Assembly (NCBI GenBank): GCA_003222945.1
Contig: QHXM01000063.1
Span: forward strand, 186 to 64,185
Direction of reading: 5' to 3'
Source: Acidobacteriota bacterium
Lineage (GTDB): Bacteria > Acidobacteriota > Blastocatellia > Pyrinomonadales > Pyrinomonadaceae
DNA: 64,000 nucleotides
Numbering within the stretch: position 1 is the first letter of the stretch; each line of letters begins with the position of its first letter. The notes beneath the pieces were generated by a model, which did not search any database, was not told the DNA's origin, and saw only the letters and a program-made list of their open reading frames with translations. This document shows, one piece after another, positions 1 to 64,000 of the stretch. Position numbers and translations under genes: made by a program.

Positions 1-157
1 AGCCGTCCCACTCTGCGTGCTCAAGCGGCCAGTAGATGCTGGACCACGTTCCAGGATTGTTCACCAGGACCATCCCTGCGATTGTTATCCCGCGAAAGAC
101 ATCCAAAGACAACATGCGCCCGCGCAGGCTGCTCTTAATCACTTCGACTTCTTCCAT
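1..157 (-). CDS. 5' part (window-truncated) of a DUF1624/HGSNAT-like membrane acyltransferase
   Basis: Absent from the ORF track because it runs off the window edge. Minus-strand ATG at 157-155 has GAGGTGG 7 nt upstream. Translation [52 protein letters not shown] fits the LD.FRG...M..VN...W...PL.HA.W.G N-terminal signature I recall for heparan-alpha-glucosaminide N-acetyltransferase-like (DUF1624/DUF5009) proteins. Confidence 0.6.
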
Positions 158-314
158 CCGTCGGCCACCTCAGAATTTGTTTGCGCTCAAAGCCTCTTTT
201 CACTATTGTGTGTGCGCCGCGAGAGAACTATCACGGCGGTGATTCGGTGTCAACAATATTCCTTCATATCGGCGCAGGGAATAAGTTTCTATTAGATGTG
301 AAACGGAAATATTT

Positions 315-422
315 CACCACAGAGGCCACAGAGGGCACAGAAGAATGAATAGGGATTTGAAATCTCAAATTTGAAATCTTTCATTCTCTCTTCCTCTGTG
401 TTCCTCTGTGCCCTCTGTGGTT
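315..422. repeat. CACAGAGG-word palindromic intergenic element, copy 1
   Basis: Left arm CCACAGAGGCCACAGAGGGCACAG pairs with right arm CTGTGCCCTCTGTGG/CCTCTGTG. The centre holds the sub-palindrome GATTTGAAATCTCAAATTTGAAATC. A homologous copy lies at 22471-22579, and both are followed by AATTATCG. Confidence 0.7.
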
Positions 423-463
423 AATTATCGTTCATATATCCTTAACTCTAAAAGGAAAATGCT

Positions 464-1498
464 TTGTCTTTAATGCTACAAGAGATCGCAGAGCAGCCTG
501 CGGCGCTTGAGAAAACAATTCGGGAAGAGCGGGTTAAGGTCTTGCGGCTCGGCGCATTTTTGAAAGAGCGCGATGTTGATCTGATCGTTCTGGTCGCGCG
601 CGGCAGTTCCGACAACGCGGCGCTGTTTGGTCGCTACCTGCTTGAGATAACGACGGGCATTCCTGTCTCGCTCGCAGCGCCTTCTGTTCACACGATCTAC
701 AACGCGAAGATGAAACTCGCGCGCGCACTCGTCATAGGCGTCTCGCAATCCGGCGAAGGCAAGGATATCAACCGCGTGCTTGAGAATGCGCGCGACTGCG
801 GAGCTTGCACGGTTGGAATTACGAACGAGGCCGCGTCTTCGATGACGAAGATTGTTGACGAGACTCTCTTGATGCACGGCGGGCGAGAGCGGTCTGTTGC
901 TGCGACGAAGACCTACACGGGGCAGATGCTTCTCTTTTACATGCTTGCGTCAGCGCTCGCGGACGGCAATGCAGCGCCCGCTTACGAAGCCATACCTGAA
1001 CACGCTGCGCGCTCGCTCGAACAAAGTGAAACGATACGCGCGCTCGTGGAACGCTATGTCTTCATGGAGAACTGCGTGGTCGTAGGGCGAGGGCTTATTT
1101 ACGCAAATGCTTACGAGATGGCCTTGAAGTTGATGGAGACCTGCTACGTCGTCGCAGAGCGTTTCTCTTCGGCGGATTTCCTTCATGGTCCGCTCGCAAT
1201 GGTCGAGCGACATTTCCCGGTCTTTCTCTTTGCACCGCCCGGCGCGATGCTCACGAGCGTCAAGGAATTGATCGAGCGATTGCGCGAGCTTCGCGCGGAC
1301 ACGCTTGTTATAACTTCAGACGAAGAGGCCGCACGCGCCTGCTCGCGAGCAATACAGATGCCCGGCGAGATAGATGAATTCTTAGCGCCGATTCCGTACA
1401 TCATTCCGGGCCAGCTTTTCGCAGCGCTCCTCGCAGATGCTAAAGGTCTTGACCCGGATGCGCCGCGCTCTCTGTCGAAAGTGACGCGCACTCTCTAA
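464..1498 (+). CDS. two-SIS-domain sugar-phosphate isomerase/deaminase (GlmS C-terminal-like, AgaS/NagB-II type)
   Basis: 344-aa ORF with MLQEIAEQP start, GSSDNAA and SQSGEGKD (S-x-S-G-E) SIS motifs, and no glutaminase domain. TTG at 464 or ATG at 473. Confidence 0.75.
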   Translation: MSLMLQEIAEQPAALEKTIREERVKVLRLGAFLKERDVDLIVLVARGSSDNAALFGRYLLEITTGIPVSLAAPSVHTIYNAKMKLARALVIGVSQSGEGKDINRVLENARDCGACTVGITNEAASSMTKIVDETLLMHGGRERSVAATKTYTGQMLLFYMLASALADGNAAPAYEAIPEHAARSLEQSETIRALVERYVFMENCVVVGRGLIYANAYEMALKLMETCYVVAERFSSADFLHGPLAMVERHFPVFLFAPPGAMLTSVKELIERLRELRADTLVITSDEEAARACSRAIQMPGEIDEFLAPIPYIIPGQLFAALLADAKGLDPDAPRSLSKVTRTL

Positions 1499-1503
1499 AA
1501 CGC

Positions 1504-2692
1504 ATGGAGACAGTTTCAGTCGAAAGCGCTCTGCTCGCTAATGAACGTCGCGGGCGATTGCTGCGCGTGCTTGGCGTAGGCTTCGGCCTTGCTGTGACAA
1601 TCGGCGGCGTCATAGGCATGGGCATACTTCGCACGCCCGGCGAAGTTGCTGCGGAATTGCCTCGCACATGGCTCTTCATAGGCGTCTGGCTCGTGGGCGG
1701 GCTTTACGCGCTCTTAGGAACAATCTCCGTCGCAGAGCTTGCGGCTATGATTCCGCGCTCAGGCGGCTTCTCAATGGCATGGAGTCCGCTGGGGCGGTCG
1801 AACGCAGGAGATAACAAGCTCGGTCAAGGCGCTTGCGTTCCTTGCACTCATCGCGGCCTGTTTCATTCTTGGCAACAAGGGCAGCGCGGTCACAAGCAAT
1901 ATTGCTCAATCTGCTTCGACCAACGTTCTCGTCTCGTTTGCGCTCTTTAGTGGAATAATCAAAGCTCTGCAAGGCGTGATCTACACTTACGACGGCTGGT
2001 ACAACCTCATCTACTTCGGCGAAGAGGTGCGCGAGCCTGAGCGCAACATTGCGCGCTCTATGATTGGTAGCGTCATACTGGTCATAGCGATTTACGTTCT
2101 GGTCAATCTAGCGCTGCTCTACGTTCTGCCGCTCTCCGAAATCGCAGGCCAGAAGCTTGCGGTCGGCGCGGCGGCCAATGCAATCTTCGGCGACTACGGC
2201 GGAAAAATCATCGCTGCGCTTGCGACCGTCTCGATGCTGAGCACTGTGAACGCGAACAACCTGATTGCGCCGCGCATACTGTTTGCGATGAGCCGCGACC
2301 GGCTGTTTTCAGAAAGAGCCGTGAAGGTCAATCGAGGCGGCACGCCAACAGTCACTCTGTTTGTTAGCACGCTCGCGGCTGTGCTCTTCATTCTGTTCAG
2401 CCAAAAGCTTGAGAAAGTCTTTGCCGTACTCGCCTTCTTCTTCGTCATCAACTACGGCATCACATTCCTCTCCGTCTTCGTCCTTCGCCGCAGAGAGCCT
2501 GATACCAAGCGCCCCTTTCGCGCGTGGGGCTACCCCTGGACAACCGGCCTGGTCCTCTTAGGCTCAATAGCTTTTTTGATAGGCGCTTTCATGGATGACC
2601 CGCATGACGGCATCTACGTGCTCATACTGCTCGCTGCAAGTTATCCTGCGTTTCTTCTTCTCAGATTGATTCATGGAAAGGCTGAAAAGTAG
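1504..2692 (+). pseudogene. APC-superfamily amino acid permease, interrupted (two ORFs 1504-1950 and 1976-2692)
   Basis: N-terminal frame reads as TM1-TM2 of an APC permease up to AELAAMIPRSGGF (about 1770), then becomes non-membrane junk. A different frame resumes from about 1790 (SSVKALAFLALIAACFIL...IYTYDGWYN...) and carries the remaining TMs to 2692. Roughly two TM segments appear to be missing. Confidence 0.7.
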
Positions 2693-2780
2693 AGGGCATT
2701 CAACTTCGCTAGACAATCGTATTTCAATCTTTTAATCTCGTTGCTTTCATGGAGAAACTATTTCTCCTCTTTCAAGAGTT

Positions 2781-2865
2781 GCCGAGGTGGTGTAATTGGC
2801 AGCCACGCAGGTCTTAGAAGCCTGTGCCGCGAGGCGTGCGGGTTCGAGTCCCGCCCTCGGCACCA
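2781..2865 (+). tRNA. tRNA-Leu (anticodon TAG), type II with long variable arm, CCA encoded
   Basis: Acceptor GCCGAGG/CCTCGGC, anticodon stem CAGGT/GCCTG with loop CTTAGAA, long variable arm, T-arm GCGGG-TTCGAGT-CCCGC, then discriminator A and CCA. Confidence 0.9.
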
Positions 2866-2966
2866 ATAATTTTTCAGCGTTAGAAAAATTGCTCGCATAA
2901 TTTTATTCAAGAAGGGATGCCCGTTCGGCTCATTACAAGCTGCGCCTGAGCGGGCATAAAAATTTT

Positions 2967-4379
2967 ATGAAGACTGAGCTAGTTGATATTTCTCCGACAC
3001 GCAAGGAGATAAAGATTGAGATCGAAGCGGACGCGGTGCGCAAGGCTTACGACCGCATCAGCGACCAGTATGCAAAGCTTGCGACTGTGCCCGGCTTTCG
3101 CAAAGGCCATACGCCGCGCTCCGTAGTTCGCACGCGCTTCAAAGATAAGATTCGCGGCGATGTCTTGCAAGAGCTTGTGCCGCAGGCTGTGCAGGATGCG
3201 ATTGAGAAGCACAGGTTGGAAGCAATCGGCGAGCCTGAGCTTCATCTGGACAACGCGGAGGGTTTGGCAGATAAGCTGGGCACAGAGCCTATCTCTCTAC
3301 ACGTTCACGTTGAGGTTCTGCCCGAAGTTACATTGGGCGAGTACAAGGGATTGGAAGCCGCGCGTCGCGTGCGCCCTGTGATGGACGAGGATGTTGACAG
3401 AGTAATCGAAGACTTGCGCGAAGCGTCCGCAACGCTTGAGCCTGTAGAGGAGCGCGGCGCTGAAGTTGGCGACATCGTGACCGTAAACTTTCATGGTAAG
3501 TTCGTTGAGACGCCGGACGAAGAGGACATAAACATTGACGACGTTGACGTGGAAATTGGTGGTCCGGGCGTGCAGCAGGAGTTCACGGATAATTTGTTAG
3601 GCATGAAGGCTGACGAAGAGAAGACGTTTACGGTTGATTACCCGTCGGATTTCACTTCGAAGGGTTTGGCTGGAAAGAAAGTTGAGTACACGGCGAAGGT
3701 CGTCGCAGTGCGCCGCAAGGAGTTGCCGGAAGTTGATGATGAATGGGCTAAGAGTTTGGGCGAAGAGTTTGAGTCTCTTGCGAACTTGCGCGAGAAGGTG
3801 CGCGAGGATTTAGAGAAGCGCGCCGCTGTGGAATCAGATAATCGTCTTCGCAGCGAGGTGATGCGTAAACTTGTCGAAGCGCATCCGTTTGAAGTGCCTG
3901 ATACTTTACGCGAGCATCAGGCGAATCATCGTCTGGAATCAGCCGTGCGCGATATGATAGGCCGAGGGATTGACCCGCGCGGGCAGGACATAAATTGGGA
4001 AGGCGTGCGCGACTCTCTCAAACAGCAGGCGGACTTCGACGTGCGCGGTTCGCTTCTTCTTGAGAAGATCGCTGATGCGGAAAATATAGAAGTCACGGAT
4101 GAAGAGATTGACGCAGAGATAAACGAGATGGCGGCGAGTTCGCGTCAGACGCCAGAAGCTTTGCGTGCTGCCTTGACAAAGCAGGGAGGCACTACTAGCA
4201 TCGCCGATAGGTTGCGCAATCGCAAAACGCTCGACCTGATTGTTAACAACGCGCGCGTGACGGACCAGGAGTGGCAGGAAGAAACGGAAGAAGAATCGGA
4301 CGCCGCTCAGGAAAACGCCGCAAGCCCGGAACAAGATGAACAACAGAATTCAGAAGTCAGGAATCAGAATTCAGAATGA
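2967..4379 (+). CDS. tig: trigger factor
   Basis: 470 aa. N-terminal ribosome-binding motif GFRKGHTP, a PPIase-like middle, and position directly upstream of clpP-clpX. It has an acidic C-terminal extension whose last 12 codons lie inside the repeat at 4344-4430. Confidence 0.95.
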   Translation: MKTELVDISPTRKEIKIEIEADAVRKAYDRISDQYAKLATVPGFRKGHTPRSVVRTRFKDKIRGDVLQELVPQAVQDAIEKHRLEAIGEPELHLDNAEGLADKLGTEPISLHVHVEVLPEVTLGEYKGLEAARRVRPVMDEDVDRVIEDLREASATLEPVEERGAEVGDIVTVNFHGKFVETPDEEDINIDDVDVEIGGPGVQQEFTDNLLGMKADEEKTFTVDYPSDFTSKGLAGKKVEYTAKVVAVRRKELPEVDDEWAKSLGEEFESLANLREKVREDLEKRAAVESDNRLRSEVMRKLVEAHPFEVPDTLREHQANHRLESAVRDMIGRGIDPRGQDINWEGVRDSLKQQADFDVRGSLLLEKIADAENIEVTDEEIDAEINEMAASSRQTPEALRAALTKQGGTTSIADRLRNRKTLDLIVNNARVTDQEWQEETEEESDAAQENAASPEQDEQQNSEVRNQNSE

Positions 4380-4430
4380 AAAGCCGAAGTCGGTTTCTCT
4401 TTTCTTCTGAATTCTGGATTCTGGATTCTG
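4344..4430. repeat. CAGAAT-word palindromic element (tig-clpP spacer)
   Basis: CAGAATTCAGAAGTCAGGAATCAGAATTCAGAATGA pairs with TTCTGAATTCTGGATTCTGGATTCTG. Small inner hairpin CCGAAGTCGG. Left arm overlaps the tig stop codon. Confidence 0.7.
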
Positions 4431-4449
4431 CCTTTGAGGAGAAGTTCGT

Positions 4450-5034
4450 ATGGCTCTAGTCCCGATGGTCGTTGAGCAAACGTCGCGTGGAGAGCGCGCG
4501 TTCGATATCTACTCTCGGCTCCTGAAAGACAATCTAATCTTCATAGGCACTCCCATTGACGACATGATTGCGAATCTGATCGTCGCTCAGCTTCTCTTCC
4601 TTGAAGCTGAAGACCCTGAGAAGGACATCTGGCTCTACATCAACAGTCCCGGCGGCTCAATCACTGCTGGCATGGCAATCTACGACACTATGCAGTTCAT
4701 ACGCCCGGACGTTGCAACCATCTGCGTGGGCCAGTGCGCTTCTATGGCTGCGCTTCTGCTGACTGCGGGTGCGAAGGGCAAACGCTTTGCGCTTCCGAAT
4801 TCGCGCATACTTATTCATCAGCCTTCGGGCGGCTCGCAGGGCCAGGCCACAGACATACGCATTCAGGCCGAAGAGATAATAAGAATGCGCGAGTTGACCT
4901 CACAGATTATCGCAAAGCACACAGGCCAAACTTACGATAATGTTGAGCGCGACGTGGAACGTGATAAGATCATGTCAGCCGTGCAGGCCAAAGAGTACGG
5001 TCTGATTGACGAAGTGATTACACACCGTGAATAA
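4450..5034 (+). CDS. clpP: ATP-dependent Clp protease proteolytic subunit
   Basis: 194 aa with [26 protein letters not shown] (active Ser) and LIHQP (His) motifs. Confidence 0.97.
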
Positions 5035-5092
5035 GTTTCAAGTTCCAGGTTTCAAGTGAACGCTTGTCTTGGAACTTGAAACTTGAAACTTC
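5035..5092. repeat. GTTTCAAG-word hairpin (clpP 3' end)
   Basis: GTTTCAAGTTCCAGGTTTCAAG ... CTTGGAACTTGAAACTTGAAAC starts one nt after the clpP stop. Same word family as 13685-13758. Confidence 0.7.
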
Positions 5093-5151
5093 TTAAAGCC
5101 ATGCGCTTCAGAACCGGAACAGAATCGCCGCTGACGCTTTTAACTCGCAGG

Positions 5152-5313
5152 ATGAGACACGTGCTCAGATGCTCTTTCTGCGGTAAGTCGGAGCATGAAG
5201 TTAAAAAGCTAGTGGCCGGACCGCGTGTTTACATTTGCGATAGCTGTGTAGAGATTTGCAATCAGGTCATGGCGGACGCTGACACAACAGCCCCCGCGCC
5301 TTCTCCCAAATAA
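5152..5313 (+). CDS. stand-alone ClpX-type C4 zinc-binding domain protein (53 aa; alternative ATG at 5101 gives 70 aa)
   Basis: [42 protein letters not shown]... aligns gap-free to the N-terminus of the downstream ClpX (26/39 identical by eye, CxxC...CxxC retained). It lacks any AAA+ part. The ORF-track TTG start at 5083 lies inside the hairpin and is rejected. Confidence 0.6.
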
Positions 5314-5358
5314 GACGGAAAATTTTTAGACTTTCAACGAAGTTCCCCAAGACCCATT

Positions 5359-6603
5359 ATGGTAAGACGAACCGATGACACCTTGCGCTGCTCCTTCTGC
5401 GGCAAGTCGCAGAATGAAGTTAAAAAACTCATCGCTGGCCCCACCGTCTATATCTGCAACGAGTGCATAGACATCTGCAACGAGATAATCACGGACGACC
5501 AGCAAGCCGAAAGTGTCGCCACGCGCCCGCCTCTTCCAAAGCCCGGCGAGATAAAAAGTTTTCTTGATGAGTACGTCATCGGACAGGAAGAGACGAAGAA
5601 GCGTCTGGCCGTTGCAGTCTATCAACACTACAAGCGAATTGAGATGGCGCGTCGCAGGACCGATGTTGAGATTCAAAAGTCCAACATCCTGCTCATCGGA
5701 CCAACAGGCACGGGCAAGACGCTCCTCGCACAGACGCTCGCGCGAATGCTCTCAGTCCCCTTCACAATCGTTGACGCGACGACTTTGACCGAAGCTGGCT
5801 ACGTAGGCGAGGACGTTGAGAACATCATCCTGAAACTCTTGCAGGCCGCGAACGGCGATGTCGAGCGCGCTCAGCAGGGCATCATCTACATTGACGAGGT
5901 TGACAAGATTTGCCGCAAGGACGAGAACCCTTCGATCACGCGCGACGTTTCGGGCGAGGGCGTGCAGCAGGCTCTCTTGAAAATTCTGGAAGGCACTGTG
6001 GCAAACGTTCCGCCGCAGGGCGGGCGCAAGCATCCGCATCAGGAGTTCTTCCCCGTTGACACGACCAACATTCTATTCATCTGCGGCGGCGCATTCGTCG
6101 GACTCGAAAAGGTTATCGAAAGACGTATGCGCAACAAGTCTATGGGCTTTCACGCGGACATCAAATCCGGCAGGCATCGTCACGCAGAAGCCTTCGCGCA
6201 GGTGCAACCCGAAGACCTTGTGCGCTATGGGCTGATTCCAGAGTTTGTCGGAAGACTTCCCGTCTGCGGCGTTCTGCACGAACTGGACGAAGGCGCGCTC
6301 ATAAAGATTCTGACCGAGCCGAAGAACGCTCTCGTCAAGCAGTATCAGAAAAAATTCGACTTCGACAACGTGAAACTCAAATTCACGGATGACGCCCTCA
6401 AGTGCGTCGCACGCCAGGCCGTAGAACGCAAAGTAGGCGCTCGCGGCCTTATGATGATTCTAGAAGAGCTACTCTTAGACGCCATGTACACCCTGCCATC
6501 GCAGAAGCGCATCAAGGAGTTCGTCATCACCTCCGAGATGGTCGAACGTCGCCACGCCATTCCGGGCGAAGGCTTGACGGGCATTGACGGCGCTGCTGCC
6601 TAA
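5359..6603 (+). CDS. clpX: ATP-dependent Clp protease ATP-binding subunit ClpX
   Basis: 414 aa with N-terminal C4 zinc finger, Walker A GPTGTGKT, Walker [10 protein letters not shown], and sensor/IGF-loop context. Confidence 0.97.
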
Positions 6604-6660
6604 TAGCGTTTCAAAGTTTCGTGCGTCACGTTTAGGTTGTCCTGTTGAAAGGAAACTCAT

Positions 6661-7347
6661 GTGCGACGGTTCACCGTCCACTATAAAATTCTTCTCGCGC
6701 TCACAGTCACACTCATCTTCGTCGCGTGCAGGGATTCTAGCCGAAGCTCAATAAACAATCAGGCTTCACAACCAATAGCAACACCGCAACCGACACCTCT
6801 CATCATTCCTGTCTCCGATGGGTTTGACTATCCCGTTGGCCGAAAGGGTTATGCTACAGAGGCCAAAGATGGCGATGGCTGGTATGTTGCTCAGGATTTC
6901 GGTGAGAACAATCATCTAGGTGAAGATTGGAATGCAGAGTCGGGCGGCGATACGGATTGCGGCTTGCCCGTGTACACAGCATCGAAAGGGATGCTTGTTT
7001 TTGCCGACGAAGCAGGTGTAGGTTGGGGTAAAGTCATTATCATTCGACATCGCTTGCTGGATGGTACAATCGTTGAGACTTTATACGGGCATTTGCAATC
7101 ATTCGCAAAAACTCTTGGAGAGGTTGGGCGGCGAGAAATAATCGGCAATATAGGAAATGCAAACGGAGATTATCCTTGCCATCTTCATTTTGAGTTGAGA
7201 TTCTCGGATTGTGCGGCCTGGGGATTACCTGGGCCTGGGTACAGTAATAATCGAGCGGGCTGGGCTGACCCCTCAGATTTTATTGACGCCCACCGACCAG
7301 CAGCGGTCAATAGTTCTTCCAAAGTGCGCCGAAAAAAGAATCAATGA
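6661..7347 (+). CDS. M23-family (LytM-type) metallopeptidase, probable lipoprotein
   Basis: GTG start. Signal peptide ending LIFVAC (lipobox-like). M23 motifs HLGEDWN (HxxxD) and HLHFEL (HxH). Confidence 0.8.
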   Translation: MRRFTVHYKILLALTVTLIFVACRDSSRSSINNQASQPIATPQPTPLIIPVSDGFDYPVGRKGYATEAKDGDGWYVAQDFGENNHLGEDWNAESGGDTDCGLPVYTASKGMLVFADEAGVGWGKVIIIRHRLLDGTIVETLYGHLQSFAKTLGEVGRREIIGNIGNANGDYPCHLHFELRFSDCAAWGLPGPGYSNNRAGWADPSDFIDAHRPAAVNSSSKVRRKKNQ

Positions 7348-7456
7348 TTTTAGCTGTACCACTTGGAGTTTTTCGTTTGAGTGAAATCTGATAAGGTTGT
7401 TCCTGTAAAGGCGCAACAGTCACAAGGCTTGTTGACGTAGAAATTCGGAGATAGTC

Positions 7457-7606
7457 ATGGCTAGAAGATTAAAAGATTTGAAAGAACCCAAAATCGAGCG
7501 TCCACCCCGCTTAAAGTTATCTGCCAAAGAATCCTTGAAGCGCACAAAAGAGTTCGATAAGAGAAAGGAGCAGTTCATTGCCACTGTCAGAAAAGGCAAG
7601 AATTGA
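7457..7606 (+). CDS. 49-aa Lys/Arg-rich hypothetical protein
   Basis: Below the ORF-track size cutoff. ATG with GGAG 6 nt upstream; MARRLKDLKEPKIERPPRLKLSAKESLKRTKEFDKRKEQFIATVRKGKN. Overlaps the next ORF by 29 nt. No family recognised. Confidence 0.35.
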   Translation: MARRLKDLKEPKIERPPRLKLSAKESLKRTKEFDKRKEQFIATVRKGKN

Positions 7607-7910
7607 AGTTTATCTTCCTGATTTGCCTCGCGCCGCTTATCAGGATTTGTTGAGCGCATTGACGCAGGAATTCACATACACCTTCGGTGGTTGCACGATC
7701 ATTCGCGGTCTTGATGGCAGTTACCTTTCTCAGTCCGGCTTACCAATTCAAGATCGTATCAATCTGATTTACATGGACACACCATATACCTTCGCGGAGA
7801 ATTTCGATGTTGTCTCGACGTATGCGGATAAGCTCAAGAATGCTGCGTTTGCAGCTTTGGCAGAAGAGGCGATTCTGGTTGTTGTAAGCCAGGTCTTTCA
7901 CGCCGAGTAG
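7578..7910 (+). CDS. 110-aa hypothetical protein
   Basis: TTG start with AAAGGAG 7 nt upstream. No recognisable motif. Sits in a visibly AT-richer stretch between the M23 gene and lon. Confidence 0.5.
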   Translation: MPLSEKARIEVYLPDLPRAAYQDLLSALTQEFTYTFGGCTIIRGLDGSYLSQSGLPIQDRINLIYMDTPYTFAENFDVVSTYADKLKNAAFAALAEEAILVVVSQVFHAE

Positions 7911-8093
7911 TTGTCAATCTAGCGCGGGATTATTCAGACCTCTTCTTAATCTCACTTTTTTCGGAAATTCCCTTTTTACTTTCCCATTCCTATGTTCTAC
8001 AATTAACTTGGTTCACAGAAGGGCGAGACGGCAGCAATCGGCTCGCCCTTATTCACAAGATTTGGTTTCGGTCTATGGTAGAGTTCAAATCGT

Positions 8094-10529
8094 ATGGAAG
8101 AATATTCTGATCACACTCCTTCTGATCTGGCGCGTTACCCGATGGTCCCCATCCGCGATGTCGTCATATTCCCTTTCACTAAAGTCGCTTTCAAGATAGG
8201 ACGGCCCGGCTCCGTGCGCGCGCTCGAAGAAGCGCTCGCGGGCGACCGCACTATCTTTCTAGCCACGCAGCACGACGCGAGCGTGGACGAGCCTTCGCCT
8301 GAGCAGATTTACGGCATCGGCACGCTTGGCCGCATCCTGCAATCGCAGAAGCAGGAGAACGGGCAGATCAAAGTTGTCGTCGAAGGCAGAGAGCGCGCAA
8401 CGACCGTGCGCGTTGATAATGATAACGGAGCTTTCACGGCTCTCATTCGTCGCGCTCCCGTCGTTAGAGAAGAGGGGCAGCGCGTCGAAGCTCTCGTTAA
8501 TAAGATCAATCAACTCGTTGAGCAGCATCTACGCCTTGCGCCTGAAGCGCAGACCGATGCTCTGCAAACTGCTCTGCGCAATCAAGACCCTTCGCATCTG
8601 GCGGACGCTCTGGCCTCGCAGCTACGAATCTCTGTCGAGGACAAGCAGGGGCTTCTGGAAATCTTCTCAACGCAGGCAAGGTTGCAGCGGCTCGTTGAGC
8701 TTCTTGAGATGGAGCTTGATAAGCGGCAGCTTGACCGGACCATTCAGACGCGCGTCAAGCGTCAGATGGAGAAGGCGCAGAAGGAGTATTACTTAAACGA
8801 GCAGATCAAGGCGATTCATAAAGAGTTGGGTCGCAAGGACGAGAAGGCTGAGCTTGAAGAGATAAAGAAAGCTATAGAAGAGGCAGGGATGACGGACGAG
8901 GCCAAGGAGAAGGCCATGCAGGAGCTTCATCGTCTTGAAGCAATGCCGCCCATGTCCGCCGAAGGCACTGTCTCGCGCACCTACATCGATTGGCTCTTGA
9001 GCGTACCGTGGAAACAGAAGTCCAAAGAGATTAAAGACCTGGGGAAAGCCGAAGAGGTTTTGAATGACGACCATTATGGTCTTGAGAAGGTCAAGGAAAG
9101 AATTCTCGAATACTTAGCGGTGCGCCAGCTTGTGAAGAATCCGAAAGGTTCTATCCTTTGTTTCGTTGGTCCGCCGGGAGTTGGAAAGACTTCTCTCGGA
9201 AAATCAATCGCGCGTGCGACGGGCAGAAAATTTGTGCGCCTCTCTCTTGGCGGCGTGCGCGACGAGGCTGAGATTCGCGGGCATCGTCGTACTTATATCG
9301 GCGCGCTTCCAGGCCAGATCATACAGATGATGAAGAAGGCCGGGACTGTAAACCCGCTCATACTGCTCGATGAAGTTGACAAGCTCGGCGCGGATTTTCG
9401 AGGCGACCCGTCATCAGCTTTGCTTGAAGTCTTAGACCCTGAGCAGAACAATACTTTTCAGGACCATTACCTTGACGTTGAATACGATCTCTCGCGCGTC
9501 TTCTTCATAGCGACGGCGAACGTGCTGCACACGATTCCGCCCGCGCTGCAAGACCGTCTTGAGATTATTCGTCTTTCGGGCTACACGGAGCGCGAGAAGC
9601 TGGAGATTGCTAAGCGCCATCTTGTGCCGAAGCAGGCTGAGACCAACGGGTTGAAGGCTGAACAGGTGGAGTTCACTGAAGACGGACTGCTTGAGATTAT
9701 TCGCCACTACACGCGCGAGGCTGGCGTGCGCAGCATGGAGCGAGAGATTGGCTCTTGTATGCGGAAAGTCGCACGGAAATTTGTCTCTGAAGATGCGGGC
9801 GAAGATTTCAAGGATGTCGTCACGGCTGAGCGCGTGCGCGACATGCTCGGACCGGTTAAGTTTCGTCAGCAAGGCATCGCGGCTGAAAGTGAAATCGGTT
9901 TGGCGACCGGACTTGCGTGGACAGAAGTTGGCGGCGAAGTCCTACAGATCGAGGCGACTCTCGTTAAAGGTCGAGGCGGTGTGACGCTCACCGGAAAGCT
10001 CGGTGACGTGATGCAGGAATCAGCGCAGGCTGCTCTGACCTGCATAAAGGCGCGGGCGGAACGCTTGGGCATGAGCCTTGATTTCATTCGCAAGCGCGAC
10101 CTGCACATACACATCCCGGAAGGCGCGATTCCGAAAGATGGTCCGTCGGCTGGAATCACTCTGGCGACTGCGATGGCGTCTTCGCTGACGCGCGTGCCTG
10201 TTCGCAAGAACGTGGCGATGACGGGCGAGATAACCTTGCGCGGGAAAGTGCTGCCCATCGGCGGAGTTAAAGAGAAGTTGATGGCTGCCCACCGTTTCGG
10301 CATCACTACGATAATCTTGCCGAAGGAGAACGAAAAGGATTTGGTCGAAGTGCCTGAAGAGGTGCGAAAGGTGCTGGACATCAATCTGGTAGAGACGATT
10401 GACGAAGTTCTCTCGCTCGCACTTGAAGACGCTTGCCCGACAGACGCGGGTGCGGTAGTCGAGACAAAGACGCCGCCGCTCTGGTCAACGGAACAGCCGT
10501 CGCAGGGCGCTCAGACCATCGCAGAATAG
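8094..10529 (+). CDS. lon: ATP-dependent Lon protease (LonA)
   Basis: 811 aa with LON N-domain, Walker [10 protein letters not shown], and proteolytic KDGPSAG Ser motif with downstream Lys. Confidence 0.97.
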
Positions 10530-10619
10530 AGTTAGACCTGAGAACGGGCGGCCGCGTCTTAAAAAGATTTCTACGCGCCCGCCGTTTCAAACAGAAAGTT
10601 TATCTTTACCCTCGCAAAG

Positions 10620-10645
10620 CGCCCCGCGAGAATTCTTGCGGGGCG
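10620..10645 (+). terminator. GC-rich hairpin downstream of lon
   Basis: CGCCCCGC-gagaattctt-GCGGGGCG, an 8-bp perfect stem. No U-tract follows, so it may be only a stabiliser. Confidence 0.4.
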
Positions 10646-10690
10646 GCAGCAATCAATCTAATACCGAGTTGCGAACAAAGGAAGAGTTTA

Positions 10691-10749
10691 GAGTTCAATC
10701 TTTAGTTTGTCGCTTATAGCTTAAGAACAACAAGCTAAAGTTTGAACTC
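10691..10749. repeat. inverted repeat GAGTTCAATCTTTAGTTTGT / ACAAGCTAAAGTTTGAACTC
   Basis: 20-nt arms match at 18/20, separated by 19 nt. Confidence 0.5.
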
Positions 10750-10813
10750 GCGCCTCTTGTTTCGCGTAAGCCTCTTGTGATTTACCACAGGCGCTACCCG
10801 CGCCATAACACAG

Positions 10814-11281
10814 ATGGAGAGTTCAAATATGAGTACTAAACAGGAAGATGCGAATCTGATTCTTAAACTTTACGAGCTTCGCCGCGAAGATGTCATGCGG
10901 AAGGCGCGTAACTGGTTCATCATGGAGTTTAACCCTGGCAGTATGCAGGAGATTGTGGACGCTCTGATGAGCGACAAGAGCGCCTACTTTCGCATGGTCA
11001 CGACCTACTGGGAGATGGCAGCCTCTTTCGTCAATCACGGCGCGATTGACGAGCAGATGTTCAATGACGCCAACGGCGAGCACATGGTAGTCTTCGCCAA
11101 GATCGAGCCGTTTCTACAGGAGATGCGCACTACGTTCAATAGTCCGAACGCAGGGGCCAACCTTGAAAAGCTCATCATGCGCAAGCCCGATGCGAAAGAG
11201 TATTTAACAGCCCTGCGCGAGCGGTTCAAGCAAATGGCAGCTATGCGCGCGGAAGCTGCAAGCAAAGCGCAAGCCGGGTAA
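10814..11281 (+). CDS. conserved-looking hypothetical protein (155 aa)
   Basis: Clean ORF with helical-looking sequence. The second ATG at 10829 has GGAGAG 8 nt upstream and may be the real start. No family recognised. Confidence 0.6.
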   Translation: MESSNMSTKQEDANLILKLYELRREDVMRKARNWFIMEFNPGSMQEIVDALMSDKSAYFRMVTTYWEMAASFVNHGAIDEQMFNDANGEHMVVFAKIEPFLQEMRTTFNSPNAGANLEKLIMRKPDAKEYLTALRERFKQMAAMRAEAASKAQAG

Positions 11282-11288
11282 AAAAGAA

Positions 11289-11363
11289 GTGATGAGTATT
11301 GAGGACTGAGTGCTGAGATAAAAGCTGTCTTCACTCAGTCCTCAGTACTCCGTAGCTCATCAC
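11289..11363. repeat. GAGGACTGAGTG-type hairpin abutting the engB start
   Basis: GTGATGAG..TGAGGACTGAGTG pairs with CACTCAGTCCTCA..CTCATCAC (8-bp outer plus 13-bp inner stem). The 3' arm ends 2 nt before the engB ATG. Confidence 0.65.
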
Positions 11364-11365
11364 TC

Positions 11366-11944
11366 ATGAAAATCGTTAACGCCGAATTCATCAAGAGCGT
11401 GTTTGATGAAGAGGATTGGCCGCGCGACGGAAGGCCGGAGGTCGCTTTCCTGGGACGGTCAAATGTTGGAAAGTCCAGTTTGATAAATTCGCTGCTGGGA
11501 GTTCGAGGACTTGCGCGAACCTCTTCGACTCCGGGCAGAACGCAGTCGCTGAACTTCTTTCTCATCAATAATCGTTTCCGTTTCGTTGACCTGCCGGGCT
11601 ACGGCTACGCGCGAGTGCCGAAAATAATAAGGTCTTCGTGGGGCGATTTAGTTACTAATTACCTTGCCAAGCGGAATAGTCTTGTGCTATCAATTCAGAT
11701 TGTAGATTCGCGTCACGAACCCACGACATTGGATTTGCAGCTAAATGAGTGGCTCGCCGCTCATGCGAAGCCCCGCGTTGTAGTTGCCACGAAATCCGAT
11801 AAGCTCTCTAACAATGAGTTGCGTAAAAGCATTGAAAGGGCGCGGCGTGCGCTTGATGCGGAGCAAGTCATAACTTATTCCGCCACGACAGGAAAAGGGC
11901 GCGAAGAGGTTTGGCGAGCTATCGAAGAAAAACTATCGGGTTAA
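11366..11944 (+). CDS. engB: ribosome-biogenesis GTPase EngB/YsxC/YihA
   Basis: G1 GRSNVGKSSLIN, G3 DLPGYG, G4 TKSDK; 192 aa. Confidence 0.9.
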   Translation: MKIVNAEFIKSVFDEEDWPRDGRPEVAFLGRSNVGKSSLINSLLGVRGLARTSSTPGRTQSLNFFLINNRFRFVDLPGYGYARVPKIIRSSWGDLVTNYLAKRNSLVLSIQIVDSRHEPTTLDLQLNEWLAAHAKPRVVVATKSDKLSNNELRKSIERARRALDAEQVITYSATTGKGREEVWRAIEEKLSG

Positions 11945-12234
11945 GGTTTCATAAATTTGTCACCGAAGGCCACGCGCCATGCGTGCGCGGCATCTTATCG
12001 AGGCCCTTAAATTTCTAGGACAGTTAACCGTAAGAAGACGTGAAAGAGTTGGGCACAGCCGCACCGTAGCCTCGCCTCTAATTTTTAGAGGGTAAGCCCC
12101 ACACGCTCGGCCTGCCTTTGGAGTTTCGCGTGCGACCCTTTTATTTCAATCCCCGATTCAAATTTATAGGCAATAATCACTTGACAGCAAACAACACGGC
12201 CAGAGCATTCCGGCCATAAGGAAACGAAGCATAG

Positions 12235-13680
12235 ATGAGCGGCACGCTTTTTAGAAAAAGGCGAAGCCGCGAGAGAAGAACTGAAATGTCACAAAGAACA
12301 CCACGAACGCGCTCATCAAGCGCATCTAGCGCCGCATCAAATGGCGCAGACGACGGCGTGGCAACGACCACCGCCACAGCAGAAGCGCCGGAAGAAAAGA
12401 GTACGGCGAAAGAGGATAGAAGCGAAGACATCTTCAACCTGTCGGAATTGAAAGAGATGTCCATCTCAAAGCTGACGCAGATTGCAAAGAGTATGGACGT
12501 TCCCGGCGCAACAGGAATGCGCAAACAGGAGCTTGTCTTCAAGATTCTCGCCGCGCAGACGGAAAAGAGCGGCCTTATCTTTTCCGAGGGCGTTTTGGAA
12601 ACCCTGCCCGACGGCTTCGGTTTCCTTCGTGCGCCGGAATACAACTATCTGCCGGGACCGGACGACATCTACGTTAGTCCGTCGCAGATTCGCAAGTTCG
12701 ACCTTCGCACCGGCGACACTGTCTCAGGCCAGATTCGCCCCCCCAAAGAGGGCGAGCGCTATTTCGCTCTCATCAAAGTCGAGGCGATAAATTTCGAAGC
12801 GCCGGACCAGGCGCGCGAGAAAGTCTTCTTCGATAACCTGACGCCGCTATACCCGGACGAGCAGTTGAAGATGGAGACTACGAAAGAGAACCTTTCGGCG
12901 CGCGTCATTGATCTGGTCACGCCGATTGGCAAAGGCCAGCGCGGGCTAATCGTCGCTCCGCCTCGCACGGGCAAAACGATGCTCTTGCAAACAATCGCCA
13001 ACTCCATCACGGAGAATCACCCGGAAGTGACTCTGATCGTCCTGCTCATTGACGAGCGACCTGAAGAGGTCACGGACATGCAGCGCTCGGTCAATGGCGA
13101 AGTCATCTCTTCAACCTTTGACGAGCCGCCTACGCGCCACGTGCAGGTCGCGGACATGGTGATTGAAAAGGCCAAGCGCCTTGTAGAGCATAAGCGCGAC
13201 GTTGTCATACTCCTGGATTCAATCACGCGACTTGCACGCGCACACAACGCGGTCGTTCCGCCTTCGGGCAAGATTCTTTCCGGCGGTATTGACTCAAACG
13301 CACTTCAACGCCCCAAGCGTTTCTTCGGCGCTGCGCGCAATATAGAAGAGGGCGGCTCTTTAACGATCATCGCAACCGCGCTCATAGACACTGGCTCGCG
13401 CATGGACGACGTTATCTTCGAGGAGTTCAAAGGCACAGGCAACTGCGAAATCCATCTCGACCGAAGGTTAAGCGACAAACGCCTCTTCCCCGCGATTGAC
13501 CTGCAACGCTCCGGCACCCGCAAGGAAGAACTGCTCATCAGCAAAGAGGACTTGAACCGCATCTGGGTCATGCGCCGCGTGCTCAATCCGCTCTCGCCCG
13601 TAGAGCAGATGGAAGTCGTTCTTGAGCGCCTTGAAAAATCTAAATCCAACGCAGAATTCCTGGCATCAATGCAGAGCTAA
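12235..13680 (+). CDS. rho: transcription termination factor Rho with about 60-aa N-terminal Arg/Ser/Thr-rich extension
   Basis: Rho N-terminal [19 protein letters not shown]-like RNA-binding part, Walker A PPRTGKT, Q and R loops; 481 aa. Confidence 0.95.
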
Positions 13681-13684
13681 ATAA

Positions 13685-13758
13685 GTTTTCAAGTTTCAGG
13701 TTTCAAGTTCCAAGACAAGTGATTAACTTGGAACTTGAAGCTTGGAACTTGAAACTTG
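13685..13758. repeat. GTTTCAAG-word hairpin (rho 3' end)
   Basis: GTTTTCAAGTTTCAGGTTTCAAGTTCCAAG ... CTTGGAACTTGAAGCTTGGAACTTGAAACTTG. Same word family as 5035-5092. Confidence 0.7.
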
Positions 13759-13856
13759 CCAAAGGCGCGCTTCTTCGCATAGTATCAATCTTAACGCTCT
13801 ACTAATTTGTTCTTTCGTGTACGCTCCTCTTCGGTGGGGCGAAGTCGAGAAGAGTT

Positions 13857-15278
13857 TTGCGCGTTGCGATACTTTCGTCCGAAGCTGTGCCTTTCGCCAA
13901 GACGGGCGGGCTTGCGGACGTTGCGGGCGCGCTCCCCAAAGCTCTCAGCGAAAACGGCGAAGACGCAATGCTTCTATTGCCGCTCTTCGAGCAGATTGAT
14001 CGTAAGTATCTAAGAGAAGAGATCATTGACAACTTGGACGTGGATTGGCGAGGCCGCAGCTATCGTGCTCGCGTCTTTTACAGTGACGCGACAGGCGCGC
14101 CGTCATTTCTGATTGACGCGCCTGAGTATTTCGCGCGCAATTCGATCTACGGATTCCGTGACGATCACGAGCGATTCGCTTTCTTCTGCCGCGCAGCGCT
14201 CGCGCTCTTCAAACGACTGGGTGCGCCGCCGGACATCGTTCATCTGAACGACTGGCCCGGGGGTTTCGCGGCAGCAGAGATAAGGTCGCGCCGAAACTTC
14301 GATTCATATTATGCGCGGACGCGGACTCTCTTTTCGATTCACAATCTTGCCTATCAGGGCGCGTTCAACGCGAGCGACCTTTGGATTCTAGGCTTCGGTG
14401 ATGATGTGCGCGACGCGTTTATGATGGATGGCACGGCGTCCGCTCTGAAGGCCGGACTGATGACGAGCGATGCGCTCTCGACCGTTAGCCGTCGCTACGC
14501 TTTTGAGATTCAGACGCCTGAGTTCGGGCACGGGCTTGAGTGGATTCTGCGTGCGCGAAGGGATAGGCTCGTAGGAATAACGAACGGAGTTGATTACGAT
14601 GTTTGGAATCCGGCGACCGACCCGCATTTGCCAGCGCATTACGATATTAACAACATGGACGGCAAGCGCGAGTGTAAGCGTGCGCTACTGCGCGAGTTTT
14701 GGTTGCCGGAGGATTTGGACCGCCCTATCATCGCTAACATCTCTCGCTTAACAGCGCAGAAGGGTTACGACCTGATTAAAGAGGCTGGCGGGGCGATTCT
14801 TGAAACTGGAGCATTCTTTGTCGCACTAGGCTCAGGCGCAAGCGAGTATGAAGATTTCCTGCAAGCTATGCGCGACCACGCGCCGCGTCAGGTGGGCATC
14901 TACAAAGGCTTTAACGAGCCGCTCGCGCACCGTATTGAAGCGGGCGCAGACATTTTCCTGATGCCTTCGCTCTTTGAGCCTTGCGGGTTGAACCAGATGT
15001 ACAGCACGCGCTACGGCACTGTGCCTGTGGTCCGGGCGACGGGCGGGCTTGACGATACTGTTCAGGATTTTGACCGCGTGAGTCAGACTGGCAACGGTTT
15101 TAAGTTCGAGCACTATACGGCCCTTGCCATGCTTGATAAAATCTATGAAGCGCTTTACTGTTATGCTGAGCCGGATTTGTGGCGCACGATTCAGTTAAAC
15201 GGTATGCGCGTTGACAATTCGTGGCGGGCTGCCGCGCAAAAGTATATTGAGCTTTACCGCAGAGTGGCTCAAATGTGA
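13857..15278 (+). CDS. glgA: glycogen (starch) synthase
   Basis: TTG start; N-terminal SSEAVPFAKTGGLADV motif; 473 aa with GT5 architecture. Confidence 0.9.
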   Translation: MRVAILSSEAVPFAKTGGLADVAGALPKALSENGEDAMLLLPLFEQIDRKYLREEIIDNLDVDWRGRSYRARVFYSDATGAPSFLIDAPEYFARNSIYGFRDDHERFAFFCRAALALFKRLGAPPDIVHLNDWPGGFAAAEIRSRRNFDSYYARTRTLFSIHNLAYQGAFNASDLWILGFGDDVRDAFMMDGTASALKAGLMTSDALSTVSRRYAFEIQTPEFGHGLEWILRARRDRLVGITNGVDYDVWNPATDPHLPAHYDINNMDGKRECKRALLREFWLPEDLDRPIIANISRLTAQKGYDLIKEAGGAILETGAFFVALGSGASEYEDFLQAMRDHAPRQVGIYKGFNEPLAHRIEAGADIFLMPSLFEPCGLNQMYSTRYGTVPVVRATGGLDDTVQDFDRVSQTGNGFKFEHYTALAMLDKIYEALYCYAEPDLWRTIQLNGMRVDNSWRAAAQKYIELYRRVAQM

Positions 15279-15363
15279 TAGGCAGATGTTGAGTGTCAGT
15301 TATTAGCATCCAGCATCTGACATCTGGCATCGGATTTATTCGTTCAAGGAGACACAAGGAAGT

Positions 15364-15705
15364 ATGAGTGAACATGTTAATGAGGTGAGCGATAGCTCTT
15401 TTGAAAAGGACGTTCTTCAATCGGACAAACCTGTATTGGTTGACTTTTGGGCGGCCTGGTGTGCGCCGTGCCGTATGCTTGCGCCTACGGTCGAGGCTGT
15501 GGCTGAGAAATACGCCGACACAGCGCGCGTCGTGAAACTCAACGTTGACGAGAATCCTTCGATCTCTCAACGCTACGGCATCAAGGGCATCCCGACTCTG
15601 ATTCTCTTCAAGGGCGGCAAGGAAGAAGAGCGGGTGGTGGGAGCTACGAGCAAGGACGCGATCTCAAGAATGCTTGATAAGCACGTCAGCGCGGGCGTCG
15701 CCTGA
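15364..15705 (+). CDS. trxA: thioredoxin
   Basis: 113 aa with VLVDFWAAWCAPCRMLAP active site (CAPC instead of the canonical CGPC) and GIKGIPTLILFK. Confidence 0.9.
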   Translation: MSEHVNEVSDSSFEKDVLQSDKPVLVDFWAAWCAPCRMLAPTVEAVAEKYADTARVVKLNVDENPSISQRYGIKGIPTLILFKGGKEEERVVGATSKDAISRMLDKHVSAGVA

Positions 15706-15755
15706 TTGAAACTGTAGGCGAGTGGCGCGGGCCGAGATTTCTAACCGAAAATCGT

Positions 15756-15794
15756 TTCCGCGCCGCTTCTCTGTTCAAGAGAAGCGGCGCGGAA
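15756..15794 (+). terminator. hairpin downstream of trxA
   Basis: TTCCGCGCCGCTTCTC-tgttcaa-GAGAAGCGGCGCGGAA, a 16-bp perfect stem with only a weak U-tract. Confidence 0.6.
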
Positions 15795-15803
15795 GTTCTA
15801 AGA

Positions 15804-15875
15804 CCAGAGGTTAGAGGCTGGAGGTCAGAGGTTAGTTTGGGCTGACACCTAGCACCTAGCATCTAACATCTCTGC
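15804..15875. repeat. GGTTAGAGG-word imperfect inverted repeat
   Basis: CCAGAGGTTAGAGGCTGGAGGTCAGAGGTTAG faces ACACCTAGCACCTAGCATCTAACATCTCTG, and pairing needs G-U pairs and bulges. A related word occurs at 47913-47976. Confidence 0.35.
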
Positions 15876-15878
15876 TTT

Positions 15879-16283
15879 ATGAAACAATCGCGCAAGAGTC
15901 TCCCCAAGCGCCATAGCTCGCTCGAAGAGCGTCTTAGCCGAGCGCGTCGTTCGCGCGCCGTCGCAGACGCGAAGTTTCGCGCACGGCAAGCGCAAGGTAA
16001 ACTTCGCCGCTTTGTCAGCGCAAACTTTCGCAAGGATGAAGTCATCGCTTCGCTTGCTCTTCGTCGTGGCGAGTGCAACCGTTGCGGCGCGTGCTGCGAG
16101 ATACTCTTCAAGTGCCCCTTCCTAAAGAAGCATAAAGACGGAACGACCACCTGCGGCATCTACGAAGACCGCCCAAACGTCTGCCGTCTCTTTCCCATAG
16201 ACAAGCGCGACCTACAGGAAGTGAACGGAAGCTGTAGCTTCTACTTCATAGAGAAGCCTGTTAAATTGGAGAAAGCAAGTTAA
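15879..16283 (+). CDS. YkgJ-family (UPF0153, CxxCxxCC) Cys-cluster protein
   Basis: GECNRCGACCE motif plus downstream C...C...C cluster; basic N-terminal extension. Confidence 0.7.
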   Translation: MKQSRKSLPKRHSSLEERLSRARRSRAVADAKFRARQAQGKLRRFVSANFRKDEVIASLALRRGECNRCGACCEILFKCPFLKKHKDGTTTCGIYEDRPNVCRLFPIDKRDLQEVNGSCSFYFIEKPVKLEKAS

Positions 16284-16285
16284 AG

Positions 16286-16355
16286 CAGTTTTCAGTTTTC
16301 GGTTTTCAGAAATCAGCGCTTGGGCTGAAAACCGAAAACTGAAAACTGAAAACTG
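16286..16355. repeat. GAAAACT-word hairpin abutting the purA start
   Basis: CAGTTTTCAGTTTTCGGTTTTCAG ... CTGAAAACCGAAAACTGAAAACTGAAAACTG. Begins 3 nt after the upstream stop and ends 4 nt before the purA ATG. Confidence 0.75.
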
Positions 16356-16359
16356 ACTT

Positions 16360-17673
16360 ATGATTATCGTTGTCATCGGTGCGCAGTGGGGAGACGAAGG
16401 CAAGGGGAAGATCGTTGATCTTCTGGCCGAGCGCTTCGATATTGTCGCGCGTTATCAGGGCGGGCATAACGCAGGCCATTCCGTTTACGTCGGAGACCGC
16501 GCGTTCGTGCTGCGTCTGCTGCCATCGGGCATTGTCCACGAAGACAAGATTTGTGTTCTAGGTAACGGGATGGTGATTGACCCGAAGGCTTTTTTTGAAG
16601 AAGCAGATCAACTCGCTGAGCAAGGCGTGCGTGTTACGCCTGAACGTGTGCGCGTGAGTTCTCGCGCGCATCTGATACTTCCTTATCATCGCGCGCTCGA
16701 TCACACGAGCGAAGAGAGACTTGGCAACGAGCGCGTCGGGACAACCTTGCGCGGCATTGGTCCTGCTTACGAAGACAAAGCCGGTCGTCGCGGCATTCGC
16801 GTCGCGGACGCTCTCGTGCCGGATGTTCTTCGCTCTCGCATTGAGCGCAATCTGGAAGACGCCAATCGCATCATCTTAGCTTACAATGGCGAAGCTCTTG
16901 ATGCCGATCAAATCTTCGATGAGATTTCTCGCTTAGCAGAACGCCTCGCACCGTTTATAACGGACACGACCAATTTCATAAATAAGGCGGCGCGCGATGG
17001 CCGCTCGATTTTGATTGAAGGCGCGCAGGCTACTCTCCTTGATGTAGATCACGGCACGTATCCTTTCGTCACTTCTTCGAGCACTACAGCAGGCGGCGCA
17101 TCAATCGGCCTTGGTTTAGCCCCGCAGCGTCTCACGGGCGTGCTCGGTATTGTTCGCACTTACACGACGCGCGTTGGCGAAGGGCCTTTTCCGACGGAGA
17201 TGCTGGAGGGCGAAGAGGAATTGGGGCAGTTGATAAGGGAGCGCGGGCGCGAGTACGGCGCTGTCACACGCCGCCCGCGACGTTGCGGCTGGTTTGACGC
17301 TTTCGCCACTCGCTACGCCGCCGAGATAAACGGATTCTCTTCGGTCGCACTTACGAAACTAGACGTGCTGGATGCGCTTGACGAGATAAAGGTCTGCACG
17401 GGCTATCGTCTCGATGGTCGTGAGATAGACTATTTCCCTGCGGTCTCTCAGGACTTGAGAAGAATCGAACCAATCTACGAGAAGTTTCCCGGCTGGAAGA
17501 GTTCGACCGAAGGCATAACGGAGATGGACGCGCTTCCCGCCGAGGCACGCAGCTACGTCGAGTTTCTATCGAGTGCAATCGGCGTTGAGATCGGCCTCAT
17601 ATCAACAGGGCCTGAGCGCGGGCAGACAATAGTCTGCAAAGACTCCACGCTTGCGCGCTGGCTCGTAGATTAA
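16360..17673 (+). CDS. purA: adenylosuccinate synthetase
   Basis: GAQWGDEGKGK P-loop and GGHNAGH; 437 aa. Confidence 0.97.
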   Translation: MIIVVIGAQWGDEGKGKIVDLLAERFDIVARYQGGHNAGHSVYVGDRAFVLRLLPSGIVHEDKICVLGNGMVIDPKAFFEEADQLAEQGVRVTPERVRVSSRAHLILPYHRALDHTSEERLGNERVGTTLRGIGPAYEDKAGRRGIRVADALVPDVLRSRIERNLEDANRIILAYNGEALDADQIFDEISRLAERLAPFITDTTNFINKAARDGRSILIEGAQATLLDVDHGTYPFVTSSSTTAGGASIGLGLAPQRLTGVLGIVRTYTTRVGEGPFPTEMLEGEEELGQLIRERGREYGAVTRRPRRCGWFDAFATRYAAEINGFSSVALTKLDVLDALDEIKVCTGYRLDGREIDYFPAVSQDLRRIEPIYEKFPGWKSSTEGITEMDALPAEARSYVEFLSSAIGVEIGLISTGPERGQTIVCKDSTLARWLVD

Positions 17674-17735
17674 CTTTCGGTGGATGGAGCTAACTGATTA
17701 ATAGCTAGGTGCTCTTAAGTGAGAGGCGCTCCTGC

Positions 17736-17764
17736 TTGCGACTCTTTTACCACGCATGTAAAAT
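17736..17764 (+). promoter_or_regulatory. candidate sigma70-type promoter for tRNA-Lys
   Basis: TTGCGA, 17 nt, TAAAAT, ending 18 nt upstream of the mature tRNA 5' end. Pattern match only. Confidence 0.35.
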
Positions 17765-17782
17765 GCCCTTCATTCAAAGCAT

Positions 17783-17855
<73 letters not shown>

Positions 17856-17880
17856 TAAACATCTTCGATAAGGATTGCAG

Positions 17881-18063
17881 CTATCTATTATTGTCTGATA
17901 AATAGCTGTTTTTGTCTGAGATGTCTCTGGATTTTATCTGGTCCTCTTCGTTCCAATCGTCATCAGTTTTTACTCTGCCTTGCTGCATACGCACTACGGT
18001 GTAAGCGATTGCAGCACCAGTTAGAATCAATGTGGAAAAAAGTAGTATGTTCTTTCGCTTCAT
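17881..18063 (-). CDS. 60-aa hypothetical small membrane-anchored protein
   Basis: ATG at 18063 with GAGGTGA 3 nt upstream. MKRKNILLFSTLILTGAAIAYTVV is a single TM or signal segment. Lies in an AT-rich stretch next to tRNA-Lys. Confidence 0.35.
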   Translation of the reverse strand: MKRKNILLFSTLILTGAAIAYTVVRMQQGRVKTDDDWNEEDQIKSRDISDKNSYLSDNNR

Positions 18064-18436
18064 GGTCACCTCGCCGTGATAGAGTTTCAAAGACGTGCAA
18101 TCTACGAGTCGGCAATTAACTCTTTACTGTTTCAATACAGAATAATATTTTTGTGTTCGATTGCAATGGCTGTGTGCAACGATCTCTGACAACCAGGGCT
18201 GCGGCGAAATGGACGCGTGCGGTGAATGAAGTTAAGGAATGCCGCCCCATGCTGGCCCATGCTGCCCCGTTTTCTTGTGATTCGCAAAGGGTATGGGTTC
18301 AATTTTCAGAGTCGATTATGAATTCAGGGCGGTATTAATTGAACATCATCAGACTAACATGATAGTGGAACAGTGCTTGCTGAGAAGTTTTTGGAGCTTT
18401 CGCGCTCGAACTCTATTCGTTCGGCCCCGACAATAG

Positions 18437-18826
18437 ATGAGGACCATAAGGAAAACCTCAATTCTTTACTTAGATGACGAACAGGCGTGTCTGGACGTTT
18501 TCCGGCAACTGTTTGAAGACGAATATGACGTGCGGACGGTCTCGACTCTGAAGGATGCGCGCGAGGCTCTTGATAAAGAGAGGTTCGATATTGTCATCAG
18601 CGACCAGCAGATGCCTGAGATTGATGGGCTGACCTTCTTGCGCGAAGTCGCAAGCGCTCACCCGGAGAGTTTTCGCATGATGCTCACGGGGAGCATAGGC
18701 GTTGGCGAAGTGATAAGAGAGGTCGGCGCGGGCGTCATACATCTTTTCGTCACAAAGCCCTGGATTGAGCATAGCATGAGGCAGGCGCTTGAGCGCGCGA
18801 ACATGCCGAAGACGAAGCGCAATTAG
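18437..18826 (+). CDS. single-domain response regulator (CheY-like receiver)
   Basis: LYLDDE acidic pocket, phospho-acceptor context DIVISDQQMPEIDG, conserved T and K (KPW). Confidence 0.8.
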   Translation: MRTIRKTSILYLDDEQACLDVFRQLFEDEYDVRTVSTLKDAREALDKERFDIVISDQQMPEIDGLTFLREVASAHPESFRMMLTGSIGVGEVIREVGAGVIHLFVTKPWIEHSMRQALERANMPKTKRN

Positions 18827-18950
18827 AGAGTCTCGCTAATCAAGCCAAGCTTCTTTGGGCGAGCGCGTCTGGTTTCAAACAAACGCGGCAGCGCCAAACG
18901 ATGAACTGAAAGACAAATGCTTTTCAATTCCGCGTTCATCGTCTGCTTTT

Positions 18951-20159
18951 CTACTGCCAACGAAATATCTTGAGCGCGATGATGAAGCTTATTACGCACC
19001 AGGCAAGCAGGATAGAGACGGTGGCCCAGCTTGTCATAACCGATGCCCCGTCGTTCATGACTGCGCGCAGGGAATCGTTGAGCGCCGTTAGCGGCAGAGC
19101 CTTTATGAAAGGCTGAAGAAAATTCGGGAAGCGCGCAGATGAAAAGAACGTGCCCGACAACAACCACATGGGCATCATCACAAGATTCATCAAGCCGGAC
19201 ACTCCCTCGATTGTTTTCGGTCGTGAGGCTACGAGCAATCCTACACCTGAAAACGTCAGCGCGCCGAGCAAGAGGAGGAACGCCATTCCAAGCAACGAGC
19301 CGTGTATCGTAAAACCGAACGTGAACCATGCGAAGGCAATGACGGCTGCTACTTCAAGAATCAGAAAGAAGAGGCGCGAGAGAACGAACGAGAGCAGATA
19401 GTGTGAGCGACGCATCGGAGTCGCAGCGAAACGCTTGAGTAGTTTTCTGGTCCGCGCGTTTACCACAGCGAAGCCGACGCCCCATAGACCGCTTCCCATC
19501 AGGTTCATCCCCAGCAGACCCGGAATCAGAAAATCTATGTACCGCGCTCCAGGCTCTGTTATCGTCTCATCATTCGATTGCGTAACATCCCGCCGCCCCG
19601 CAGCACGCTCCAAAGCATCGTCAACAACCATGCGCGCCTGCCTGCTCTCTGTTCTTGTAGGATCGAAGCGATAGGAGAAGGACGCGTAGAGGGAGAGGCG
19701 CGAAGACGCGGAGGCATCATTACTGTTCGCAGCGTCACTGTGTCCCCGTGCCGCCGCGTCTTCGTCAACAGATGGGCGCACGACGAGCGCGACCTTTCCG
19801 CTTCGCAAAGCTTGCTGAGCTTCCGCAGGTGAAAGCTCTACGACATCCAGATCGCTTGAGCGTGAGAGCGCATCCGCCGCTTGAGCGGAAGCCGAAGCCG
19901 CCGTCTCGTTTCTTTCGACTGCGACACGAATCTTTTGTGGTCCTGTGTTGCGAAAAGCTATGCCGAGCGCGAAGACCAGAAGTATAGGAAAGATGAAGAC
20001 CCAGAAGATTACTTCAGGCTCGCGCAATGTCTCGCGCACGCGAGCAATCGTCAACTCCCATAGAGGATGAAAACGCTTCGCGTTAGCAGCCTCCGGCGCT
20101 TTCGCAACCACCTGCTCTCTTTCAATTTTAGTTCCGTTAATTATTCCCTGTTCAGACAT
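18951..20159 (-). CDS. ABC-2 type transporter permease
   Basis: 402 aa, 6 predicted TM with a long loop after TM1. Overlaps the ATPase gene by 8 nt. Confidence 0.8.
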   Translation of the reverse strand: MSEQGIINGTKIEREQVVAKAPEAANAKRFHPLWELTIARVRETLREPEVIFWVFIFPILLVFALGIAFRNTGPQKIRVAVERNETAASASAQAADALSRSSDLDVVELSPAEAQQALRSGKVALVVRPSVDEDAAARGHSDAANSNDASASSRLSLYASFSYRFDPTRTESRQARMVVDDALERAAGRRDVTQSNDETITEPGARYIDFLIPGLLGMNLMGSGLWGVGFAVVNARTRKLLKRFAATPMRRSHYLLSFVLSRLFFLILEVAAVIAFAWFTFGFTIHGSLLGMAFLLLLGALTFSGVGLLVASRPKTIEGVSGLMNLVMMPMWLLSGTFFSSARFPNFLQPFIKALPLTALNDSLRAVMNDGASVMTSWATVSILLAWCVISFIIALKIFRWQ

Positions 20160-21102
20160 CGCGTAACATTCTTCCCGTAAGGCTTACAAAAACATCTTCG
20201 AGCGTGGCCTGATGCGTGGTCAACGAGACAAGCTCCGCCCGCTCTTGCTCAAGTTCAGAAAGAAGAGCGGGCAGCGCCGCGCCTATGTCTTGAACCGTCA
20301 GCGCATAGCCATCACCGTTTGCACGCACACGACGCACGCCGGACAGTCGCTCCAGAGCATCCTTTTCAACTTTACCTTTGACGCTGAACTCAACTATCTG
20401 GTCCGCATCAAGCGACGCTATCAACTCCGCTGGAGTGCCCGAAGCAATCACGTGGCCGTGATCCATAATCGCAACGCGGTCGCAGAGTCGAGCGGCCTCT
20501 TCCATGTAGTGCGTCGTCAAAATAACTGAGCCTCCGCCCGCGCGAAACTGCTCAACTATGTCCCAGAGTTTCAGTCTCGCCTGCGGGTCAAGCCCCGTTG
20601 TAGGCTCGTCCAGAAAGAGCAGATCAGGGTCGCCAGCCATTGCGCACGCGAGCGCGAGTCGCTGCTTCTGCCCGCCCGAAAGTTTCCCAACGCGCGCGTC
20701 GCGCTTTTCATTCAACTCGACAAGATTAATTATGCTGTCAACGTCGCGGCCTCGTTTGTAAAAGCTGCGAAAGAGTTGGACCGTCTCTTTAACGGTGAGC
20801 TTTTCGGCCAACTGCGTCTCCTGCAACTGCACGCCAAAGCGGTTGCGCAAAGCCGTATCGCGCCCTTTGCCCCAAGCCTCGCCTAGCACTTCGACCGTGC
20901 CGCCATCGGGCTTCGTCAGCCCTTCAAAAATCTCAACGGTCGTAGTTTTCCCTGCGCCGTTCGGTCCGAGAAGTCCGAAGCACTCGCCCATGCGAACTTC
21001 CAGGTCAATGCCGTCAACAGCTACTACATCAGGATAGCGTTTGACCAATCGGACGCAGCTAAGCGCGGCTTGCTCTATGTTATTTGAGCGAAGAGTATTC
21101 AT
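20152..21102 (-). CDS. ABC transporter ATP-binding protein (DrrA/CcmA-like)
   Basis: Walker A GPNGAGKTT, signature LSGGQKQRL, Walker B LLFLDEPTTGLD. Confidence 0.9.
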   Translation of the reverse strand: MNTLRSNNIEQAALSCVRLVKRYPDVVAVDGIDLEVRMGECFGLLGPNGAGKTTTVEIFEGLTKPDGGTVEVLGEAWGKGRDTALRNRFGVQLQETQLAEKLTVKETVQLFRSFYKRGRDVDSIINLVELNEKRDARVGKLSGGQKQRLALACAMAGDPDLLFLDEPTTGLDPQARLKLWDIVEQFRAGGGSVILTTHYMEEAARLCDRVAIMDHGHVIASGTPAELIASLDADQIVEFSVKGKVEKDALERLSGVRRVRANGDGYALTVQDIGAALPALLSELEQERAELVSLTTHQATLEDVFVSLTGRMLRDV

Positions 21103-21208
21103 ATGGTGTGCATCGTCGTAAACGAATACCTTGCCTCAATCGTTCCCTCATTGCAAGTTCGCATAAAGGATAATCCTGCGCGGCTCAAGTTGAAAAAGCC
21201 CATGCGGG

Positions 21209-22450
21209 ATGTTACCGTTTTGCGCGTTTTCTAATACCGTGATTACTTACGAAAAAGAGCAGGCGCACACCCTTCTTGCGCTAGACCATAATCTACAGCC
21301 TTACTTTTCAGAGCTTGAAAAGTTCGCTTCGACAAAAGCTCTGAGAGCATCGCCGCTTTATGCGCGGCTCAAGCCTGAGATTGAAAGAGTCCTTAACGCG
21401 GTCGCGCAGGAAAATTTCGCGCCCGAAGCGATTAAGAAATCTGCCAGCAACCCGTTCATTCGCGCGACCTCGTGGAACATCGAGCGCGGTCTTCGTCTTG
21501 ACAGCATCATTCGTCTCTTCAAAGAGCATACGGTCATCAGCCGCAGCGACGTTCTGCTGCTCACGGAGCTTGATTACGGGATGGCGCGCACTGGAAATCG
21601 CTTCGTCGCGGGCGAGATTGCCGAAGCGATTCGCTTCAATTATGTCTTCGCGCCCTGCTATATAAACCTGAACAAAGGCAGCGGCCTTGAAGTTCACGCT
21701 CCTGGTGAGAACAAGCAGGCGCTTCACGGCAACGCTCTCTTCTCGCGTTACCCTCTAAGACGCGCGCACTCGATTGCGCTGCCCAACGGCAAGGACAAGA
21801 TGAGAGGCAAGGAGAAAAGGCTGGGTCAACAGACCGCCGTAGTGGCAGACGTAGAGCACCCGCTTGGAACGGTGCGAATGGTTAGCCTTCATCTGGACGC
21901 GCACTCCACGCAGCGACACCGTCATCTTCAAATGAAGATCGTTTTGGATCATCTGGACACCTTGCGCCCGCAGCTTCCCATTCTGATTGGCGGCGACTGG
22001 AACACTTCGACCTACAACTCGCGCCGCGCGGTCTATTCAATCATTGGTTTCACGCGTCGCGTGATGATGGGCGTGGGCCACGTCATAGAGAATCACTATC
22101 TGAATCCTGCGCGTTGGTTTGAGCGCGGGCTTTTCCGCGAGATTGAAAAGCGCGGCTACGATTACAGAAATCTGAACGTGCCGAAAACGGGAACGCTTCA
22201 TTACGATGTGAAGGATTTAGCTGTCAACACGAACATGGCCGACTGGGTCCCGCGCTGGTGCTTCTGGTTTATCAGCCGTGCCCTTGAGCCGTATGGCGGT
22301 CGCTGCTCGCTAAAACTGGATTGGTTCGCGGGAAAAGGCGTAAAGCCCTGCGCGGAAAATCCTCCGCGCGTAGTTGGGAATCTTAACGACGATGCAGGTA
22401 AGCTCTCAGACCACGACGCGATTGTGCTGGACTTTATTCCGGTGAAGTAA
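21209..22450 (+). CDS. endonuclease/exonuclease/phosphatase (EEP) family protein
   Basis: SWNIERG near the domain start, LLTELD, HGNALFSRYPL, and terminal SDHDAIVLDF, which are typical EEP catalytic motifs. Confidence 0.75.
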   Translation: MLPFCAFSNTVITYEKEQAHTLLALDHNLQPYFSELEKFASTKALRASPLYARLKPEIERVLNAVAQENFAPEAIKKSASNPFIRATSWNIERGLRLDSIIRLFKEHTVISRSDVLLLTELDYGMARTGNRFVAGEIAEAIRFNYVFAPCYINLNKGSGLEVHAPGENKQALHGNALFSRYPLRRAHSIALPNGKDKMRGKEKRLGQQTAVVADVEHPLGTVRMVSLHLDAHSTQRHRHLQMKIVLDHLDTLRPQLPILIGGDWNTSTYNSRRAVYSIIGFTRRVMMGVGHVIENHYLNPARWFERGLFREIEKRGYDYRNLNVPKTGTLHYDVKDLAVNTNMADWVPRWCFWFISRALEPYGGRCSLKLDWFAGKGVKPCAENPPRVVGNLNDDAGKLSDHDAIVLDFIPVK

Positions 22451-22470
22451 TATTTAATGGAGTATAAATT

Positions 22471-22579
22471 AACCACAGAGGTCACAGAGAGCACAGAGGA
22501 AAGCAATGTCAGATAGAAAATTGAAGCCTCAAATCTGCTATCTCAAATTCTCTACAAATCCTCTGTGTTCCTCTGTGGT
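22471..22579. repeat. CACAGAGG-word palindromic intergenic element, copy 2
   Basis: AACCACAGAGGTCACAGAGAGCACAGAGGA ... TCCTCTGTGTTCCTCTGTGGT followed by AAAATTATCG. Same orientation and layout as 315-422. Confidence 0.7.
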
Positions 22580-22635
22580 GAAAATTATCGCTAGATCGCA
22601 CTCAAGTTAATTTGAAAGCGTCCTGAAGGAAAAGC

Positions 22636-24084
22636 ATGAAAACATCTCTATCGGTAGAACAGACGCGCGAGATTTCACAGAGACTCCGGGAGGCGAACAA
22701 CCATTTCGCCGAACGCTACAGGGGCGAGACAGGCCGCCGCCAGCCCGTTCACACGGTTTACGGCGGCGCGCACCTTTTCAAATCGGATTCCGCGAAACGG
22801 CTTGGCGAATTAGCGCGCCGCTCGCTGGAACAGTTCGCGCCGGATTTTCTGACCTTCGCAAAAGCTGTAGGATTGCCCGGCTCGGAAACTCTCCCTGTCG
22901 CGCTAGACGAATCTGATGCACTGACGGCGTGGCTCTATGTGAACCCGGACCAGGTCAGAAGCGAGAACAAACCACTGTGGCTTGCGCGCACGATTTACAA
23001 TCGCGTCACGGAGAAACTGCGCCGCGAGCCTGTCGAAGATTTTCGTATTGATTTCGAGGACGGCTACGGCAATCGCCCTGACGATGAAGAGGATGGTCAC
23101 GCCGCTTCTGCCGCCGCTGAAGTTGCCGCCGGGATGAGCGAAAGGACTCTTCCGCCATTCATAGGCATTCGCATAAAACCTTTCACTGAAGAACTGCGCG
23201 AGCGAAGCCTTCGCACGCTGGACATCTTTCTTACAACGCTTGTTGAAAAGAGCGGCGGTCATCTTCCAGACAACTTCGTAGTCACGCTTCCAAAAGTTGT
23301 AATGCCTGAACAGGTCGCGGCCCTTGCGGACATCTTCGATCTTCTTGAGCCTGCAACGGGTTTGCCGACAGGCTCGCTCAAGATGGAGATGATGATCGAG
23401 ACGACGCAGGCAATTATTAACGAGCGGGGCGAATCCAACTTGCCGCTTATGCTGGATGCTGCGCGCGGTCACTGCATTGCAGCGCACTTTGGAACTTATG
23501 ACTACACTGCAAGCTGCAACATCACAGCCGCGCACCAGCACATGACGCACCCCGCTTGCGATTTCGCACGCAACATGATGCAGGTAGCTTTCGGCGGAAC
23601 AGGGCTGTGGCTTTCGGATGGCGCGACCAACATAATGCCTGTCGCGCCGCATAAGGCTTTTGAAGGCGCGGAGCTAACGCTCGAACAGGTTGAAGAGAAT
23701 CGCGCGACGGTCTTTCGCGCTTGGCGGCTTCACTACGATCACATACAGCACTCGCTCGTGAACGCTTACTATCAGGGCTGGGACTTGCACCCCGCGCAAT
23801 TGCCCACGCGCTATGCTGCAATCTACGCCTTCTTCCTTGACAGCCTGGAAGCCGCGTCCGAGCGTTTGAAGAATTTCGTTGAGAAGGCCGCGAAGGCCAC
23901 CTTAGTTGGCGACGTTTTCGACGATGCTGCTACGGGCCAAGGCTTACTCAACTACTTCCTGCGCGCAATCAATAGCGGCGCGATTACTGAACAGGAGGCA
24001 ATGTCTCTATCAAGCTTGACACTACAAGAGCTTCGCTCCGGCTCTTTCGTCAAAATTCTAAAAGGCAGGCAGAAGTTGAGCTAG
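22636..24084 (+). CDS. conserved protein with weak HpcH/HpaI-aldolase / citrate-lyase-beta-like features
   Basis: 482-aa clean ORF. FRIDFEDGYG resembles the metal/substrate D-x-E-D motif of that TIM-barrel family. The function call is tentative. Confidence 0.45.
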   Translation: MKTSLSVEQTREISQRLREANNHFAERYRGETGRRQPVHTVYGGAHLFKSDSAKRLGELARRSLEQFAPDFLTFAKAVGLPGSETLPVALDESDALTAWLYVNPDQVRSENKPLWLARTIYNRVTEKLRREPVEDFRIDFEDGYGNRPDDEEDGHAASAAAEVAAGMSERTLPPFIGIRIKPFTEELRERSLRTLDIFLTTLVEKSGGHLPDNFVVTLPKVVMPEQVAALADIFDLLEPATGLPTGSLKMEMMIETTQAIINERGESNLPLMLDAARGHCIAAHFGTYDYTASCNITAAHQHMTHPACDFARNMMQVAFGGTGLWLSDGATNIMPVAPHKAFEGAELTLEQVEENRATVFRAWRLHYDHIQHSLVNAYYQGWDLHPAQLPTRYAAIYAFFLDSLEAASERLKNFVEKAAKATLVGDVFDDAATGQGLLNYFLRAINSGAITEQEAMSLSSLTLQELRSGSFVKILKGRQKLS

Positions 24085-24128
24085 AATTATGAGCGGAACA
24101 ATTTAGTGATTGGGGCGTCTAATAAGTA

Positions 24129-24192
24129 AGTACCGCCTGCGGTAGCGGGCGGGTTAGGGATACATCACCCGCCCGCTACCGCAGGCGGTACT
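24129..24192. repeat. 25-bp perfect hairpin with self-complementary arms
   Basis: AGTACCGCCTGCGGTAGCGGGCGGG-14 nt-CCCGCCCGCTACCGCAGGCGGTACT. Each arm contains TACCGC..GCGGTA. Lies 45 nt after the upstream stop. Confidence 0.65.
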
Positions 24193-24234
24193 GATTCCGC
24201 AGACACATTCAATGCGATATTGTAGGGCTTCTAT

Positions 24235-24768
24235 ATGAGACAGCATCAAATCATAAAAGCCATCGTGCTGGCTCTCCTTTTCATTGCCACCTTAAATCTT
24301 GGTGCGCAATTTTATCGGGAATATCGCCAAGAGCTAGAGCTACAGAGATTGCAGGAGGAGCATCCCGGAATCACAGTTTGCAGGCTTGGAGGCCCGCCAA
24401 TAGATGTATCCTCACGCCTTTATATTGAATTAGCTTTGGTAGCTGCCTTTATTGGAATTGGGCTAAAGAGATTCCAATCCAAATTATTCTACTTTGTAGG
24501 TTTGATTGGTGTAGCCGTCACTTATTTCTTTTGGTGGAAATATCACTTTCGAATAGCTGAGAATGCCGGAATTAGGATCGGGTGGGGGAATCATATTGCT
24601 TACTTGAACGAAGCTAATTATTGGGACATTTGTATCGCAGTTTCTATTGCCCTGCTATTACTTTGGGAGTTTAGTTGCGCAATACTCTCATTATTCCGTA
24701 CGAATTCCTCAACCACACTCAACTCAAACAGGTCCGACGCCACATCCTCGTCTGAAAAGCAAGGATGA
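24235..24768 (+). CDS. hypothetical membrane protein (177 aa, about 4 TM)
   Basis: Hydrophobic segments and visibly AT-richer codon usage. No family recognised. Confidence 0.55.
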   Translation: MRQHQIIKAIVLALLFIATLNLGAQFYREYRQELELQRLQEEHPGITVCRLGGPPIDVSSRLYIELALVAAFIGIGLKRFQSKLFYFVGLIGVAVTYFFWWKYHFRIAENAGIRIGWGNHIAYLNEANYWDICIAVSIALLLLWEFSCAILSLFRTNSSTTLNSNRSDATSSSEKQG

Positions 24769-24836
24769 AGGATGAAGAAAAGGGGAAAGGGAAAGGATTT
24801 TAACCTTTCCCCTGCTCTCTTTCATCCCTCATCCCT
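24761..24836. repeat. GGATGAAG/GGGAAAGG-word hairpin between convergent genes
   Basis: AAGGATGAAGGATGAAGAAAAGGGGAAAGGGAAAGG ... CCTTTCCCCTGCTCTCTTTCATCCCTCATCCCTT. Overlaps the stop of the 24235 gene and ends 5 nt before the stop of the giant gene. Confidence 0.7.
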
Positions 24837-24841
24837 TTTTC

Positions 24842-27800
24842 TTACTGCCCGAATCTCAGGTCGTACTCAACGGAATTGATGAAGCCGTTGACGAGGATTC
24901 GGTAGTCGTTTGTTTGATTCAGAATTTGAATCCATTGCTGGTAGAGAATGTCTGGATCGCGGCGCAGGTATCCGAAGTATTGCATTACGACGAACGCCTG
25001 ATTGTAGAACTTCTGATAGACCTCTGCGCTCTCAACTATGGCGCGCAATGCTTGACCGCGCGTTAGTTGATTCGATTGTAACTGATTAACTATCTGATCG
25101 CGGTTCGCAGGAGTCACTCCGGCTGCCGCTGAAATCGCATCAACGTAAGCTGCTGCATCAGCAATCTGCCCGTACTTCTGCTGGAATTCACTTCTCGTCA
25201 TGAACTCAGTGATGAAATCCACCTTCGCCTGCTCCTGCTGCTGCGGATCAAGGAAGCCGCTGACCTTCTGCATATCTCGCATGAACTCCAGATAGTGCGG
25301 AATCCTGCCCACAGCAGAGTAGAAGCGATAGATGAAGTAGCCGCGCGTTTGAAACTCCTGCGAGCGATAGAAGGCTGATGATACTTCTATGCGATCGCAC
25401 TTTGTATCATTGGGAGCGCACTTGCTCAGTATATCCTGCCAGCCCTGGAAGCCCGCCGCGTCTGGCTCGCGGTTTAGAAAATCGTGATACTGCTGGCGCA
25501 CGAAGTTCTGTGTGTCCACGATTGCGTTCGCAGCCTTCGGGTCACTGTCGTTGTCCATGACTGTAACCTGCGCCACGCTCTGCGCTCCCAGAGTTGCGCC
25601 CACAGGATTACTTAAGGTGAGCGTTAAGGTTTCATCGCCCTCGACGTATGAGTCTTCGTTCACGAGCAAGGTCAAGCTCTTTGCGGTTTCGCCCGGAGCG
25701 AAATGCAGAGTGCCAAGCAGCAATGTGTAGTCTGTTCGCTGACTGGCTGTGCCGTCGGAGGTCGCGTAGTCAACGAATGCGTCCTTAGAAGTGTCGCCCG
25801 TGCGCGTGACGTTGATCAGTTTGAAGTGGCTGCCCTCTGAGACGCTGTAGCTAGGTTGCTCTAGCTGCACGGTTGATGGCTGCGGGTCATTGTCTATGAT
25901 GGTCAGTACAGCCGTTTTGGTCGAGCCGAGTTGCGCGCCACCCATCGGATTGCTCAGTATGAGATTAACAGTCTCGTCAGGTTCGTTCGTCTGGTCATCC
26001 GTAATCGTCACGGTGAAGGTTTTGTCGGACGTGTCACCATCGGCCCAGTTGAGTGTGCCGTTGGTCAAAGTGTAATCAGAGCCTACGGTCGCCGTGCCGC
26101 CTGCGGCTGTAGCGTATTGGATGGAGACTGCTCCGAAGCTGCCGTTTGTCCGCTTAACAGTGATTGTAGCCTGTCCGCCGCTCTCATTGATGCTGTAAGC
26201 GGATGTGCTGAAAGCTATTGTTCCTGCCGGAGCCGCGTCGTCATTTTGAATCGTGCATGTGCCTTGAGACTTGGCGATTGCGGCATTCGTGGGGTTCGAG
26301 AGATTGACGAAGAAAGTTTCGTCCGGCTCGAACTGCGTGTCGCCGACGACGTTTACTGTGATGCTCTGCGAGGTCTGTCCGGGGTTGAAAGTAAGCGCGC
26401 CCGTTTTGAAAATATAATCGCTCTGCGAAGTCGCCGTGCCGTTGGCTGTCGCGTAGCTGACCGTGACGGGCAGAGAATAAACAGACGAGAGCGTTACCGT
26501 GAAGGTCGCCCTCTTCTGGCCGCTGTTGCCTTCCGTAACCTGTATGTCGTTGATGGAAAGCGAGGGCGTCGTCGCGCCCAAAGGCATAGAGAAAGAGAAC
26601 TCGGAGGTATCACCTGTCGTCAGGTTCGTCGCCGTTGCAGAGACAAAGCGCCCGGACGGGACGAGTGGCAATTGCGCGCTGAAGTTGGCTATGCCCTTAG
26701 CGTCAGTAGTCACGCTAAGAGAGCCTAAGTAAGTCTCGCCTTCACCGTAGCCCAAAGCATTAGGCTGTGCGTTGCTGAAGAACTCAAGGCTAAACTGCGT
26801 GCCTGGCGTGCTGTCCAGAAAACCTTGCGATGTAGTGCTGTTACCGCTTGTCGTGACCGACGTGATCACAGGATAGTTCTGCTGATTGTTCGCGCCGGTG
26901 TCGCCATCGCCTTGATCGTTTAGAGTCACACCAGTTGTCCCCAAGTCTATGCCTAAGCCTTTGTTGGAAGTGATTGAATTAGAACTAATAGAGTTGCCCG
27001 TACCATTGTAGATATAGACTCCGGAGTGACCGTTAAAAGCGATGGAATTACCCGCTTGGCCGCCGATCACATTTTTGCTTGCCCCAATCTCCACCTCCAC
27101 GCCGTCTTTGGCATTTCCCAAAGCGGTAATATTGTCGCTCGCATAGCCAATCTTATTTCCCATAACCAGATTGCCGGTCCCGACGGCAATATGGACGCCT
27201 GCGCTGGAGTTGGCCGAAATGTAGTTGCCAGCGCCCGCGCTCGTTCCCCCGACGACATTATTCGAGCCGCTTAACAGAACACCATCGCCTCCGTTAGGAA
27301 GAGCGGCCATGCCCGTAATATCAGTGCCGATGTAATTGCCGGAAATGATAACGCCGGAACTTTGTGAGCCTACGTTAATGCCTGAACCTTTATTGCCGGA
27401 GATGATATTACGTTCGGCAGGAGTCGTGCCGCCGATTTTTGCGACGTTCGGGAGTGTGGCAGTGATTTGAATTCCGTCAGAGTTGGCGAGCGCCACTTTC
27501 CCCGTGACATCAGTGCCGATCAGGTTTCCCTGCACCATTACTCCTGAAACGCTGCCGTCGAGCCAGATGCCAGTGCTGTTGCCGGAGATCAGGTTTCCTG
27601 CGCCCGGCGCACTTCCGCCGATTAGATTATTGGATAAGGACGGACTTACGCCTCCCATATATATTCCATAGGCGTTGTTTGCAAGCGCCACCGTGCCGCT
27701 AGAGTCCGTGCCGATAAAGTTTCCCTGAATCACATTGTCAGTTGCGCCTGCATAGGTCATGTAGATGGAGAAGCTTGCGTCGCCAGAGATTATGTTTCGT

Positions 27801-28426
27801 GCCGCAGGTGTAGTACCGCCGATTGTGTTGCCGCTGCACCCTGAGATGTTGATATTATAATCGTTGCTGGCCTTGGTTTGGCCGCTCGCATCGGTACCGA
27901 TGAAATTACCTGCGATGACATTATTGCCCTTGTTGTACAGTATGATTCCTTCTCCGCCTCCGCTGGCGACGTGAAAGTGATTGATGACGAGGCCGCGGAC
28001 GGTGCTCCCGCCTGCGTTGATGCTAAGCGCGAAAGAATTTGTACTGATCAGACTACCGTTAAGCTCTATGAGCAGCACTGCGTTGTCGCCCATTGCGAGC
28101 GTGTTCGGGCTTGTGCCCAGCTGCGTGTAGCCATCAATTATTACTGGGTCAGTGATGTTGGCAAACGGGGTCGGGGGACTGATGGTATGAACACCCGTGC
28201 CTGGAATGTTGAAGTCAATAGTGTCCAAGCCCGGGTTCGCGTTCGCATCCTTGATGGCTTTGCGAAGTGATCCAGGCGTAGGGTTCGAGTTGTCGCCGTT
28301 GTCGGCTGTGGTAGTTACGTGAAAGGTTGCAGCCTGCGCTATTCCTCCGAAGAGTAATACGAGGGCTATGATCGCCAGCGCGAAGACTGACTGGCTATGT
28401 CTGCTCTTTCTAATCTCTTGTCTCAT
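24842..28426 (-). CDS. 1194-aa secreted protein: signal peptide, parallel beta-helix repeats, about four Calx-beta domains, C-terminal DUF4214
   Basis: Start moved to the ATG at 28426 (AAGGAG 9 nt upstream; MRQEIRKSRHSQSVFALAIIALVLLFGGIAQA signal). Contains many GN.IGTD..G..AL.N...GI repeats and Calx-beta-like units (e.g. VTVSYATANGTATSQSDY...FEPDETFFVNLSNP). The tail FVRQQYHDFLNREPDAAGFQGW is typical of DUF4214. Confidence 0.85.
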   Translation of the reverse strand: MRQEIRKSRHSQSVFALAIIALVLLFGGIAQAATFHVTTTADNGDNSNPTPGSLRKAIKDANANPGLDTIDFNIPGTGVHTISPPTPFANITDPVIIDGYTQLGTSPNTLAMGDNAVLLIELNGSLISTNSFALSINAGGSTVRGLVINHFHVASGGGEGIILYNKGNNVIAGNFIGTDASGQTKASNDYNINISGCSGNTIGGTTPAARNIISGDASFSIYMTYAGATDNVIQGNFIGTDSSGTVALANNAYGIYMGGVSPSLSNNLIGGSAPGAGNLISGNSTGIWLDGSVSGVMVQGNLIGTDVTGKVALANSDGIQITATLPNVAKIGGTTPAERNIISGNKGSGINVGSQSSGVIISGNYIGTDITGMAALPNGGDGVLLSGSNNVVGGTSAGAGNYISANSSAGVHIAVGTGNLVMGNKIGYASDNITALGNAKDGVEVEIGASKNVIGGQAGNSIAFNGHSGVYIYNGTGNSISSNSITSNKGLGIDLGTTGVTLNDQGDGDTGANNQQNYPVITSVTTSGNSTTSQGFLDSTPGTQFSLEFFSNAQPNALGYGEGETYLGSLSVTTDAKGIANFSAQLPLVPSGRFVSATATNLTTGDTSEFSFSMPLGATTPSLSINDIQVTEGNSGQKRATFTVTLSSVYSLPVTVSYATANGTATSQSDYIFKTGALTFNPGQTSQSITVNVVGDTQFEPDETFFVNLSNPTNAAIAKSQGTCTIQNDDAAPAGTIAFSTSAYSINESGGQATITVKRTNGSFGAVSIQYATAAGGTATVGSDYTLTNGTLNWADGDTSDKTFTVTITDDQTNEPDETVNLILSNPMGGAQLGSTKTAVLTIIDNDPQPSTVQLEQPSYSVSEGSHFKLINVTRTGDTSKDAFVDYATSDGTASQRTDYTLLLGTLHFAPGETAKSLTLLVNEDSYVEGDETLTLTLSNPVGATLGAQSVAQVTVMDNDSDPKAANAIVDTQNFVRQQYHDFLNREPDAAGFQGWQDILSKCAPNDTKCDRIEVSSAFYRSQEFQTRGYFIYRFYSAVGRIPHYLEFMRDMQKVSGFLDPQQQEQAKVDFITEFMTRSEFQQKYGQIADAAAYVDAISAAAGVTPANRDQIVNQLQSNQLTRGQALRAIVESAEVYQKFYNQAFVVMQYFGYLRRDPDILYQQWIQILNQTNDYRILVNGFINSVEYDLRFGQ

Positions 28427-28491
28427 CTCTTTAGCATCTCCTTCGTAGATCAAATATCGTTGGCGTAAATTACGCGAAGAGAAAGAAGCAG

Positions 28492-28510
28492 TCACCGCCC
28501 ATGCGGGCAG
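28492..28510 (-). promoter_or_regulatory. box A: CTGCCCGCATGGGCGGTGA (minus-strand reading)
   Basis: 66 nt upstream of the 28426 start. One of five copies of CTAYCC-N4-GGGCGGTGA. Confidence 0.55.
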
Positions 28511-28555
28511 ATAGTTTCGCGCTCGAGCCATGCAAAATATTTGAAGAGAGAGTTT

Positions 28556-28574
28556 TCACCGCCTGTTCGGATAG
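28556..28574 (-). promoter_or_regulatory. box B: CTATCCGAACAGGCGGTGA
   Basis: 130 nt upstream of the 28426 start, 64 nt from box A. The most degenerate copy. Confidence 0.45.
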
Positions 28575-28597
28575 TTGCTGCGTTTGGCACTGCGTTT

Positions 28598-28642
28598 CGG
28601 AAAGGAAAAGGCCACCGCGGAGTTTGCATCTCACGCGGCGGC
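28598..28642 (-). terminator. intrinsic-terminator-like hairpin after the 90-aa gene
   Basis: Minus-strand GCCGCCGCG-loop-CGCGGTGGC (9 bp with one G-U that is valid only on this strand), followed by CTTTTCCTTTCC. Confidence 0.5.
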
Positions 28643-28715
28643 ATTAGGGGCAGGCAGTTCGTGGTAGGCTAAAAGGCAGGGGGAAACCTCGTGTCGTTCT
28701 GCTTGTTCTTCACAG

Positions 28716-28988
28716 TTAAAAAATTGACATTGGAGTCGAAGCCGTGCAGGTGTAAGACTGTCCGGGGTTACCAAGACCTTTGACGCTGTCGCCCGGCTTG
28801 AGCGCACTGTCCAACTCTATGACGCCCTTGTCGCCATCGCTCGAATTCCAGTTAATCTTGTGACCCTTCGGAAGCGTTTGGTGGGTCGTGTTGGTGATCC
28901 AGGGCGTTTTGGCAACGTCCTGTTGCGAGCCGGTATTGACGCATTTCAGTGCGACCGTCCTCACACGAATTTTGCTGTTATTGTTCAT
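28716..28988 (-). CDS. 90-aa hypothetical protein
   Basis: ATG start with its own upstream box C and downstream terminator. MNNNSKIRVRTVALKCVNTGSQ... has no signal peptide or recognised motif. Confidence 0.5.
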   Translation of the reverse strand: MNNNSKIRVRTVALKCVNTGSQQDVAKTPWITNTTHQTLPKGHKINWNSSDGDKGVIELDSALKPGDSVKGLGNPGQSYTCTASTPMSIF

Positions 28989-29068
28989 GACGCTTGCGGC
29001 GTCAGTTGTGTTCTTTCAAAACTTTCGGCTTGCGACGGCACACAGATTCGCAGAGATCAAGCGAAGTG

Positions 29069-29087
29069 TCACCGCCCGTATGGGTAG
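29069..29087 (-). promoter_or_regulatory. box C: CTACCCATACGGGCGGTGA
   Basis: 81 nt upstream of the 28988 start and downstream of the hairpin that ends the regulator gene. Confidence 0.55.
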
Positions 29088-29154
29088 CAATGTGAAAAGA
29101 TTTTTGAAGGTGAAAAATGGGGGCGATAAGTGATTGGGCAGGACGTAGTGTGGA

Positions 29155-29222
29155 AGTCCAAAGTCCAAGGTCCAAAGTCAAACGGCTCTTGCCTTGAGAC
29201 ATTGGACATTCGACATTGGACT
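29155..29222. repeat. AGTCCAA-word imperfect hairpin at the 3' end of the response-regulator gene
   Basis: AGTCCAAAGTCCAAGGTCCAAAGTC ... GACATTGGACATTCGACATTGGACT. The right end touches the stop codon at 29222. Confidence 0.55.
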
Positions 29223-29908
29223 TAATTAACTAATCTATCGCGCAGGGCTTTCGCTACGGCTTCGCTCTTTGAATGGACCTGAAGCTTGTCGTAGATGTTG
29301 CGCATGTGGAATTTGATTGTGTTGATGCTCACACCCAACTCTTCGGCGGACGTTGTGTAGTTGTGCCCGTCAACCAGAAGTTTCAGCAGGCGCGTTTCGT
29401 GCGGCGTGAGTTCGTAATCGGCGCGCTCAGGGGGTCGTATGTCACGAAAGAGAGTGATGACGCGGGAGGCTACTTCTGGAGACATAGGAGCGCCGCCCGT
29501 CACAGCCTCTTTAAGACACTCAAGAAGCCGTGCGGGACTTGTTCTCTTCAATAAATAGCCGCACGCTCCGGCGCAAAGGGCGTCGAATATGCGGTCGTCG
29601 TCGTCATAGACCGTCAATATCAGGATGAGCATTTCCGGGTATCGCTCTTTCAGTATTTTGATGCCCTGGATACCGTCCATTCCGGGCAAGCCTATGTCTG
29701 ACAGAACAACGTCCGGCATCTCGCGGCTTATCTGCGCCAATGCCTCTTCCATAGAGCGATAGCTGCCCGTGCAGTGATAGCCTTCCGTTCCGTTTATAAG
29801 CATCGCCAGACCTTCGCGTATGTCGCGCTGGTCCTCTACGATTGCAGTTTTGATGAGCGATTTAGTGTCCATTCCGATTATTGCGTTGCCGGTTTGCATT
29901 AACTTCAT
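29222..29908 (-). CDS. NarL/FixJ-family response regulator (receiver + LuxR-type HTH)
   Basis: Receiver with VEDQ...VVLSDIGLPGMDG. C-terminal LTPHETRLLKLLVDGHNYTTSAEELGVSINTIKFHMRNIYDKL is a LuxR HTH. Confidence 0.9.
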   Translation of the reverse strand: MKLMQTGNAIIGMDTKSLIKTAIVEDQRDIREGLAMLINGTEGYHCTGSYRSMEEALAQISREMPDVVLSDIGLPGMDGIQGIKILKERYPEMLILILTVYDDDDRIFDALCAGACGYLLKRTSPARLLECLKEAVTGGAPMSPEVASRVITLFRDIRPPERADYELTPHETRLLKLLVDGHNYTTSAEELGVSINTIKFHMRNIYDKLQVHSKSEAVAKALRDRLVN

Positions 29909-29965
29909 AAGCTCCCTTCGCTCGTCTGCGAACCTTATGGAGCATACGCCTCAAACTCTCATGCA

Positions 29966-29984
29966 TCACCGCCCGTTCGGGTAG
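29966..29984 (-). promoter_or_regulatory. box D: CTACCCGAACGGGCGGTGA
   Basis: 58 nt upstream of the regulator start. Its TGA is the stop codon of the kinase ORF. Confidence 0.55.
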
Positions 29985-32900
29985 GGAGTTTCAAAAGATG
30001 AGAGATGGCCGAGCGGAACTTTCAGGGTGATGCTAGTCCCCTCGCCCGGTCTTGAGTCTATCTCGAAGGAGCCGCCCAAATCTTCTGCGCGCCTGCGCAT
30101 ACTTATAAGACCGTTGCCGCCCTTTGAATAACCGGCGTGCTCTGAGACCTCTTTTACGTCAAAGCCTTTTCCATTATCGCTCAATTTCAGAATGAGCCAG
30201 CCAGCCTCCGGGTAAAACTCTATACCGGCTTCGGTGCAGCCGGAATGCCTTGCGATGTTGTTGACGCTCTCCTTGAAGATAAGGAAAAGCTCGCGGCGCA
30301 CGTTTGCGCCTAGCTGTATGCCGCCGTCTGCGTGGGGCGCTCGCAAACTGAAACGTATCTTGCACGACGAAAAGATGTCGCTCGCAAAGCGTCGCATCCT
30401 CTGAAGAAGATCGCTCAGATGATCCTTCTTAGGGTTGATCGCCCAGACGATGTCGCTCATTGCCTCGACCAACTCGTTCGAGACGGCGGTTATCTTCGTC
30501 AGTGGCTCTGCGAGGCGTCCATCGTTGCCGTTCATCTGCTGTTGTGCGACTTCGCTGAGGATGACTATCTGCGTGAGGCTCGCGCCTATGTCGTCGTGCA
30601 GGTCTGTGGCTATGCGCGTGCGCACGCGCTCCAACTCGCGCAGGCGTTCTTCGCGCGCTCTGAGCAGTGCCTCCTCTGCCTGCTTGCGCTCTATGAGTTG
30701 TCCGATTTGAGCGCCAACATTAGACATCCTGCCATTTTGCGAAGGTGTGTTGAATCGTTCTGGCACTAAAGTCGTCGAAAGAGCGCGGAGGCCAGACATC
30801 CTGACAGCGCAGCCGCTCGCTATCTTCATCAACGTTCCAGATGACACCTATGTCCCAATTGAAGACCTTACAGATCGCCTCAAGAATCTTGGGCGCAGCT
30901 TCATGCGGCGTCGTGGCTTCAGCCAGAATGCTCGTCACCTCATATTCAAGCTCAAGCACACGGTTGGCTTTACTTAACTCCGAGCGCTGCTCTGTGAGCG
31001 TTTCAGTCAGGAGCCTGGATTCCGTGAGCGCCGCGTCCAGTTCCTTCATTCGATTGGCGCGATAGCGGTCGAGCGCTATGACAATTGAGCCGACAAAGAA
31101 CGCGGCCAGCGCGAGAAACCACCAGCGCTGCCAGACGGGCGGCCAGATTGTGAAGGTGATGCTGGCAGGCGCGAGGCTCTCTATGCCCTCGGCGTTTACT
31201 GCGCGCACAAGAAAACGGTAAGTTCCGGGCGCGAGCCGGGCATAGCTCACTGTGCGCTCTGTCGAAGGCGCGCTCCAATCCCGGTCCGCGCCTTCAAGCT
31301 TGTACTGGTAAAGCAGCGTTCCGCCCGTGTTGAAATCTATGCCGAAGAACTCTATCTGCAAATTGCTCTGCGTGGGCGAGAGTTCTAGCGAGTTGATTTC
31401 AGTGCTGCCAAGTTCAGGAAGGGCGCGGCTCTCGCCAGCGATGCGTAGCGCCCCTAATCTGATGGGCGGCGGCGTCAACTGAAGTTCAGGCTCAGGCACG
31501 AGCCGCGACAATCCGTTTGGCGTGCCGAACCAGATTGCGCCGGTACGGTCCCTGTAGGCGACGTTGACGAAATCTCCAACCAGTCCTTCTCTGACCGAAT
31601 AGTGCTGTATGCGCTTGGCGTCGCGCGAGAGGCGATCCACGCCGCGCGCCGTGCCTGCGTAGATGTTGCCGTAAAGGTCTTCTGTGATGGAGCGGACATT
31701 GTTGCTCGACAGCCCGTTGCTAGTGTTGTAAGTGATGAAGCCGGGATGCTCTGCATTCGTATCATCAACGCGGCTCAAACCATTGTCGGACGAAGCAATC
31801 CATAACCTACTCTGGCTGTCTAAATAGAGGGCTGTGATAAGTCCGCGAGGCAAACCGTCTGCGGTCGTAAATTCCCTGAAGCTTCCAGACGAATAACGCG
31901 CCATCCCGCCCTGATAGAAGCCTAGCCACAGATTGCCGTTGCGGTCCTCGGCAAACGACGAGACAGCTTTGTCCGTGCGGAAGCCATCCGAATCGGACAA
32001 GGCGTGAAATTTTTTCGTGGCACGGTCCCATACGGACAATCCGTTTCGTCCTCCGGCTTCGCCGCGCGTGCTGATCCACAGGTTGCCCTTCGAGTCTTCG
32101 AACATGTGGAACATCATGCTGCCACTTAATCCGTCGCCCATCGTATAGACAGCAAGCGGGCGCTCGTGTGCCAGAGCGTTGAAGTCTTCTGAAGCGGCGA
32201 ATTGGTAGAGCTTGCCGTTCGTGAGAAACCACCACTCGCCCGTGTGGTCCTGAAAGGCTGTGTTAGAAGTCCAGACAGCCTTCGCGTCCGGCGATAACTG
32301 CGGGTGAATCGTTCGGAAACCTTTGCCGTCAAACTCGCTCAGGAAATAATGGTCCTCCGCGACATAGAGCTTATGGCCAACGGTTTCTCCTATGGCGAGA
32401 ATCGGAAAATTTTTTAAGCCGTCGGCGTCGCCATAAGTGCTGATGCCGTGGCGCTCCAACCGCATAAGACCCGTAGTCCAGCCGAGCCAGAGATTTCCGC
32501 CTGTGTCCTCGACCATCGGACCGAAGCCTTTCTGCAAACCCTGCGCGGTGGTATGGGTCAGAGAGTTCACTAATCGGCTCCGGCTTTATAATGTAGATGC
32601 CGGATGCGCGTCCGGCCCAGATTAGACCCGTGCGATCTTCGAGTATGGAAAGTCCGCTCGACATGCGCTGCCCGAAGTCTGCGCTATAAAGAATCTCCCG
32701 CCCGTCCGGCAGCCGACGCATGACACCCAATGAAGTGGCGAGCCACAGGCTTCCGTCCTTTCCTTCGCACATGGTGACGATGTCGAACTTGCCGGAGGCA
32801 TCGGCGGGCAGGTTCAATTCAACCTTGCGCTCAGAGACTTTTCCGTCCTCCTCTTCCAGAAGAGAGAGAGCGCCGCCGCCTATCCACAGATTGCCCTCGC

Positions 32901-33336
32901 GGTCTTCGTAGATACTGGCACGGTCGATGTCTACGCGCTCGGCGTTGAGAGTCGGGCGGTCAGTGTCCGAGGTCTTATCAGCGACGGGAATGGCGTTTGG
33001 GTCGAAGCGGTAAACGCCGCCCGTCGTACTAATCCAGTAGATGCCTTTGCGCGTCTCGAAAATCTGTTCGATGCCGGGTGGCGAGTCCTGATTGCCGACC
33101 TGATAGGTGACGAAGCGCGCACCGTCGAAACGGCTCAACCCGTCGCGCGTGCAGAACCACAGGAAGCCGTGCGAGTCGCGCATTAGAAAGTTGATGAAGT
33201 TACTGCCGAGGCCGTCAGCCGAGGTGTAGCTCCTGACGGGCAGCCGTTCGGCGTGCGCGACATCGAACGACACGACCAGCATCGCGCATAAGAACAGAAG
33301 AGAGAGAACGGGGCTGCGCCTCTTGGTAACGCTCAC
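29966..33336 (-). pseudogene. beta-propeller (Reg_prop)/Y_Y_Y/TM/GAF/HisKA_3/HATPase sensor histidine kinase split into three ORFs
   Basis: ORFs 32371-33336 (signal peptide plus propeller repeats), 30720-32570 (propeller, Y_Y_Y-like, TM WWFLALAAFFVGSIVIAL, GAF start) and 29966-30847 (H-box ATDLHDDIG, HATPase GGNGLISMRRR). Frame change at about 32571-32588. The second junction, at about 30735-30745, truncates the GAF domain. Confidence 0.75.
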
Positions 33337-33430
33337 AGAGTCTCCTCAAGCACGAGGGTAAGAACGTAAGGCTGGACCTGTTAATACTACGGCGCTGAAG
33401 TTTTACATAAGTAGCGGAAAGGTTCAACTT

Positions 33431-33570
33431 AAAAGCAGAATTCAGAAGCCAGAATGGGAAAGGGCCGCAAGCCAGTTTTCAGTTTTCAGTTTTAGTTTTG
33501 AGTTACGAGCCTTCTGAAAACTCAACACTGAAAGCTACTCTATTTATTCTGAATTCTGTATTCTGCTTTT
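33431..33570. repeat. composite palindromic element: CAGAAT-type outer element with nested GAAAACT-type hairpin
   Basis: AAAAGCAGAATTCAGAAGCCAGAATGGG...[CAGTTTTCAGTTTTCAGTTTTAGTTTTGAGTTACGAGCCTTCTGAAAACTCAACACTGAAA]...TTATTCTGAATTCTGTATTCTGCTTTT. Near-identical, in reverse orientation, to 58104-58244. Confidence 0.8.
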
Positions 33571-33575
33571 TTCTC

Positions 33576-33911
33576 TCAAGGCATTCTGTGCTCGCCTGAG
33601 ATTGTGAATCGCGCGGCCTCTTTGCCTCCTGCGCGCAACCAACTGAAAAATCGTTTTAGGGAGAGCCTGATCGTAGATTGCTGTGGGCGCGCCTGCGTCC
33701 TTTCGAGTTGTTCAGCCTCTGTGACAAGCTGACGAAAAGTGTAATATTCCTCGTCTGTGATTGCATCGAACAGGTCTTCGTCCATGTTCTCCATTGTGCG
33801 CGAGGTCGTGCAGATGGCGAATAGTGTTGCGCCCGCCGGAACATCCTCGCGCCTGTCCACGACGGCGAAATTAAGATAACGCGGTTGGCCTGTGGCATAG
33901 ATGACTCTCAT
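33576..33911 (-). CDS. 111-aa hypothetical protein
   Basis: ATG start with box E upstream. Acidic middle (MENMDEDLFDAITDEEYY). No family recognised. Confidence 0.5.
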   Translation of the reverse strand: MRVIYATGQPRYLNFAVVDRREDVPAGATLFAICTTSRTMENMDEDLFDAITDEEYYTFRQLVTEAEQLERTQARPQQSTIRLSLKRFFSWLRAGGKEAARFTISGEHRMP

Positions 33912-34012
33912 AACTATCCTCTGCCAGAGCCGGATAAAATTTCCTTGAGCGAGCTACTCAAACCGAATCCGTCAACTGACAATGAATAATTACACTACCG
34001 AAAGGAAGAGAG

Positions 34013-34031
34013 TCACCGCCCATGTGGGTAG
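34013..34031 (-). promoter_or_regulatory. box E: CTACCCACATGGGCGGTGA
   Basis: 102 nt upstream of the 33911 start. Confidence 0.55.
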
Positions 34032-34035
34032 TAAT

Positions 34036-34113
34036 CGAATGCGGAATGCGGATTGAAAAGCAAATGCTTCCGTCTTCTTAAATCCACAATCCGAAATCCG
34101 CATTCCGAAATCG
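34036..34113. repeat. GAATGCGG-word hairpin at the 3' end of puuD
   Basis: CGAATGCGGAATGCGGATTGAAAAG ... AATCCACAATCCGAAATCCGCATTCCGAAATCG. A degenerate half-copy lies at about 42421-42475. Confidence 0.65.
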
Positions 34114-34929
34114 TCAGGCTCTTCTGATAAACTTCGCAGCGATCCAGCCGAGCAGTATAAGAACAGAAGCAATGATCCAGTTGTAGCGGCTGCCGTAGGT
34201 GTTCGCGTAGTGATTGCTAATCATCAGGAAGACTGTGGGGACGACCATGAAGGTGTTGTGCTTGGAGCTAAGTTTCGCGCGCGCGCCAAGCCGTGCGTCC
34301 ACTTCGCGCCCCTCTTTTGTCGCCGCAATCATGCGCTTCTGTGCCGGTAAGATTCTCATCCAGACATTCGACACCATGATCGTTCCGAACATCGCGCCCA
34401 AGTGAAGATAAGCCCAGCGCCCGCTCAGCACGTGAGTCAAACCATAGGTTGCGCCTACGACGAGAATGTAAGCGACGACGGCAAACAATATCTCGTTCCT
34501 GCCTAGCGGCGACCGGACCAGCAAATCATAGACAACCCAGCCGACGACGAGCGTGCCTATGCCTATAAGGATGGCCGTAGAGCCTTTGATGTCCAGCACG
34601 TCCGGGTCAACGATGCCTGAGCCGCCGCCCAGGTAGGCCATCAGCGTTAGAAGCAGAAAGCCGCTTATCCAAGTCATCGCGGCCTCCCAGCGAAACCAGT
34701 GCAGGGAGCGCGTGCCCGGCCTCTTCTCCTTCTCTACAACGTAGAAGCCGCCGCTGTGAACCATCCAGACCTGCGCCTTCTCGTCGCCGCCACTCTTCTC
34801 TTCTTCATGAAGGCGCGCGTCGAGCCAGGTGAAATAGTAGGTCGTCCCAACCCACATGATGGCCGCGAAGACGTGCACCCAGCGAAAGATTAGATTGAGC
34901 CAGAGGTTCAACTCAGGATTAATGTCCAT
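34114..34929 (-). CDS. puuD: urate hydroxylase PuuD-like membrane protein (DUF989)
   Basis: Start moved to the ATG at 34929, 4 nt after the uraH stop. LNLIFRWVHVFAAIMWVGTTYYFTWLDARL and several TMs match my recollection of the PuuD/DUF989 family, and it sits in a purine-catabolic operon. Confidence 0.65.
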   Translation of the reverse strand: MDINPELNLWLNLIFRWVHVFAAIMWVGTTYYFTWLDARLHEEEKSGGDEKAQVWMVHSGGFYVVEKEKRPGTRSLHWFRWEAAMTWISGFLLLTLMAYLGGGSGIVDPDVLDIKGSTAILIGIGTLVVGWVVYDLLVRSPLGRNEILFAVVAYILVVGATYGLTHVLSGRWAYLHLGAMFGTIMVSNVWMRILPAQKRMIAATKEGREVDARLGARAKLSSKHNTFMVVPTVFLMISNHYANTYGSRYNWIIASVLILLGWIAAKFIRRA

Positions 34930-34933
34930 CCAA

Positions 34934-35278
34934 TTAGCTCCCGCGATACGTGGAATAGCCGAACGGATTGAGAAGTAGCGGAACGTGGTAATGCTCGTCT
35001 GCATCATGAACGAGAAAGACTACGGCAACGTGCGGATAGAAACTTCTAACGCTCCTTGCGTCGAAATAAGTTGCCGTATCAAAGACCAGGCGATAGACGC
35101 CCGGCTGCAAATCGAAATCATCCGGCAACAAATCCTTGAGTCGGCCATCCGCATCAGTCACACCTGACGAAAGCTCACGCCAGCCTCCGTCCTCTTCCTG
35201 CACATCCAAATGCACAGGCACACCCGCTGCCGGATGACCTTGCGAAGTATCAAGCACATGAGTAGTGATTGCGCTCAT
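34934..35278 (-). CDS. uraH: 5-hydroxyisourate hydrolase (transthyretin-like)
   Basis: ITTHVLDTSQGHPAAGV start and diagnostic C-terminal YSTYRGS; 114 aa. Confidence 0.9.
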   Translation of the reverse strand: MSAITTHVLDTSQGHPAAGVPVHLDVQEEDGGWRELSSGVTDADGRLKDLLPDDFDLQPGVYRLVFDTATYFDARSVRSFYPHVAVVFLVHDADEHYHVPLLLNPFGYSTYRGS

Positions 35279-35282
35279 ATCT

Positions 35283-35390
35283 AAAAGCAGAATTCAGGAG
35301 TCCGCAATTCAGAAGTCAGAAGGGATAAGGCTGAGAATCGTTTCTGTTTTTATTCTGAGTCTTGTGTTCCGAGTTCTGTATTCTGCCTTT
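35283..35390. repeat. CAGAAT-type palindromic element
   Basis: AAAAGCAGAATTCAGGAGTCCGCAATTCAGAAGTCAGAAGGGATAAGGCTGAG...TTATTCTGAGTCTTGTGTTCCGAGTTCTGTATTCTGCCTTT. The right arm encodes the last 13 codons of uraD, and the left end lies 4 nt from the uraH ATG. Confidence 0.8.
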
Positions 35391-35895
35391 CTATCAACTT
35401 CTTCAATCTAAGCTGTGTGATCTTGCGTTGCTCCTCTGCGGCGTTGCGAATCTCAATCTCGGCGTCGTTCATTAATCGCTCTTTCAGAATTGCAAGCATC
35501 TCGTATGCCGTTTTTCCTGTGGCGCAGATGATGTAGATGTAGCCGAACTTTTGCAAGTATTCTCGGTTGAGCGCGGCAAGCTCGCGGCGCACGTCTTCAT
35601 CAGCCGAGCGAGTTCCAGACTGCTCTTCCGCAGACCACTTGCCTGCTTCCTCAGCCTGCGCGCGTTCGGATTTCTTCTCGCCGATTTTGGGATGGCGACT
35701 GAAAGCCTCAAGCCAATCCTCTTCATCGAGCGCCCACCAGACGGCATCAGCCTTCTCAAACAACTCCTGAAGATTATGAGAGGGTCGCTCCTTTGCCATG
35801 CGCCGCGCCCAGAGAGTAGAGCCGCAAGCCTTCAAGAGTTCGCTTTCGGCCTCTTCTTGAGAGAGCGCGTTCAATCTTTCGAGACTCGTTTTCAA
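35350..35895 (-). CDS. uraD: 2-oxo-4-hydroxy-4-carboxy-5-ureidoimidazoline (OHCU) decarboxylase
   Basis: LNALSQEEAESELLKACGSTLWARRM...HPKIGE motifs; 181 aa; 4-nt overlap with the allantoicase gene. Confidence 0.85.
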   Translation of the reverse strand: MKTSLERLNALSQEEAESELLKACGSTLWARRMAKERPSHNLQELFEKADAVWWALDEEDWLEAFSRHPKIGEKKSERAQAEEAGKWSAEEQSGTRSADEDVRRELAALNREYLQKFGYIYIICATGKTAYEMLAILKERLMNDAEIEIRNAAEEQRKITQLRLKKLIERQNTELGTQDSE

Positions 35896-36899
35896 TCTTC
35901 GCTTCCCTTTATCGTCCCGTAGATTCGTAGGCGGGAAACTCCGCCGTCCGGGTAAATCTTAAATCGAACATGCGTGACCGCGCCCGCTGGCTTAATCTCT
36001 TCTTCATAGAAGTGGCGCGTGTGAGCTTGAAGTTTCGTTCGCGGAAGAATCTCTTTCCAAGCGAGTGACGAGATGTTTGATTCGTCAACCTTTTTATCTT
36101 CGTCGTCGCAAGCCTCTAGCGAACAGGCGTCTGGGTAGTTGCCTTTGAAGTGTGACGTATCAACTTCGATTCGCCTTATCTCTCCCTTCGCGCCGAGCTT
36201 AATCACGGACCAATCGTATCCAGGTCCGCGTCTTCGCTTCGTCTCCCAGCCATCGCTCATGTTTGCCGCGCGTCCGGGCATAATCAGATTGTGGCGATGC
36301 CCGAAGAACATATCGCTGCATGTGAGAACGAGCGCGCCGTTCTCTGCCGCAGCCAGATCAATCTCGCCTCTGCGTGAAAGAGCGCTCCAATCAGGCACGA
36401 CCTGGCCGTAAACTCTTAGCCGCGCAACGCCGCCGTCCGGGTAAATCTTAAATCGCAGGTGAGTGAAGCGCTCGTTCGCTTCAACCGCAAACGGGTTCTG
36501 CGAGTCGCCTTTAAGTTGAGAGATGGGAAGAATCTCGGTCCACTGAATCTCATCGCTCGTCAATCTCTCGACATCTGGGTTGCCTTCAATCGCGCACGCT
36601 TCAATTGAGCATTGCTCTGGATAATTGCCTCTGAAGAAACTCGTGTCGCAGACCACGCCGCGAATGATTCCGGGAAGTCCAAGACGAATAATGCACCAAT
36701 CGAAACCGGGCGTGCGGCGGCGGCGCGACTCCCAACCGTCCATCCATTTGCCGCGATCCGTGTACTTGCCCTCTATGAATATGGGCGCACTCGGCTTCAA
36801 CAGATTCTCCTTCGGCGCGAAAAAATCATCGTTCGCATAAAGCACTGCGCCGCCAAGACGCTCCGCAGCAAGATCAATCAACTCCGTAAAGTCCGTCAC
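35892..36899 (-). CDS. alc: allantoicase
   Basis: Two tandem allantoicase repeats (DGWESRRRR / DGWETKRRR; both end IYPDGGV.RLR.YG); 335 aa. Confidence 0.9.
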   Translation of the reverse strand: MTDFTELIDLAAERLGGAVLYANDDFFAPKENLLKPSAPIFIEGKYTDRGKWMDGWESRRRRTPGFDWCIIRLGLPGIIRGVVCDTSFFRGNYPEQCSIEACAIEGNPDVERLTSDEIQWTEILPISQLKGDSQNPFAVEANERFTHLRFKIYPDGGVARLRVYGQVVPDWSALSRRGEIDLAAAENGALVLTCSDMFFGHRHNLIMPGRAANMSDGWETKRRRGPGYDWSVIKLGAKGEIRRIEVDTSHFKGNYPDACSLEACDDEDKKVDESNISSLAWKEILPRTKLQAHTRHFYEEEIKPAGAVTHVRFKIYPDGGVSRLRIYGTIKGSED

Positions 36900-38266
36900 G
36901 CTTCACCTCGTCTTAACAGCATCTCGCCCGATGGCTTTTCGGAAAACTCTCCACGATCATAAATTTTGCGCCCGTGCAAGTATGTCTCTTCGATCACGCC
37001 GCTCAGAGCCCGCCCATTGTAAGGCGTCAGCTTGTGGCGATGTTGAATCATCGAAGGCTCTACGCGAAACTCCTTCTCAGGATTCCATATCACAATGTCC
37101 GCGTCGTAGCCTGCGGCAATCGCTCCCTTGCGCTTGTTTAGACCGACAAGTCTGGCGGGCGCGCGACACAACCACTCTGCCAGATGGCTCAAAGAAAATC
37201 CGCGCTCTCTCGCCAGCGTCCACATGATCGGAAGCCTTAGCTGCAAAGAGGAGATTCCGCCCCATGCTTCAAGAAAATTTCCGGTGTCCAGACACTTCAT
37301 GCCAGGAGGACAGGGGCTGTGGTCCGATACGACCATCTCAATCAATCCTTCACGGAGCGCGTGCCAGAGTTTCTCACGATTCTCGCGCTCTCTGACAGGC
37401 GGGCAGCATTTGAACTCGGTCGCGCCGTCCGCAATCTGTTCGGCTGCAAAGCATAAATAGTGCGGGCAAGTCTCAACTGTTATCTTCACTCCTTCGGCTT
37501 TCGCATTTCGCAAAGCCGGAAGCGCATCGGATGAAGAATGATGAACTATGTGAACGCGTGCGCCCGTCTCGCGGCTCAAGCGAATCATAAGCTCGACGGC
37601 TCTATCTTCAGCCTCGCGCGGGCGCGATCTCAAGAATGTGGAATACTTGCGCGGGTCCGTCTCTTTCTCTGCATCAAGCGCCTCTTCAATCGGCTCCGGC
37701 ACTTCGGCGTGTACGATGAGCACAGCGCCGATGCGCGCTAGTTCCGGCATGGCTTCTCTCAAATCACTTTCGGTCACGTTCGGAAACTCGTCAACGCCCG
37801 AATGAACAAGAAAGCATTTGAAGCCGACTACGCCAGCATCAAAAAGAGGTTGGAGCGCGGCCGCGTTTCCCGGCACGACTCCGCCCCAGAAACCAACGTC
37901 AACTGAGCATTTTCCACTGGCCGCCGCAAGTTTTTCCTTGAAATTCTCTAAGCTCGTTGTGGGCGGAATGCTGTTGAGCGGCATATCCACTACGCTCGTC
38001 ACACCGCCAGCCGCAGCCGCTCGCGTCGCAGTCTCGAAACCTTCCCACTGCGTTCTTCCAGGCTCGTTGACGTGAACATGCGTGTCAACGAGTCCGGGCA
38101 TCACTATGGAGTCCGCGCCCGCGTCAATCACTTCGCACGCGGGCGGAATCTCGTTGTAAGCCAGGACCGCGCTGATGATTCCGTCGCGTATGTGGACGGA
38201 AGCCGGAGCGACCGATTCAGGCAGAACAACCTTATGACCTCGAATGACGAAATCAGGAGAAGACAT
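36896..38266 (-). CDS. allB: allantoinase
   Basis: Amidohydrolase with GLVDTHVHVNEPGRTQWEG and downstream His/Asp ligands; 456 aa. Confidence 0.9.
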   Translation of the reverse strand: MSSPDFVIRGHKVVLPESVAPASVHIRDGIISAVLAYNEIPPACEVIDAGADSIVMPGLVDTHVHVNEPGRTQWEGFETATRAAAAGGVTSVVDMPLNSIPPTTSLENFKEKLAAASGKCSVDVGFWGGVVPGNAAALQPLFDAGVVGFKCFLVHSGVDEFPNVTESDLREAMPELARIGAVLIVHAEVPEPIEEALDAEKETDPRKYSTFLRSRPREAEDRAVELMIRLSRETGARVHIVHHSSSDALPALRNAKAEGVKITVETCPHYLCFAAEQIADGATEFKCCPPVRERENREKLWHALREGLIEMVVSDHSPCPPGMKCLDTGNFLEAWGGISSLQLRLPIMWTLARERGFSLSHLAEWLCRAPARLVGLNKRKGAIAAGYDADIVIWNPEKEFRVEPSMIQHRHKLTPYNGRALSGVIEETYLHGRKIYDRGEFSEKPSGEMLLRRGEA

Positions 38267-38270
38267 GCAA

Positions 38271-39131
38271 TCAATTCAGGCTTGTTAAGAAATCTTCCAG
38301 AACATTCTGAGCAACGCGCAGCCGGTATCGTGCGGTCGAACGAATATCATCTATCGGTGAAATCTCGCGTGCAAGTTCCAGGCGGGCTGCGCTAATTGTC
38401 TCCGCATTCACCTTGCGATTTCGTAAAACATCTTCCGTCCTCGAACATCTGATGACGGTTGGCGCAACGCTTCCCAATGCAATGCGAATCTCCTTGATCT
38501 CACTTGCATCAACTTGCGTAACAGCGGCGAAGCAGATTTTTGAGATGGCCTGCGCTTTTCGCGTTCCGACCTTGCGATAGTAATGAAGCAAAGGTTTGCT
38601 GACGCGTGGCAGATGAATGCTTTTAATCAACTCATCTTCACGCATACGCATCTGTTTGTAGCCCGTGTGAAAGCCGTTGTATGGAACGAAGCGCGAGCCT
38701 TGTGTGGAGACAAGCTCAAGCTCTGCGTCGTAAACGAGCAGCGCTGGAGGCGAATCGCCCGCAGGCGAAGCGTTTGCGATATTGCCTCCGAGCGTGCCGC
38801 GATTCTGAATCGCAAGCCCGCCCGTTTCAGATGCAGCCTGGCAGAGCATTGGAAACTCTTGTTGCAGAACTTCGTTTGCTTGAACATCCGTGTAAGTCGT
38901 CAATGCGCCGAGCGTGACAAACTCAGGCGTGACTTCGATTCCGCGCAACTCCGGCAAGTTCCAGATGTTGACGAACTTTTTGTGCAAGAGTTTTCCGGCC
39001 TCGAATAGGACCATCAAATCCGTCCCGCCCGCAAACGGCTTCCACACGCCCGGCTCATCCGACAGAAGAGTTAAAGCTTCGGTCAGACTCGCAGCAGGTT
39101 TTAGTTCGTACTCTGGAAGATAAGCTCTCAT
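38271..39131 (-). CDS. xanthine dehydrogenase family FAD-binding subunit
   Basis: FAGGTDLMV FAD-binding motif and CO-dehydrogenase flavoprotein C-terminal-like tail; 286 aa. Confidence 0.85.
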   Translation of the reverse strand: MRAYLPEYELKPAASLTEALTLLSDEPGVWKPFAGGTDLMVLFEAGKLLHKKFVNIWNLPELRGIEVTPEFVTLGALTTYTDVQANEVLQQEFPMLCQAASETGGLAIQNRGTLGGNIANASPAGDSPPALLVYDAELELVSTQGSRFVPYNGFHTGYKQMRMREDELIKSIHLPRVSKPLLHYYRKVGTRKAQAISKICFAAVTQVDASEIKEIRIALGSVAPTVIRCSRTEDVLRNRKVNAETISAARLELAREISPIDDIRSTARYRLRVAQNVLEDFLTSLN

Positions 39132-39242
39132 AAAAGGCAGAATACAGAATTCAGGAGTCAGGAGTCAGAATAAAAGAGAAACAGAATGGCTCTCGGCCTT
39201 ATCATTCTGGATTCTGAATTCTGGCTTCTGAATTCTGCTTTT
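39132..39242. repeat. CAGAAT-type palindromic element inside the xdh operon
   Basis: AAAAGGCAGAATACAGAATTCAGGAGTCAGGAGTCAGAATAAAAGAG...GGCCTTATCATTCTGGATTCTGAATTCTGGCTTCTGAATTCTGCTTTT. Starts at the base next to the FAD-subunit ATG and contains the last 13 codons plus the stop of the 2Fe-2S subunit. Confidence 0.8.
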
Positions 39243-39717
39243 GGCACGCTCTAACGACTGCTTCAAAAATCTTCATGTAGCCAGTGCAACGACAAAGATT
39301 ACCTGCGAGTCCTGTCCGAATGTCCGCTTCACTTGGATTTGGTGTTCTTTCCAGAAGATTAACGGCAGCGATGACCATGCCGGGCGTGCAGATGCCGCAT
39401 TGCGCGCCGCCGCAGGCGATGAAGGCTTCCTGGACCGCATGAAGCTGTTCGCCGCTCGCTATGCCTTCGATGGTTTTGATCTCCGCTCCTTCAGCTTGAA
39501 GGACCGGAACAAGACAACTGTTGACGAGGACGTTATCAATCAGGACAGAACACGCGCCGCATTCGCCTTCGCCGCAACCTTCCTTTGTGCCCGTCAATCG
39601 CAACTCTTCGCGCAGCACGTCGAGCAAGCGCGCCATTGGATAGACTTGAAGCGTGCGCGCTTCGCCGTTAACTTTGCAGTTGATTTCGACTTTGCGTGAA
39701 GCGTCAGCCACTTTCAC
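39202..39717 (-). CDS. xanthine dehydrogenase family 2Fe-2S subunit
   Basis: [11 protein letters not shown] and CGICTPG cluster motifs; 171 aa. Confidence 0.9.
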
Positions 39718-41710
39718 CTCCCAAAGCTTCTATCAAAGATTCGGGCATGAGCGGAATGTGATTGATGCTCGCTCCGGTCGCGTTCTCAATCGCATTCAGG
39801 ATTGCGGGCGCTGCGCCGTCCATCGGCAATTCTCCGATTCCTTTCGCTCCTGCTGGACCGTAAGCGTAAGGGTTCTCTTCAAAGAAGACGCGGATGGGCG
39901 GAATGTCCGCTGCGGTCGGGATGATGTAGTTGGTCATCTGATTGTTAATCATGCGCCCATCCTTCCAGACCACATTCTCGAAGAGAGTGTAACCAATGGC
40001 CTGCGCAACACCACCTTCAATCTGGCCTGCTGCGAGAATTGGATGAATGACTTTCCCAACTTCCTGCACGGCTACGAAATCGTCAACGCGCGCTTCGTAG
40101 GTCACAGTGTCAATCGTAACCTCAGCAACATAGACAGCCCATGCGTAAGCGCCGTAAGCGTCGCCCTCGTACTTTTCATCATCCCAGTTTATTCCGGGCG
40201 GCGCTTTGTACTTGCTGTAGGATTTGAGCGCGCCGTGCTGTTCGATGTAACTCCGGCAAGCCTGTCGGAAATCTTCCTGCGTGTAATTCTCTTTAAGTAA
40301 TCCGCTGCCGGAAAGCGTCTGCTTCAATCCAAGCACAGCGGATTCGACTAGCTTTCCGACGATCATGCAGGTGCGCGATGCCACAGTTGGTCCGCTATTG
40401 GGAACTGCTCCTGTGTCAGGCTTTGCGACTTCGATTGAATCGTAATCAAGTCGCAGAGCTTCGGCAGCAATCTGCGCGAAGATTGTATTAGTGCCCTGCC
40501 CTATCTCAGTGCTTGCTGCAAGAATTCTCACGCGCCCATCGGCAGTCGCTTCCGCGCCGACCACAGATTCCAGATACTTTTCGCCAGAGCCTGTGAAGCC
40601 CGCGCCGTGCATGAAGGAGGCGAAGCCCATGCCCTTTTTCTGGCGTGATGTTTTATTAGACTCCGCGAATCGTTCCTCTCCATGCGGTGGAGCATTTGTA
40701 GCAACTGCGCGGCTCTTGATGCGAACGTTAGGACAGGAATATGGTCCTGCAGCGTGAATCGTTCCGCGCGAGAGGACTACGGCAGAAAGAGTTGCGTAAG
40801 CTCCGCCGTCAATCACGAAATCTATCTCCATGCCGAGAAGTTTTCCGTCGCGCGAGACAGCCGTGCGATGCTTCGTCCATGAAGGATGGCGCTTGGTCGT
40901 TGATGCCATATCTTCGGCGCGGTCGTAAACAATCTTCACGGGGCGGCCAGACTTCCATGAGAGCAGCGCGGCGTGGCCTGCAATCATAGAAGGATACTCT
41001 TCCTTGCCGCCAAAACCTCCGCCGGTTTCAACCTGCACGACGCGAATTTTGTCTTCAGGCAATCCGAACAGTTTCAGAAGCGCCTTATGAACATAATATG
41101 GGCACTGCATAGAACCCCACACGGTCACGCCGTCCTCTGGACTCGCAATCGCAATCACTCCGTTGTTCTCTATGTAAAGCTGCTCCTGCGCGCCCGTCTC
41201 GTACTCGCCTTCGATGATGAAATCCGCGCTCTGCCAAACTTCGTCAACGTTTCCTTTCTCAACCTTGTAAGACTTGAAGAGATTATCTTCGCCCCAGATT
41301 ATCTCTTTCCTGTTCAAAGAATCTTCGAGCGTGAAGATTGCTGGCAGCGGTTCGATTTCAAGTTGAACGTTGCGGCGCGCTTCTTCAAGCAGGTGTTTGT
41401 CTGGATGAGCGAGAAGCAGGATAGGTTCTTCCGGGTGATTGATGAACTCATCTGCAAGATAAGGTTGATCGAGCAGGATTAGCGCGACGCAGTTTTCTCC
41501 GGGAATGTCTTTGGCTGTGACGATTGTGAACTCATCCCAGGGAATATTACCTTCAAACGAAATCTTCTTTATTCGTCCGCGCGCGACCGCACTGCGAACA
41601 GTCGCGCCGTAGAGCATTTCTGGAAAGATAAGGTCGTCAACATAGCGCGCCTGTCCTGTGACCTTATCGCGTCCCTCTTTTCGCGGCACAGGCCGCCCGA
41701 TGGTTTGCAT
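39704..41710 (-). CDS. xanthine dehydrogenase family molybdopterin-binding subunit, apparently carrying an in-frame internal deletion
   Basis: Aldehyde oxidase/XDH a/b-hammerhead and Mo-pterin domains are present (GGGFGGKE, QIEGG). At 668 aa it is about 80-100 aa shorter than usual, and ...ATNAPPHG is followed directly by EERFAESNK..KKGMGFA, so the conserved (A/T)FRGFG.PQ segment is absent (junction near 40678). Confidence 0.8.
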   Translation of the reverse strand: MQTIGRPVPRKEGRDKVTGQARYVDDLIFPEMLYGATVRSAVARGRIKKISFEGNIPWDEFTIVTAKDIPGENCVALILLDQPYLADEFINHPEEPILLLAHPDKHLLEEARRNVQLEIEPLPAIFTLEDSLNRKEIIWGEDNLFKSYKVEKGNVDEVWQSADFIIEGEYETGAQEQLYIENNGVIAIASPEDGVTVWGSMQCPYYVHKALLKLFGLPEDKIRVVQVETGGGFGGKEEYPSMIAGHAALLSWKSGRPVKIVYDRAEDMASTTKRHPSWTKHRTAVSRDGKLLGMEIDFVIDGGAYATLSAVVLSRGTIHAAGPYSCPNVRIKSRAVATNAPPHGEERFAESNKTSRQKKGMGFASFMHGAGFTGSGEKYLESVVGAEATADGRVRILAASTEIGQGTNTIFAQIAAEALRLDYDSIEVAKPDTGAVPNSGPTVASRTCMIVGKLVESAVLGLKQTLSGSGLLKENYTQEDFRQACRSYIEQHGALKSYSKYKAPPGINWDDEKYEGDAYGAYAWAVYVAEVTIDTVTYEARVDDFVAVQEVGKVIHPILAAGQIEGGVAQAIGYTLFENVVWKDGRMINNQMTNYIIPTAADIPPIRVFFEENPYAYGPAGAKGIGELPMDGAAPAILNAIENATGASINHIPLMPESLIEALGGESG

Positions 41711-41724
41711 TTTCAGCTTTACCT

Positions 41725-42228
41725 TTAACCGACGAATGAGCGTGCGATGCGCGCCGTTATGGGATCATACTTTGCGCTCTCCGACTCGTCATATTCGATC
41801 ATGAAAGTCTTAAACGTATCGCCCTTCAACATTGTCTTCTCGTAAAAGATTTTTCCGTTCTGTCGGCCTGAAACAACATAGAAATTTCCCTTCAATGCTT
41901 TGTAGGTCACATCCTTTCCCTCTTGCGCGGCGTTGAAGGCGCTTTGCAGAGTCTCGTCCTGTACGTTGTAGCGACCGAAGACGCGCATCTCCGCATGGCG
42001 GTCGCGTGAGCGGAAGATTTGGCCGTCGCTGTTCGTTGATTCACCTTGCGGGATGAGTATTCCGGCGGGGTAAGAGACGGAATATTGAAAGCGCACGTTG
42101 GTGTATGTTCGATAGGTGACGCGCTGAATGTGTGGTGTCGCATTGGGCTGAGAGAAATATCGCCCCGGCAGATTGTTCGAGCCGCACAGCAAAAGGCTTA
42201 AGGTTATTGAAAGAATCAGATGGACCAT
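41725..42228 (-). CDS. hypothetical lipoprotein (167 aa) at the head of the purine operon
   Basis: Signal peptide with LLLCGS lipobox-like site. No family recognised. Confidence 0.5.
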   Translation of the reverse strand: MVHLILSITLSLLLCGSNNLPGRYFSQPNATPHIQRVTYRTYTNVRFQYSVSYPAGILIPQGESTNSDGQIFRSRDRHAEMRVFGRYNVQDETLQSAFNAAQEGKDVTYKALKGNFYVVSGRQNGKIFYEKTMLKGDTFKTFMIEYDESESAKYDPITARIARSFVG

Positions 42229-42502
42229 AAAAAATTTACTCCAGCTTGTTTAGTAATAGAGCACCGGCTTTCTTGAACGATACTTTACAACGTCTTCGGC
42301 TCACTCACCAAAACTTCCCGCGCTCAAGCGCAAGCAATCCGACTGATTTTCTTGTTGCTCCATTTTTTAGCGCGACAATTTATCTCAATCTGGCGCTCAC
42401 AGTCGAACGCGGATAGAATGCCTCTCGATTGCGGAATGCGGAGTGAAAAACAGAACGTTGTCATCGTTAATCCGAAATTGAAAGGCGCGGCCAATTACAC
42501 TC

Positions 42503-43006
42503 GTGAAGAAAAAGAGAGCATCTCAACAGACGCACCGCGACAGATGGATTCTGTTAATAGCCATCTTCAAGCTGTTCAAAGCGGCGTTGCTGCTCGCGGC
42601 AGGAATCGGCGTCCTGTCGCTGCTACACAAGGACGTTGCCACTACGCTGATGAATTTTCTGAGCGTGCTTCACGTTGACCACAACAATCATTACATTCAC
42701 GGAATGATTGTGAAGCTTGGCCTCATGAGCGACCGAAAGCTTGAGGCGCTGAGCGTGGGAAGCTTTTTCTACGCTGCGATGTTGGGAACTGAAGGCGTCG
42801 GTCTGCTGCTTAAAAAGCATTGGGCTGAGTATTTTACTATCATAGCAACCGCTTCCTTCATCCCGCTCGAAATCTACGAGCTTATAAAAAATTTCGGCAT
42901 TGGCAAGGTCATCGTACTCATCATCAACGTTGCGGTGGTCGTCTATCTAATCTACAGAATCAAATTCGACCCGAAGCACAAGCTACAACATAAACACGCT
43001 CAATAA
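42503..43006 (+). CDS. DUF2127-like membrane protein
   Basis: GTG start; 4 TM; FFYAAMLGTEGVGLLLKKHWAEYFT.I....FIPLEIYEL matches my recollection of DUF2127. Confidence 0.6.
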   Translation: MKKKRASQQTHRDRWILLIAIFKLFKAALLLAAGIGVLSLLHKDVATTLMNFLSVLHVDHNNHYIHGMIVKLGLMSDRKLEALSVGSFFYAAMLGTEGVGLLLKKHWAEYFTIIATASFIPLEIYELIKNFGIGKVIVLIINVAVVVYLIYRIKFDPKHKLQHKHAQ

Positions 43007-44634
43007 GACTCTCTCAACTCCAGCGGTTGAAAGCGACGTATATAGTTTCGATACTCGCTCGCTTCATGCGCCGCGCGAGTCTCATCCCAGCCGAGATATT
43101 TTCGCGCTATTCGTGCGGCAGCTTCGACTGCATCCAGACCCGCAGCGGCGTCCAATCCAACAAGCGTCCGGCGCATTAGACAATCAGTGAGGGTCACAGC
43201 TAGCTCGCTCTCGAATGAGAAGAGAATCTCTGCGCCGATTGCTCCGGTCAAACGACTGAATGGTGAAAGCAACTCCCGGTCTTTGTAAGCAAGATTGATT
43301 ACTTCTCTTGCGCGCGTTCCGTAGATGCGTAAGAGACGAGAGGCTGCGGGTTCGTGTAGATTGTTCTCGACTTTGAATTGCTCGCTAAAGGCTGCGAAGT
43401 TTTCCGTCTTCGCGCCCGGAAGTTTCTCTTCAGCGGTCCGGCATTTCGTTGCTCTTCTCTTCAGCTTGTTGAAGATCAGATTTACTGCCTGCTCCGAGAG
43501 ATTTCTGTATGTAGTCAGCTTCCCGCCTATGATTGATATGAAGCCTTTGAGCGCGGGCGCGTGGTCATGTATGAAGTGTCGCCGCGTGATGCTCGCAGGA
43601 GGATCATGGTCCGAAACAAAGGGCAGAGGTCTTATGCCTGAGTAAGTATAGAGGATTGACGCGCGGTCTAGAGCCGCGGACGGAATCACGCGGTTCGTTT
43701 CGCGCAGGAGATAAGCAATCTCGTGCGCGCTCGCTTCGATGCAATCAAGTTCATCGTTGTACGCGATGTCGGTCGTCCCTATCAGATAGAGATTGTTCCA
43801 GGGGATTATGAAGAAAGGTCTCCCGTCCTCTGCGGCTTCCGTGTAGAGAGCATTGGATGGCGCGCCTGAGAATTTCTCAACAATAATGTGGCTTCCCTTT
43901 GTTCCGCCGATCAAGCGAGGAGTGTAACGCTTCATTCGGCCCAAGAGATCGTCAACCCAGGGGCCAGATGCGTTCACGACAATCTGCGCGCGTGCAGTGT
44001 GAACTCTCTTTGCGATAAGGTCTGTGAACTCTATGCCTCGCAGGCTGTCGTCATCGACGATGAATCTATCAACGCGCGCGTAAGTCAAAGCTTGCGCGCC
44101 ATGCTCTATGGCCGAAAGGACATTTTCAAGCACGAGCCGCTCGGCGTATTCCACTTGAGCGTCCCGGTAAAGAGCAGCGCCCCGCAATCCTTCTCTGTTG
44201 AGACCGGGCGCGAGACGAACCGCCTCTTCACGCGAGAGCATTCTGTGTAAGCTTAGAGATTTATCGAACGAGAGAAGGTCATAAAGGATCATGCCCGCTC
44301 TGATTGTGAACGGCCCGCGCCTGTTCTGTTTGTAGATTGGAATCAAAAGAGGCAAGGGCTTGACCAGATGTGGCGCGATGTGTAGCAGTCGCTCGCGTTC
44401 TCTTAAAGATTCACGAACTAAACCAATCTCACCGTGTTCAAGATAACGCAGCCCGCCATGAATCAGTCGCGTTGACCAACTGGATGTGCCGCTTGCTATG
44501 TCGCCTTTATCCAGCAAGAGAACTTTCAGCCCCCGCATCGCAGCGTCGCGCGCAATGCCAGCGCCATTGATACCTGCGCCGATGATGATTACGTCGAAGG
44601 TTTTATCTTTTATGTCGGATGGAATAGCTCGCAC
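43000..44634 (-). CDS. glpD: FAD-dependent glycerol-3-phosphate dehydrogenase
   Basis: GTG start; DVIIIGAGINGAGIARDAAMRGLKVLLLDKGD dinucleotide fold; 544 aa; sits downstream of glpK. Confidence 0.9.
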   Translation of the reverse strand: MRAIPSDIKDKTFDVIIIGAGINGAGIARDAAMRGLKVLLLDKGDIASGTSSWSTRLIHGGLRYLEHGEIGLVRESLRERERLLHIAPHLVKPLPLLIPIYKQNRRGPFTIRAGMILYDLLSFDKSLSLHRMLSREEAVRLAPGLNREGLRGAALYRDAQVEYAERLVLENVLSAIEHGAQALTYARVDRFIVDDDSLRGIEFTDLIAKRVHTARAQIVVNASGPWVDDLLGRMKRYTPRLIGGTKGSHIIVEKFSGAPSNALYTEAAEDGRPFFIIPWNNLYLIGTTDIAYNDELDCIEASAHEIAYLLRETNRVIPSAALDRASILYTYSGIRPLPFVSDHDPPASITRRHFIHDHAPALKGFISIIGGKLTTYRNLSEQAVNLIFNKLKRRATKCRTAEEKLPGAKTENFAAFSEQFKVENNLHEPAASRLLRIYGTRAREVINLAYKDRELLSPFSRLTGAIGAEILFSFESELAVTLTDCLMRRTLVGLDAAAGLDAVEAAARIARKYLGWDETRAAHEASEYRNYIRRFQPLELRESY

Positions 44635-44640
44635 TTTGTT

Positions 44641-44753
44641 AAAAGCAGAATTCAGGAGTCAGAATCCAGAATTCAGAATAAAAGAAAAACAAAGAACGGC
44701 TCTGCGGCCTTATCATTCTGAATTCTGACTCCTGAATTCTGTATTCTGCTTTT
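44641..44753. repeat. CAGAAT-type palindromic element (glpK-glpD spacer)
   Basis: AAAAGCAGAATTCAGGAGTCAGAATCCAGAATTCAGAATAAAAG...GGCCTTATCATTCTGAATTCTGACTCCTGAATTCTGTATTCTGCTTTT. Its last T is the first base of the complement of the glpK stop codon. Confidence 0.85.
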
Positions 44754-46252
44754 CAATGACGCTCCCAGTCTTTAGCTCGCTCTACGGCTTTAAGCCAGCC
44801 CTCGTACAGCCTCTCCCTTTCCGCCTCATTCATCTGCGGTTCGTAGCGCCGCGCCACCTTCCACTTCGCGCTCAACTCTTCTCTGCTCTTCCAGAATCCT
44901 ACGGCGAGGCCAGCAAGATAGGCAGCACCCAATGATGTTGTCTCCGTTACGGCTGGCACTTCGACGGGCACGCCCAGGATGTCCGATTGAAACTGCATCA
45001 GAAAATCGTTAGCAACAGCGCCGCCGTCGGCTCGAATCTCTTTAAGTTTGATTCCTGAATCACGCTCCATAGCCCGGACCACATCGCGCGTCTGGTAGCA
45101 CATGCTCTCAAGCGCGGCGCGTGCAAGGTGCGCTCTCGTTGTTCCGCGCGTGATGCCTGCGATTGTGCCGCGCGCGTAAGCATCCCAGTGCGGCGCGCCT
45201 AAGCCCACCAGAGCGGGAACGAAATAGACGCCATCGTTCGAGTCCAATGATGCTGCCAAGCTTTCAGTCTCAGCAGCCGTCTTTATAATCCCAAGCCCGT
45301 CGCGCAGCCACTGGACCGCAGCGCCCGTGATGAAGACTGCGCCCTCCAGAGCATACTCAACCCGCCCATCACTGATGCCCCACGCTATTGTCGTCAGCAT
45401 CCCTTCTCTGCTTGCGACGGCTTCATGGCCTGTGTTTAGAAGAAGGAAACAGCCCGTGCCGTAAGTGTTTTTCGCAAGCCCTGCTTCATAACAAGTTTGA
45501 CCGAAGAGCGCGGCTTGCTGATCGCCAGCTATCCCTGCGATTGGAATTTTTTCTCCGAAGAAGACTGTTTCATCCGTGTAGCCGTAAACATGAGATGAAG
45601 GCTTTACAGTCGGCAGTAACGCTTCAGGAACATCTAGGATTTCCAGAAGCTCTTTATCCCAATCGAGAGTGTGAATGTTGAAGAGCAGTGTGCGCGAGGC
45701 GTTTGAATAGTCTGTGATGTGCGCTCGTCCTCCAGTCAATTTCCAGACGAGCCATGAATCAATAGTGCCGAAAGCTATCTCGCCGCGAGCGGCGCTCTCT
45801 CTTAATCGGTCCGTGTTATCCAGTAGCCATTTAACTTTTGTCCCGGAAAAGTAAGCGTCCACGACCAGACCCGTCTTGCTTCTAAAAACATCTTCAAGCC
45901 CGCGCGCCTTCAACTCATCACATATAGAAGCCGTGCGACGATCCTGCCAGACGATTGCTCTGCCGATTGGCTCTCCGCTTGCGCGATTCCACATCAAAGT
46001 AGTCTCGCGCTGGTTTGTGATTCCTATGGCTTTGATTTCAGAAGGCTGAACATTCGCGTTCGTCAGAGCTTCATGTAGGAGTTTGTGGCTGACCGCCCAG
46101 ATTTCTTCAGCGTCATGCTCGACCCAGCCGGGCTTAGGATAATATTGCGTGAACTCAGAGTACGCGCGACTCCTGACGTTGCCTTCCGCGTCGAAGATTA
46201 AAACTTTCGTGCCCGTCGTGCCCTGGTCAATCGCTAAGATGTAGCCTGTCAT
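44753..46252 (-). CDS. glpK: glycerol kinase
   Basis: [12 protein letters not shown] start and FGGY sugar-kinase motifs; 499 aa. Confidence 0.97.
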
Positions 46253-46258
46253 TGAAGC

Positions 46259-47896
46259 TCAGAAATTCATTTCAAAGTCGCCCTTGATCTTCGGTATGGG
46301 CAGCTTCAATGTGCTTTCGGGTGTGATGGAAGGATTCGTGAAGCGATAGATGCGCAACTCGCCGTTGTACTCTGCGTCGGAACCGCTAAGCTGTATCTCG
46401 CGCTCAAACGCCATAGAGGGCGTAGGCTGAAGTCGCAAGCTGTCCCAGGGCATCGTCCAGTCTTTAGGCGACTTCAGGGTGTGCTCAAGCACTATGTAGT
46501 TTATGCCGTAGCGGTGCGCGAAATCCTCAAACTCTTCGGGCGTGAAGATTGATTCCGGCAACTTGTCGCCGCGTAAGACGACTGTGTGAAGCTGCGGGTC
46601 AAGCGTTCGCGTGGTGAAGATAAAGTTGCCGTTGGTCCTCCCGCAGTAGAGCACGCGGTCGGGTTTTGTGCTGATGATAGATTGCGCAACCTCCGAAGGC
46701 CCATGCAGGAATTCAACGGGCGTGCTGCTCAGATTTATTATCAGCCAGGCAAGAGCGACCAGGCCAGGAACATACCAGACGCGTGCGGGCGGTAGTATTC
46801 TTCGACAGAGATTGATGAGTATAGAGTAACCGATGACTAACAGCGCTGGAATTAAAAAGATCAGGTAACGCTCATCGTAAGCATCGAGCAGCAAGTGAAA
46901 GATGAGCGCGGCTGCGACCCACGCCAGATAAAGGTCGTTAGGATTCTCTTCTTTAGAGCGTCGCATGAAAAGAGCCGCGAAGAAAGCCAGCCCAAGTAGG
47001 ATGGCGGGCACAAGGCCGAACCACTCCTGAAAATATCCTGCGTAGATTCCTACGTTGCGAATGAAGATGGAAAAGATGCTCGCACCCTTTGAGACTTGAT
47101 CCAGACCCGCCCCGTTGAACTTCATCGAGATGTAGAGCAACGCGAGCACGCCCGCTCCAAAGAGCGCAGATGAAATCCATATGGTCTTATCCGCGAGCAG
47201 ACGCCAGCGTCGAGCGATGATGACGTAGAAGAATGGCACTAGACCTAAGAAGACCGTCTGCTGCTTCGTCCACACGGCTATGGCCGCAAGAAGCGCAAAC
47301 AACAGACCTCTCAGAAGCGGATAACCTTTCCAAAGTTCGCGCAGAGAATAGAGCGCTGCCAGCATAAAGACCATCGCCGGAAATTCCAGCATCACATCGG
47401 TCGCAACATATTGCGAAATCGAAAGCGAAAAGAAGGTTAGAACTGAAACGGTCGCCAAAAGGTGCGAGCCGTGCGTGGCAACAATCAAGCGATAAAGAAG
47501 AAAGACAGAGACGGCGACCATCAAAGCGACAGCAAGGCGCGCGGCAAACAGGTTCACGCCGAAGACGAAGAAGAATAGAGATTCAATCAGAGGGAAGACA
47601 GGTGGATGATACGGCATCGAAAGCGCAGGCAGCCTTGAGTAATAGAACTTGCCGTAACCGAGCGGGTGCGTGAGTTGGCCGTCTCGGACCATGTCATGCA
47701 CGAACACGCCGTTCATCAGATGGCGCGCAGCATCCGGCACATGAACCTCGTTTCCCGTTACGCCGCGCAGCGACCAGAGAAGAAAGAAAGCGGCCAGAAT
47801 ATAAGGAGCAAAGCGCACGACGCGCACCAAGACTGAAGCGGTCTCAACCGGCAACTTGGTGGCGGAATTCTTAACGGCCTCGGAAGTCAACAACAT
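46259..47896 (-). CDS. GT39/ArnT-like (PMT_2) membrane glycosyltransferase
   Basis: 545 aa, more than 10 TM, with an early periplasmic-loop acidic/His motif (PDAARHLMNG), a characteristic large hydrophobic core, and a soluble C-terminal domain. Confidence 0.7.
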   Translation of the reverse strand: MLLTSEAVKNSATKLPVETASVLVRVVRFAPYILAAFFLLWSLRGVTGNEVHVPDAARHLMNGVFVHDMVRDGQLTHPLGYGKFYYSRLPALSMPYHPPVFPLIESLFFFVFGVNLFAARLAVALMVAVSVFLLYRLIVATHGSHLLATVSVLTFFSLSISQYVATDVMLEFPAMVFMLAALYSLRELWKGYPLLRGLLFALLAAIAVWTKQQTVFLGLVPFFYVIIARRWRLLADKTIWISSALFGAGVLALLYISMKFNGAGLDQVSKGASIFSIFIRNVGIYAGYFQEWFGLVPAILLGLAFFAALFMRRSKEENPNDLYLAWVAAALIFHLLLDAYDERYLIFLIPALLVIGYSILINLCRRILPPARVWYVPGLVALAWLIINLSSTPVEFLHGPSEVAQSIISTKPDRVLYCGRTNGNFIFTTRTLDPQLHTVVLRGDKLPESIFTPEEFEDFAHRYGINYIVLEHTLKSPKDWTMPWDSLRLQPTPSMAFEREIQLSGSDAEYNGELRIYRFTNPSITPESTLKLPIPKIKGDFEMNF

Positions 47897-47912
47897 AAAA
47901 GTAGATGTCGTA

Positions 47913-47976
47913 GGCCAGTGGTTAGAGGTCAGTTTATGGTTTTTACTAACCCTTGTCCTCCAGCCTTTAACCTTTG
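47913..47976. repeat. GGTTAGAGG-word imperfect inverted repeat
   Basis: GTGGTTAGAGGTCAG ... AACCCTTGTCCTCCAGCCTTTAACCTTTG. Weak pairing. Word shared with 15804-15875. Confidence 0.3.
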
Positions 47977-47980
47977 TTCC

Positions 47981-49465
47981 TCAAGCTACACCCACATGAT
48001 GAAAAGGCTTAATTAAGGGGCGTTTCCCCGATTTCTCAAGCGGAATCGCTTTGACCGTCTTCACTTCAATCGTCACACTTTCGCCCAACAACTGCGCCAG
48101 AGAATCGCACAGACGTTCTCGCGCCTGCTCATTAAAACCATCGGCGGGAACAACCAGCAAGCGCAAACGATTCTGACTCTCTTCGACTAACTGATAATGT
48201 CGAACGGTGTCTGCAAAATCGTTCGATGCGAATAGATAAAGGCTCAGGCTCATTGGGCTAACCAGTTTGCCTGAAGAATCCTTTATGCACTCTGCGGCGC
48301 GTCCTTCAACTCGCTCGATTAGAGGAAAGCCGCGACCGCAGGCGCAAACTGTTTGACCTTCAGCGCGAGCCAGATCGCCCGTGTCGTATCGTATGAAAGG
48401 CATCACGTAATTGTGCAGATTCGTCAGCACAAGCCGTCCCACTTCGCCCTCTGCCGCAGGTGTTCCGTCTTCGCGTAAAATTTCTGAGATGACCAACTCC
48501 GTGTTGACGTGAAATCGCTCCGGCGCATCCATGCAGTTCTGCGAGCACCAGAATTTGAACTCGCGTTGTCCGTAACGATTGATAACCGGCGCATCAAAAT
48601 AGCGCTCTATCAGAAGTTTGCGCTCCGGCGTCAGAATCTCTGCAATCGTGATGATGCCTTTAAGCTTTCGAGCGAGCGGCAGATTGCGTTTCAAAAGTTC
48701 CGAAGCGATGACCGCCAGCGTCGAAGTGTAACCCACTATGTAATGGGGGCGAAACGCTTCCGTTTGACGATGAACTTCGACTGCATCGGCTTCAAAGACT
48801 GAGGCGGAGCGCTGCGTCCAGGATTCATAGAGCGACTGAAGGCGAGTGGTCGCTGCATAACGAAGACGCGCAGCCTTTAGCGTATCGCCTTGAACGGGGC
48901 GCTGCATCATTGAAGGAGCGACGATGCGAATGTGGCGGTCGAAAGGATGAAGACCGAACCACGAATCGTAGAAGAGGTGACTGGCAAAGACGAGCGGCAT
49001 CATCCTGCGGTCCAGATAGAAACTGAACGGCTCTCCGGTTGAACCGGAGGTCGTTGCCTGAAGGCGGCGGTTCACGGGAACATTTGCTGCCAGAAAATCT
49101 TCGCTTCGATATTCGCGCAGAATGTTCTTGTTGATGACTGGAAGCTTCCGAAGATCATCGAGGCCATGTAATTGATTCGGGTCGAGGCCAAGATTTCGAT
49201 AAGCGTCACGATAGAAAGGCACATTCTCCGCAGCATGTTGAAGCAGAAGCGCAAGCCGCGCTTCTGCGCGCTCCTGCAACTCAGCCGCCGAGAAGCCCTG
49301 CGCGCGCCGCATCTCATCGAATGCTCCCTTGAAGCGACGACCCACTACGGCGCTCGTCAAACGAAACGCAGCATCACGCACCGAGCCGCCTCGACTCGCT
49401 TCCGCTCCGCGCGTCTTTGAGCGCGTCCACGCTCCGTCACCTTCCTGGCTCACACCTAAATCCAT
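47981..49465 (-). CDS. phenylacetate-CoA ligase / CapK / F390-synthetase-like adenylate-forming enzyme
   Basis: NVPFYRDAY, TSGSTGEPFSFY (AMP-binding core) and YDTGD motifs. Start uncertain. Confidence 0.75.
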   Translation of the reverse strand: MDLGVSQEGDGAWTRSKTRGAEASRGGSVRDAAFRLTSAVVGRRFKGAFDEMRRAQGFSAAELQERAEARLALLLQHAAENVPFYRDAYRNLGLDPNQLHGLDDLRKLPVINKNILREYRSEDFLAANVPVNRRLQATTSGSTGEPFSFYLDRRMMPLVFASHLFYDSWFGLHPFDRHIRIVAPSMMQRPVQGDTLKAARLRYAATTRLQSLYESWTQRSASVFEADAVEVHRQTEAFRPHYIVGYTSTLAVIASELLKRNLPLARKLKGIITIAEILTPERKLLIERYFDAPVINRYGQREFKFWCSQNCMDAPERFHVNTELVISEILREDGTPAAEGEVGRLVLTNLHNYVMPFIRYDTGDLARAEGQTVCACGRGFPLIERVEGRAAECIKDSSGKLVSPMSLSLYLFASNDFADTVRHYQLVEESQNRLRLLVVPADGFNEQARERLCDSLAQLLGESVTIEVKTVKAIPLEKSGKRPLIKPFHHVGVA

Positions 49466-49565
49466 TCAGTTGCTTTATTCTACAAACTAATCAACTCGTC
49501 ACGCCGCGAGTTTATCTTTCACATCGCATCGCGTTGCGGCTCTACTGTCTGCGCGCCGCTCGCGC

Positions 49566-50552
49566 TTAGATCACCCAGACCAGCGCGGTGAATATCGGTC
49601 CACGCTTTCTCAGGAAAAAGCCGTAGAATTTACGATTGAGAATTACAATCCCGGCCAATAGAAAAGGGATGATGAAGAGCAACTGCGGCTTTAGGATTGA
49701 AAGAAAGAGCAGCGCGATTGATAAGCCAAGAAGCGCGGCGCTTATTCTGTCGGATGTCTGTAGATTCAGGTCCTTAACAAGCGCGCGATTTTCTATAATC
49801 AGCTTAGACCAGGGGACAGCGCGGCAGAAAATATCTGCGCGCAGCCATGAGCGCAACGTCCAACGCTTCAGATGCTTGACCTGTAGTTCCTTGTCCAAAA
49901 GAATGCGATGCCCCGCGCGACGCAGACGATATCCGAACTCAATATCTTCGACGCAGCGCCAGTCACGGTTAAGCCCACCCAGACTCTGGAAGACTTCGCG
50001 GCGAACAGCACCGCAGCCGGTCCAGAAAGTTGACGCCTCGCGGTTTCCCTGTTGATGAACAAAATGGTGCTGAAGGTTCTTGTACTGCGACAGAAAATTC
50101 TTCTCCGCAGGCTCATCGTCGTAAGAACCGAAGAGTGCGGTTATATCAGGATTCGCGGCGAAGTCTGCCGCAACTCGACTGATAGTATCCGGCTTAACCA
50201 CTACGTCCGCGTCAACGAAGAAGAGGATTCGCCCTCGCGCGTGTTCAGCCGCCGCGTTACGGCCTGCGGACTGCCCCGTCTGCTTCTGCATCTCAAGAAG
50301 CGTGACACCTTTTCGTCGCGCTATATCGGCGCTATCGTCTGTCGAGGCATCGTCAACAACGATCACTTCGTAAGATGAGTAGGAAGAGGCGAGCAGCGCG
50401 TCAAGGCAGCGCTCCAGATAATGGCCTCCGTTGTAAACGGGAACGATCACAGAGATGAAGGCTTGCTCATTCGTCATAACTATCTTCGCTTTCGGTCTCT
50501 TAAAATTCGCCTCCGACGCCTGCCTCTGTTTCAGAGAGTGCGACCGTTTCAC
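49566..50552 (-). CDS. family 2 glycosyltransferase
   Basis: SVIVPVYNG, VVDDASTDDS and FVDADV (DxD). GTG at 50552 overlaps the flippase stop (GTGA); alternative ATG at 50477. Confidence 0.85.
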   Translation of the reverse strand: MKRSHSLKQRQASEANFKRPKAKIVMTNEQAFISVIVPVYNGGHYLERCLDALLASSYSSYEVIVVDDASTDDSADIARRKGVTLLEMQKQTGQSAGRNAAAEHARGRILFFVDADVVVKPDTISRVAADFAANPDITALFGSYDDEPAEKNFLSQYKNLQHHFVHQQGNREASTFWTGCGAVRREVFQSLGGLNRDWRCVEDIEFGYRLRRAGHRILLDKELQVKHLKRWTLRSWLRADIFCRAVPWSKLIIENRALVKDLNLQTSDRISAALLGLSIALLFLSILKPQLLFIIPFLLAGIVILNRKFYGFFLRKRGPIFTALVWVI

Positions 50553-51880
50553 CGTCCGAGCCTGTTAGCAGTTCGCAGGTTCAGCGCAACCAATAGCGCA
50601 AGGATTATAAGGCTGAGCGCAGTCGCAGCTAATTGCGCGTTTGCCATCCCCATCGCTCCCATTCTTGGCGCGAGGATGAATCCTAAGATTACCATCAACG
50701 CGACGCGCAGCGCTGTAGAAATAAACAGGAATTGCGGGCGAAGCAGATAATGGCACGCGGGCTTTAACGGACACTCGAAGATTAAGAGCAGGAACGAGGC
50801 GGCCACGATGTAGAATACGGGAACTGCCGCCTGCAATTCCGCGCGAAGAAACTTAGGCACAAGACTGCCGACTACGAGCGCAACAGGCACACAGGCAACG
50901 ATCACTGCGAGCGTTGCCAGAAGAGAGTTGCGAAGGAAACTTCTGAGCGCGTGCAAGCTTCCGACATGAGCTATGCGCGGGTAAAGGTATTCGCCGAAGG
51001 CTTGATAGACGACTATGAAGCCCATCGAGAGAGTCAGCCCAAGGCCGTAGATACCTGCTGCGGCTGGCTCGCCTGCGAGCATCAGAATGAATGTTCCTGC
51101 ATACATGCTCAGCAACAGCGCCACGTCCGCTCCGCCCTGCCAGAAAGAGTAACGAAGCAGTCGTCGCATGAGCGCGCGATCAGGCCGCTCGCCATTCTTA
51201 CTTTTTAGCGCAACGGTTTGCGCCAGGCCATAGATCAAACTTGCCAGCGGGTAAGCTAAGAAGACTGCTAGCGGATAGTTTTGAAGAACAAGAGCGGTCG
51301 CAATTGTTAATCCAAGACGCGCTAAAGCTGTCCCGCCTTGCACGAAAGCTGCCGTGCGATAATGAAGTCGCGCGAGCCAGTAAAAATATCCGTAATCTGC
51401 CAGCGCCGTCGCAATTCCGCCGACTACGATAGAGACTACGACCAGACTCGGAAGATTCGGCGCAAGCTTCCACAGAAGCGGAACGATTGCGATTGAGATT
51501 ATCAGTAGGAACGAGATGCGACGAAACAATACTGCGAGTCCGGCACGAACAACTTCCTGCGAACGCTCGCGCAACTCTGGAACAGTGCGCAGGCGTATCA
51601 TGCCGCTGTCAACGCCCAGTATCAGAACTCGACTCAGGATAAGCTGCGCGCCGATGGCCGTGACCATCAAGCCGTAAAGCTTTAGCTCCATCAGGTGCGC
51701 CAAGAGTAGCATCAGCGCGGCATTTGCGCCCGCAAGTGCAACCTTCCCGCAGAAGACCCACTTCAATCCTGCGGCATGTGTGCGCAGCTTCGACCACGCG
51801 CCGTTTAAGCCCGGATGCGTTTGAGCGAAGCCGCTACCTTGCGCTTCTATGGTTGTAGAGGATTGCGTCGGCAGAATCAT
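50549..51880 (-). CDS. MOP-superfamily oligosaccharide/polysaccharide flippase (Wzx-like)
   Basis: 443 aa, about 12 TM. ATGA overlap with the upstream gene and GTGA overlap with the downstream gene. Confidence 0.7.
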   Translation of the reverse strand: MILPTQSSTTIEAQGSGFAQTHPGLNGAWSKLRTHAAGLKWVFCGKVALAGANAALMLLLAHLMELKLYGLMVTAIGAQLILSRVLILGVDSGMIRLRTVPELRERSQEVVRAGLAVLFRRISFLLIISIAIVPLLWKLAPNLPSLVVVSIVVGGIATALADYGYFYWLARLHYRTAAFVQGGTALARLGLTIATALVLQNYPLAVFLAYPLASLIYGLAQTVALKSKNGERPDRALMRRLLRYSFWQGGADVALLLSMYAGTFILMLAGEPAAAGIYGLGLTLSMGFIVVYQAFGEYLYPRIAHVGSLHALRSFLRNSLLATLAVIVACVPVALVVGSLVPKFLRAELQAAVPVFYIVAASFLLLIFECPLKPACHYLLRPQFLFISTALRVALMVILGFILAPRMGAMGMANAQLAATALSLIILALLVALNLRTANRLGR

Positions 51881-53469
51881 GCCGTTACTGCGAAACTGTG
51901 AACAGGTAAAGGTTGACCGTCCAGATCAGAAGGCGCTGCCACACCTGCTACATCAAGGACGGTCGCGGCTATGTCATAGATCGAGTGATTACTGAGTTCC
52001 ACGCCTTCAGGAACGCCCGCGCCTTTAACGAGCACAAATCCGAGCGGCGTGTGGCTTCCGCTGCGCGAGTCCTGAGTTCTGAGGCGCAGTGTTCCGAATC
52101 GCGGCGAATGAAGCGACTCCCACGGGAACGATTGATCCCAGAGCACCGTGATGTCCGGCAACCCGTCAAGGTACGGACCACTAAACTCCTCATGCGTGAA
52201 GGTCACGCGCTTGACAACCGTCCGACCCGTAACCGGATCGATCAACTCGTAAAGAGCATCCGCGATGTCCTGACACACGCGCTTGTACTCTTCGCCCGGT
52301 TCAATAAGACCATCGCGGTCGCGTCCCTTAACGCTCAAACGAATCGCGCCGACTGAATCGTTGTTCGGGACGGAGAACGCGCGGCAGCCACGCCAATCGC
52401 GCCCGCCCTTGTACCACTTGAATAGAAGACGATGCTGCCAACTTAAGGGAAGCGACTCTTTGATGAAGTATTGAAGGCGTCCCGGCAAGATCATCTTAAG
52501 AATTCTCCAGGGATTCACCTTAGCTTCGCGCGGCTTCTGATTACCGTTCGTCCCGTTGCCATTACTTTTCACCGCAGGCTCGCGGCCATAGCCCAGGAGG
52601 TCCAGAATTTCAGGCAGATTCCACGAAGCGTGATAGATTGGCCCCATGCCGTGTCCGGCGAATACCATCGTGAGCGTATCCTCACCGGCAAGCTCAATCA
52701 TCTCGCCTATCTCTTCATCAATCGCCCTGTAAACCTGCTCAATCGTGTCTGCCAGATTGTGCGTGTCCTCTTCCGTGTGGCGCGGGTGCGTAGGGTCAAC
52801 GAAGCGCCAGAAGTGATGGCCTACGCAATGCGTCTCGGAGAAGACCACGAAGAAGACATCCCACTCCTGGTTCTCCATGAGCCAGCGACAGACGCGCCCG
52901 CGCAAGTGCGCGCCCTCGATTATTCGCTCGCGCAGACTGCGCAGAGCTTCCGGCTTATCGTCAACAGCATCACACGCGCCTATGGGATGCTTTCCAAAAC
53001 GCGCTTCTATTTCATCCATGAGCGACGCTGGCTGCGATGAACGCTGTGCGCTCGTAGCGTGTGCGCCCCAGTTCGTCAACTGAAAACCTGAAAGCTCGCG
53101 GCTCGCTGGAAACTTCGGCGGATCAATCACGCCTACGCGACGACCTGCGCGACTCAGGTAATCCCAGAACGCAGGGCGCTTCAAAGCTTCATCAGGCAGA
53201 TACTTCAGTCCGACGGTTTCAGGATCGTACTGACAGTAAAAATATTTTTCCAACTTCGCAGGGTTAGAGCCTGTGTAGAGCGACGAGAGAACAGTGTCGG
53301 GTAACTGCTCCGCAGTAGTCTTCAACGTCGCGCGCGTGCCTTCTTCAATAAGGCGGCGAAAGTTCGGCAGCTTCCCTTCTGACGACCACTTATTAAGCAG
53401 TCCCCAGTCCATCGCATCGAGCGCAATCAGGAGTTGGCGCGGTGGTTTCTGTTTCGTATCTACCTGCAT
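51877..53469 (-). CDS. alkaline-phosphatase superfamily protein (type I phosphodiesterase/nucleotide pyrophosphatase-like)
   Basis: LIALDAMDWGLLNKW...GKLPNFRRL N-terminal metal-site context, and GHHFW and GHG motifs; 530 aa. Confidence 0.7.
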   Translation of the reverse strand: MQVDTKQKPPRQLLIALDAMDWGLLNKWSSEGKLPNFRRLIEEGTRATLKTTAEQLPDTVLSSLYTGSNPAKLEKYFYCQYDPETVGLKYLPDEALKRPAFWDYLSRAGRRVGVIDPPKFPASRELSGFQLTNWGAHATSAQRSSQPASLMDEIEARFGKHPIGACDAVDDKPEALRSLRERIIEGAHLRGRVCRWLMENQEWDVFFVVFSETHCVGHHFWRFVDPTHPRHTEEDTHNLADTIEQVYRAIDEEIGEMIELAGEDTLTMVFAGHGMGPIYHASWNLPEILDLLGYGREPAVKSNGNGTNGNQKPREAKVNPWRILKMILPGRLQYFIKESLPLSWQHRLLFKWYKGGRDWRGCRAFSVPNNDSVGAIRLSVKGRDRDGLIEPGEEYKRVCQDIADALYELIDPVTGRTVVKRVTFTHEEFSGPYLDGLPDITVLWDQSFPWESLHSPRFGTLRLRTQDSRSGSHTPLGFVLVKGAGVPEGVELSNHSIYDIAATVLDVAGVAAPSDLDGQPLPVHSFAVTA

Positions 53470-53480
53470 AAAAACTTTCC

Positions 53481-53855
53481 CTACTTGTTCTTAAGAGCTA
53501 CGACCAGATTATAGACCCACGCTATAACGAAGCCGACGAGAAAACCTGTGACGAAGCCGTAAACCATTCCTATGAGACTGCCTGGGAACGTCACCTTGTA
53601 GCCTATGAAGAACTGACCCAGGAGAGCAAGGTGCGGACCGACAACCTCGCCGCCTTTAATCACAAGCCAGTTGGTGACGACGAAGATAAGAAGCCCGAGT
53701 ATGATGCCGAAGACTATGCCGAGCACTGTCCCGTTTATGCGCAGGACTGCTTGCTCTAATAGTTCTTCACCAACATCATCTGTTTCCGACATCTTTTCGC
53801 GCTGGTTAGATTTTGAAAATGCCGCACTCATTTTTCGCACTGCTCTCTCAGGCAA
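53481..53855 (-). CDS. small membrane protein (2-3 TM)
   Basis: 8-nt overlap with the upstream oxidoreductase gene; GTVLGIVFGIILGLLIFVV...; internal Met starts possible. Confidence 0.5.
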   Translation of the reverse strand: MPERAVRKMSAAFSKSNQREKMSETDDVGEELLEQAVLRINGTVLGIVFGIILGLLIFVVTNWLVIKGGEVVGPHLALLGQFFIGYKVTFPGSLIGMVYGFVTGFLVGFVIAWVYNLVVALKNK

Positions 53856-55371
53856 TCATTGAGGTTCTTTCAGGAACGCGTGGCTGTGTGGAAGCCAGAA
53901 GCGCAAACTCGTCTTCGCCATCGCTTTCGTGGCCCCTCACCTCTTCGTGATACTCCTGCTCGGCATTGACCTTCCACAGATCATAGTTTGCGCCCATGAT
54001 ATTTTTTACGGCAAGCATGGCCGTCAGCATCGAGTGGTCCTGATTATTATACTTGTGCATCCCGTTCCGGCCCACGAGTTGAAGATTGCCGAGACTGCTG
54101 CTGAGAAACTCGCGCACGGTCCGCAACGCTTCGGCATAGACCCCATCATACACCGGATAAGCCTTCGGCATTCTCACAACAGCGCCGTCTTCAATGTCGG
54201 AGGCTTTAGCAAGTCTGAGCGATTCCAACTCCCTCTTGCCCAACTCTACCAAATCCTTATCCGACATTGTCCACAACCCATCGCCCTCGAAGCAGAAGTA
54301 TTCCAGACCAAGACAGGTCTTCGTCTCGTCCGGGACCATGTGCGGACTCCAGTTCTTAAAATTCTGTATTCTACCGACCTTCACATCAGAGTCGTGTATG
54401 TAAATCCAATTGTCAGGGAAGAGATCGCTTTTACGAACGACCAGAGCGACGGTGAGAAAGTCTCTGTAACTCAGTTTATTTGCCGCTTCTCTAACATGCT
54501 CAGGCGCTGGCGGTTCGAGTTTAGCAATCAACTCTTTTATCGGCATCGTGCTGATGAAGTGCGTCCCGTCAATCACCTCTCGCTGTCCACCTTTGCTAAT
54601 CTCAAGCCCCGTCACTCTTCCTTCGGTCCACAGAATCTTTTCGACGCCTGCGTCGAATCGAATCTCGCTGCCCCGCCGCTTAACAATCTCTGCGACCGTT
54701 TCCCACATCTGGCCCGGCCCGCGCTCCGGGTAATCGAATGAATCAATGAGCGTCTTTATCACTTCGCCTTTTGAGCCTGCGCGTTGCTGCACGAGCGCGT
54801 TTTTGACTGCGGCCAGAAGCGACAATCCCTTGATGCGCTGCGCGGCCCACTCTGCGCGAATCTCGCTGCAAGGTATTCCCCAGACCTTTTCGGTGTAGGT
54901 CTTGAAGAAGATGTTGTAGAGGCGTTTGCCGAAGCGATTGGAAATCCACTGCTCGAAAGTCTCTTCGTTCTTTTCGGGCATCGTCTGAGCTTTCAGATAG
55001 CTCATGAAGATTAGGAAGCTGTTCCAGATGCCTAGACCGAAGAGCGCGTTCGTTGCGCGTAGCGGGTAATAGAAGAATTTTTTGTTGTAGTAGATTCTCG
55101 AAAGGCGACTGCGGCGCAGGAACTTTTCTTCCGTCAAAACTTCGCGCCACATAGCGTCAACAGCTTTCACTTTCGTGAAGAAGCGGTGCCCGCCTATGTC
55201 GAAATGGTAGCCTTTGTAATTGACGGTTCTTGAGATTCCGCCGACGACCACATCCTTTTCAAGCACTACGCTCTCGACGCCCGACTTACAAAGCTCGTAA
55301 GCCGCCGTCAATCCAGCAGGACCTGCGCCGACGATGACTACCTTCTTATTTTTGTTTTTCAAAATTCTCAT
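53848..55371 (-). CDS. NAD(P)/FAD-dependent oxidoreductase (amine-oxidase / UDP-galactopyranose-mutase-like fold)
   Basis: KVVIVGAGPAGLTAAYEL..VLEK dinucleotide motif; 507 aa. Confidence 0.8.
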   Translation of the reverse strand: MRILKNKNKKVVIVGAGPAGLTAAYELCKSGVESVVLEKDVVVGGISRTVNYKGYHFDIGGHRFFTKVKAVDAMWREVLTEEKFLRRSRLSRIYYNKKFFYYPLRATNALFGLGIWNSFLIFMSYLKAQTMPEKNEETFEQWISNRFGKRLYNIFFKTYTEKVWGIPCSEIRAEWAAQRIKGLSLLAAVKNALVQQRAGSKGEVIKTLIDSFDYPERGPGQMWETVAEIVKRRGSEIRFDAGVEKILWTEGRVTGLEISKGGQREVIDGTHFISTMPIKELIAKLEPPAPEHVREAANKLSYRDFLTVALVVRKSDLFPDNWIYIHDSDVKVGRIQNFKNWSPHMVPDETKTCLGLEYFCFEGDGLWTMSDKDLVELGKRELESLRLAKASDIEDGAVVRMPKAYPVYDGVYAEALRTVREFLSSSLGNLQLVGRNGMHKYNNQDHSMLTAMLAVKNIMGANYDLWKVNAEQEYHEEVRGHESDGEDEFALLASTQPRVPERTSMIA

Positions 55372-55592
55372 CTTAAGGCTGATCTATAAAGTCCTGGACC
55401 GAGGACCAGTTCGCCCTCAGTTTGACTATGTGAATGTAGATTGAGATGAACAGGTTTCGCCAGACCGCAAAGTGTACCAATCGAGATACCCAGCGCGGCC
55501 CGGTCCAGACGAGCGAAGGCTTGAACGATTAACTGATCGGTTGAAGCAAGTTTGGTTCGCTTCTTTTTCTTCATATAAAGAGATGTGCTCAT
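55368..55592 (-). CDS. possible small protein translationally coupled to the oxidoreductase gene
   Basis: Its TGA overlaps the oxidoreductase ATG (ATGA). The N-terminal part DQLIVQAFARLDRAALGISIGTLCGL resembles the 53481-53855 protein, while the C-terminal part is not membrane-like. Confidence 0.3.
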   Translation of the reverse strand: MSTSLYMKKKKRTKLASTDQLIVQAFARLDRAALGISIGTLCGLAKPVHLNLHSHSQTEGELVLGPGLYRSALR

Positions 55593-55915
55593 GGTCCGAT
55601 AATCTATAAAGGCGCTTCCGGCGAATACCGGCCTTGCCTGACACTTCTATAAATCACAAATAGGCGCGAATTCCCAAAGTAGTCTCTTAAATCTGAGGTT
55701 GAAAACCGCTCTTTGATTGAATGTAGTTGAGCGAGATTCACACGCTCCCGTCGATCTTCTTGTCAGCAGAAAAGTCTAATTAAACGCAAAGAGACGATAG
55801 CGCCCGCCCATCCGGGATGTCAATAAAATTGTTGGATAGATTTCGGATCGAGTTTTCATCGTTTCTTAATTCTTAATTTTTAATTCTCAACTCTTTTGTG
55901 TACGATGCTCAAGTC

Positions 55916-56652
55916 ATGGCTCGTAAAAACAGGAAGGCGGACGACGCTCGCTCGAAAGCTGAAGCGAAAGAGTCCGCTTCGTCAAAGAAGAAAGCTACAG
56001 AATCTATTCCGGCCAAGCCTGGACCACCAAAATCCGTCTGGCGCGAATATTTCGAGTCGGCCATCTACACGGCCATCATGTTCGTCTTCTTCATAACCTT
56101 CATAGGCCGCACCGTCGGCGTTCCCACTGGCTCTATGCAGAACACCATCGTCATCGGCGACCATTTCCTTATCAACAAGTTCGTCTTCGCGCCCGGCTCG
56201 CATCCCTTCTTCCTTCCGCAGCGCGACATACGGCGCGGCGACATAATCGTCTTCAAGTATCCGGGCGATAACTACAACCCGGGGCGCGACGAGGATAGCA
56301 AGCGCCGCTGGATATTCGTAACGATCCGCCGGGCGCAGGCGAGCCGTACACCGTCTATTACAAAGAGAGCACGATGTCGAATGGTCCAGACAAAGCTGAG
56401 AAGCCGCCTTCGATCTTTCACTTCGCGGTCGAGAAGCCTTACCAGATTCCACCCAACAACTACTTCGTCATGGGCGACAACCGCGACGATAGCGCCGACA
56501 GCCGCGCATGGGGAACAGTCTCCGCAGACCTGGTAATCGGTCGCGCACTTTTCGTCTTCTGGTCTAACGACGAGAGCGCCCCTTCAACCAATCCGCTGAT
56601 AGATTTTTTCAAGAACACAAGGTGGAGCAGGACCGGAAGGATGATTAAATGA
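55916..56652 (+). pseudogene. lepB: signal peptidase I, frameshifted (ORFs 55898-56536 and 56374-56652)
   Basis: ORF1 has the TM and catalytic-Ser box (VPTGSMQNT) plus GDIIVFKYP, then degenerates after ...DSKR. A second frame (open from 56299) carries LDIRND...NNYFVMGDNRDDSADSRAWG and the normal C-terminus. The junction at about 56299-56320 falls at the catalytic-Lys box. Confidence 0.75.
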
Positions 56653-56665
56653 GGATTCTTACTGC

Positions 56666-56914
56666 TTAACTCAACTCGTCCATCTCAGCTTCAATCGCCT
56701 GAAGAGTTCTTTGCAGCATGGCGCGATGCGCCGGCCTCGTTGCGCGCTCAAGTTGCGCGAGCGTTCGTGCGCGCGAGAGGCGTAGCGATTCAAGGCGGTC
56801 GAGGCGTGCGCGCATCTCTGGCGACAGATCACCCATCGCTGATTCTTTCTGAGCGCGCTCGCTTGCCTCTTCTATCTGAGCTTCAACAGCTTTGCTCTCC
56901 CAACCTCTAGCCAT
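56666..56914 (-). CDS. 82-aa helical hypothetical protein
   Basis: ATG at 56914 with GGAGGAG 1 nt upstream, in the 12-nt spacer after the channel gene stop. MARGWESKAVEAQIEEA... with heptad-like Leu/Arg pattern. Confidence 0.55.
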   Translation of the reverse strand: MARGWESKAVEAQIEEASERAQKESAMGDLSPEMRARLDRLESLRLSRARTLAQLERATRPAHRAMLQRTLQAIEAEMDELS

Positions 56915-56928
56915 CTCTCCTCCGCACC

Positions 56929-58092
56929 TCAATCAATATAGGTCTGCTTCGAGTAGTCATAGTCGCGCTCAGGCACAGGGCTTGATGAGAAGACCTGCGG
57001 GTTGCGCTCCCAGGCGCTAGTCTGCCAGTTGTCCATAGCGTTGCCCGGATGAATCCATGGCGGCATACTCATAAACAGAAACTTAGCCATTGAGTTCACA
57101 TAAGGCTCGTACATGCGACGCAACTCCGCGAGTTTCTTTTCCGCTTCAGTTCCATCGCGCAACGCTACGCCCGCAGTCTTTAGAGTCTCACGCATCTTTG
57201 CGAAAGTTTCAGGTTGAAGGCGATCATGGTCCGGCGCGCGAGGCGGTGTGTTGAATACTTGCGCCAGATCAACCAGCGCGTGCCGCGCCATAGCGAACGT
57301 CATCTTGGCCTGCCACATGGGCACGTCCTCTATGCCAACTACAATCAACGAGCATGTATCAAGAATCGTCGTCAACGAAGCAAGCCACGATTGATTCTCG
57401 TGCTGCGAGCGGAAATAGGCAAGCGCAGGGTAAGACAGATGACTCTCCAGCAATTCCGCAGCCCAATGCTCCCACTCGTGCAGGAAATCATCGAGCGCGC
57501 TTAAGCTTCGGTCACGACCGTGCCTTGCCAGCAACTCAGTCGCGCTCGGCGGCGACCCTGCGCGCGCGTCCAATAGAGAAATGTTCGACTCGCGCTTTGA
57601 GAAGGCTTGATAGATTACAGGCATGTAGCCTATGACGATTGCCAGGAATCCGAATCCAGTTCCGGCCTCAAGCACAGTCACAAAACGCGACAGAGACGTC
57701 ATGGGCATGATGTCGCCAAGCCCCAGCGTGAAGAAAGTCGTGCCGCTAAAGTAAAGGTCCGATCTAAAACTCGGCACTCCTGCGGCAACTCTGATACTAG
57801 ACCCGACAGCCCAATGAATCATTGAGAAGCCCAGAATCAGACCGCTTCCCCACACCACGAATAGCATAAGGAGCGAGAGTGGTCCGAAGAAGCCCAGGAA
57901 TCTCTCGCGCCACTTACCCGGTCGCATACGCTTCGCAATATTAGTGACCAGTCGCCACGTGTTCTTATAATAGAACCAAGTCAAACGCACCTTACGTGAG
58001 ATACGCCTCGGTAGTATGATCGTCTCAAATACATCCCAAAGGATGATTAGAATTACGATACAACCAAGAATGCCAACAAATGTGTGCATCAA
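56929..58092 (-). CDS. two-TM-pore ion channel family protein (K+-channel-like) with C-terminal cytoplasmic domain
   Basis: Pore-helix plus filter-like FFTLGLGDIMP between hydrophobic segments. TTG at 58092 is immediately followed by an ATG at 58089. Confidence 0.65.
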   Translation of the reverse strand: MMHTFVGILGCIVILIILWDVFETIILPRRISRKVRLTWFYYKNTWRLVTNIAKRMRPGKWRERFLGFFGPLSLLMLFVVWGSGLILGFSMIHWAVGSSIRVAAGVPSFRSDLYFSGTTFFTLGLGDIMPMTSLSRFVTVLEAGTGFGFLAIVIGYMPVIYQAFSKRESNISLLDARAGSPPSATELLARHGRDRSLSALDDFLHEWEHWAAELLESHLSYPALAYFRSQHENQSWLASLTTILDTCSLIVVGIEDVPMWQAKMTFAMARHALVDLAQVFNTPPRAPDHDRLQPETFAKMRETLKTAGVALRDGTEAEKKLAELRRMYEPYVNSMAKFLFMSMPPWIHPGNAMDNWQTSAWERNPQVFSSSPVPERDYDYSKQTYID

Positions 58093-58103
58093 AATAGCTC
58101 CGT

Positions 58104-58244
58104 AAAAGCAGAATACAGAATCCAGGAGTCAGAATAAATAAAGTAGTTTTCAGTTTTCAGAAGGCTCGTAACTCAAAACTGAAAACTGAAAACTCAAAAC
58201 TGGCTTCAGCCTTATCCCCTTCTGACTCCTGAATTCTGCTTTTT
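58104..58244. repeat. composite palindromic element (CAGAAT outer + GAAAACT inner), reverse-oriented twin of 33431-33570
   Basis: AAAAGCAGAATACAGAATCCAGGAGTCAGAATAAATAAAGTAG[TTTTCAGTTTTCAGAAGGCTCGTAACTCAAAACTGAAAACTGAAAACTCAAAACTG]GCTTCAGCCTTATCCCCTTCTGACTCCTGAATTCTGCTTTT. The last T belongs to the htrA-like stop codon. Confidence 0.85.
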
Positions 58245-59290
58245 CAAACAACTTCTTGCGGAACGATGTTAAGAGTCAAGCGCTCTGTGCGGCGTATGAC
58301 TGCGAGAGGCGAGCGTTGGCCTACGCGCTCGTCCGTCAGAAGCTTATGCAGTTCGTCAATGCCTGCTACGGGTTGACCGGCAAAGCCTATGATTATGTCT
58401 CCTTCCTGCAAGCCGCTTGCGCGCGCAGGGCTGTTATCGTCAATGTTGACTACGAGTATCCCGTTCTCGACTTCCAAATTGTAATAGCGCACGATTCTTC
58501 TGGGCAGCGGAACGTTCTGGCCCGCTACGCCTATGTAGCTGCGGCGTATGCGCCCGTCCTTTATCAAACGACCTGCGACGAACTTCGCAGTGTTGATTGC
58601 GATTGCAAAGCATATCCCTTGCGCTGGCAGGATGACGGCTGTGTTGACGCCAATGACTTCGCCGCGCGAGGTCACAAGTGGTCCGCCGGAGTTTCCCGGA
58701 TTGAGCGCAGCGTCAGTCTGAATTATGTCGTCAATCAAGCGGCCAGAGTTTGCCCTGAGCGAGCGTCCCAGGGCACTGACGACGCCAGCCGTCACGGTGC
58801 ATTGAAAGCCGTAAGGGTTGCCGATTGCTATGACGACCTGGCCTGTGCGTATGCTCTGCGAATCGCCCAGACGCACGGGCACAAGGTCGCCAGCATTTAT
58901 TCGTATCACTGCTAGGTCCGTATGCGGGTCATCGCCGACTATCTGCGCCCCGTAGCTACGACCGTCTGCGAGCGTGACTTCCACGCCAACGGCGTTGTGA
59001 ACGACGTGGCTGTTGGTCAATATGAATCCGTCCGGCGTGAAGACGAAGCCTGAGCCGCTCCCGCCTCTTTCCTGTCGGCGTCGCGGATTCGTTCGCGCAC
59101 GGCTCTCTCTGCGAAGTTTGACCTCTATGTTGACAACCGAAGGGCTGACGCGCTCAGCCGCGCCGACTACTGCGCGAGAGTAAGCGTCGAGCAGGTCATC
59201 GTCACGGGCGCTGAATACGCCCTCGCCTATGCGCGCACCTTCCGGCTCGCTGCTGGTGTCGTCTGATGTTTGTAAAACTCGCTGCATCAT
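58244..59290 (-). CDS. HtrA/DegP-like S1C serine protease with one PDZ domain, no obvious signal peptide
   Basis: TNSHVV (His), D, and GNSGGPL (Ser) triad context. C-terminal PDZ (GLQEGDIIIGFAG). Strong purine-rich RBS before ATGATG. Confidence 0.85.
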   Translation of the reverse strand: MMQRVLQTSDDTSSEPEGARIGEGVFSARDDDLLDAYSRAVVGAAERVSPSVVNIEVKLRRESRARTNPRRRQERGGSGSGFVFTPDGFILTNSHVVHNAVGVEVTLADGRSYGAQIVGDDPHTDLAVIRINAGDLVPVRLGDSQSIRTGQVVIAIGNPYGFQCTVTAGVVSALGRSLRANSGRLIDDIIQTDAALNPGNSGGPLVTSRGEVIGVNTAVILPAQGICFAIAINTAKFVAGRLIKDGRIRRSYIGVAGQNVPLPRRIVRYYNLEVENGILVVNIDDNSPARASGLQEGDIIIGFAGQPVAGIDELHKLLTDERVGQRSPLAVIRRTERLTLNIVPQEVV

Positions 59291-59732
59291 CTCTCTTTCC
59301 TTCCCCTTTTCCAGAACGTGGTCTCAAGGCTCTCAAGACCGCGTTCACTGTTATCTCAGCCAGCACTCCTTCAAATGCCGCTTCAGCTTCACTGAGGATA
59401 CGATTGAGCACACCCTTAATGTTCATTCCGACAGGGCAGCGCGGGTTCGGGCGCTGACGGTGGAGCGACAGGAGATGCCCTTTTTCTACGGCCCTATAAA
59501 CTTCCAGCAGCGTAATCTCATCAGCCGCGCGCGCAAGGCGTGATCCGCCCGCCGCGCCCGTCTGCGAAGTCACCAATGAAGCGCGTTGCAGCGAACAGAG
59601 GATTCGCCGTATGACGACAGGGTTCGTGTTGACGCTCAAGGCTACGAAGTCGGATTTCACAGGCTCGTCCCCCGTCTTAGCCATTAGCGCCAACACATGA
59701 ACGGCGATTGCGAAGCGACTGCTCGCTGGCAT
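59202..59732 (-). CDS. Rrf2-family transcriptional regulator
   Basis: Start moved to the ATG at 59732 (MPASSRFAIAVHVLALMA, winged HTH). The C-terminal about 40 aa run 89 nt into the protease gene. Confidence 0.85.
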   Translation of the reverse strand: MPASSRFAIAVHVLALMAKTGDEPVKSDFVALSVNTNPVVIRRILCSLQRASLVTSQTGAAGGSRLARAADEITLLEVYRAVEKGHLLSLHRQRPNPRCPVGMNIKGVLNRILSEAEAAFEGVLAEITVNAVLRALRPRSGKGEGKRDDAASFTNIRRHQQRAGRCAHRRGRIQRP

Positions 59733-59765
59733 ACTCTTCAATCTCTCCCGTGAAAATCTCTTTTC

Positions 59766-59782
59766 GTAACAGTTAAAGTTAC
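59766..59782. promoter_or_regulatory. candidate Rrf2 operator GTAAC-N7-GTTAC
   Basis: Perfect 5-7-5 dyad GTAACAGTTAAAGTTAC 34 nt upstream of the Rrf2 start. Pattern only. Confidence 0.35.
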
Positions 59783-59830
59783 AAATGCTTTTTGTCAAGC
59801 GATAATGCGAGATTAGCGTTAACCTTAATA

Positions 59831-59886
59831 AGCCCCGTAGGGGCGACAGAATCTCCAAATCACAATTCTGTCGCCCCTACGGGGCT
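59831..59886. repeat. 22-bp perfect hairpin with self-complementary arms
   Basis: AGCCCCGTAGGGGCGACAGAAT-12 nt-ATTCTGTCGCCCCTACGGGGCT. Each arm contains GCCCC-GTA-GGGGC. A second hairpin, CCCGGGGC-TGAC-GCCCCGGG, lies at 59910-59929. Confidence 0.65.
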
Positions 59887-60012
59887 TGACCCTTATTATG
59901 GAATCTAAACCCGGGGCTGACGCCCCGGGCTATATTCTTCCGCCCTCTATCGGGGCTGTTCTGATGTGCTAGCAACTGTTCACTGGCTCTATTTCATCTC
60001 CGCCAATCCCAT

Positions 60013-61258
60013 TCAATTTTTAACTCGCACGCGATAGACAAGCTTCGTCTCGCCGTCTTTCGCTACGGGCACATGAAAACGCGCTGTAAATGCGCTCGTC
60101 TTCTCTGGCTGAAAGTTCGACGAGACCATTCGCCAGTCGCCACTGCTGTGCGCCGCCGTCGTCCTTTTGATAAAGACGAATCGTTCCTGCGGGCAGCGCC
60201 ATCCCTAGCTTGTTCTGCTCGGAATTGACGAACTGTATGAAGACGCCGACCTTCTCTTTAATCACCGCGCCCGGATTGTCGTAGCCGTGATAGTAGCTCG
60301 ACTCGCCGTTGATGATGTACTCCTTAGTTGCCGTAAAGCCAGCCGCGTCGAGCAAAGATACCTGCTTCGTCTCCTGCTCGCGGATTGAGGCTGGCCGTTG
60401 CAAAGTGTATAGGTGATACTCGAAGAGCGGCTTTTCTCCAAACTGCGACACACTTTTACCGGCAACCGAATCAGCAGGGGCAGGTCTTTCAAGCTCTCTC
60501 TCGTCTTTCACTCGATTCAGGTCGCCCGCGACGAGTTGCAGGCGCGCATCTTCAAACCCGACGCCGCTCTGATTCGTCAGCGTCACCCAGCCTTGCAGAT
60601 CGCCCTTGTCGTTACCGGAATCAACGACCAGAACATAATCCGCTTGCCAGTTCATGCCTGCTGTCAGATAACTCGCTTCAACTGTTTGTTCGCCCGCGCC
60701 CGTGTTGTCAACATCCCAGACGAGCGTTGGCGTCGCAACCAGGTTCTGCGGCAGATCAGGAAAGCGCGTCTCCACTATGTTCGACGGATTGATGACAATC
60801 TGCCCGCCTATCTTCCAGACCTGCCCGTTGTTGTTCGACAACAATGTTGCCTGCACAGGCGTCAGCACCTCCGTGTTGTTCTCAAAGCGTCTGAGCACTA
60901 GCGTCACTTCACGTCCGACATATTTATCCAGAAGCTTCGACGGGTTGAGCAGATCGTACTGGTAGTTCTGTTCCATTATGCGCAGGCTGTCGGCTGATGT
61001 GAGCGACGCAAGATGCACAGTTTCGGGGCGAATCAACGCTGCAACGTCCGCAAACCTGAGCGACACACGCCCCGCAGGAAGATTGAGCGAGCGCGTCTCA
61101 CGAATGAGGCCCACGTTTGAGTTGTAAACCGTTACATTGACCGAGCGGCGATCATGCGCGGTCGTCGTAGTCAAAGGCGACGAAGTTTGCGCGAGCGTTG
61201 AAAGAGAAGAGACGAAGACTAGAAAAAGAGCGAGGACGAACAGGTTGAGACGTTGCAT
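60013..61258 (-). pseudogene. DUF4139-like secreted protein with internal deletion/frameshift near the C-terminus
   Basis: Real start is the ATG at 61258 (GGAGG 8 nt upstream; signal peptide MQRLNLFVLALFLVFVSSLSTLAQ). The body reads like DUF4139 (my recollection). After ...KDDGGAQQ (about 60143) the in-frame tail is Arg/Cys-rich junk. Another frame gives [43 protein letters not shown], ending at TGA 60013. Confidence 0.65.
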
Positions 61259-61489
61259 GACTAAAGCCTCCAGATTTGATTTCGGCGGCGAGCCTTTGGC
61301 TTTCCGCTTTTCATAGGTCGAAAGTAGAACGCTACGCGCTTCGCCCGCTTGCGCTTTGAGGTTAAAATAGAGCTGATGATTACGCTCTAAAGAGTCGAAC
61401 TTTGAGACCCTTGCGAGCATCAAAATGACAGCAGATTTTGCTCCCGGTTTTGACATTTGATTATTAAGAACAGAGGGAATTTGACCGAG

Positions 61490-61816
61490 ATGACAATGAA
61501 GAAAAAGATGGCAGTGAAGGTTTCCAACTTCACGCCCGCAGAGGAGCGCGCGGCGCGCTCTGAACGTATAGAAGTAAACGAAGCAGAACCTTATGGCTGG
61601 ATAGCTCGCTCGGAATCTGCCACTGAGCAGGGCTATCACCTTTTCCGCGAGCCGCGCACAAAACGCCTTTCCTGCACCTGCGCAGATTTCGTTTTTCGAG
61701 GCAACGCAGAACCCGGCTACGAATGCAAGCATGTCTCGGCTGTCTTGAAGTACATAGGCCGCCGCTATCTTGCAGAAGAGTACGACCCGCAACGCCAGCG
61801 AGCGCAAGCAGCGTAA
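61490..61816 (+). CDS. small SWIM-type zinc-finger protein (108 aa)
   Basis: CTCADFVFRGNAEPGYECKHVSAV fits CxCx(n)CxH. The ORF-track TTG at 61457 is possible but the ATG at 61490 is preferred. Confidence 0.6.
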   Translation: MTMKKKMAVKVSNFTPAEERAARSERIEVNEAEPYGWIARSESATEQGYHLFREPRTKRLSCTCADFVFRGNAEPGYECKHVSAVLKYIGRRYLAEEYDPQRQRAQAA

Positions 61817-61817
61817 T

Positions 61818-61920
61818 CGAGACGCGGGGACGCGGCGATAAAGACAGAAGGCAGCAAAGTGATATGCTTTTGCTGCCTTCTGCTTTCTACCTACTGCTTT
61901 CTGTTCTTCGCCGCGTCTCG
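61818..61920. terminator. nested bidirectional hairpin between convergent SWIM and VWA genes
   Basis: Inner 14-bp perfect stem CAGAAGGCAGCAAA/TTTGCTGCCTTCTG (61845-61882). Outer arms CGAGACGCGG/CCGCGTCTCG (61818-61827 / 61911-61920). Confidence 0.6.
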
Positions 61921-61921
61921 C

Positions 61922-64000
61922 TTACTTGCTATTCATTGGCGCGGCGTAGCGAACGAACTTCAACTCAGCAAGCGCCGCGAGTTTTTCAATAGGCAATCTT
62001 CCGATGACCATCTTCGCGGTCTTCGGATCGAGCACGACTTCAAAGCCAAGCTTCTTCAATTCGGCGATTGTCTCGTCTGATTTCTCCGTCAGCCAGATTT
62101 GAATCTCGGTCTTGCCGTCGTGGACAAACTTTGCTTCATCCGTGCCCGGCTTCGCGTTCTTATCCTTCAAACGATCAACCAGCGCGACGAGCGTGGGGTT
62201 CAGTTTCGTCTGTAACTGCTGCCGCTTCTCTTCCGCCGGAGAGAGTTTCGGCGCAGGGGCTTCAGACTCGCGGTTAATCACTCCGCCAGCGATTACGCGC
62301 CGAGCAATTACTCCATTGCCGCCGCCACCGCCGCCAGAATTTTTATCGCCTCCACCAATATTGCTGCCACGACCATTGCCAATTGGGTTTCCAGCAATTG
62401 GCGCTTTGGCGCTAACGGTATTCATGCCCGAGCTAGTTATAACATTGGTAGAGGCTGAAGCACGCTGACCTAAGAAAGGATAGGTTTGTGCACTTTGTAC
62501 TGGCAGGTTTCCTGCATCTCTCCCGAAGACACCTTCATAGCTCATGCCTTCCGGCATATCAACGGGAACATCTATGCGGCGCGGCTTGCCTCCGTCTGTG
62601 ACGGTCATCTCTTCGACTGCGACGAAGGAGGTGAACTGCGTCATCAGGCGATACTCAAGCCCTAGCTGCGTGATCGTCTCTTTCACATCCGCATGAGCGT
62701 TGTTGCGCTGCAAGCCAGCGTAGTCCTGACTCATCAAGTCATCAATTCGCGTTCGCGCCCAGAGAGTCGCAAGAACGTCGTGTTCGGCTTGCGCTTCCGG
62801 CAGATCAACCGGAATCTCACGCACGAAATCTCTGCCAGACATCTTGCCCTTCAAACGAATAACGCCATGACCCGCGCTCGTGTAGCGACCTGTCAAGACA
62901 ACTGGCTTTGCGCTGAAGAGATCGGGAATTCGTTTCGGATAGACATCTGCGACTGCGAGACCTCCCCAATCAATAGAGATGTCCGTTAGAAGCGGGCTGC
63001 GAACGCGCTCATGAAAACGACGCGCAGCCGTAGAGCCGTCATCGTTGAGCGAAACGTATTCGACTTCACCTCGCCCTTCTTCAGCAATCTTATCGAGCAG
63101 AAAGCGATTGATAGAGCTTCCAATTCCAAATGCGAAGACGCGCGCGTTCGGGTGCTTCTGAACTTCAGAGATAATCTCGAAGTCGTTCCCGACCTCGCCG
63201 TCCGTCATGAAGCAGACCACGCGTATATGGTCCTGCGCGTCCGAAGGATCGAGCGCGGCCTTTATAGCCTTCATCATCTCCGTTCCGCCGCTTCCCCCGC
63301 GCGAAGCTAAGAAGGCTTGCGCCTTCGCTAGATTCTCTTTTGTCGCCGGGACGGGTTTGTCAAAGAGTATGTGCTCGTCGCCTGAGAAGGTTATTAGATT
63401 GAATGTGTCCTGCGGGTAGAGTCCGTCGAGCGCAAGCTTCATGGCCTCCTTAGCCTTCTCAATCGGAAAGCCCATCATTGAGCCTGAAGTATCGAGCACG
63501 AAGACAATCTCCTTCGGCGTCACGTCTTCAACCGTCACTCGCTCCGGCGGCTGAAGTATGAAGGTGAAGAAACCGCCCTTGTCCATGCGATGCGTCAACA
63601 GTGCATCTTCGACGCGCTTGCCCGCGACATCGTACTTCAAGACGAAATCCTTGTTCGGTATCTCGTCCTTGTTCTTCAAACGAACGTGTGCGCTTCCTAC
63701 ATTCGGCCTCTCTATATCTATCTCATGCGATTTCGATTCGACGCTCTCAAGCGGCACGCCAGCGTCGAGCGTGACATCAACAGAGATGTCGTGGCCTGCG
63801 CGCGTGCCTTTGGGCGTAACAATCGGTGTGACGCGCGAGGCATCTGGAACTTGGGTCGTGTTCGGTGAAGTCCCGCCCGCGCTGGTCGGCGTGCCCGGAA
63901 TGTAGCGCGGGGCTACGACCATAGGGAAGACAAATTGATAAGAGCCATCTTCGTACTTCAACGTCTCGACGTAGCTTATCGTCACGGTCACCTTCTCGCC
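61922..64000 (-). CDS. VIT + von Willebrand factor A domain protein (5' end beyond window)
   Basis: The ORF stays open to the window edge. VIT-like VTISYVETLKYEDGSYQFVFPMVVAPRYIPG, VWA MIDAS VFVLDTSGSM, then a Gly-rich linker and a C-terminal alpha/beta domain. Confidence 0.85.
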   Translation of the reverse strand, partial: GEKVTVTISYVETLKYEDGSYQFVFPMVVAPRYIPGTPTSAGGTSPNTTQVPDASRVTPIVTPKGTRAGHDISVDVTLDAGVPLESVESKSHEIDIERPNVGSAHVRLKNKDEIPNKDFVLKYDVAGKRVEDALLTHRMDKGGFFTFILQPPERVTVEDVTPKEIVFVLDTSGSMMGFPIEKAKEAMKLALDGLYPQDTFNLITFSGDEHILFDKPVPATKENLAKAQAFLASRGGSGGTEMMKAIKAALDPSDAQDHIRVVCFMTDGEVGNDFEIISEVQKHPNARVFAFGIGSSINRFLLDKIAEEGRGEVEYVSLNDDGSTAARRFHERVRSPLLTDISIDWGGLAVADVYPKRIPDLFSAKPVVLTGRYTSAGHGVIRLKGKMSGRDFVREIPVDLPEAQAEHDVLATLWARTRIDDLMSQDYAGLQRNNAHADVKETITQLGLEYRLMTQFTSFVAVEEMTVTDGGKPRRIDVPVDMPEGMSYEGVFGRDAGNLPVQSAQTYPFLGQRASASTNVITSSGMNTVSAKAPIAGNPIGNGRGSNIGGGDKNSGGGGGGNGVIARRVIAGGVINRESEAPAPKLSPAEEKRQQLQTKLNPTLVALVDRLKDKNAKPGTDEAKFVHDGKTEIQIWLTEKSDETIAELKKLGFEVVLDPKTAKMVIGRLPIEKLAALAELKFVRYAAPMNSK

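Follow-up and report, generated by a model that had tools for sequence, protein, structure and literature searches.

Palindromic insertion elements with tandem-heptamer arms between operon genes of a soil acidobacterium

The window, that is, the whole 64-kb stretch of soil acidobacterial DNA that was analysed, contains six copies of a palindromic insertion family, roughly 100-140 bases long, located between operon genes. No ORF lies inside these copies, and neither an rRNA gene nor a PF05635 gene is present in the window. The copies and their parts are listed below; the two bit scores are those on the better and on the other strand of a profile HMM, and z refers to folding.

4339-4435, core on the + strand: copy at the tig/clpP junction, short core, degenerate left terminus AACAACAGAAT; 81 vs 49 bits; z -5.6
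4339-4379, + strand: final 13 trigger-factor codons (..QQNSEVRNQNSE*), from the left arm; stop at 4379
33431-33570, + strand: composite copy; outer CAGAAT arms at 33431-33455 and 33546-33570, core starting with GGGAAAGGGCCGCAAGCC, hairpin nested inside; z -4.9
33473-33535, no strand: nested CAGTTTT-heptamer hairpin of the 33431 copy
35283-35390, core on the + strand, antisense to the genes: copy at OHCU decarboxylase/HIUase; 91 vs 38 bits; z -2.8
35350-35390, - strand: C-terminal 13 codons of OHCU decarboxylase, from the arm; Pfam domain up to residue 165 of 181
39132-39242, core on the - strand: copy at the xanthine dehydrogenase FeS/FAD junction; 112 vs 55 bits; folds as a hairpin
39202-39242, - strand: tail of the xanthine dehydrogenase FeS subunit, from the arm; ancestral overlapping stop lost
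44641-44753, core on the - strand: copy at glpK/glpD; 104 vs 66 bits; z -7.2
58104-58243, core on the - strand: composite copy at the HtrA-like protease/ion-channel gene; z -8.4
58145-58202, no strand: nested CAGTTTT-heptamer hairpin of the 58104 copy

The five copies and the shorter relative reported in a preliminary description of this DNA were found again by sequence inspection and by the HMM, which was built from four copies and, when run over the window, recovered all six and nothing else. The coordinates given there were right in general and were amended in detail: the 39132 copy starts with AAAAGGCAG, the last copy extends to 58243, and the relative at tig/clpP spans 4339-4435. Each element is composed of AAAAG...CTTTT termini, tandem-heptamer arms of 25-45 bp and an asymmetric apical core of 30-55 nt, and the terminal inverted repeats, the arms of CAGAAT/CAGGAGT words and the orienting core described earlier were all borne out. 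The AAAAGCAGAAT termini are common to the window copies, five of which have them at both ends; allowing at most one mismatch, 11 matches were found in the window vs 1.9 expected (at least 11 in 0 of 100 shuffles), and all 11 are ends of the six elements. The arm unit is a CAG(A/G)(A/G)NN heptamer, CAGAATN/CAGGAGT in the window copies. TRF showed the arms to be tandem heptamers (period 7 or 14 in 33 of 54 rows for the window), and left and right arms are 85-97% complementary. Since each copy scored far better on one HMM strand than on the other, the asymmetric core is real; as had been stated, it lies on the - strand in the 39132 and 44641 copies and on the + strand in the 35283 copy. All six copies fold into long hairpins (z -2.8 to -8.4), and comparison with Rfam gave weak matches, all of them to miRNA-precursor hairpins.

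The insertion points are the few bases between, or the overlap of, one gene's stop and the next gene's start. Co-directional genes flank 24 of 30 copies, several of which separate subunits of one enzyme; in 18 of the 24 co-directional cases the stop of the upstream ORF falls within the element or no more than 2 nt from its boundary, and in 12 the downstream start is at most 8 nt away. The start codon of the FAD subunit (39129-39131) directly adjoins the 39132 element, and the glpK stop TGA (44753-44755) shares bases with the terminal A/T run of the 44641 copy. The earlier statement that all copies lie exactly between a stop and a start holds only in part: three upstream ORFs reach about 41 nt into the element before ending (stops 39202, 35350 and 4379). 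Where the ancestral stop and start overlapped, the reading frame of the upstream gene now continues for about 13 codons within the arm.

At three junctions, xdh FeS/FAD, glpK/glpD and tig/clpP, the orthologous site is empty in relatives, and in further relatives a hairpin built of a different heptamer or nonamer occupies the identical spot. In most of 80 relatives the FeS and FAD genes overlap by 4 nt (..CAAAAATGA / ..CAGAAGTGA), the protein ending in ..ACQK* with its TGA overlapping the ATG or GTG of the FAD gene; the window has the element there, and three loci (L123, L124 and L127) have other repeat hairpins. Between glpK and glpD, L215/L216 have a 10-nt spacer and the window has the CAGAAT element; the hairpin found there is of the TGAACNN type in L213 and of the CACAGAGG type in L214 and L217. 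The tig/clpP site is empty in L219 and filled in the window, L218 and L220; among 120 tig homologs, a strict criterion assigned an arm-encoded C-terminal peptide to 10 and the canonical ..SSSPEA tail to 79. Judging from these comparisons, the window copies are insertions, not ancestral sequence. This agrees with the preliminary suggestion of a dispersed non-coding palindromic family that arrived by insertion, as does the finding that several related genomes have copies at loci unrelated to one another.

A genome scan yielded at least about 28 real copies among the 118 loci listed, nearly all in Acidobacteriota/Pyrinomonadaceae MAGs and several per MAG. Homology between copies in other genomes is limited to the element itself. 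Identity is 0.75 within a genome vs 0.70 between genomes (permutation p<0.0002). Identity among the copies of a single genome reaches only about 75-86%, and contigs of the same species (99.8-99.9% identical) showed neither insertion nor repeat-number polymorphism; taken together, these data give no hint that the family was recently active.

In Pyrinomonadaceae, Ignavibacteriales and Nostoc plasmids, a 122-aa PF05635/TIGR02436 gene ('23S rRNA intervening sequence protein') is enclosed by the same arms. This ties the operon hairpins to rRNA intervening sequences (IVSs), a connection that the preliminary description had not made. Such genes with arms were found in L047 (E 1e-34), in L082, with the exact AAAAGCAGAATTCAGGAG terminus, in L110/L019, in Nostoc punctiforme pNPUN01 (WP_012412918.1) and in Nostoc sp. 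C052; the Nostoc protein and its acidobacterial counterpart share 67% identity, and CAGAAT-type arms are present on Nostocales plasmids. In nearly all of the 120 closest PF05635 homologs the C-terminus is arm-encoded, and a CAGA-ATG junction of arm and start codon occurs in L047, L082 and L212 and is kept in 17 of 29 short cores. At the orthologous pilS/IVP/pilR locus both arms change jointly between species, and pairing is better between arms of one element than between arms of different elements (p=0.004). The short core and the PF05635 ORF were not significantly similar in either strand orientation, so that a derivation of the short elements from ORF-bearing ones is unproven, and the short elements could have gained their arms independently of the PF05635 versions.

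We consider it rather probable that these are ORF-less, IVS-like, small selfish or neutral hairpin insertion elements that are tolerated in operons. An element would be co-transcribed with its operon and fold into a single long stem, which would rejoin the upstream stop and the downstream start; this folding of the transcript is the proposed reason why elements are tolerated in either core orientation. By analogy with rRNA IVSs, the stem is probably cut by RNase III and/or blocks exonucleases, and it is from such likeness that we infer RNase III processing, transcription together with the operon and any influence on expression. Among other intergenic palindromes, Correia elements serve as substrates of RNase III, and ERICs influence mRNA stability. 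The elements may have spread by copy-and-paste within genomes, with occasional horizontal transfer, and the arm heptamers would later expand, contract and homogenise through slippage. As to a mobility enzyme, the PF05635 four-helix bundle (S23p, Avd-like) is not a known recombinase.

The preliminary description had offered a MITE-like or REP/BIME-like element and a terminator structure as readings. A classical MITE, that is, an internally deleted IS derivative moved in trans by a transposase (DDE or other) recognising the AAAAGCAGAAT termini, is unlikely, although inverted termini on a small non-coding element, many copies, sharp boundaries and presence or absence at the three orthologous junctions would all fit it. 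No consistent target-site duplication, which the preliminary description had proposed to look for, was seen in the flanks of about 25 copies: the base next to the element is G, T or C without regularity, and some palindromes merely continue into the flank. No transposase was detected in the window, where the earlier statement to this effect is true of the ORFs scanned against Pfam, or beside any copy in 225 loci (about 1.35 Mb), and no transposase-encoding parent with the same termini was found among those loci; the ORF-bearing versions seen carry only the PF05635 gene. Moreover, empty and filled sites share an A-run or CAGAAT overlap at the junction, and the left junctions lie inside the arm at native matches of these kinds. 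Such short matches of target and element end suggest capture by microhomology or template switching, not classical cut-and-paste transposition.

Also improbable is a host-selected intercistronic RNA device (a partial terminator, 3'-exonuclease barrier or translation-coupling hairpin) kept in each operon for its benefit, with mobility incidental. The position exactly at stop/start junctions in operons, the stable hairpins with arms co-varying within a locus, the pilS/pilR copy maintained across many species and a stem that sets UGA beside AUG where ancestral genes overlapped argue for such a device. However, most relatives do without the element at the same junctions, different repeat families replace one another at one site, core orientation relative to the genes is variable (16 sense, 11 antisense), and insertion truncated or lengthened upstream proteins, e.g. 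the trigger-factor tail of L218. A dedicated terminator function is unlikely: intrinsic terminators have a short G+C-rich stem and at least five U at an operon end, whereas the elements lie inside operons in both core orientations, with a tail of only four T (UUUU), and none was called by the terminator scan.

An origin of the REP/REPIN type, in which ssDNA hairpins are handled by an IS200/IS605-like Y1 transposase (RAYT), is very unlikely. Extragenic palindromes at high local density in both orientations, without target duplication and possibly stabilising mRNA, are likewise typical of REP/BIME/REPIN, but these are 20-40-nt palindromes with a GTAG or CGTC head; here the head is absent (termini AAAAGCAG), stems are far longer (25-45 bp) with tandem-repeat arms, and no RAYT or TnpA gene was seen among the scanned window ORFs and fetched loci. 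As target-site duplication, transposase and REP head were all not found, the family is not demonstrably either MITE or REP. The CAGAAT family is one among many heptamer-arm hairpin families in the window, a point overlooked earlier: about 17 intergenic hairpins have short-period arms, the same architecture is built from many unrelated heptamers, and period 7 is the commonest among inverted repeats (40 of 139; any other period at most 3). A non-mobile origin by local 7-nt slippage followed by quasipalindrome (template-switch) correction, with convergent likeness between copies, would accommodate this abundance, the native junction sequence that resembles the first heptamer and the palindromised core of L210, but can practically be dismissed, because the 30-55-nt core and the 11-nt termini are 70-90% identical across unrelated loci and genomes, which excludes convergence for the CAGAAT family. 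For growth and turnover of the arms, local slippage is possible.

Several known systems come close to this family. The S23p IVSs of Coxiella burnetii and Leptospira (PMC4990558) have the same long stem from terminal inverted repeats, CAGAxxx-type heptamers in the 5' arm running into the S23p start codon, the PF05635/TIGR02436 ORF found in relatives of the window elements, heptamer numbers that vary between strains or species, and a sporadic distribution which, as here, suggests horizontal transfer. In the Coxiella 23S rRNA IVS, GACAGAT heptamers are followed by GACAGAA-TG, the S23p start, heptamer copy number differs between strains, and RNase III cuts in the middle of the 28-bp stem (PMC4990558). 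These IVSs differ in being located in 23S rRNA helix 9, 25 or 45 and in encoding S23p, whereas the window copies lie between protein genes, are ORF-less, unlike their same-arm relatives, and possess a conserved core of their own; excision by RNase III has been shown for the IVSs and would apply to the window elements by analogy.

Cyanobacterial STRRs (Calothrix/Nostoc) and the Xanthomonas GGGAATC pairs, of which there are 70-75 per genome, are likewise tandem 7-nt units, intergenic, transcribed and often in convergent stem-loop pairs, with lengths varying between relatives, as here (PMC4692102). They have been regarded as simple sequence repeats or as G-quadruplex motifs, with defined termini, a core and insertion evidence unreported, and are G-rich, whereas the window heptamers are A/T-rich. 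ERIC/IRU, RU-2/RU-3 and Correia/NEMIS elements, MITE-like intergenic sequences of enterobacteria and Neisseria, are imperfect palindromes of 100-170 bp that are co-transcribed in operons in either orientation, show presence or absence between strains and can extend ORF 3' ends (PMC2759123), as the present elements do, co-transcription again being presumed by analogy; they differ in their TA target duplication and non-repetitive arms, as opposed to no duplication seen, heptamer arms and the PF05635 association here.

It may tentatively be speculated, although we regard this as doubtful, that rRNA IVSs, cyanobacterial-type STRRs and the operon hairpins form one cross-phylum superfamily, with tandem CAGNNNN arms as its signature. 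S23p would recognise the heptamer stem, whether to maintain, process or mobilise the elements, perhaps via an RNA or template-switch intermediate, and ORF-less copies would be non-autonomous. If so, the Avd-like S23p would be the sole protein of that hairpin superfamily.

Within the window, the 33431 and 58104 copies form a composite subfamily, each with a nested CAGTTTT hairpin, and are mutual reverse complements (77% over 99 nt); the loop AAGGCTCGTAA of the 58145-58202 nested hairpin is the reverse complement of the 33431-copy loop. A CAGTTTT hairpin also stands alone at 16281-16360, with the same AAAGCAG terminus.

Six copies of the CAGAAT element lie in the window; it is a palindrome of about 100-140 nt with shared termini, arms of tandem CAGAATN/CAGGAGT heptamers and an asymmetric core. 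All elements listed in the preliminary description, five copies plus one shorter relative, were confirmed:

4339-4435, CAGAAT element
33431-33570, CAGAAT element, the reverse complement of copy 58104, with a nested CAGTTTT-heptamer hairpin
35283-35390, CAGAAT element
39132-39242, CAGAAT element
44641-44753, CAGAAT element
58104-58243, CAGAAT element, also with a nested CAGTTTT-heptamer hairpin

With at most one mismatch, AAAAGCAGAAT was matched 11 times in the window (1.9 expected; 11 reached by no shuffle), and all 11 matches are ends of the six elements. The arm units are tandem heptamers (CAGAATT, CAGGAGT, CAGAAGC), and Tandem Repeats Finder gave 54 rows for the window, 33 of them with a period of 7 or 14. 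An HMM built from four copies recovered the six elements and matched nothing else in the window. Since each copy scores far higher on one strand than on the other (112 vs 55, 104 vs 66, 91 vs 38 and 81 vs 49 bits per element), the asymmetric core is real, and the orientations assigned from it earlier are correct. Folding of the mRNA strand gave a long hairpin in all six elements (z from -2.8 to -8.4). No known RNA family matched at the elements at the gathering threshold, sub-threshold matches being miRNA precursors only.

The window is of acidobacterial origin and contains an Acido-Lenti-1 RNA. Its G+C content is about 53%, the proteins closest to its ORFs are annotated as Pyrinomonadaceae/Acidobacteriota, and the copies sit within ordinary operons, at junctions between the following genes:

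trigger factor (tig) and ClpP
OHCU decarboxylase and HIUase
xanthine dehydrogenase (xdh) FeS and FAD subunits
glycerol kinase (glpK) and glycerol-3-phosphate dehydrogenase (glpD)
HtrA-like protease and ion channel

There is indeed no transposase among the window ORFs scanned against Pfam. The claim that every copy lies exactly between a stop codon and the next start holds only in part: three upstream ORFs enter the element by 41 nt and terminate in the core, the arms, which read CAGAAT... from either end, being open up to the core in those frames, whereas in the remaining copies the upstream stop codon is merged with the terminal A-run (TGA-AAAG). The elements recode the C-termini of trigger factor, the xdh FeS subunit and OHCU decarboxylase, and the gap between element and start leaves the downstream genes no space for a Shine-Dalgarno sequence. 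Among the copies listed, 24 of 30 have neighbouring genes that run in the same direction; the upstream ORF ends inside the element or within 2 nt of it in 18 of these 24, and the downstream start is at most 8 nt away in 12 of the 24, where CTGCTTTT-ATG is a frequent form. Two metagenome contigs of the same species, L119 and L121 (L-numbers denote loci and contigs fetched from other genomes and metagenomes), stop about 40-70 nt before copy 35283-35390.

The elements are insertions: unfilled orthologous junctions were found for xdh FeS/FAD, glpK/glpD and tig/clpP. The FeS/FAD junction was compared in 80 metagenomic relatives (66-99% identity), most of which have a 4-nt stop/start overlap (..TGC CAA AAA TGA or ..CAG AAG TGA). 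In the window it reads ..TGCCAAAAG-element-CTGCCTTTT ATGAGAGC, the FeS gene having lost its own stop and gained 11 residues. Other lineages have filled this junction independently:

L123, GTGATGA-heptamer hairpin
L124, AATCTGA heptamers
L127 1950-2392, GxxExxY/PDDEXK_3 gene bracketed by CACAGAGGC nonamer arms
L138, L143, L146, L149, L161, L164, L172, L186, L189, L191, L195 and L196, insert of about 640 nt with its own ORF (MLDLYEEL..)
L160, L171 and L192, G+C-rich hairpin-forming repeats

The 640-nt ORF insert is present in many relatives, and the junction is a general insertion hot spot. The glpK/glpD spacer, occupied by a CAGAAT element in the window, measures 10 nt in L215/L216 and has other fillers elsewhere:

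L213, TGAACNN hairpin
L214 and L217, CACAGAGG hairpins

The tig/clpP junction is empty in L219, and in L218 the entire acidic tail of trigger factor has been replaced by an element. L220, whose tig is 92% identical to that of the window, carries an element at the same tig/clpP site (2570-2700), the core of which has the opposite orientation to, and a different sequence from, that of 4339-4435; this difference suggests either that the core was flipped or exchanged through the inverted arms, or that the site is a hot spot at which elements inserted more than once. Among 120 tig homologs, 10 passed a strict test for arm-encoded ends (e.g. QNSESRIQNSE*) and 79 retain ..SSSPEA. At the left junctions the native sequence already matches the end of the element (CAAAA(A/G) for FeS, GAACAGAAT for the tail of tig), and to judge from these sequences the elements may have been captured by microhomology.

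The family is also dispersed. A scan with a loose 17-letter pattern, in one genome per species and with loci from genomes other than that of the window, gave at least 28 real copies, most of the matches listed being due to chance. Among the matches listed, nearly all real copies are in Acidobacteriota/Pyrinomonadaceae MAGs, several in each; MAGs of Gemmatimonas, Geothermobacter and Deltaproteobacteria hold a few. Only the element itself is similar to the window (74-85% across its full length). Identity averages 0.75 for copies of one genome and 0.70 for copies of different genomes (permutation p<0.0002), and the nearest neighbour of a copy mostly comes from its own genome, which fits amplification or homogenisation inside lineages. 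There is no sign of recent activity, because the copies are only about 75-86% identical and the elements of four same-species contigs are identical throughout; the latter also speaks against phase-variable repeat number. No match to phage-carried elements was obtained.

The elements are not REP sequences. A terminator in the core is not supported: RNAalifold gave zero consensus pairs across 25 element cores, the core lies sense to the genes in 16 cases and antisense in 11 among the matches listed, and a terminator scan called none. Because neither a target-site duplication, the TA model included, nor, in the window and the loci fetched, a transposase-bearing parent was found, the elements are not filed as MITEs. 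We place them with the known IVS-like (rRNA intervening sequence) and STRR-like hairpin elements, as a new variant.

CAGAAT/CAGAAG arms bracket a gene of about 122 aa of the PF05635/TIGR02436 (S23p, '23S rRNA intervening sequence protein'; four helix bundle, Avd-like) family at four independent places:

L047, Pyrinomonadaceae
L082, Ignavibacteriales, with the exact AAAAGCAGAATTCAGGAG terminus
L110 and L019, Acidobacteriota

The final codons of the bracketed ORF come from the arm. The S23p/four-helix-bundle family is very large (>8000 close matches in a single search); nearly all of the best 120 homologs end in ..ILDSGS, ..ILAPGS, ..LLTPDS or ..ILNSGF, and these 120 are orthologs of a single locus, pilS/IVP/pilR, at which the arms vary among species, both changing in concert. 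Across the short elements, pairing is slightly better between the two arms of one element than between arms taken from two (p=0.004). Cultured cyanobacteria have an annotated gene in this arrangement too: on plasmid pNPUN01 of Nostoc punctiforme PCC 73102, (TCAGGAG/TCAGAAT)n precedes the ATG of WP_012412918.1 ('four helix bundle protein', 67% identical to the acidobacterial protein) and (ACTCCTG)n follows the gene; CAGAAT-arm hairpins without an ORF are present on Nostoc plasmids too. The short family shares its arms and terminus with PF05635-carrying elements across phyla. The idea that short elements are internal-deletion derivatives of the PF05635 gene is unsupported: the core HMM scored 2.8 bits against PF05635 ORFs on the sense strand (shuffles up to 11.5) and had no match on the reverse strand, CAGA-ATG context being all that short cores and these ORFs have in common. 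In L210 (9830-10000) and L211 (1-85), pilS and the four-helix-bundle ATG are separated by a complete short element, core included; L210 has a second, inverted copy of the left core half, which lengthens the stem and looks like palindromisation.

In the 23S rRNA IVS of Coxiella burnetii, flanking inverted repeats form a 28-bp stem, two or three tandem GACAGAT plus GACAGAA directly precede the S23p (PF05635) ATG, heptamer copy number differs among strains, and origin and function are termed unclear (PMC4990558). The family is identical in architecture to this characterised rRNA IVS. By location, the window elements are not rRNA IVSs. Nostoc and Xanthomonas have more heptamer repeats between genes than expected, with role unknown, those of Xanthomonas often forming convergent pairs capable of a stem-loop (PMC4692102). 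We found no paper linking operon heptamer-arm hairpins to S23p genes or describing such hairpins in Acidobacteriota.

We propose that the element transcript would fold into a long, tolerated stem, probably processed by RNase III, with the flanking cistrons remaining functional; where genes ancestrally overlapped, the stem would bring stop and start back together. Spread may proceed by copy-and-paste using short homology rather than by classical transposition. One answer may cover three old puzzles: where 23S rRNA IVSs come from and how they move, called 'unclear' (PMC4990558), what the S23p family does, and why bacteria have an excess of heptamer repeats between genes (PMC4692102). For testing them, the family supplies many natural pairs of filled and empty sites in ordinary operons.

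The window and the loci, about 1.2 Mb together, contain 139 inverted repeats whose arms measure 21 nt or more; 40 of these have period-7 arms, and no other single period accounts for more than 3. The 64-kb window holds about 17 intergenic short-period-arm hairpins of many different units, six being the CAGAAT copies; the other eleven have arms of tandem heptamers or nonamers (CCACAGAGG, AAGTTTC, GTGATGA/GGACTGA, CAGTTTT, AAGGATG, AAGTCCA, AAATCCG and others):

317-419, nesting an ATTTGAA mini-hairpin
5033-5091
11290-11365
13683-13758
15800-15870
16281-16360, stand-alone CAGTTTT hairpin with terminus AAAGCAG, as in the nested-hairpin copies
22474-22577
24761-24836
29154-29223
34037-34112
61840-61905

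Selection of heptamers for three-frame stops was not supported, with an entry-arm stop in 7 of 23 families and an exit-arm stop in 9 of 23 (0.49 and 0.30 expected per family). GxxExxY/PDDEXK_3 genes (PF13366, TIGR04256) are a second tiny gene family in such hairpins: inverted 10-mer tandem arms surround a nuclease-fold gene of this kind in L075 (4684-5391), and the L127 hairpin is placed exactly at the xdh FeS/FAD junction.

The most stable local structure of the window is a perfect, G+C-rich inverted repeat (26 bp, loop of 12 nt) at 24129-24192, between 22636-24084 and 24235-24768. An Acido-Lenti-1 match (Rfam, 59910-59957) lies inside a G+C-rich multi-hairpin repeat region (59850-60022), the repeats of which resemble, by eye, the FeS/FAD fillers of L160, L171 and L192. 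Finally, the xdh molybdopterin subunit (39704-41710) is without 216 nt at 40677/40678 that are present in the same-species L119 and L120; these 72 codons include the conserved FRGFGAPQ.., and their absence, which leaves an ORF of 668 aa vs 740 aa, is due either to a deletion in frame or to a difference between the assemblies.
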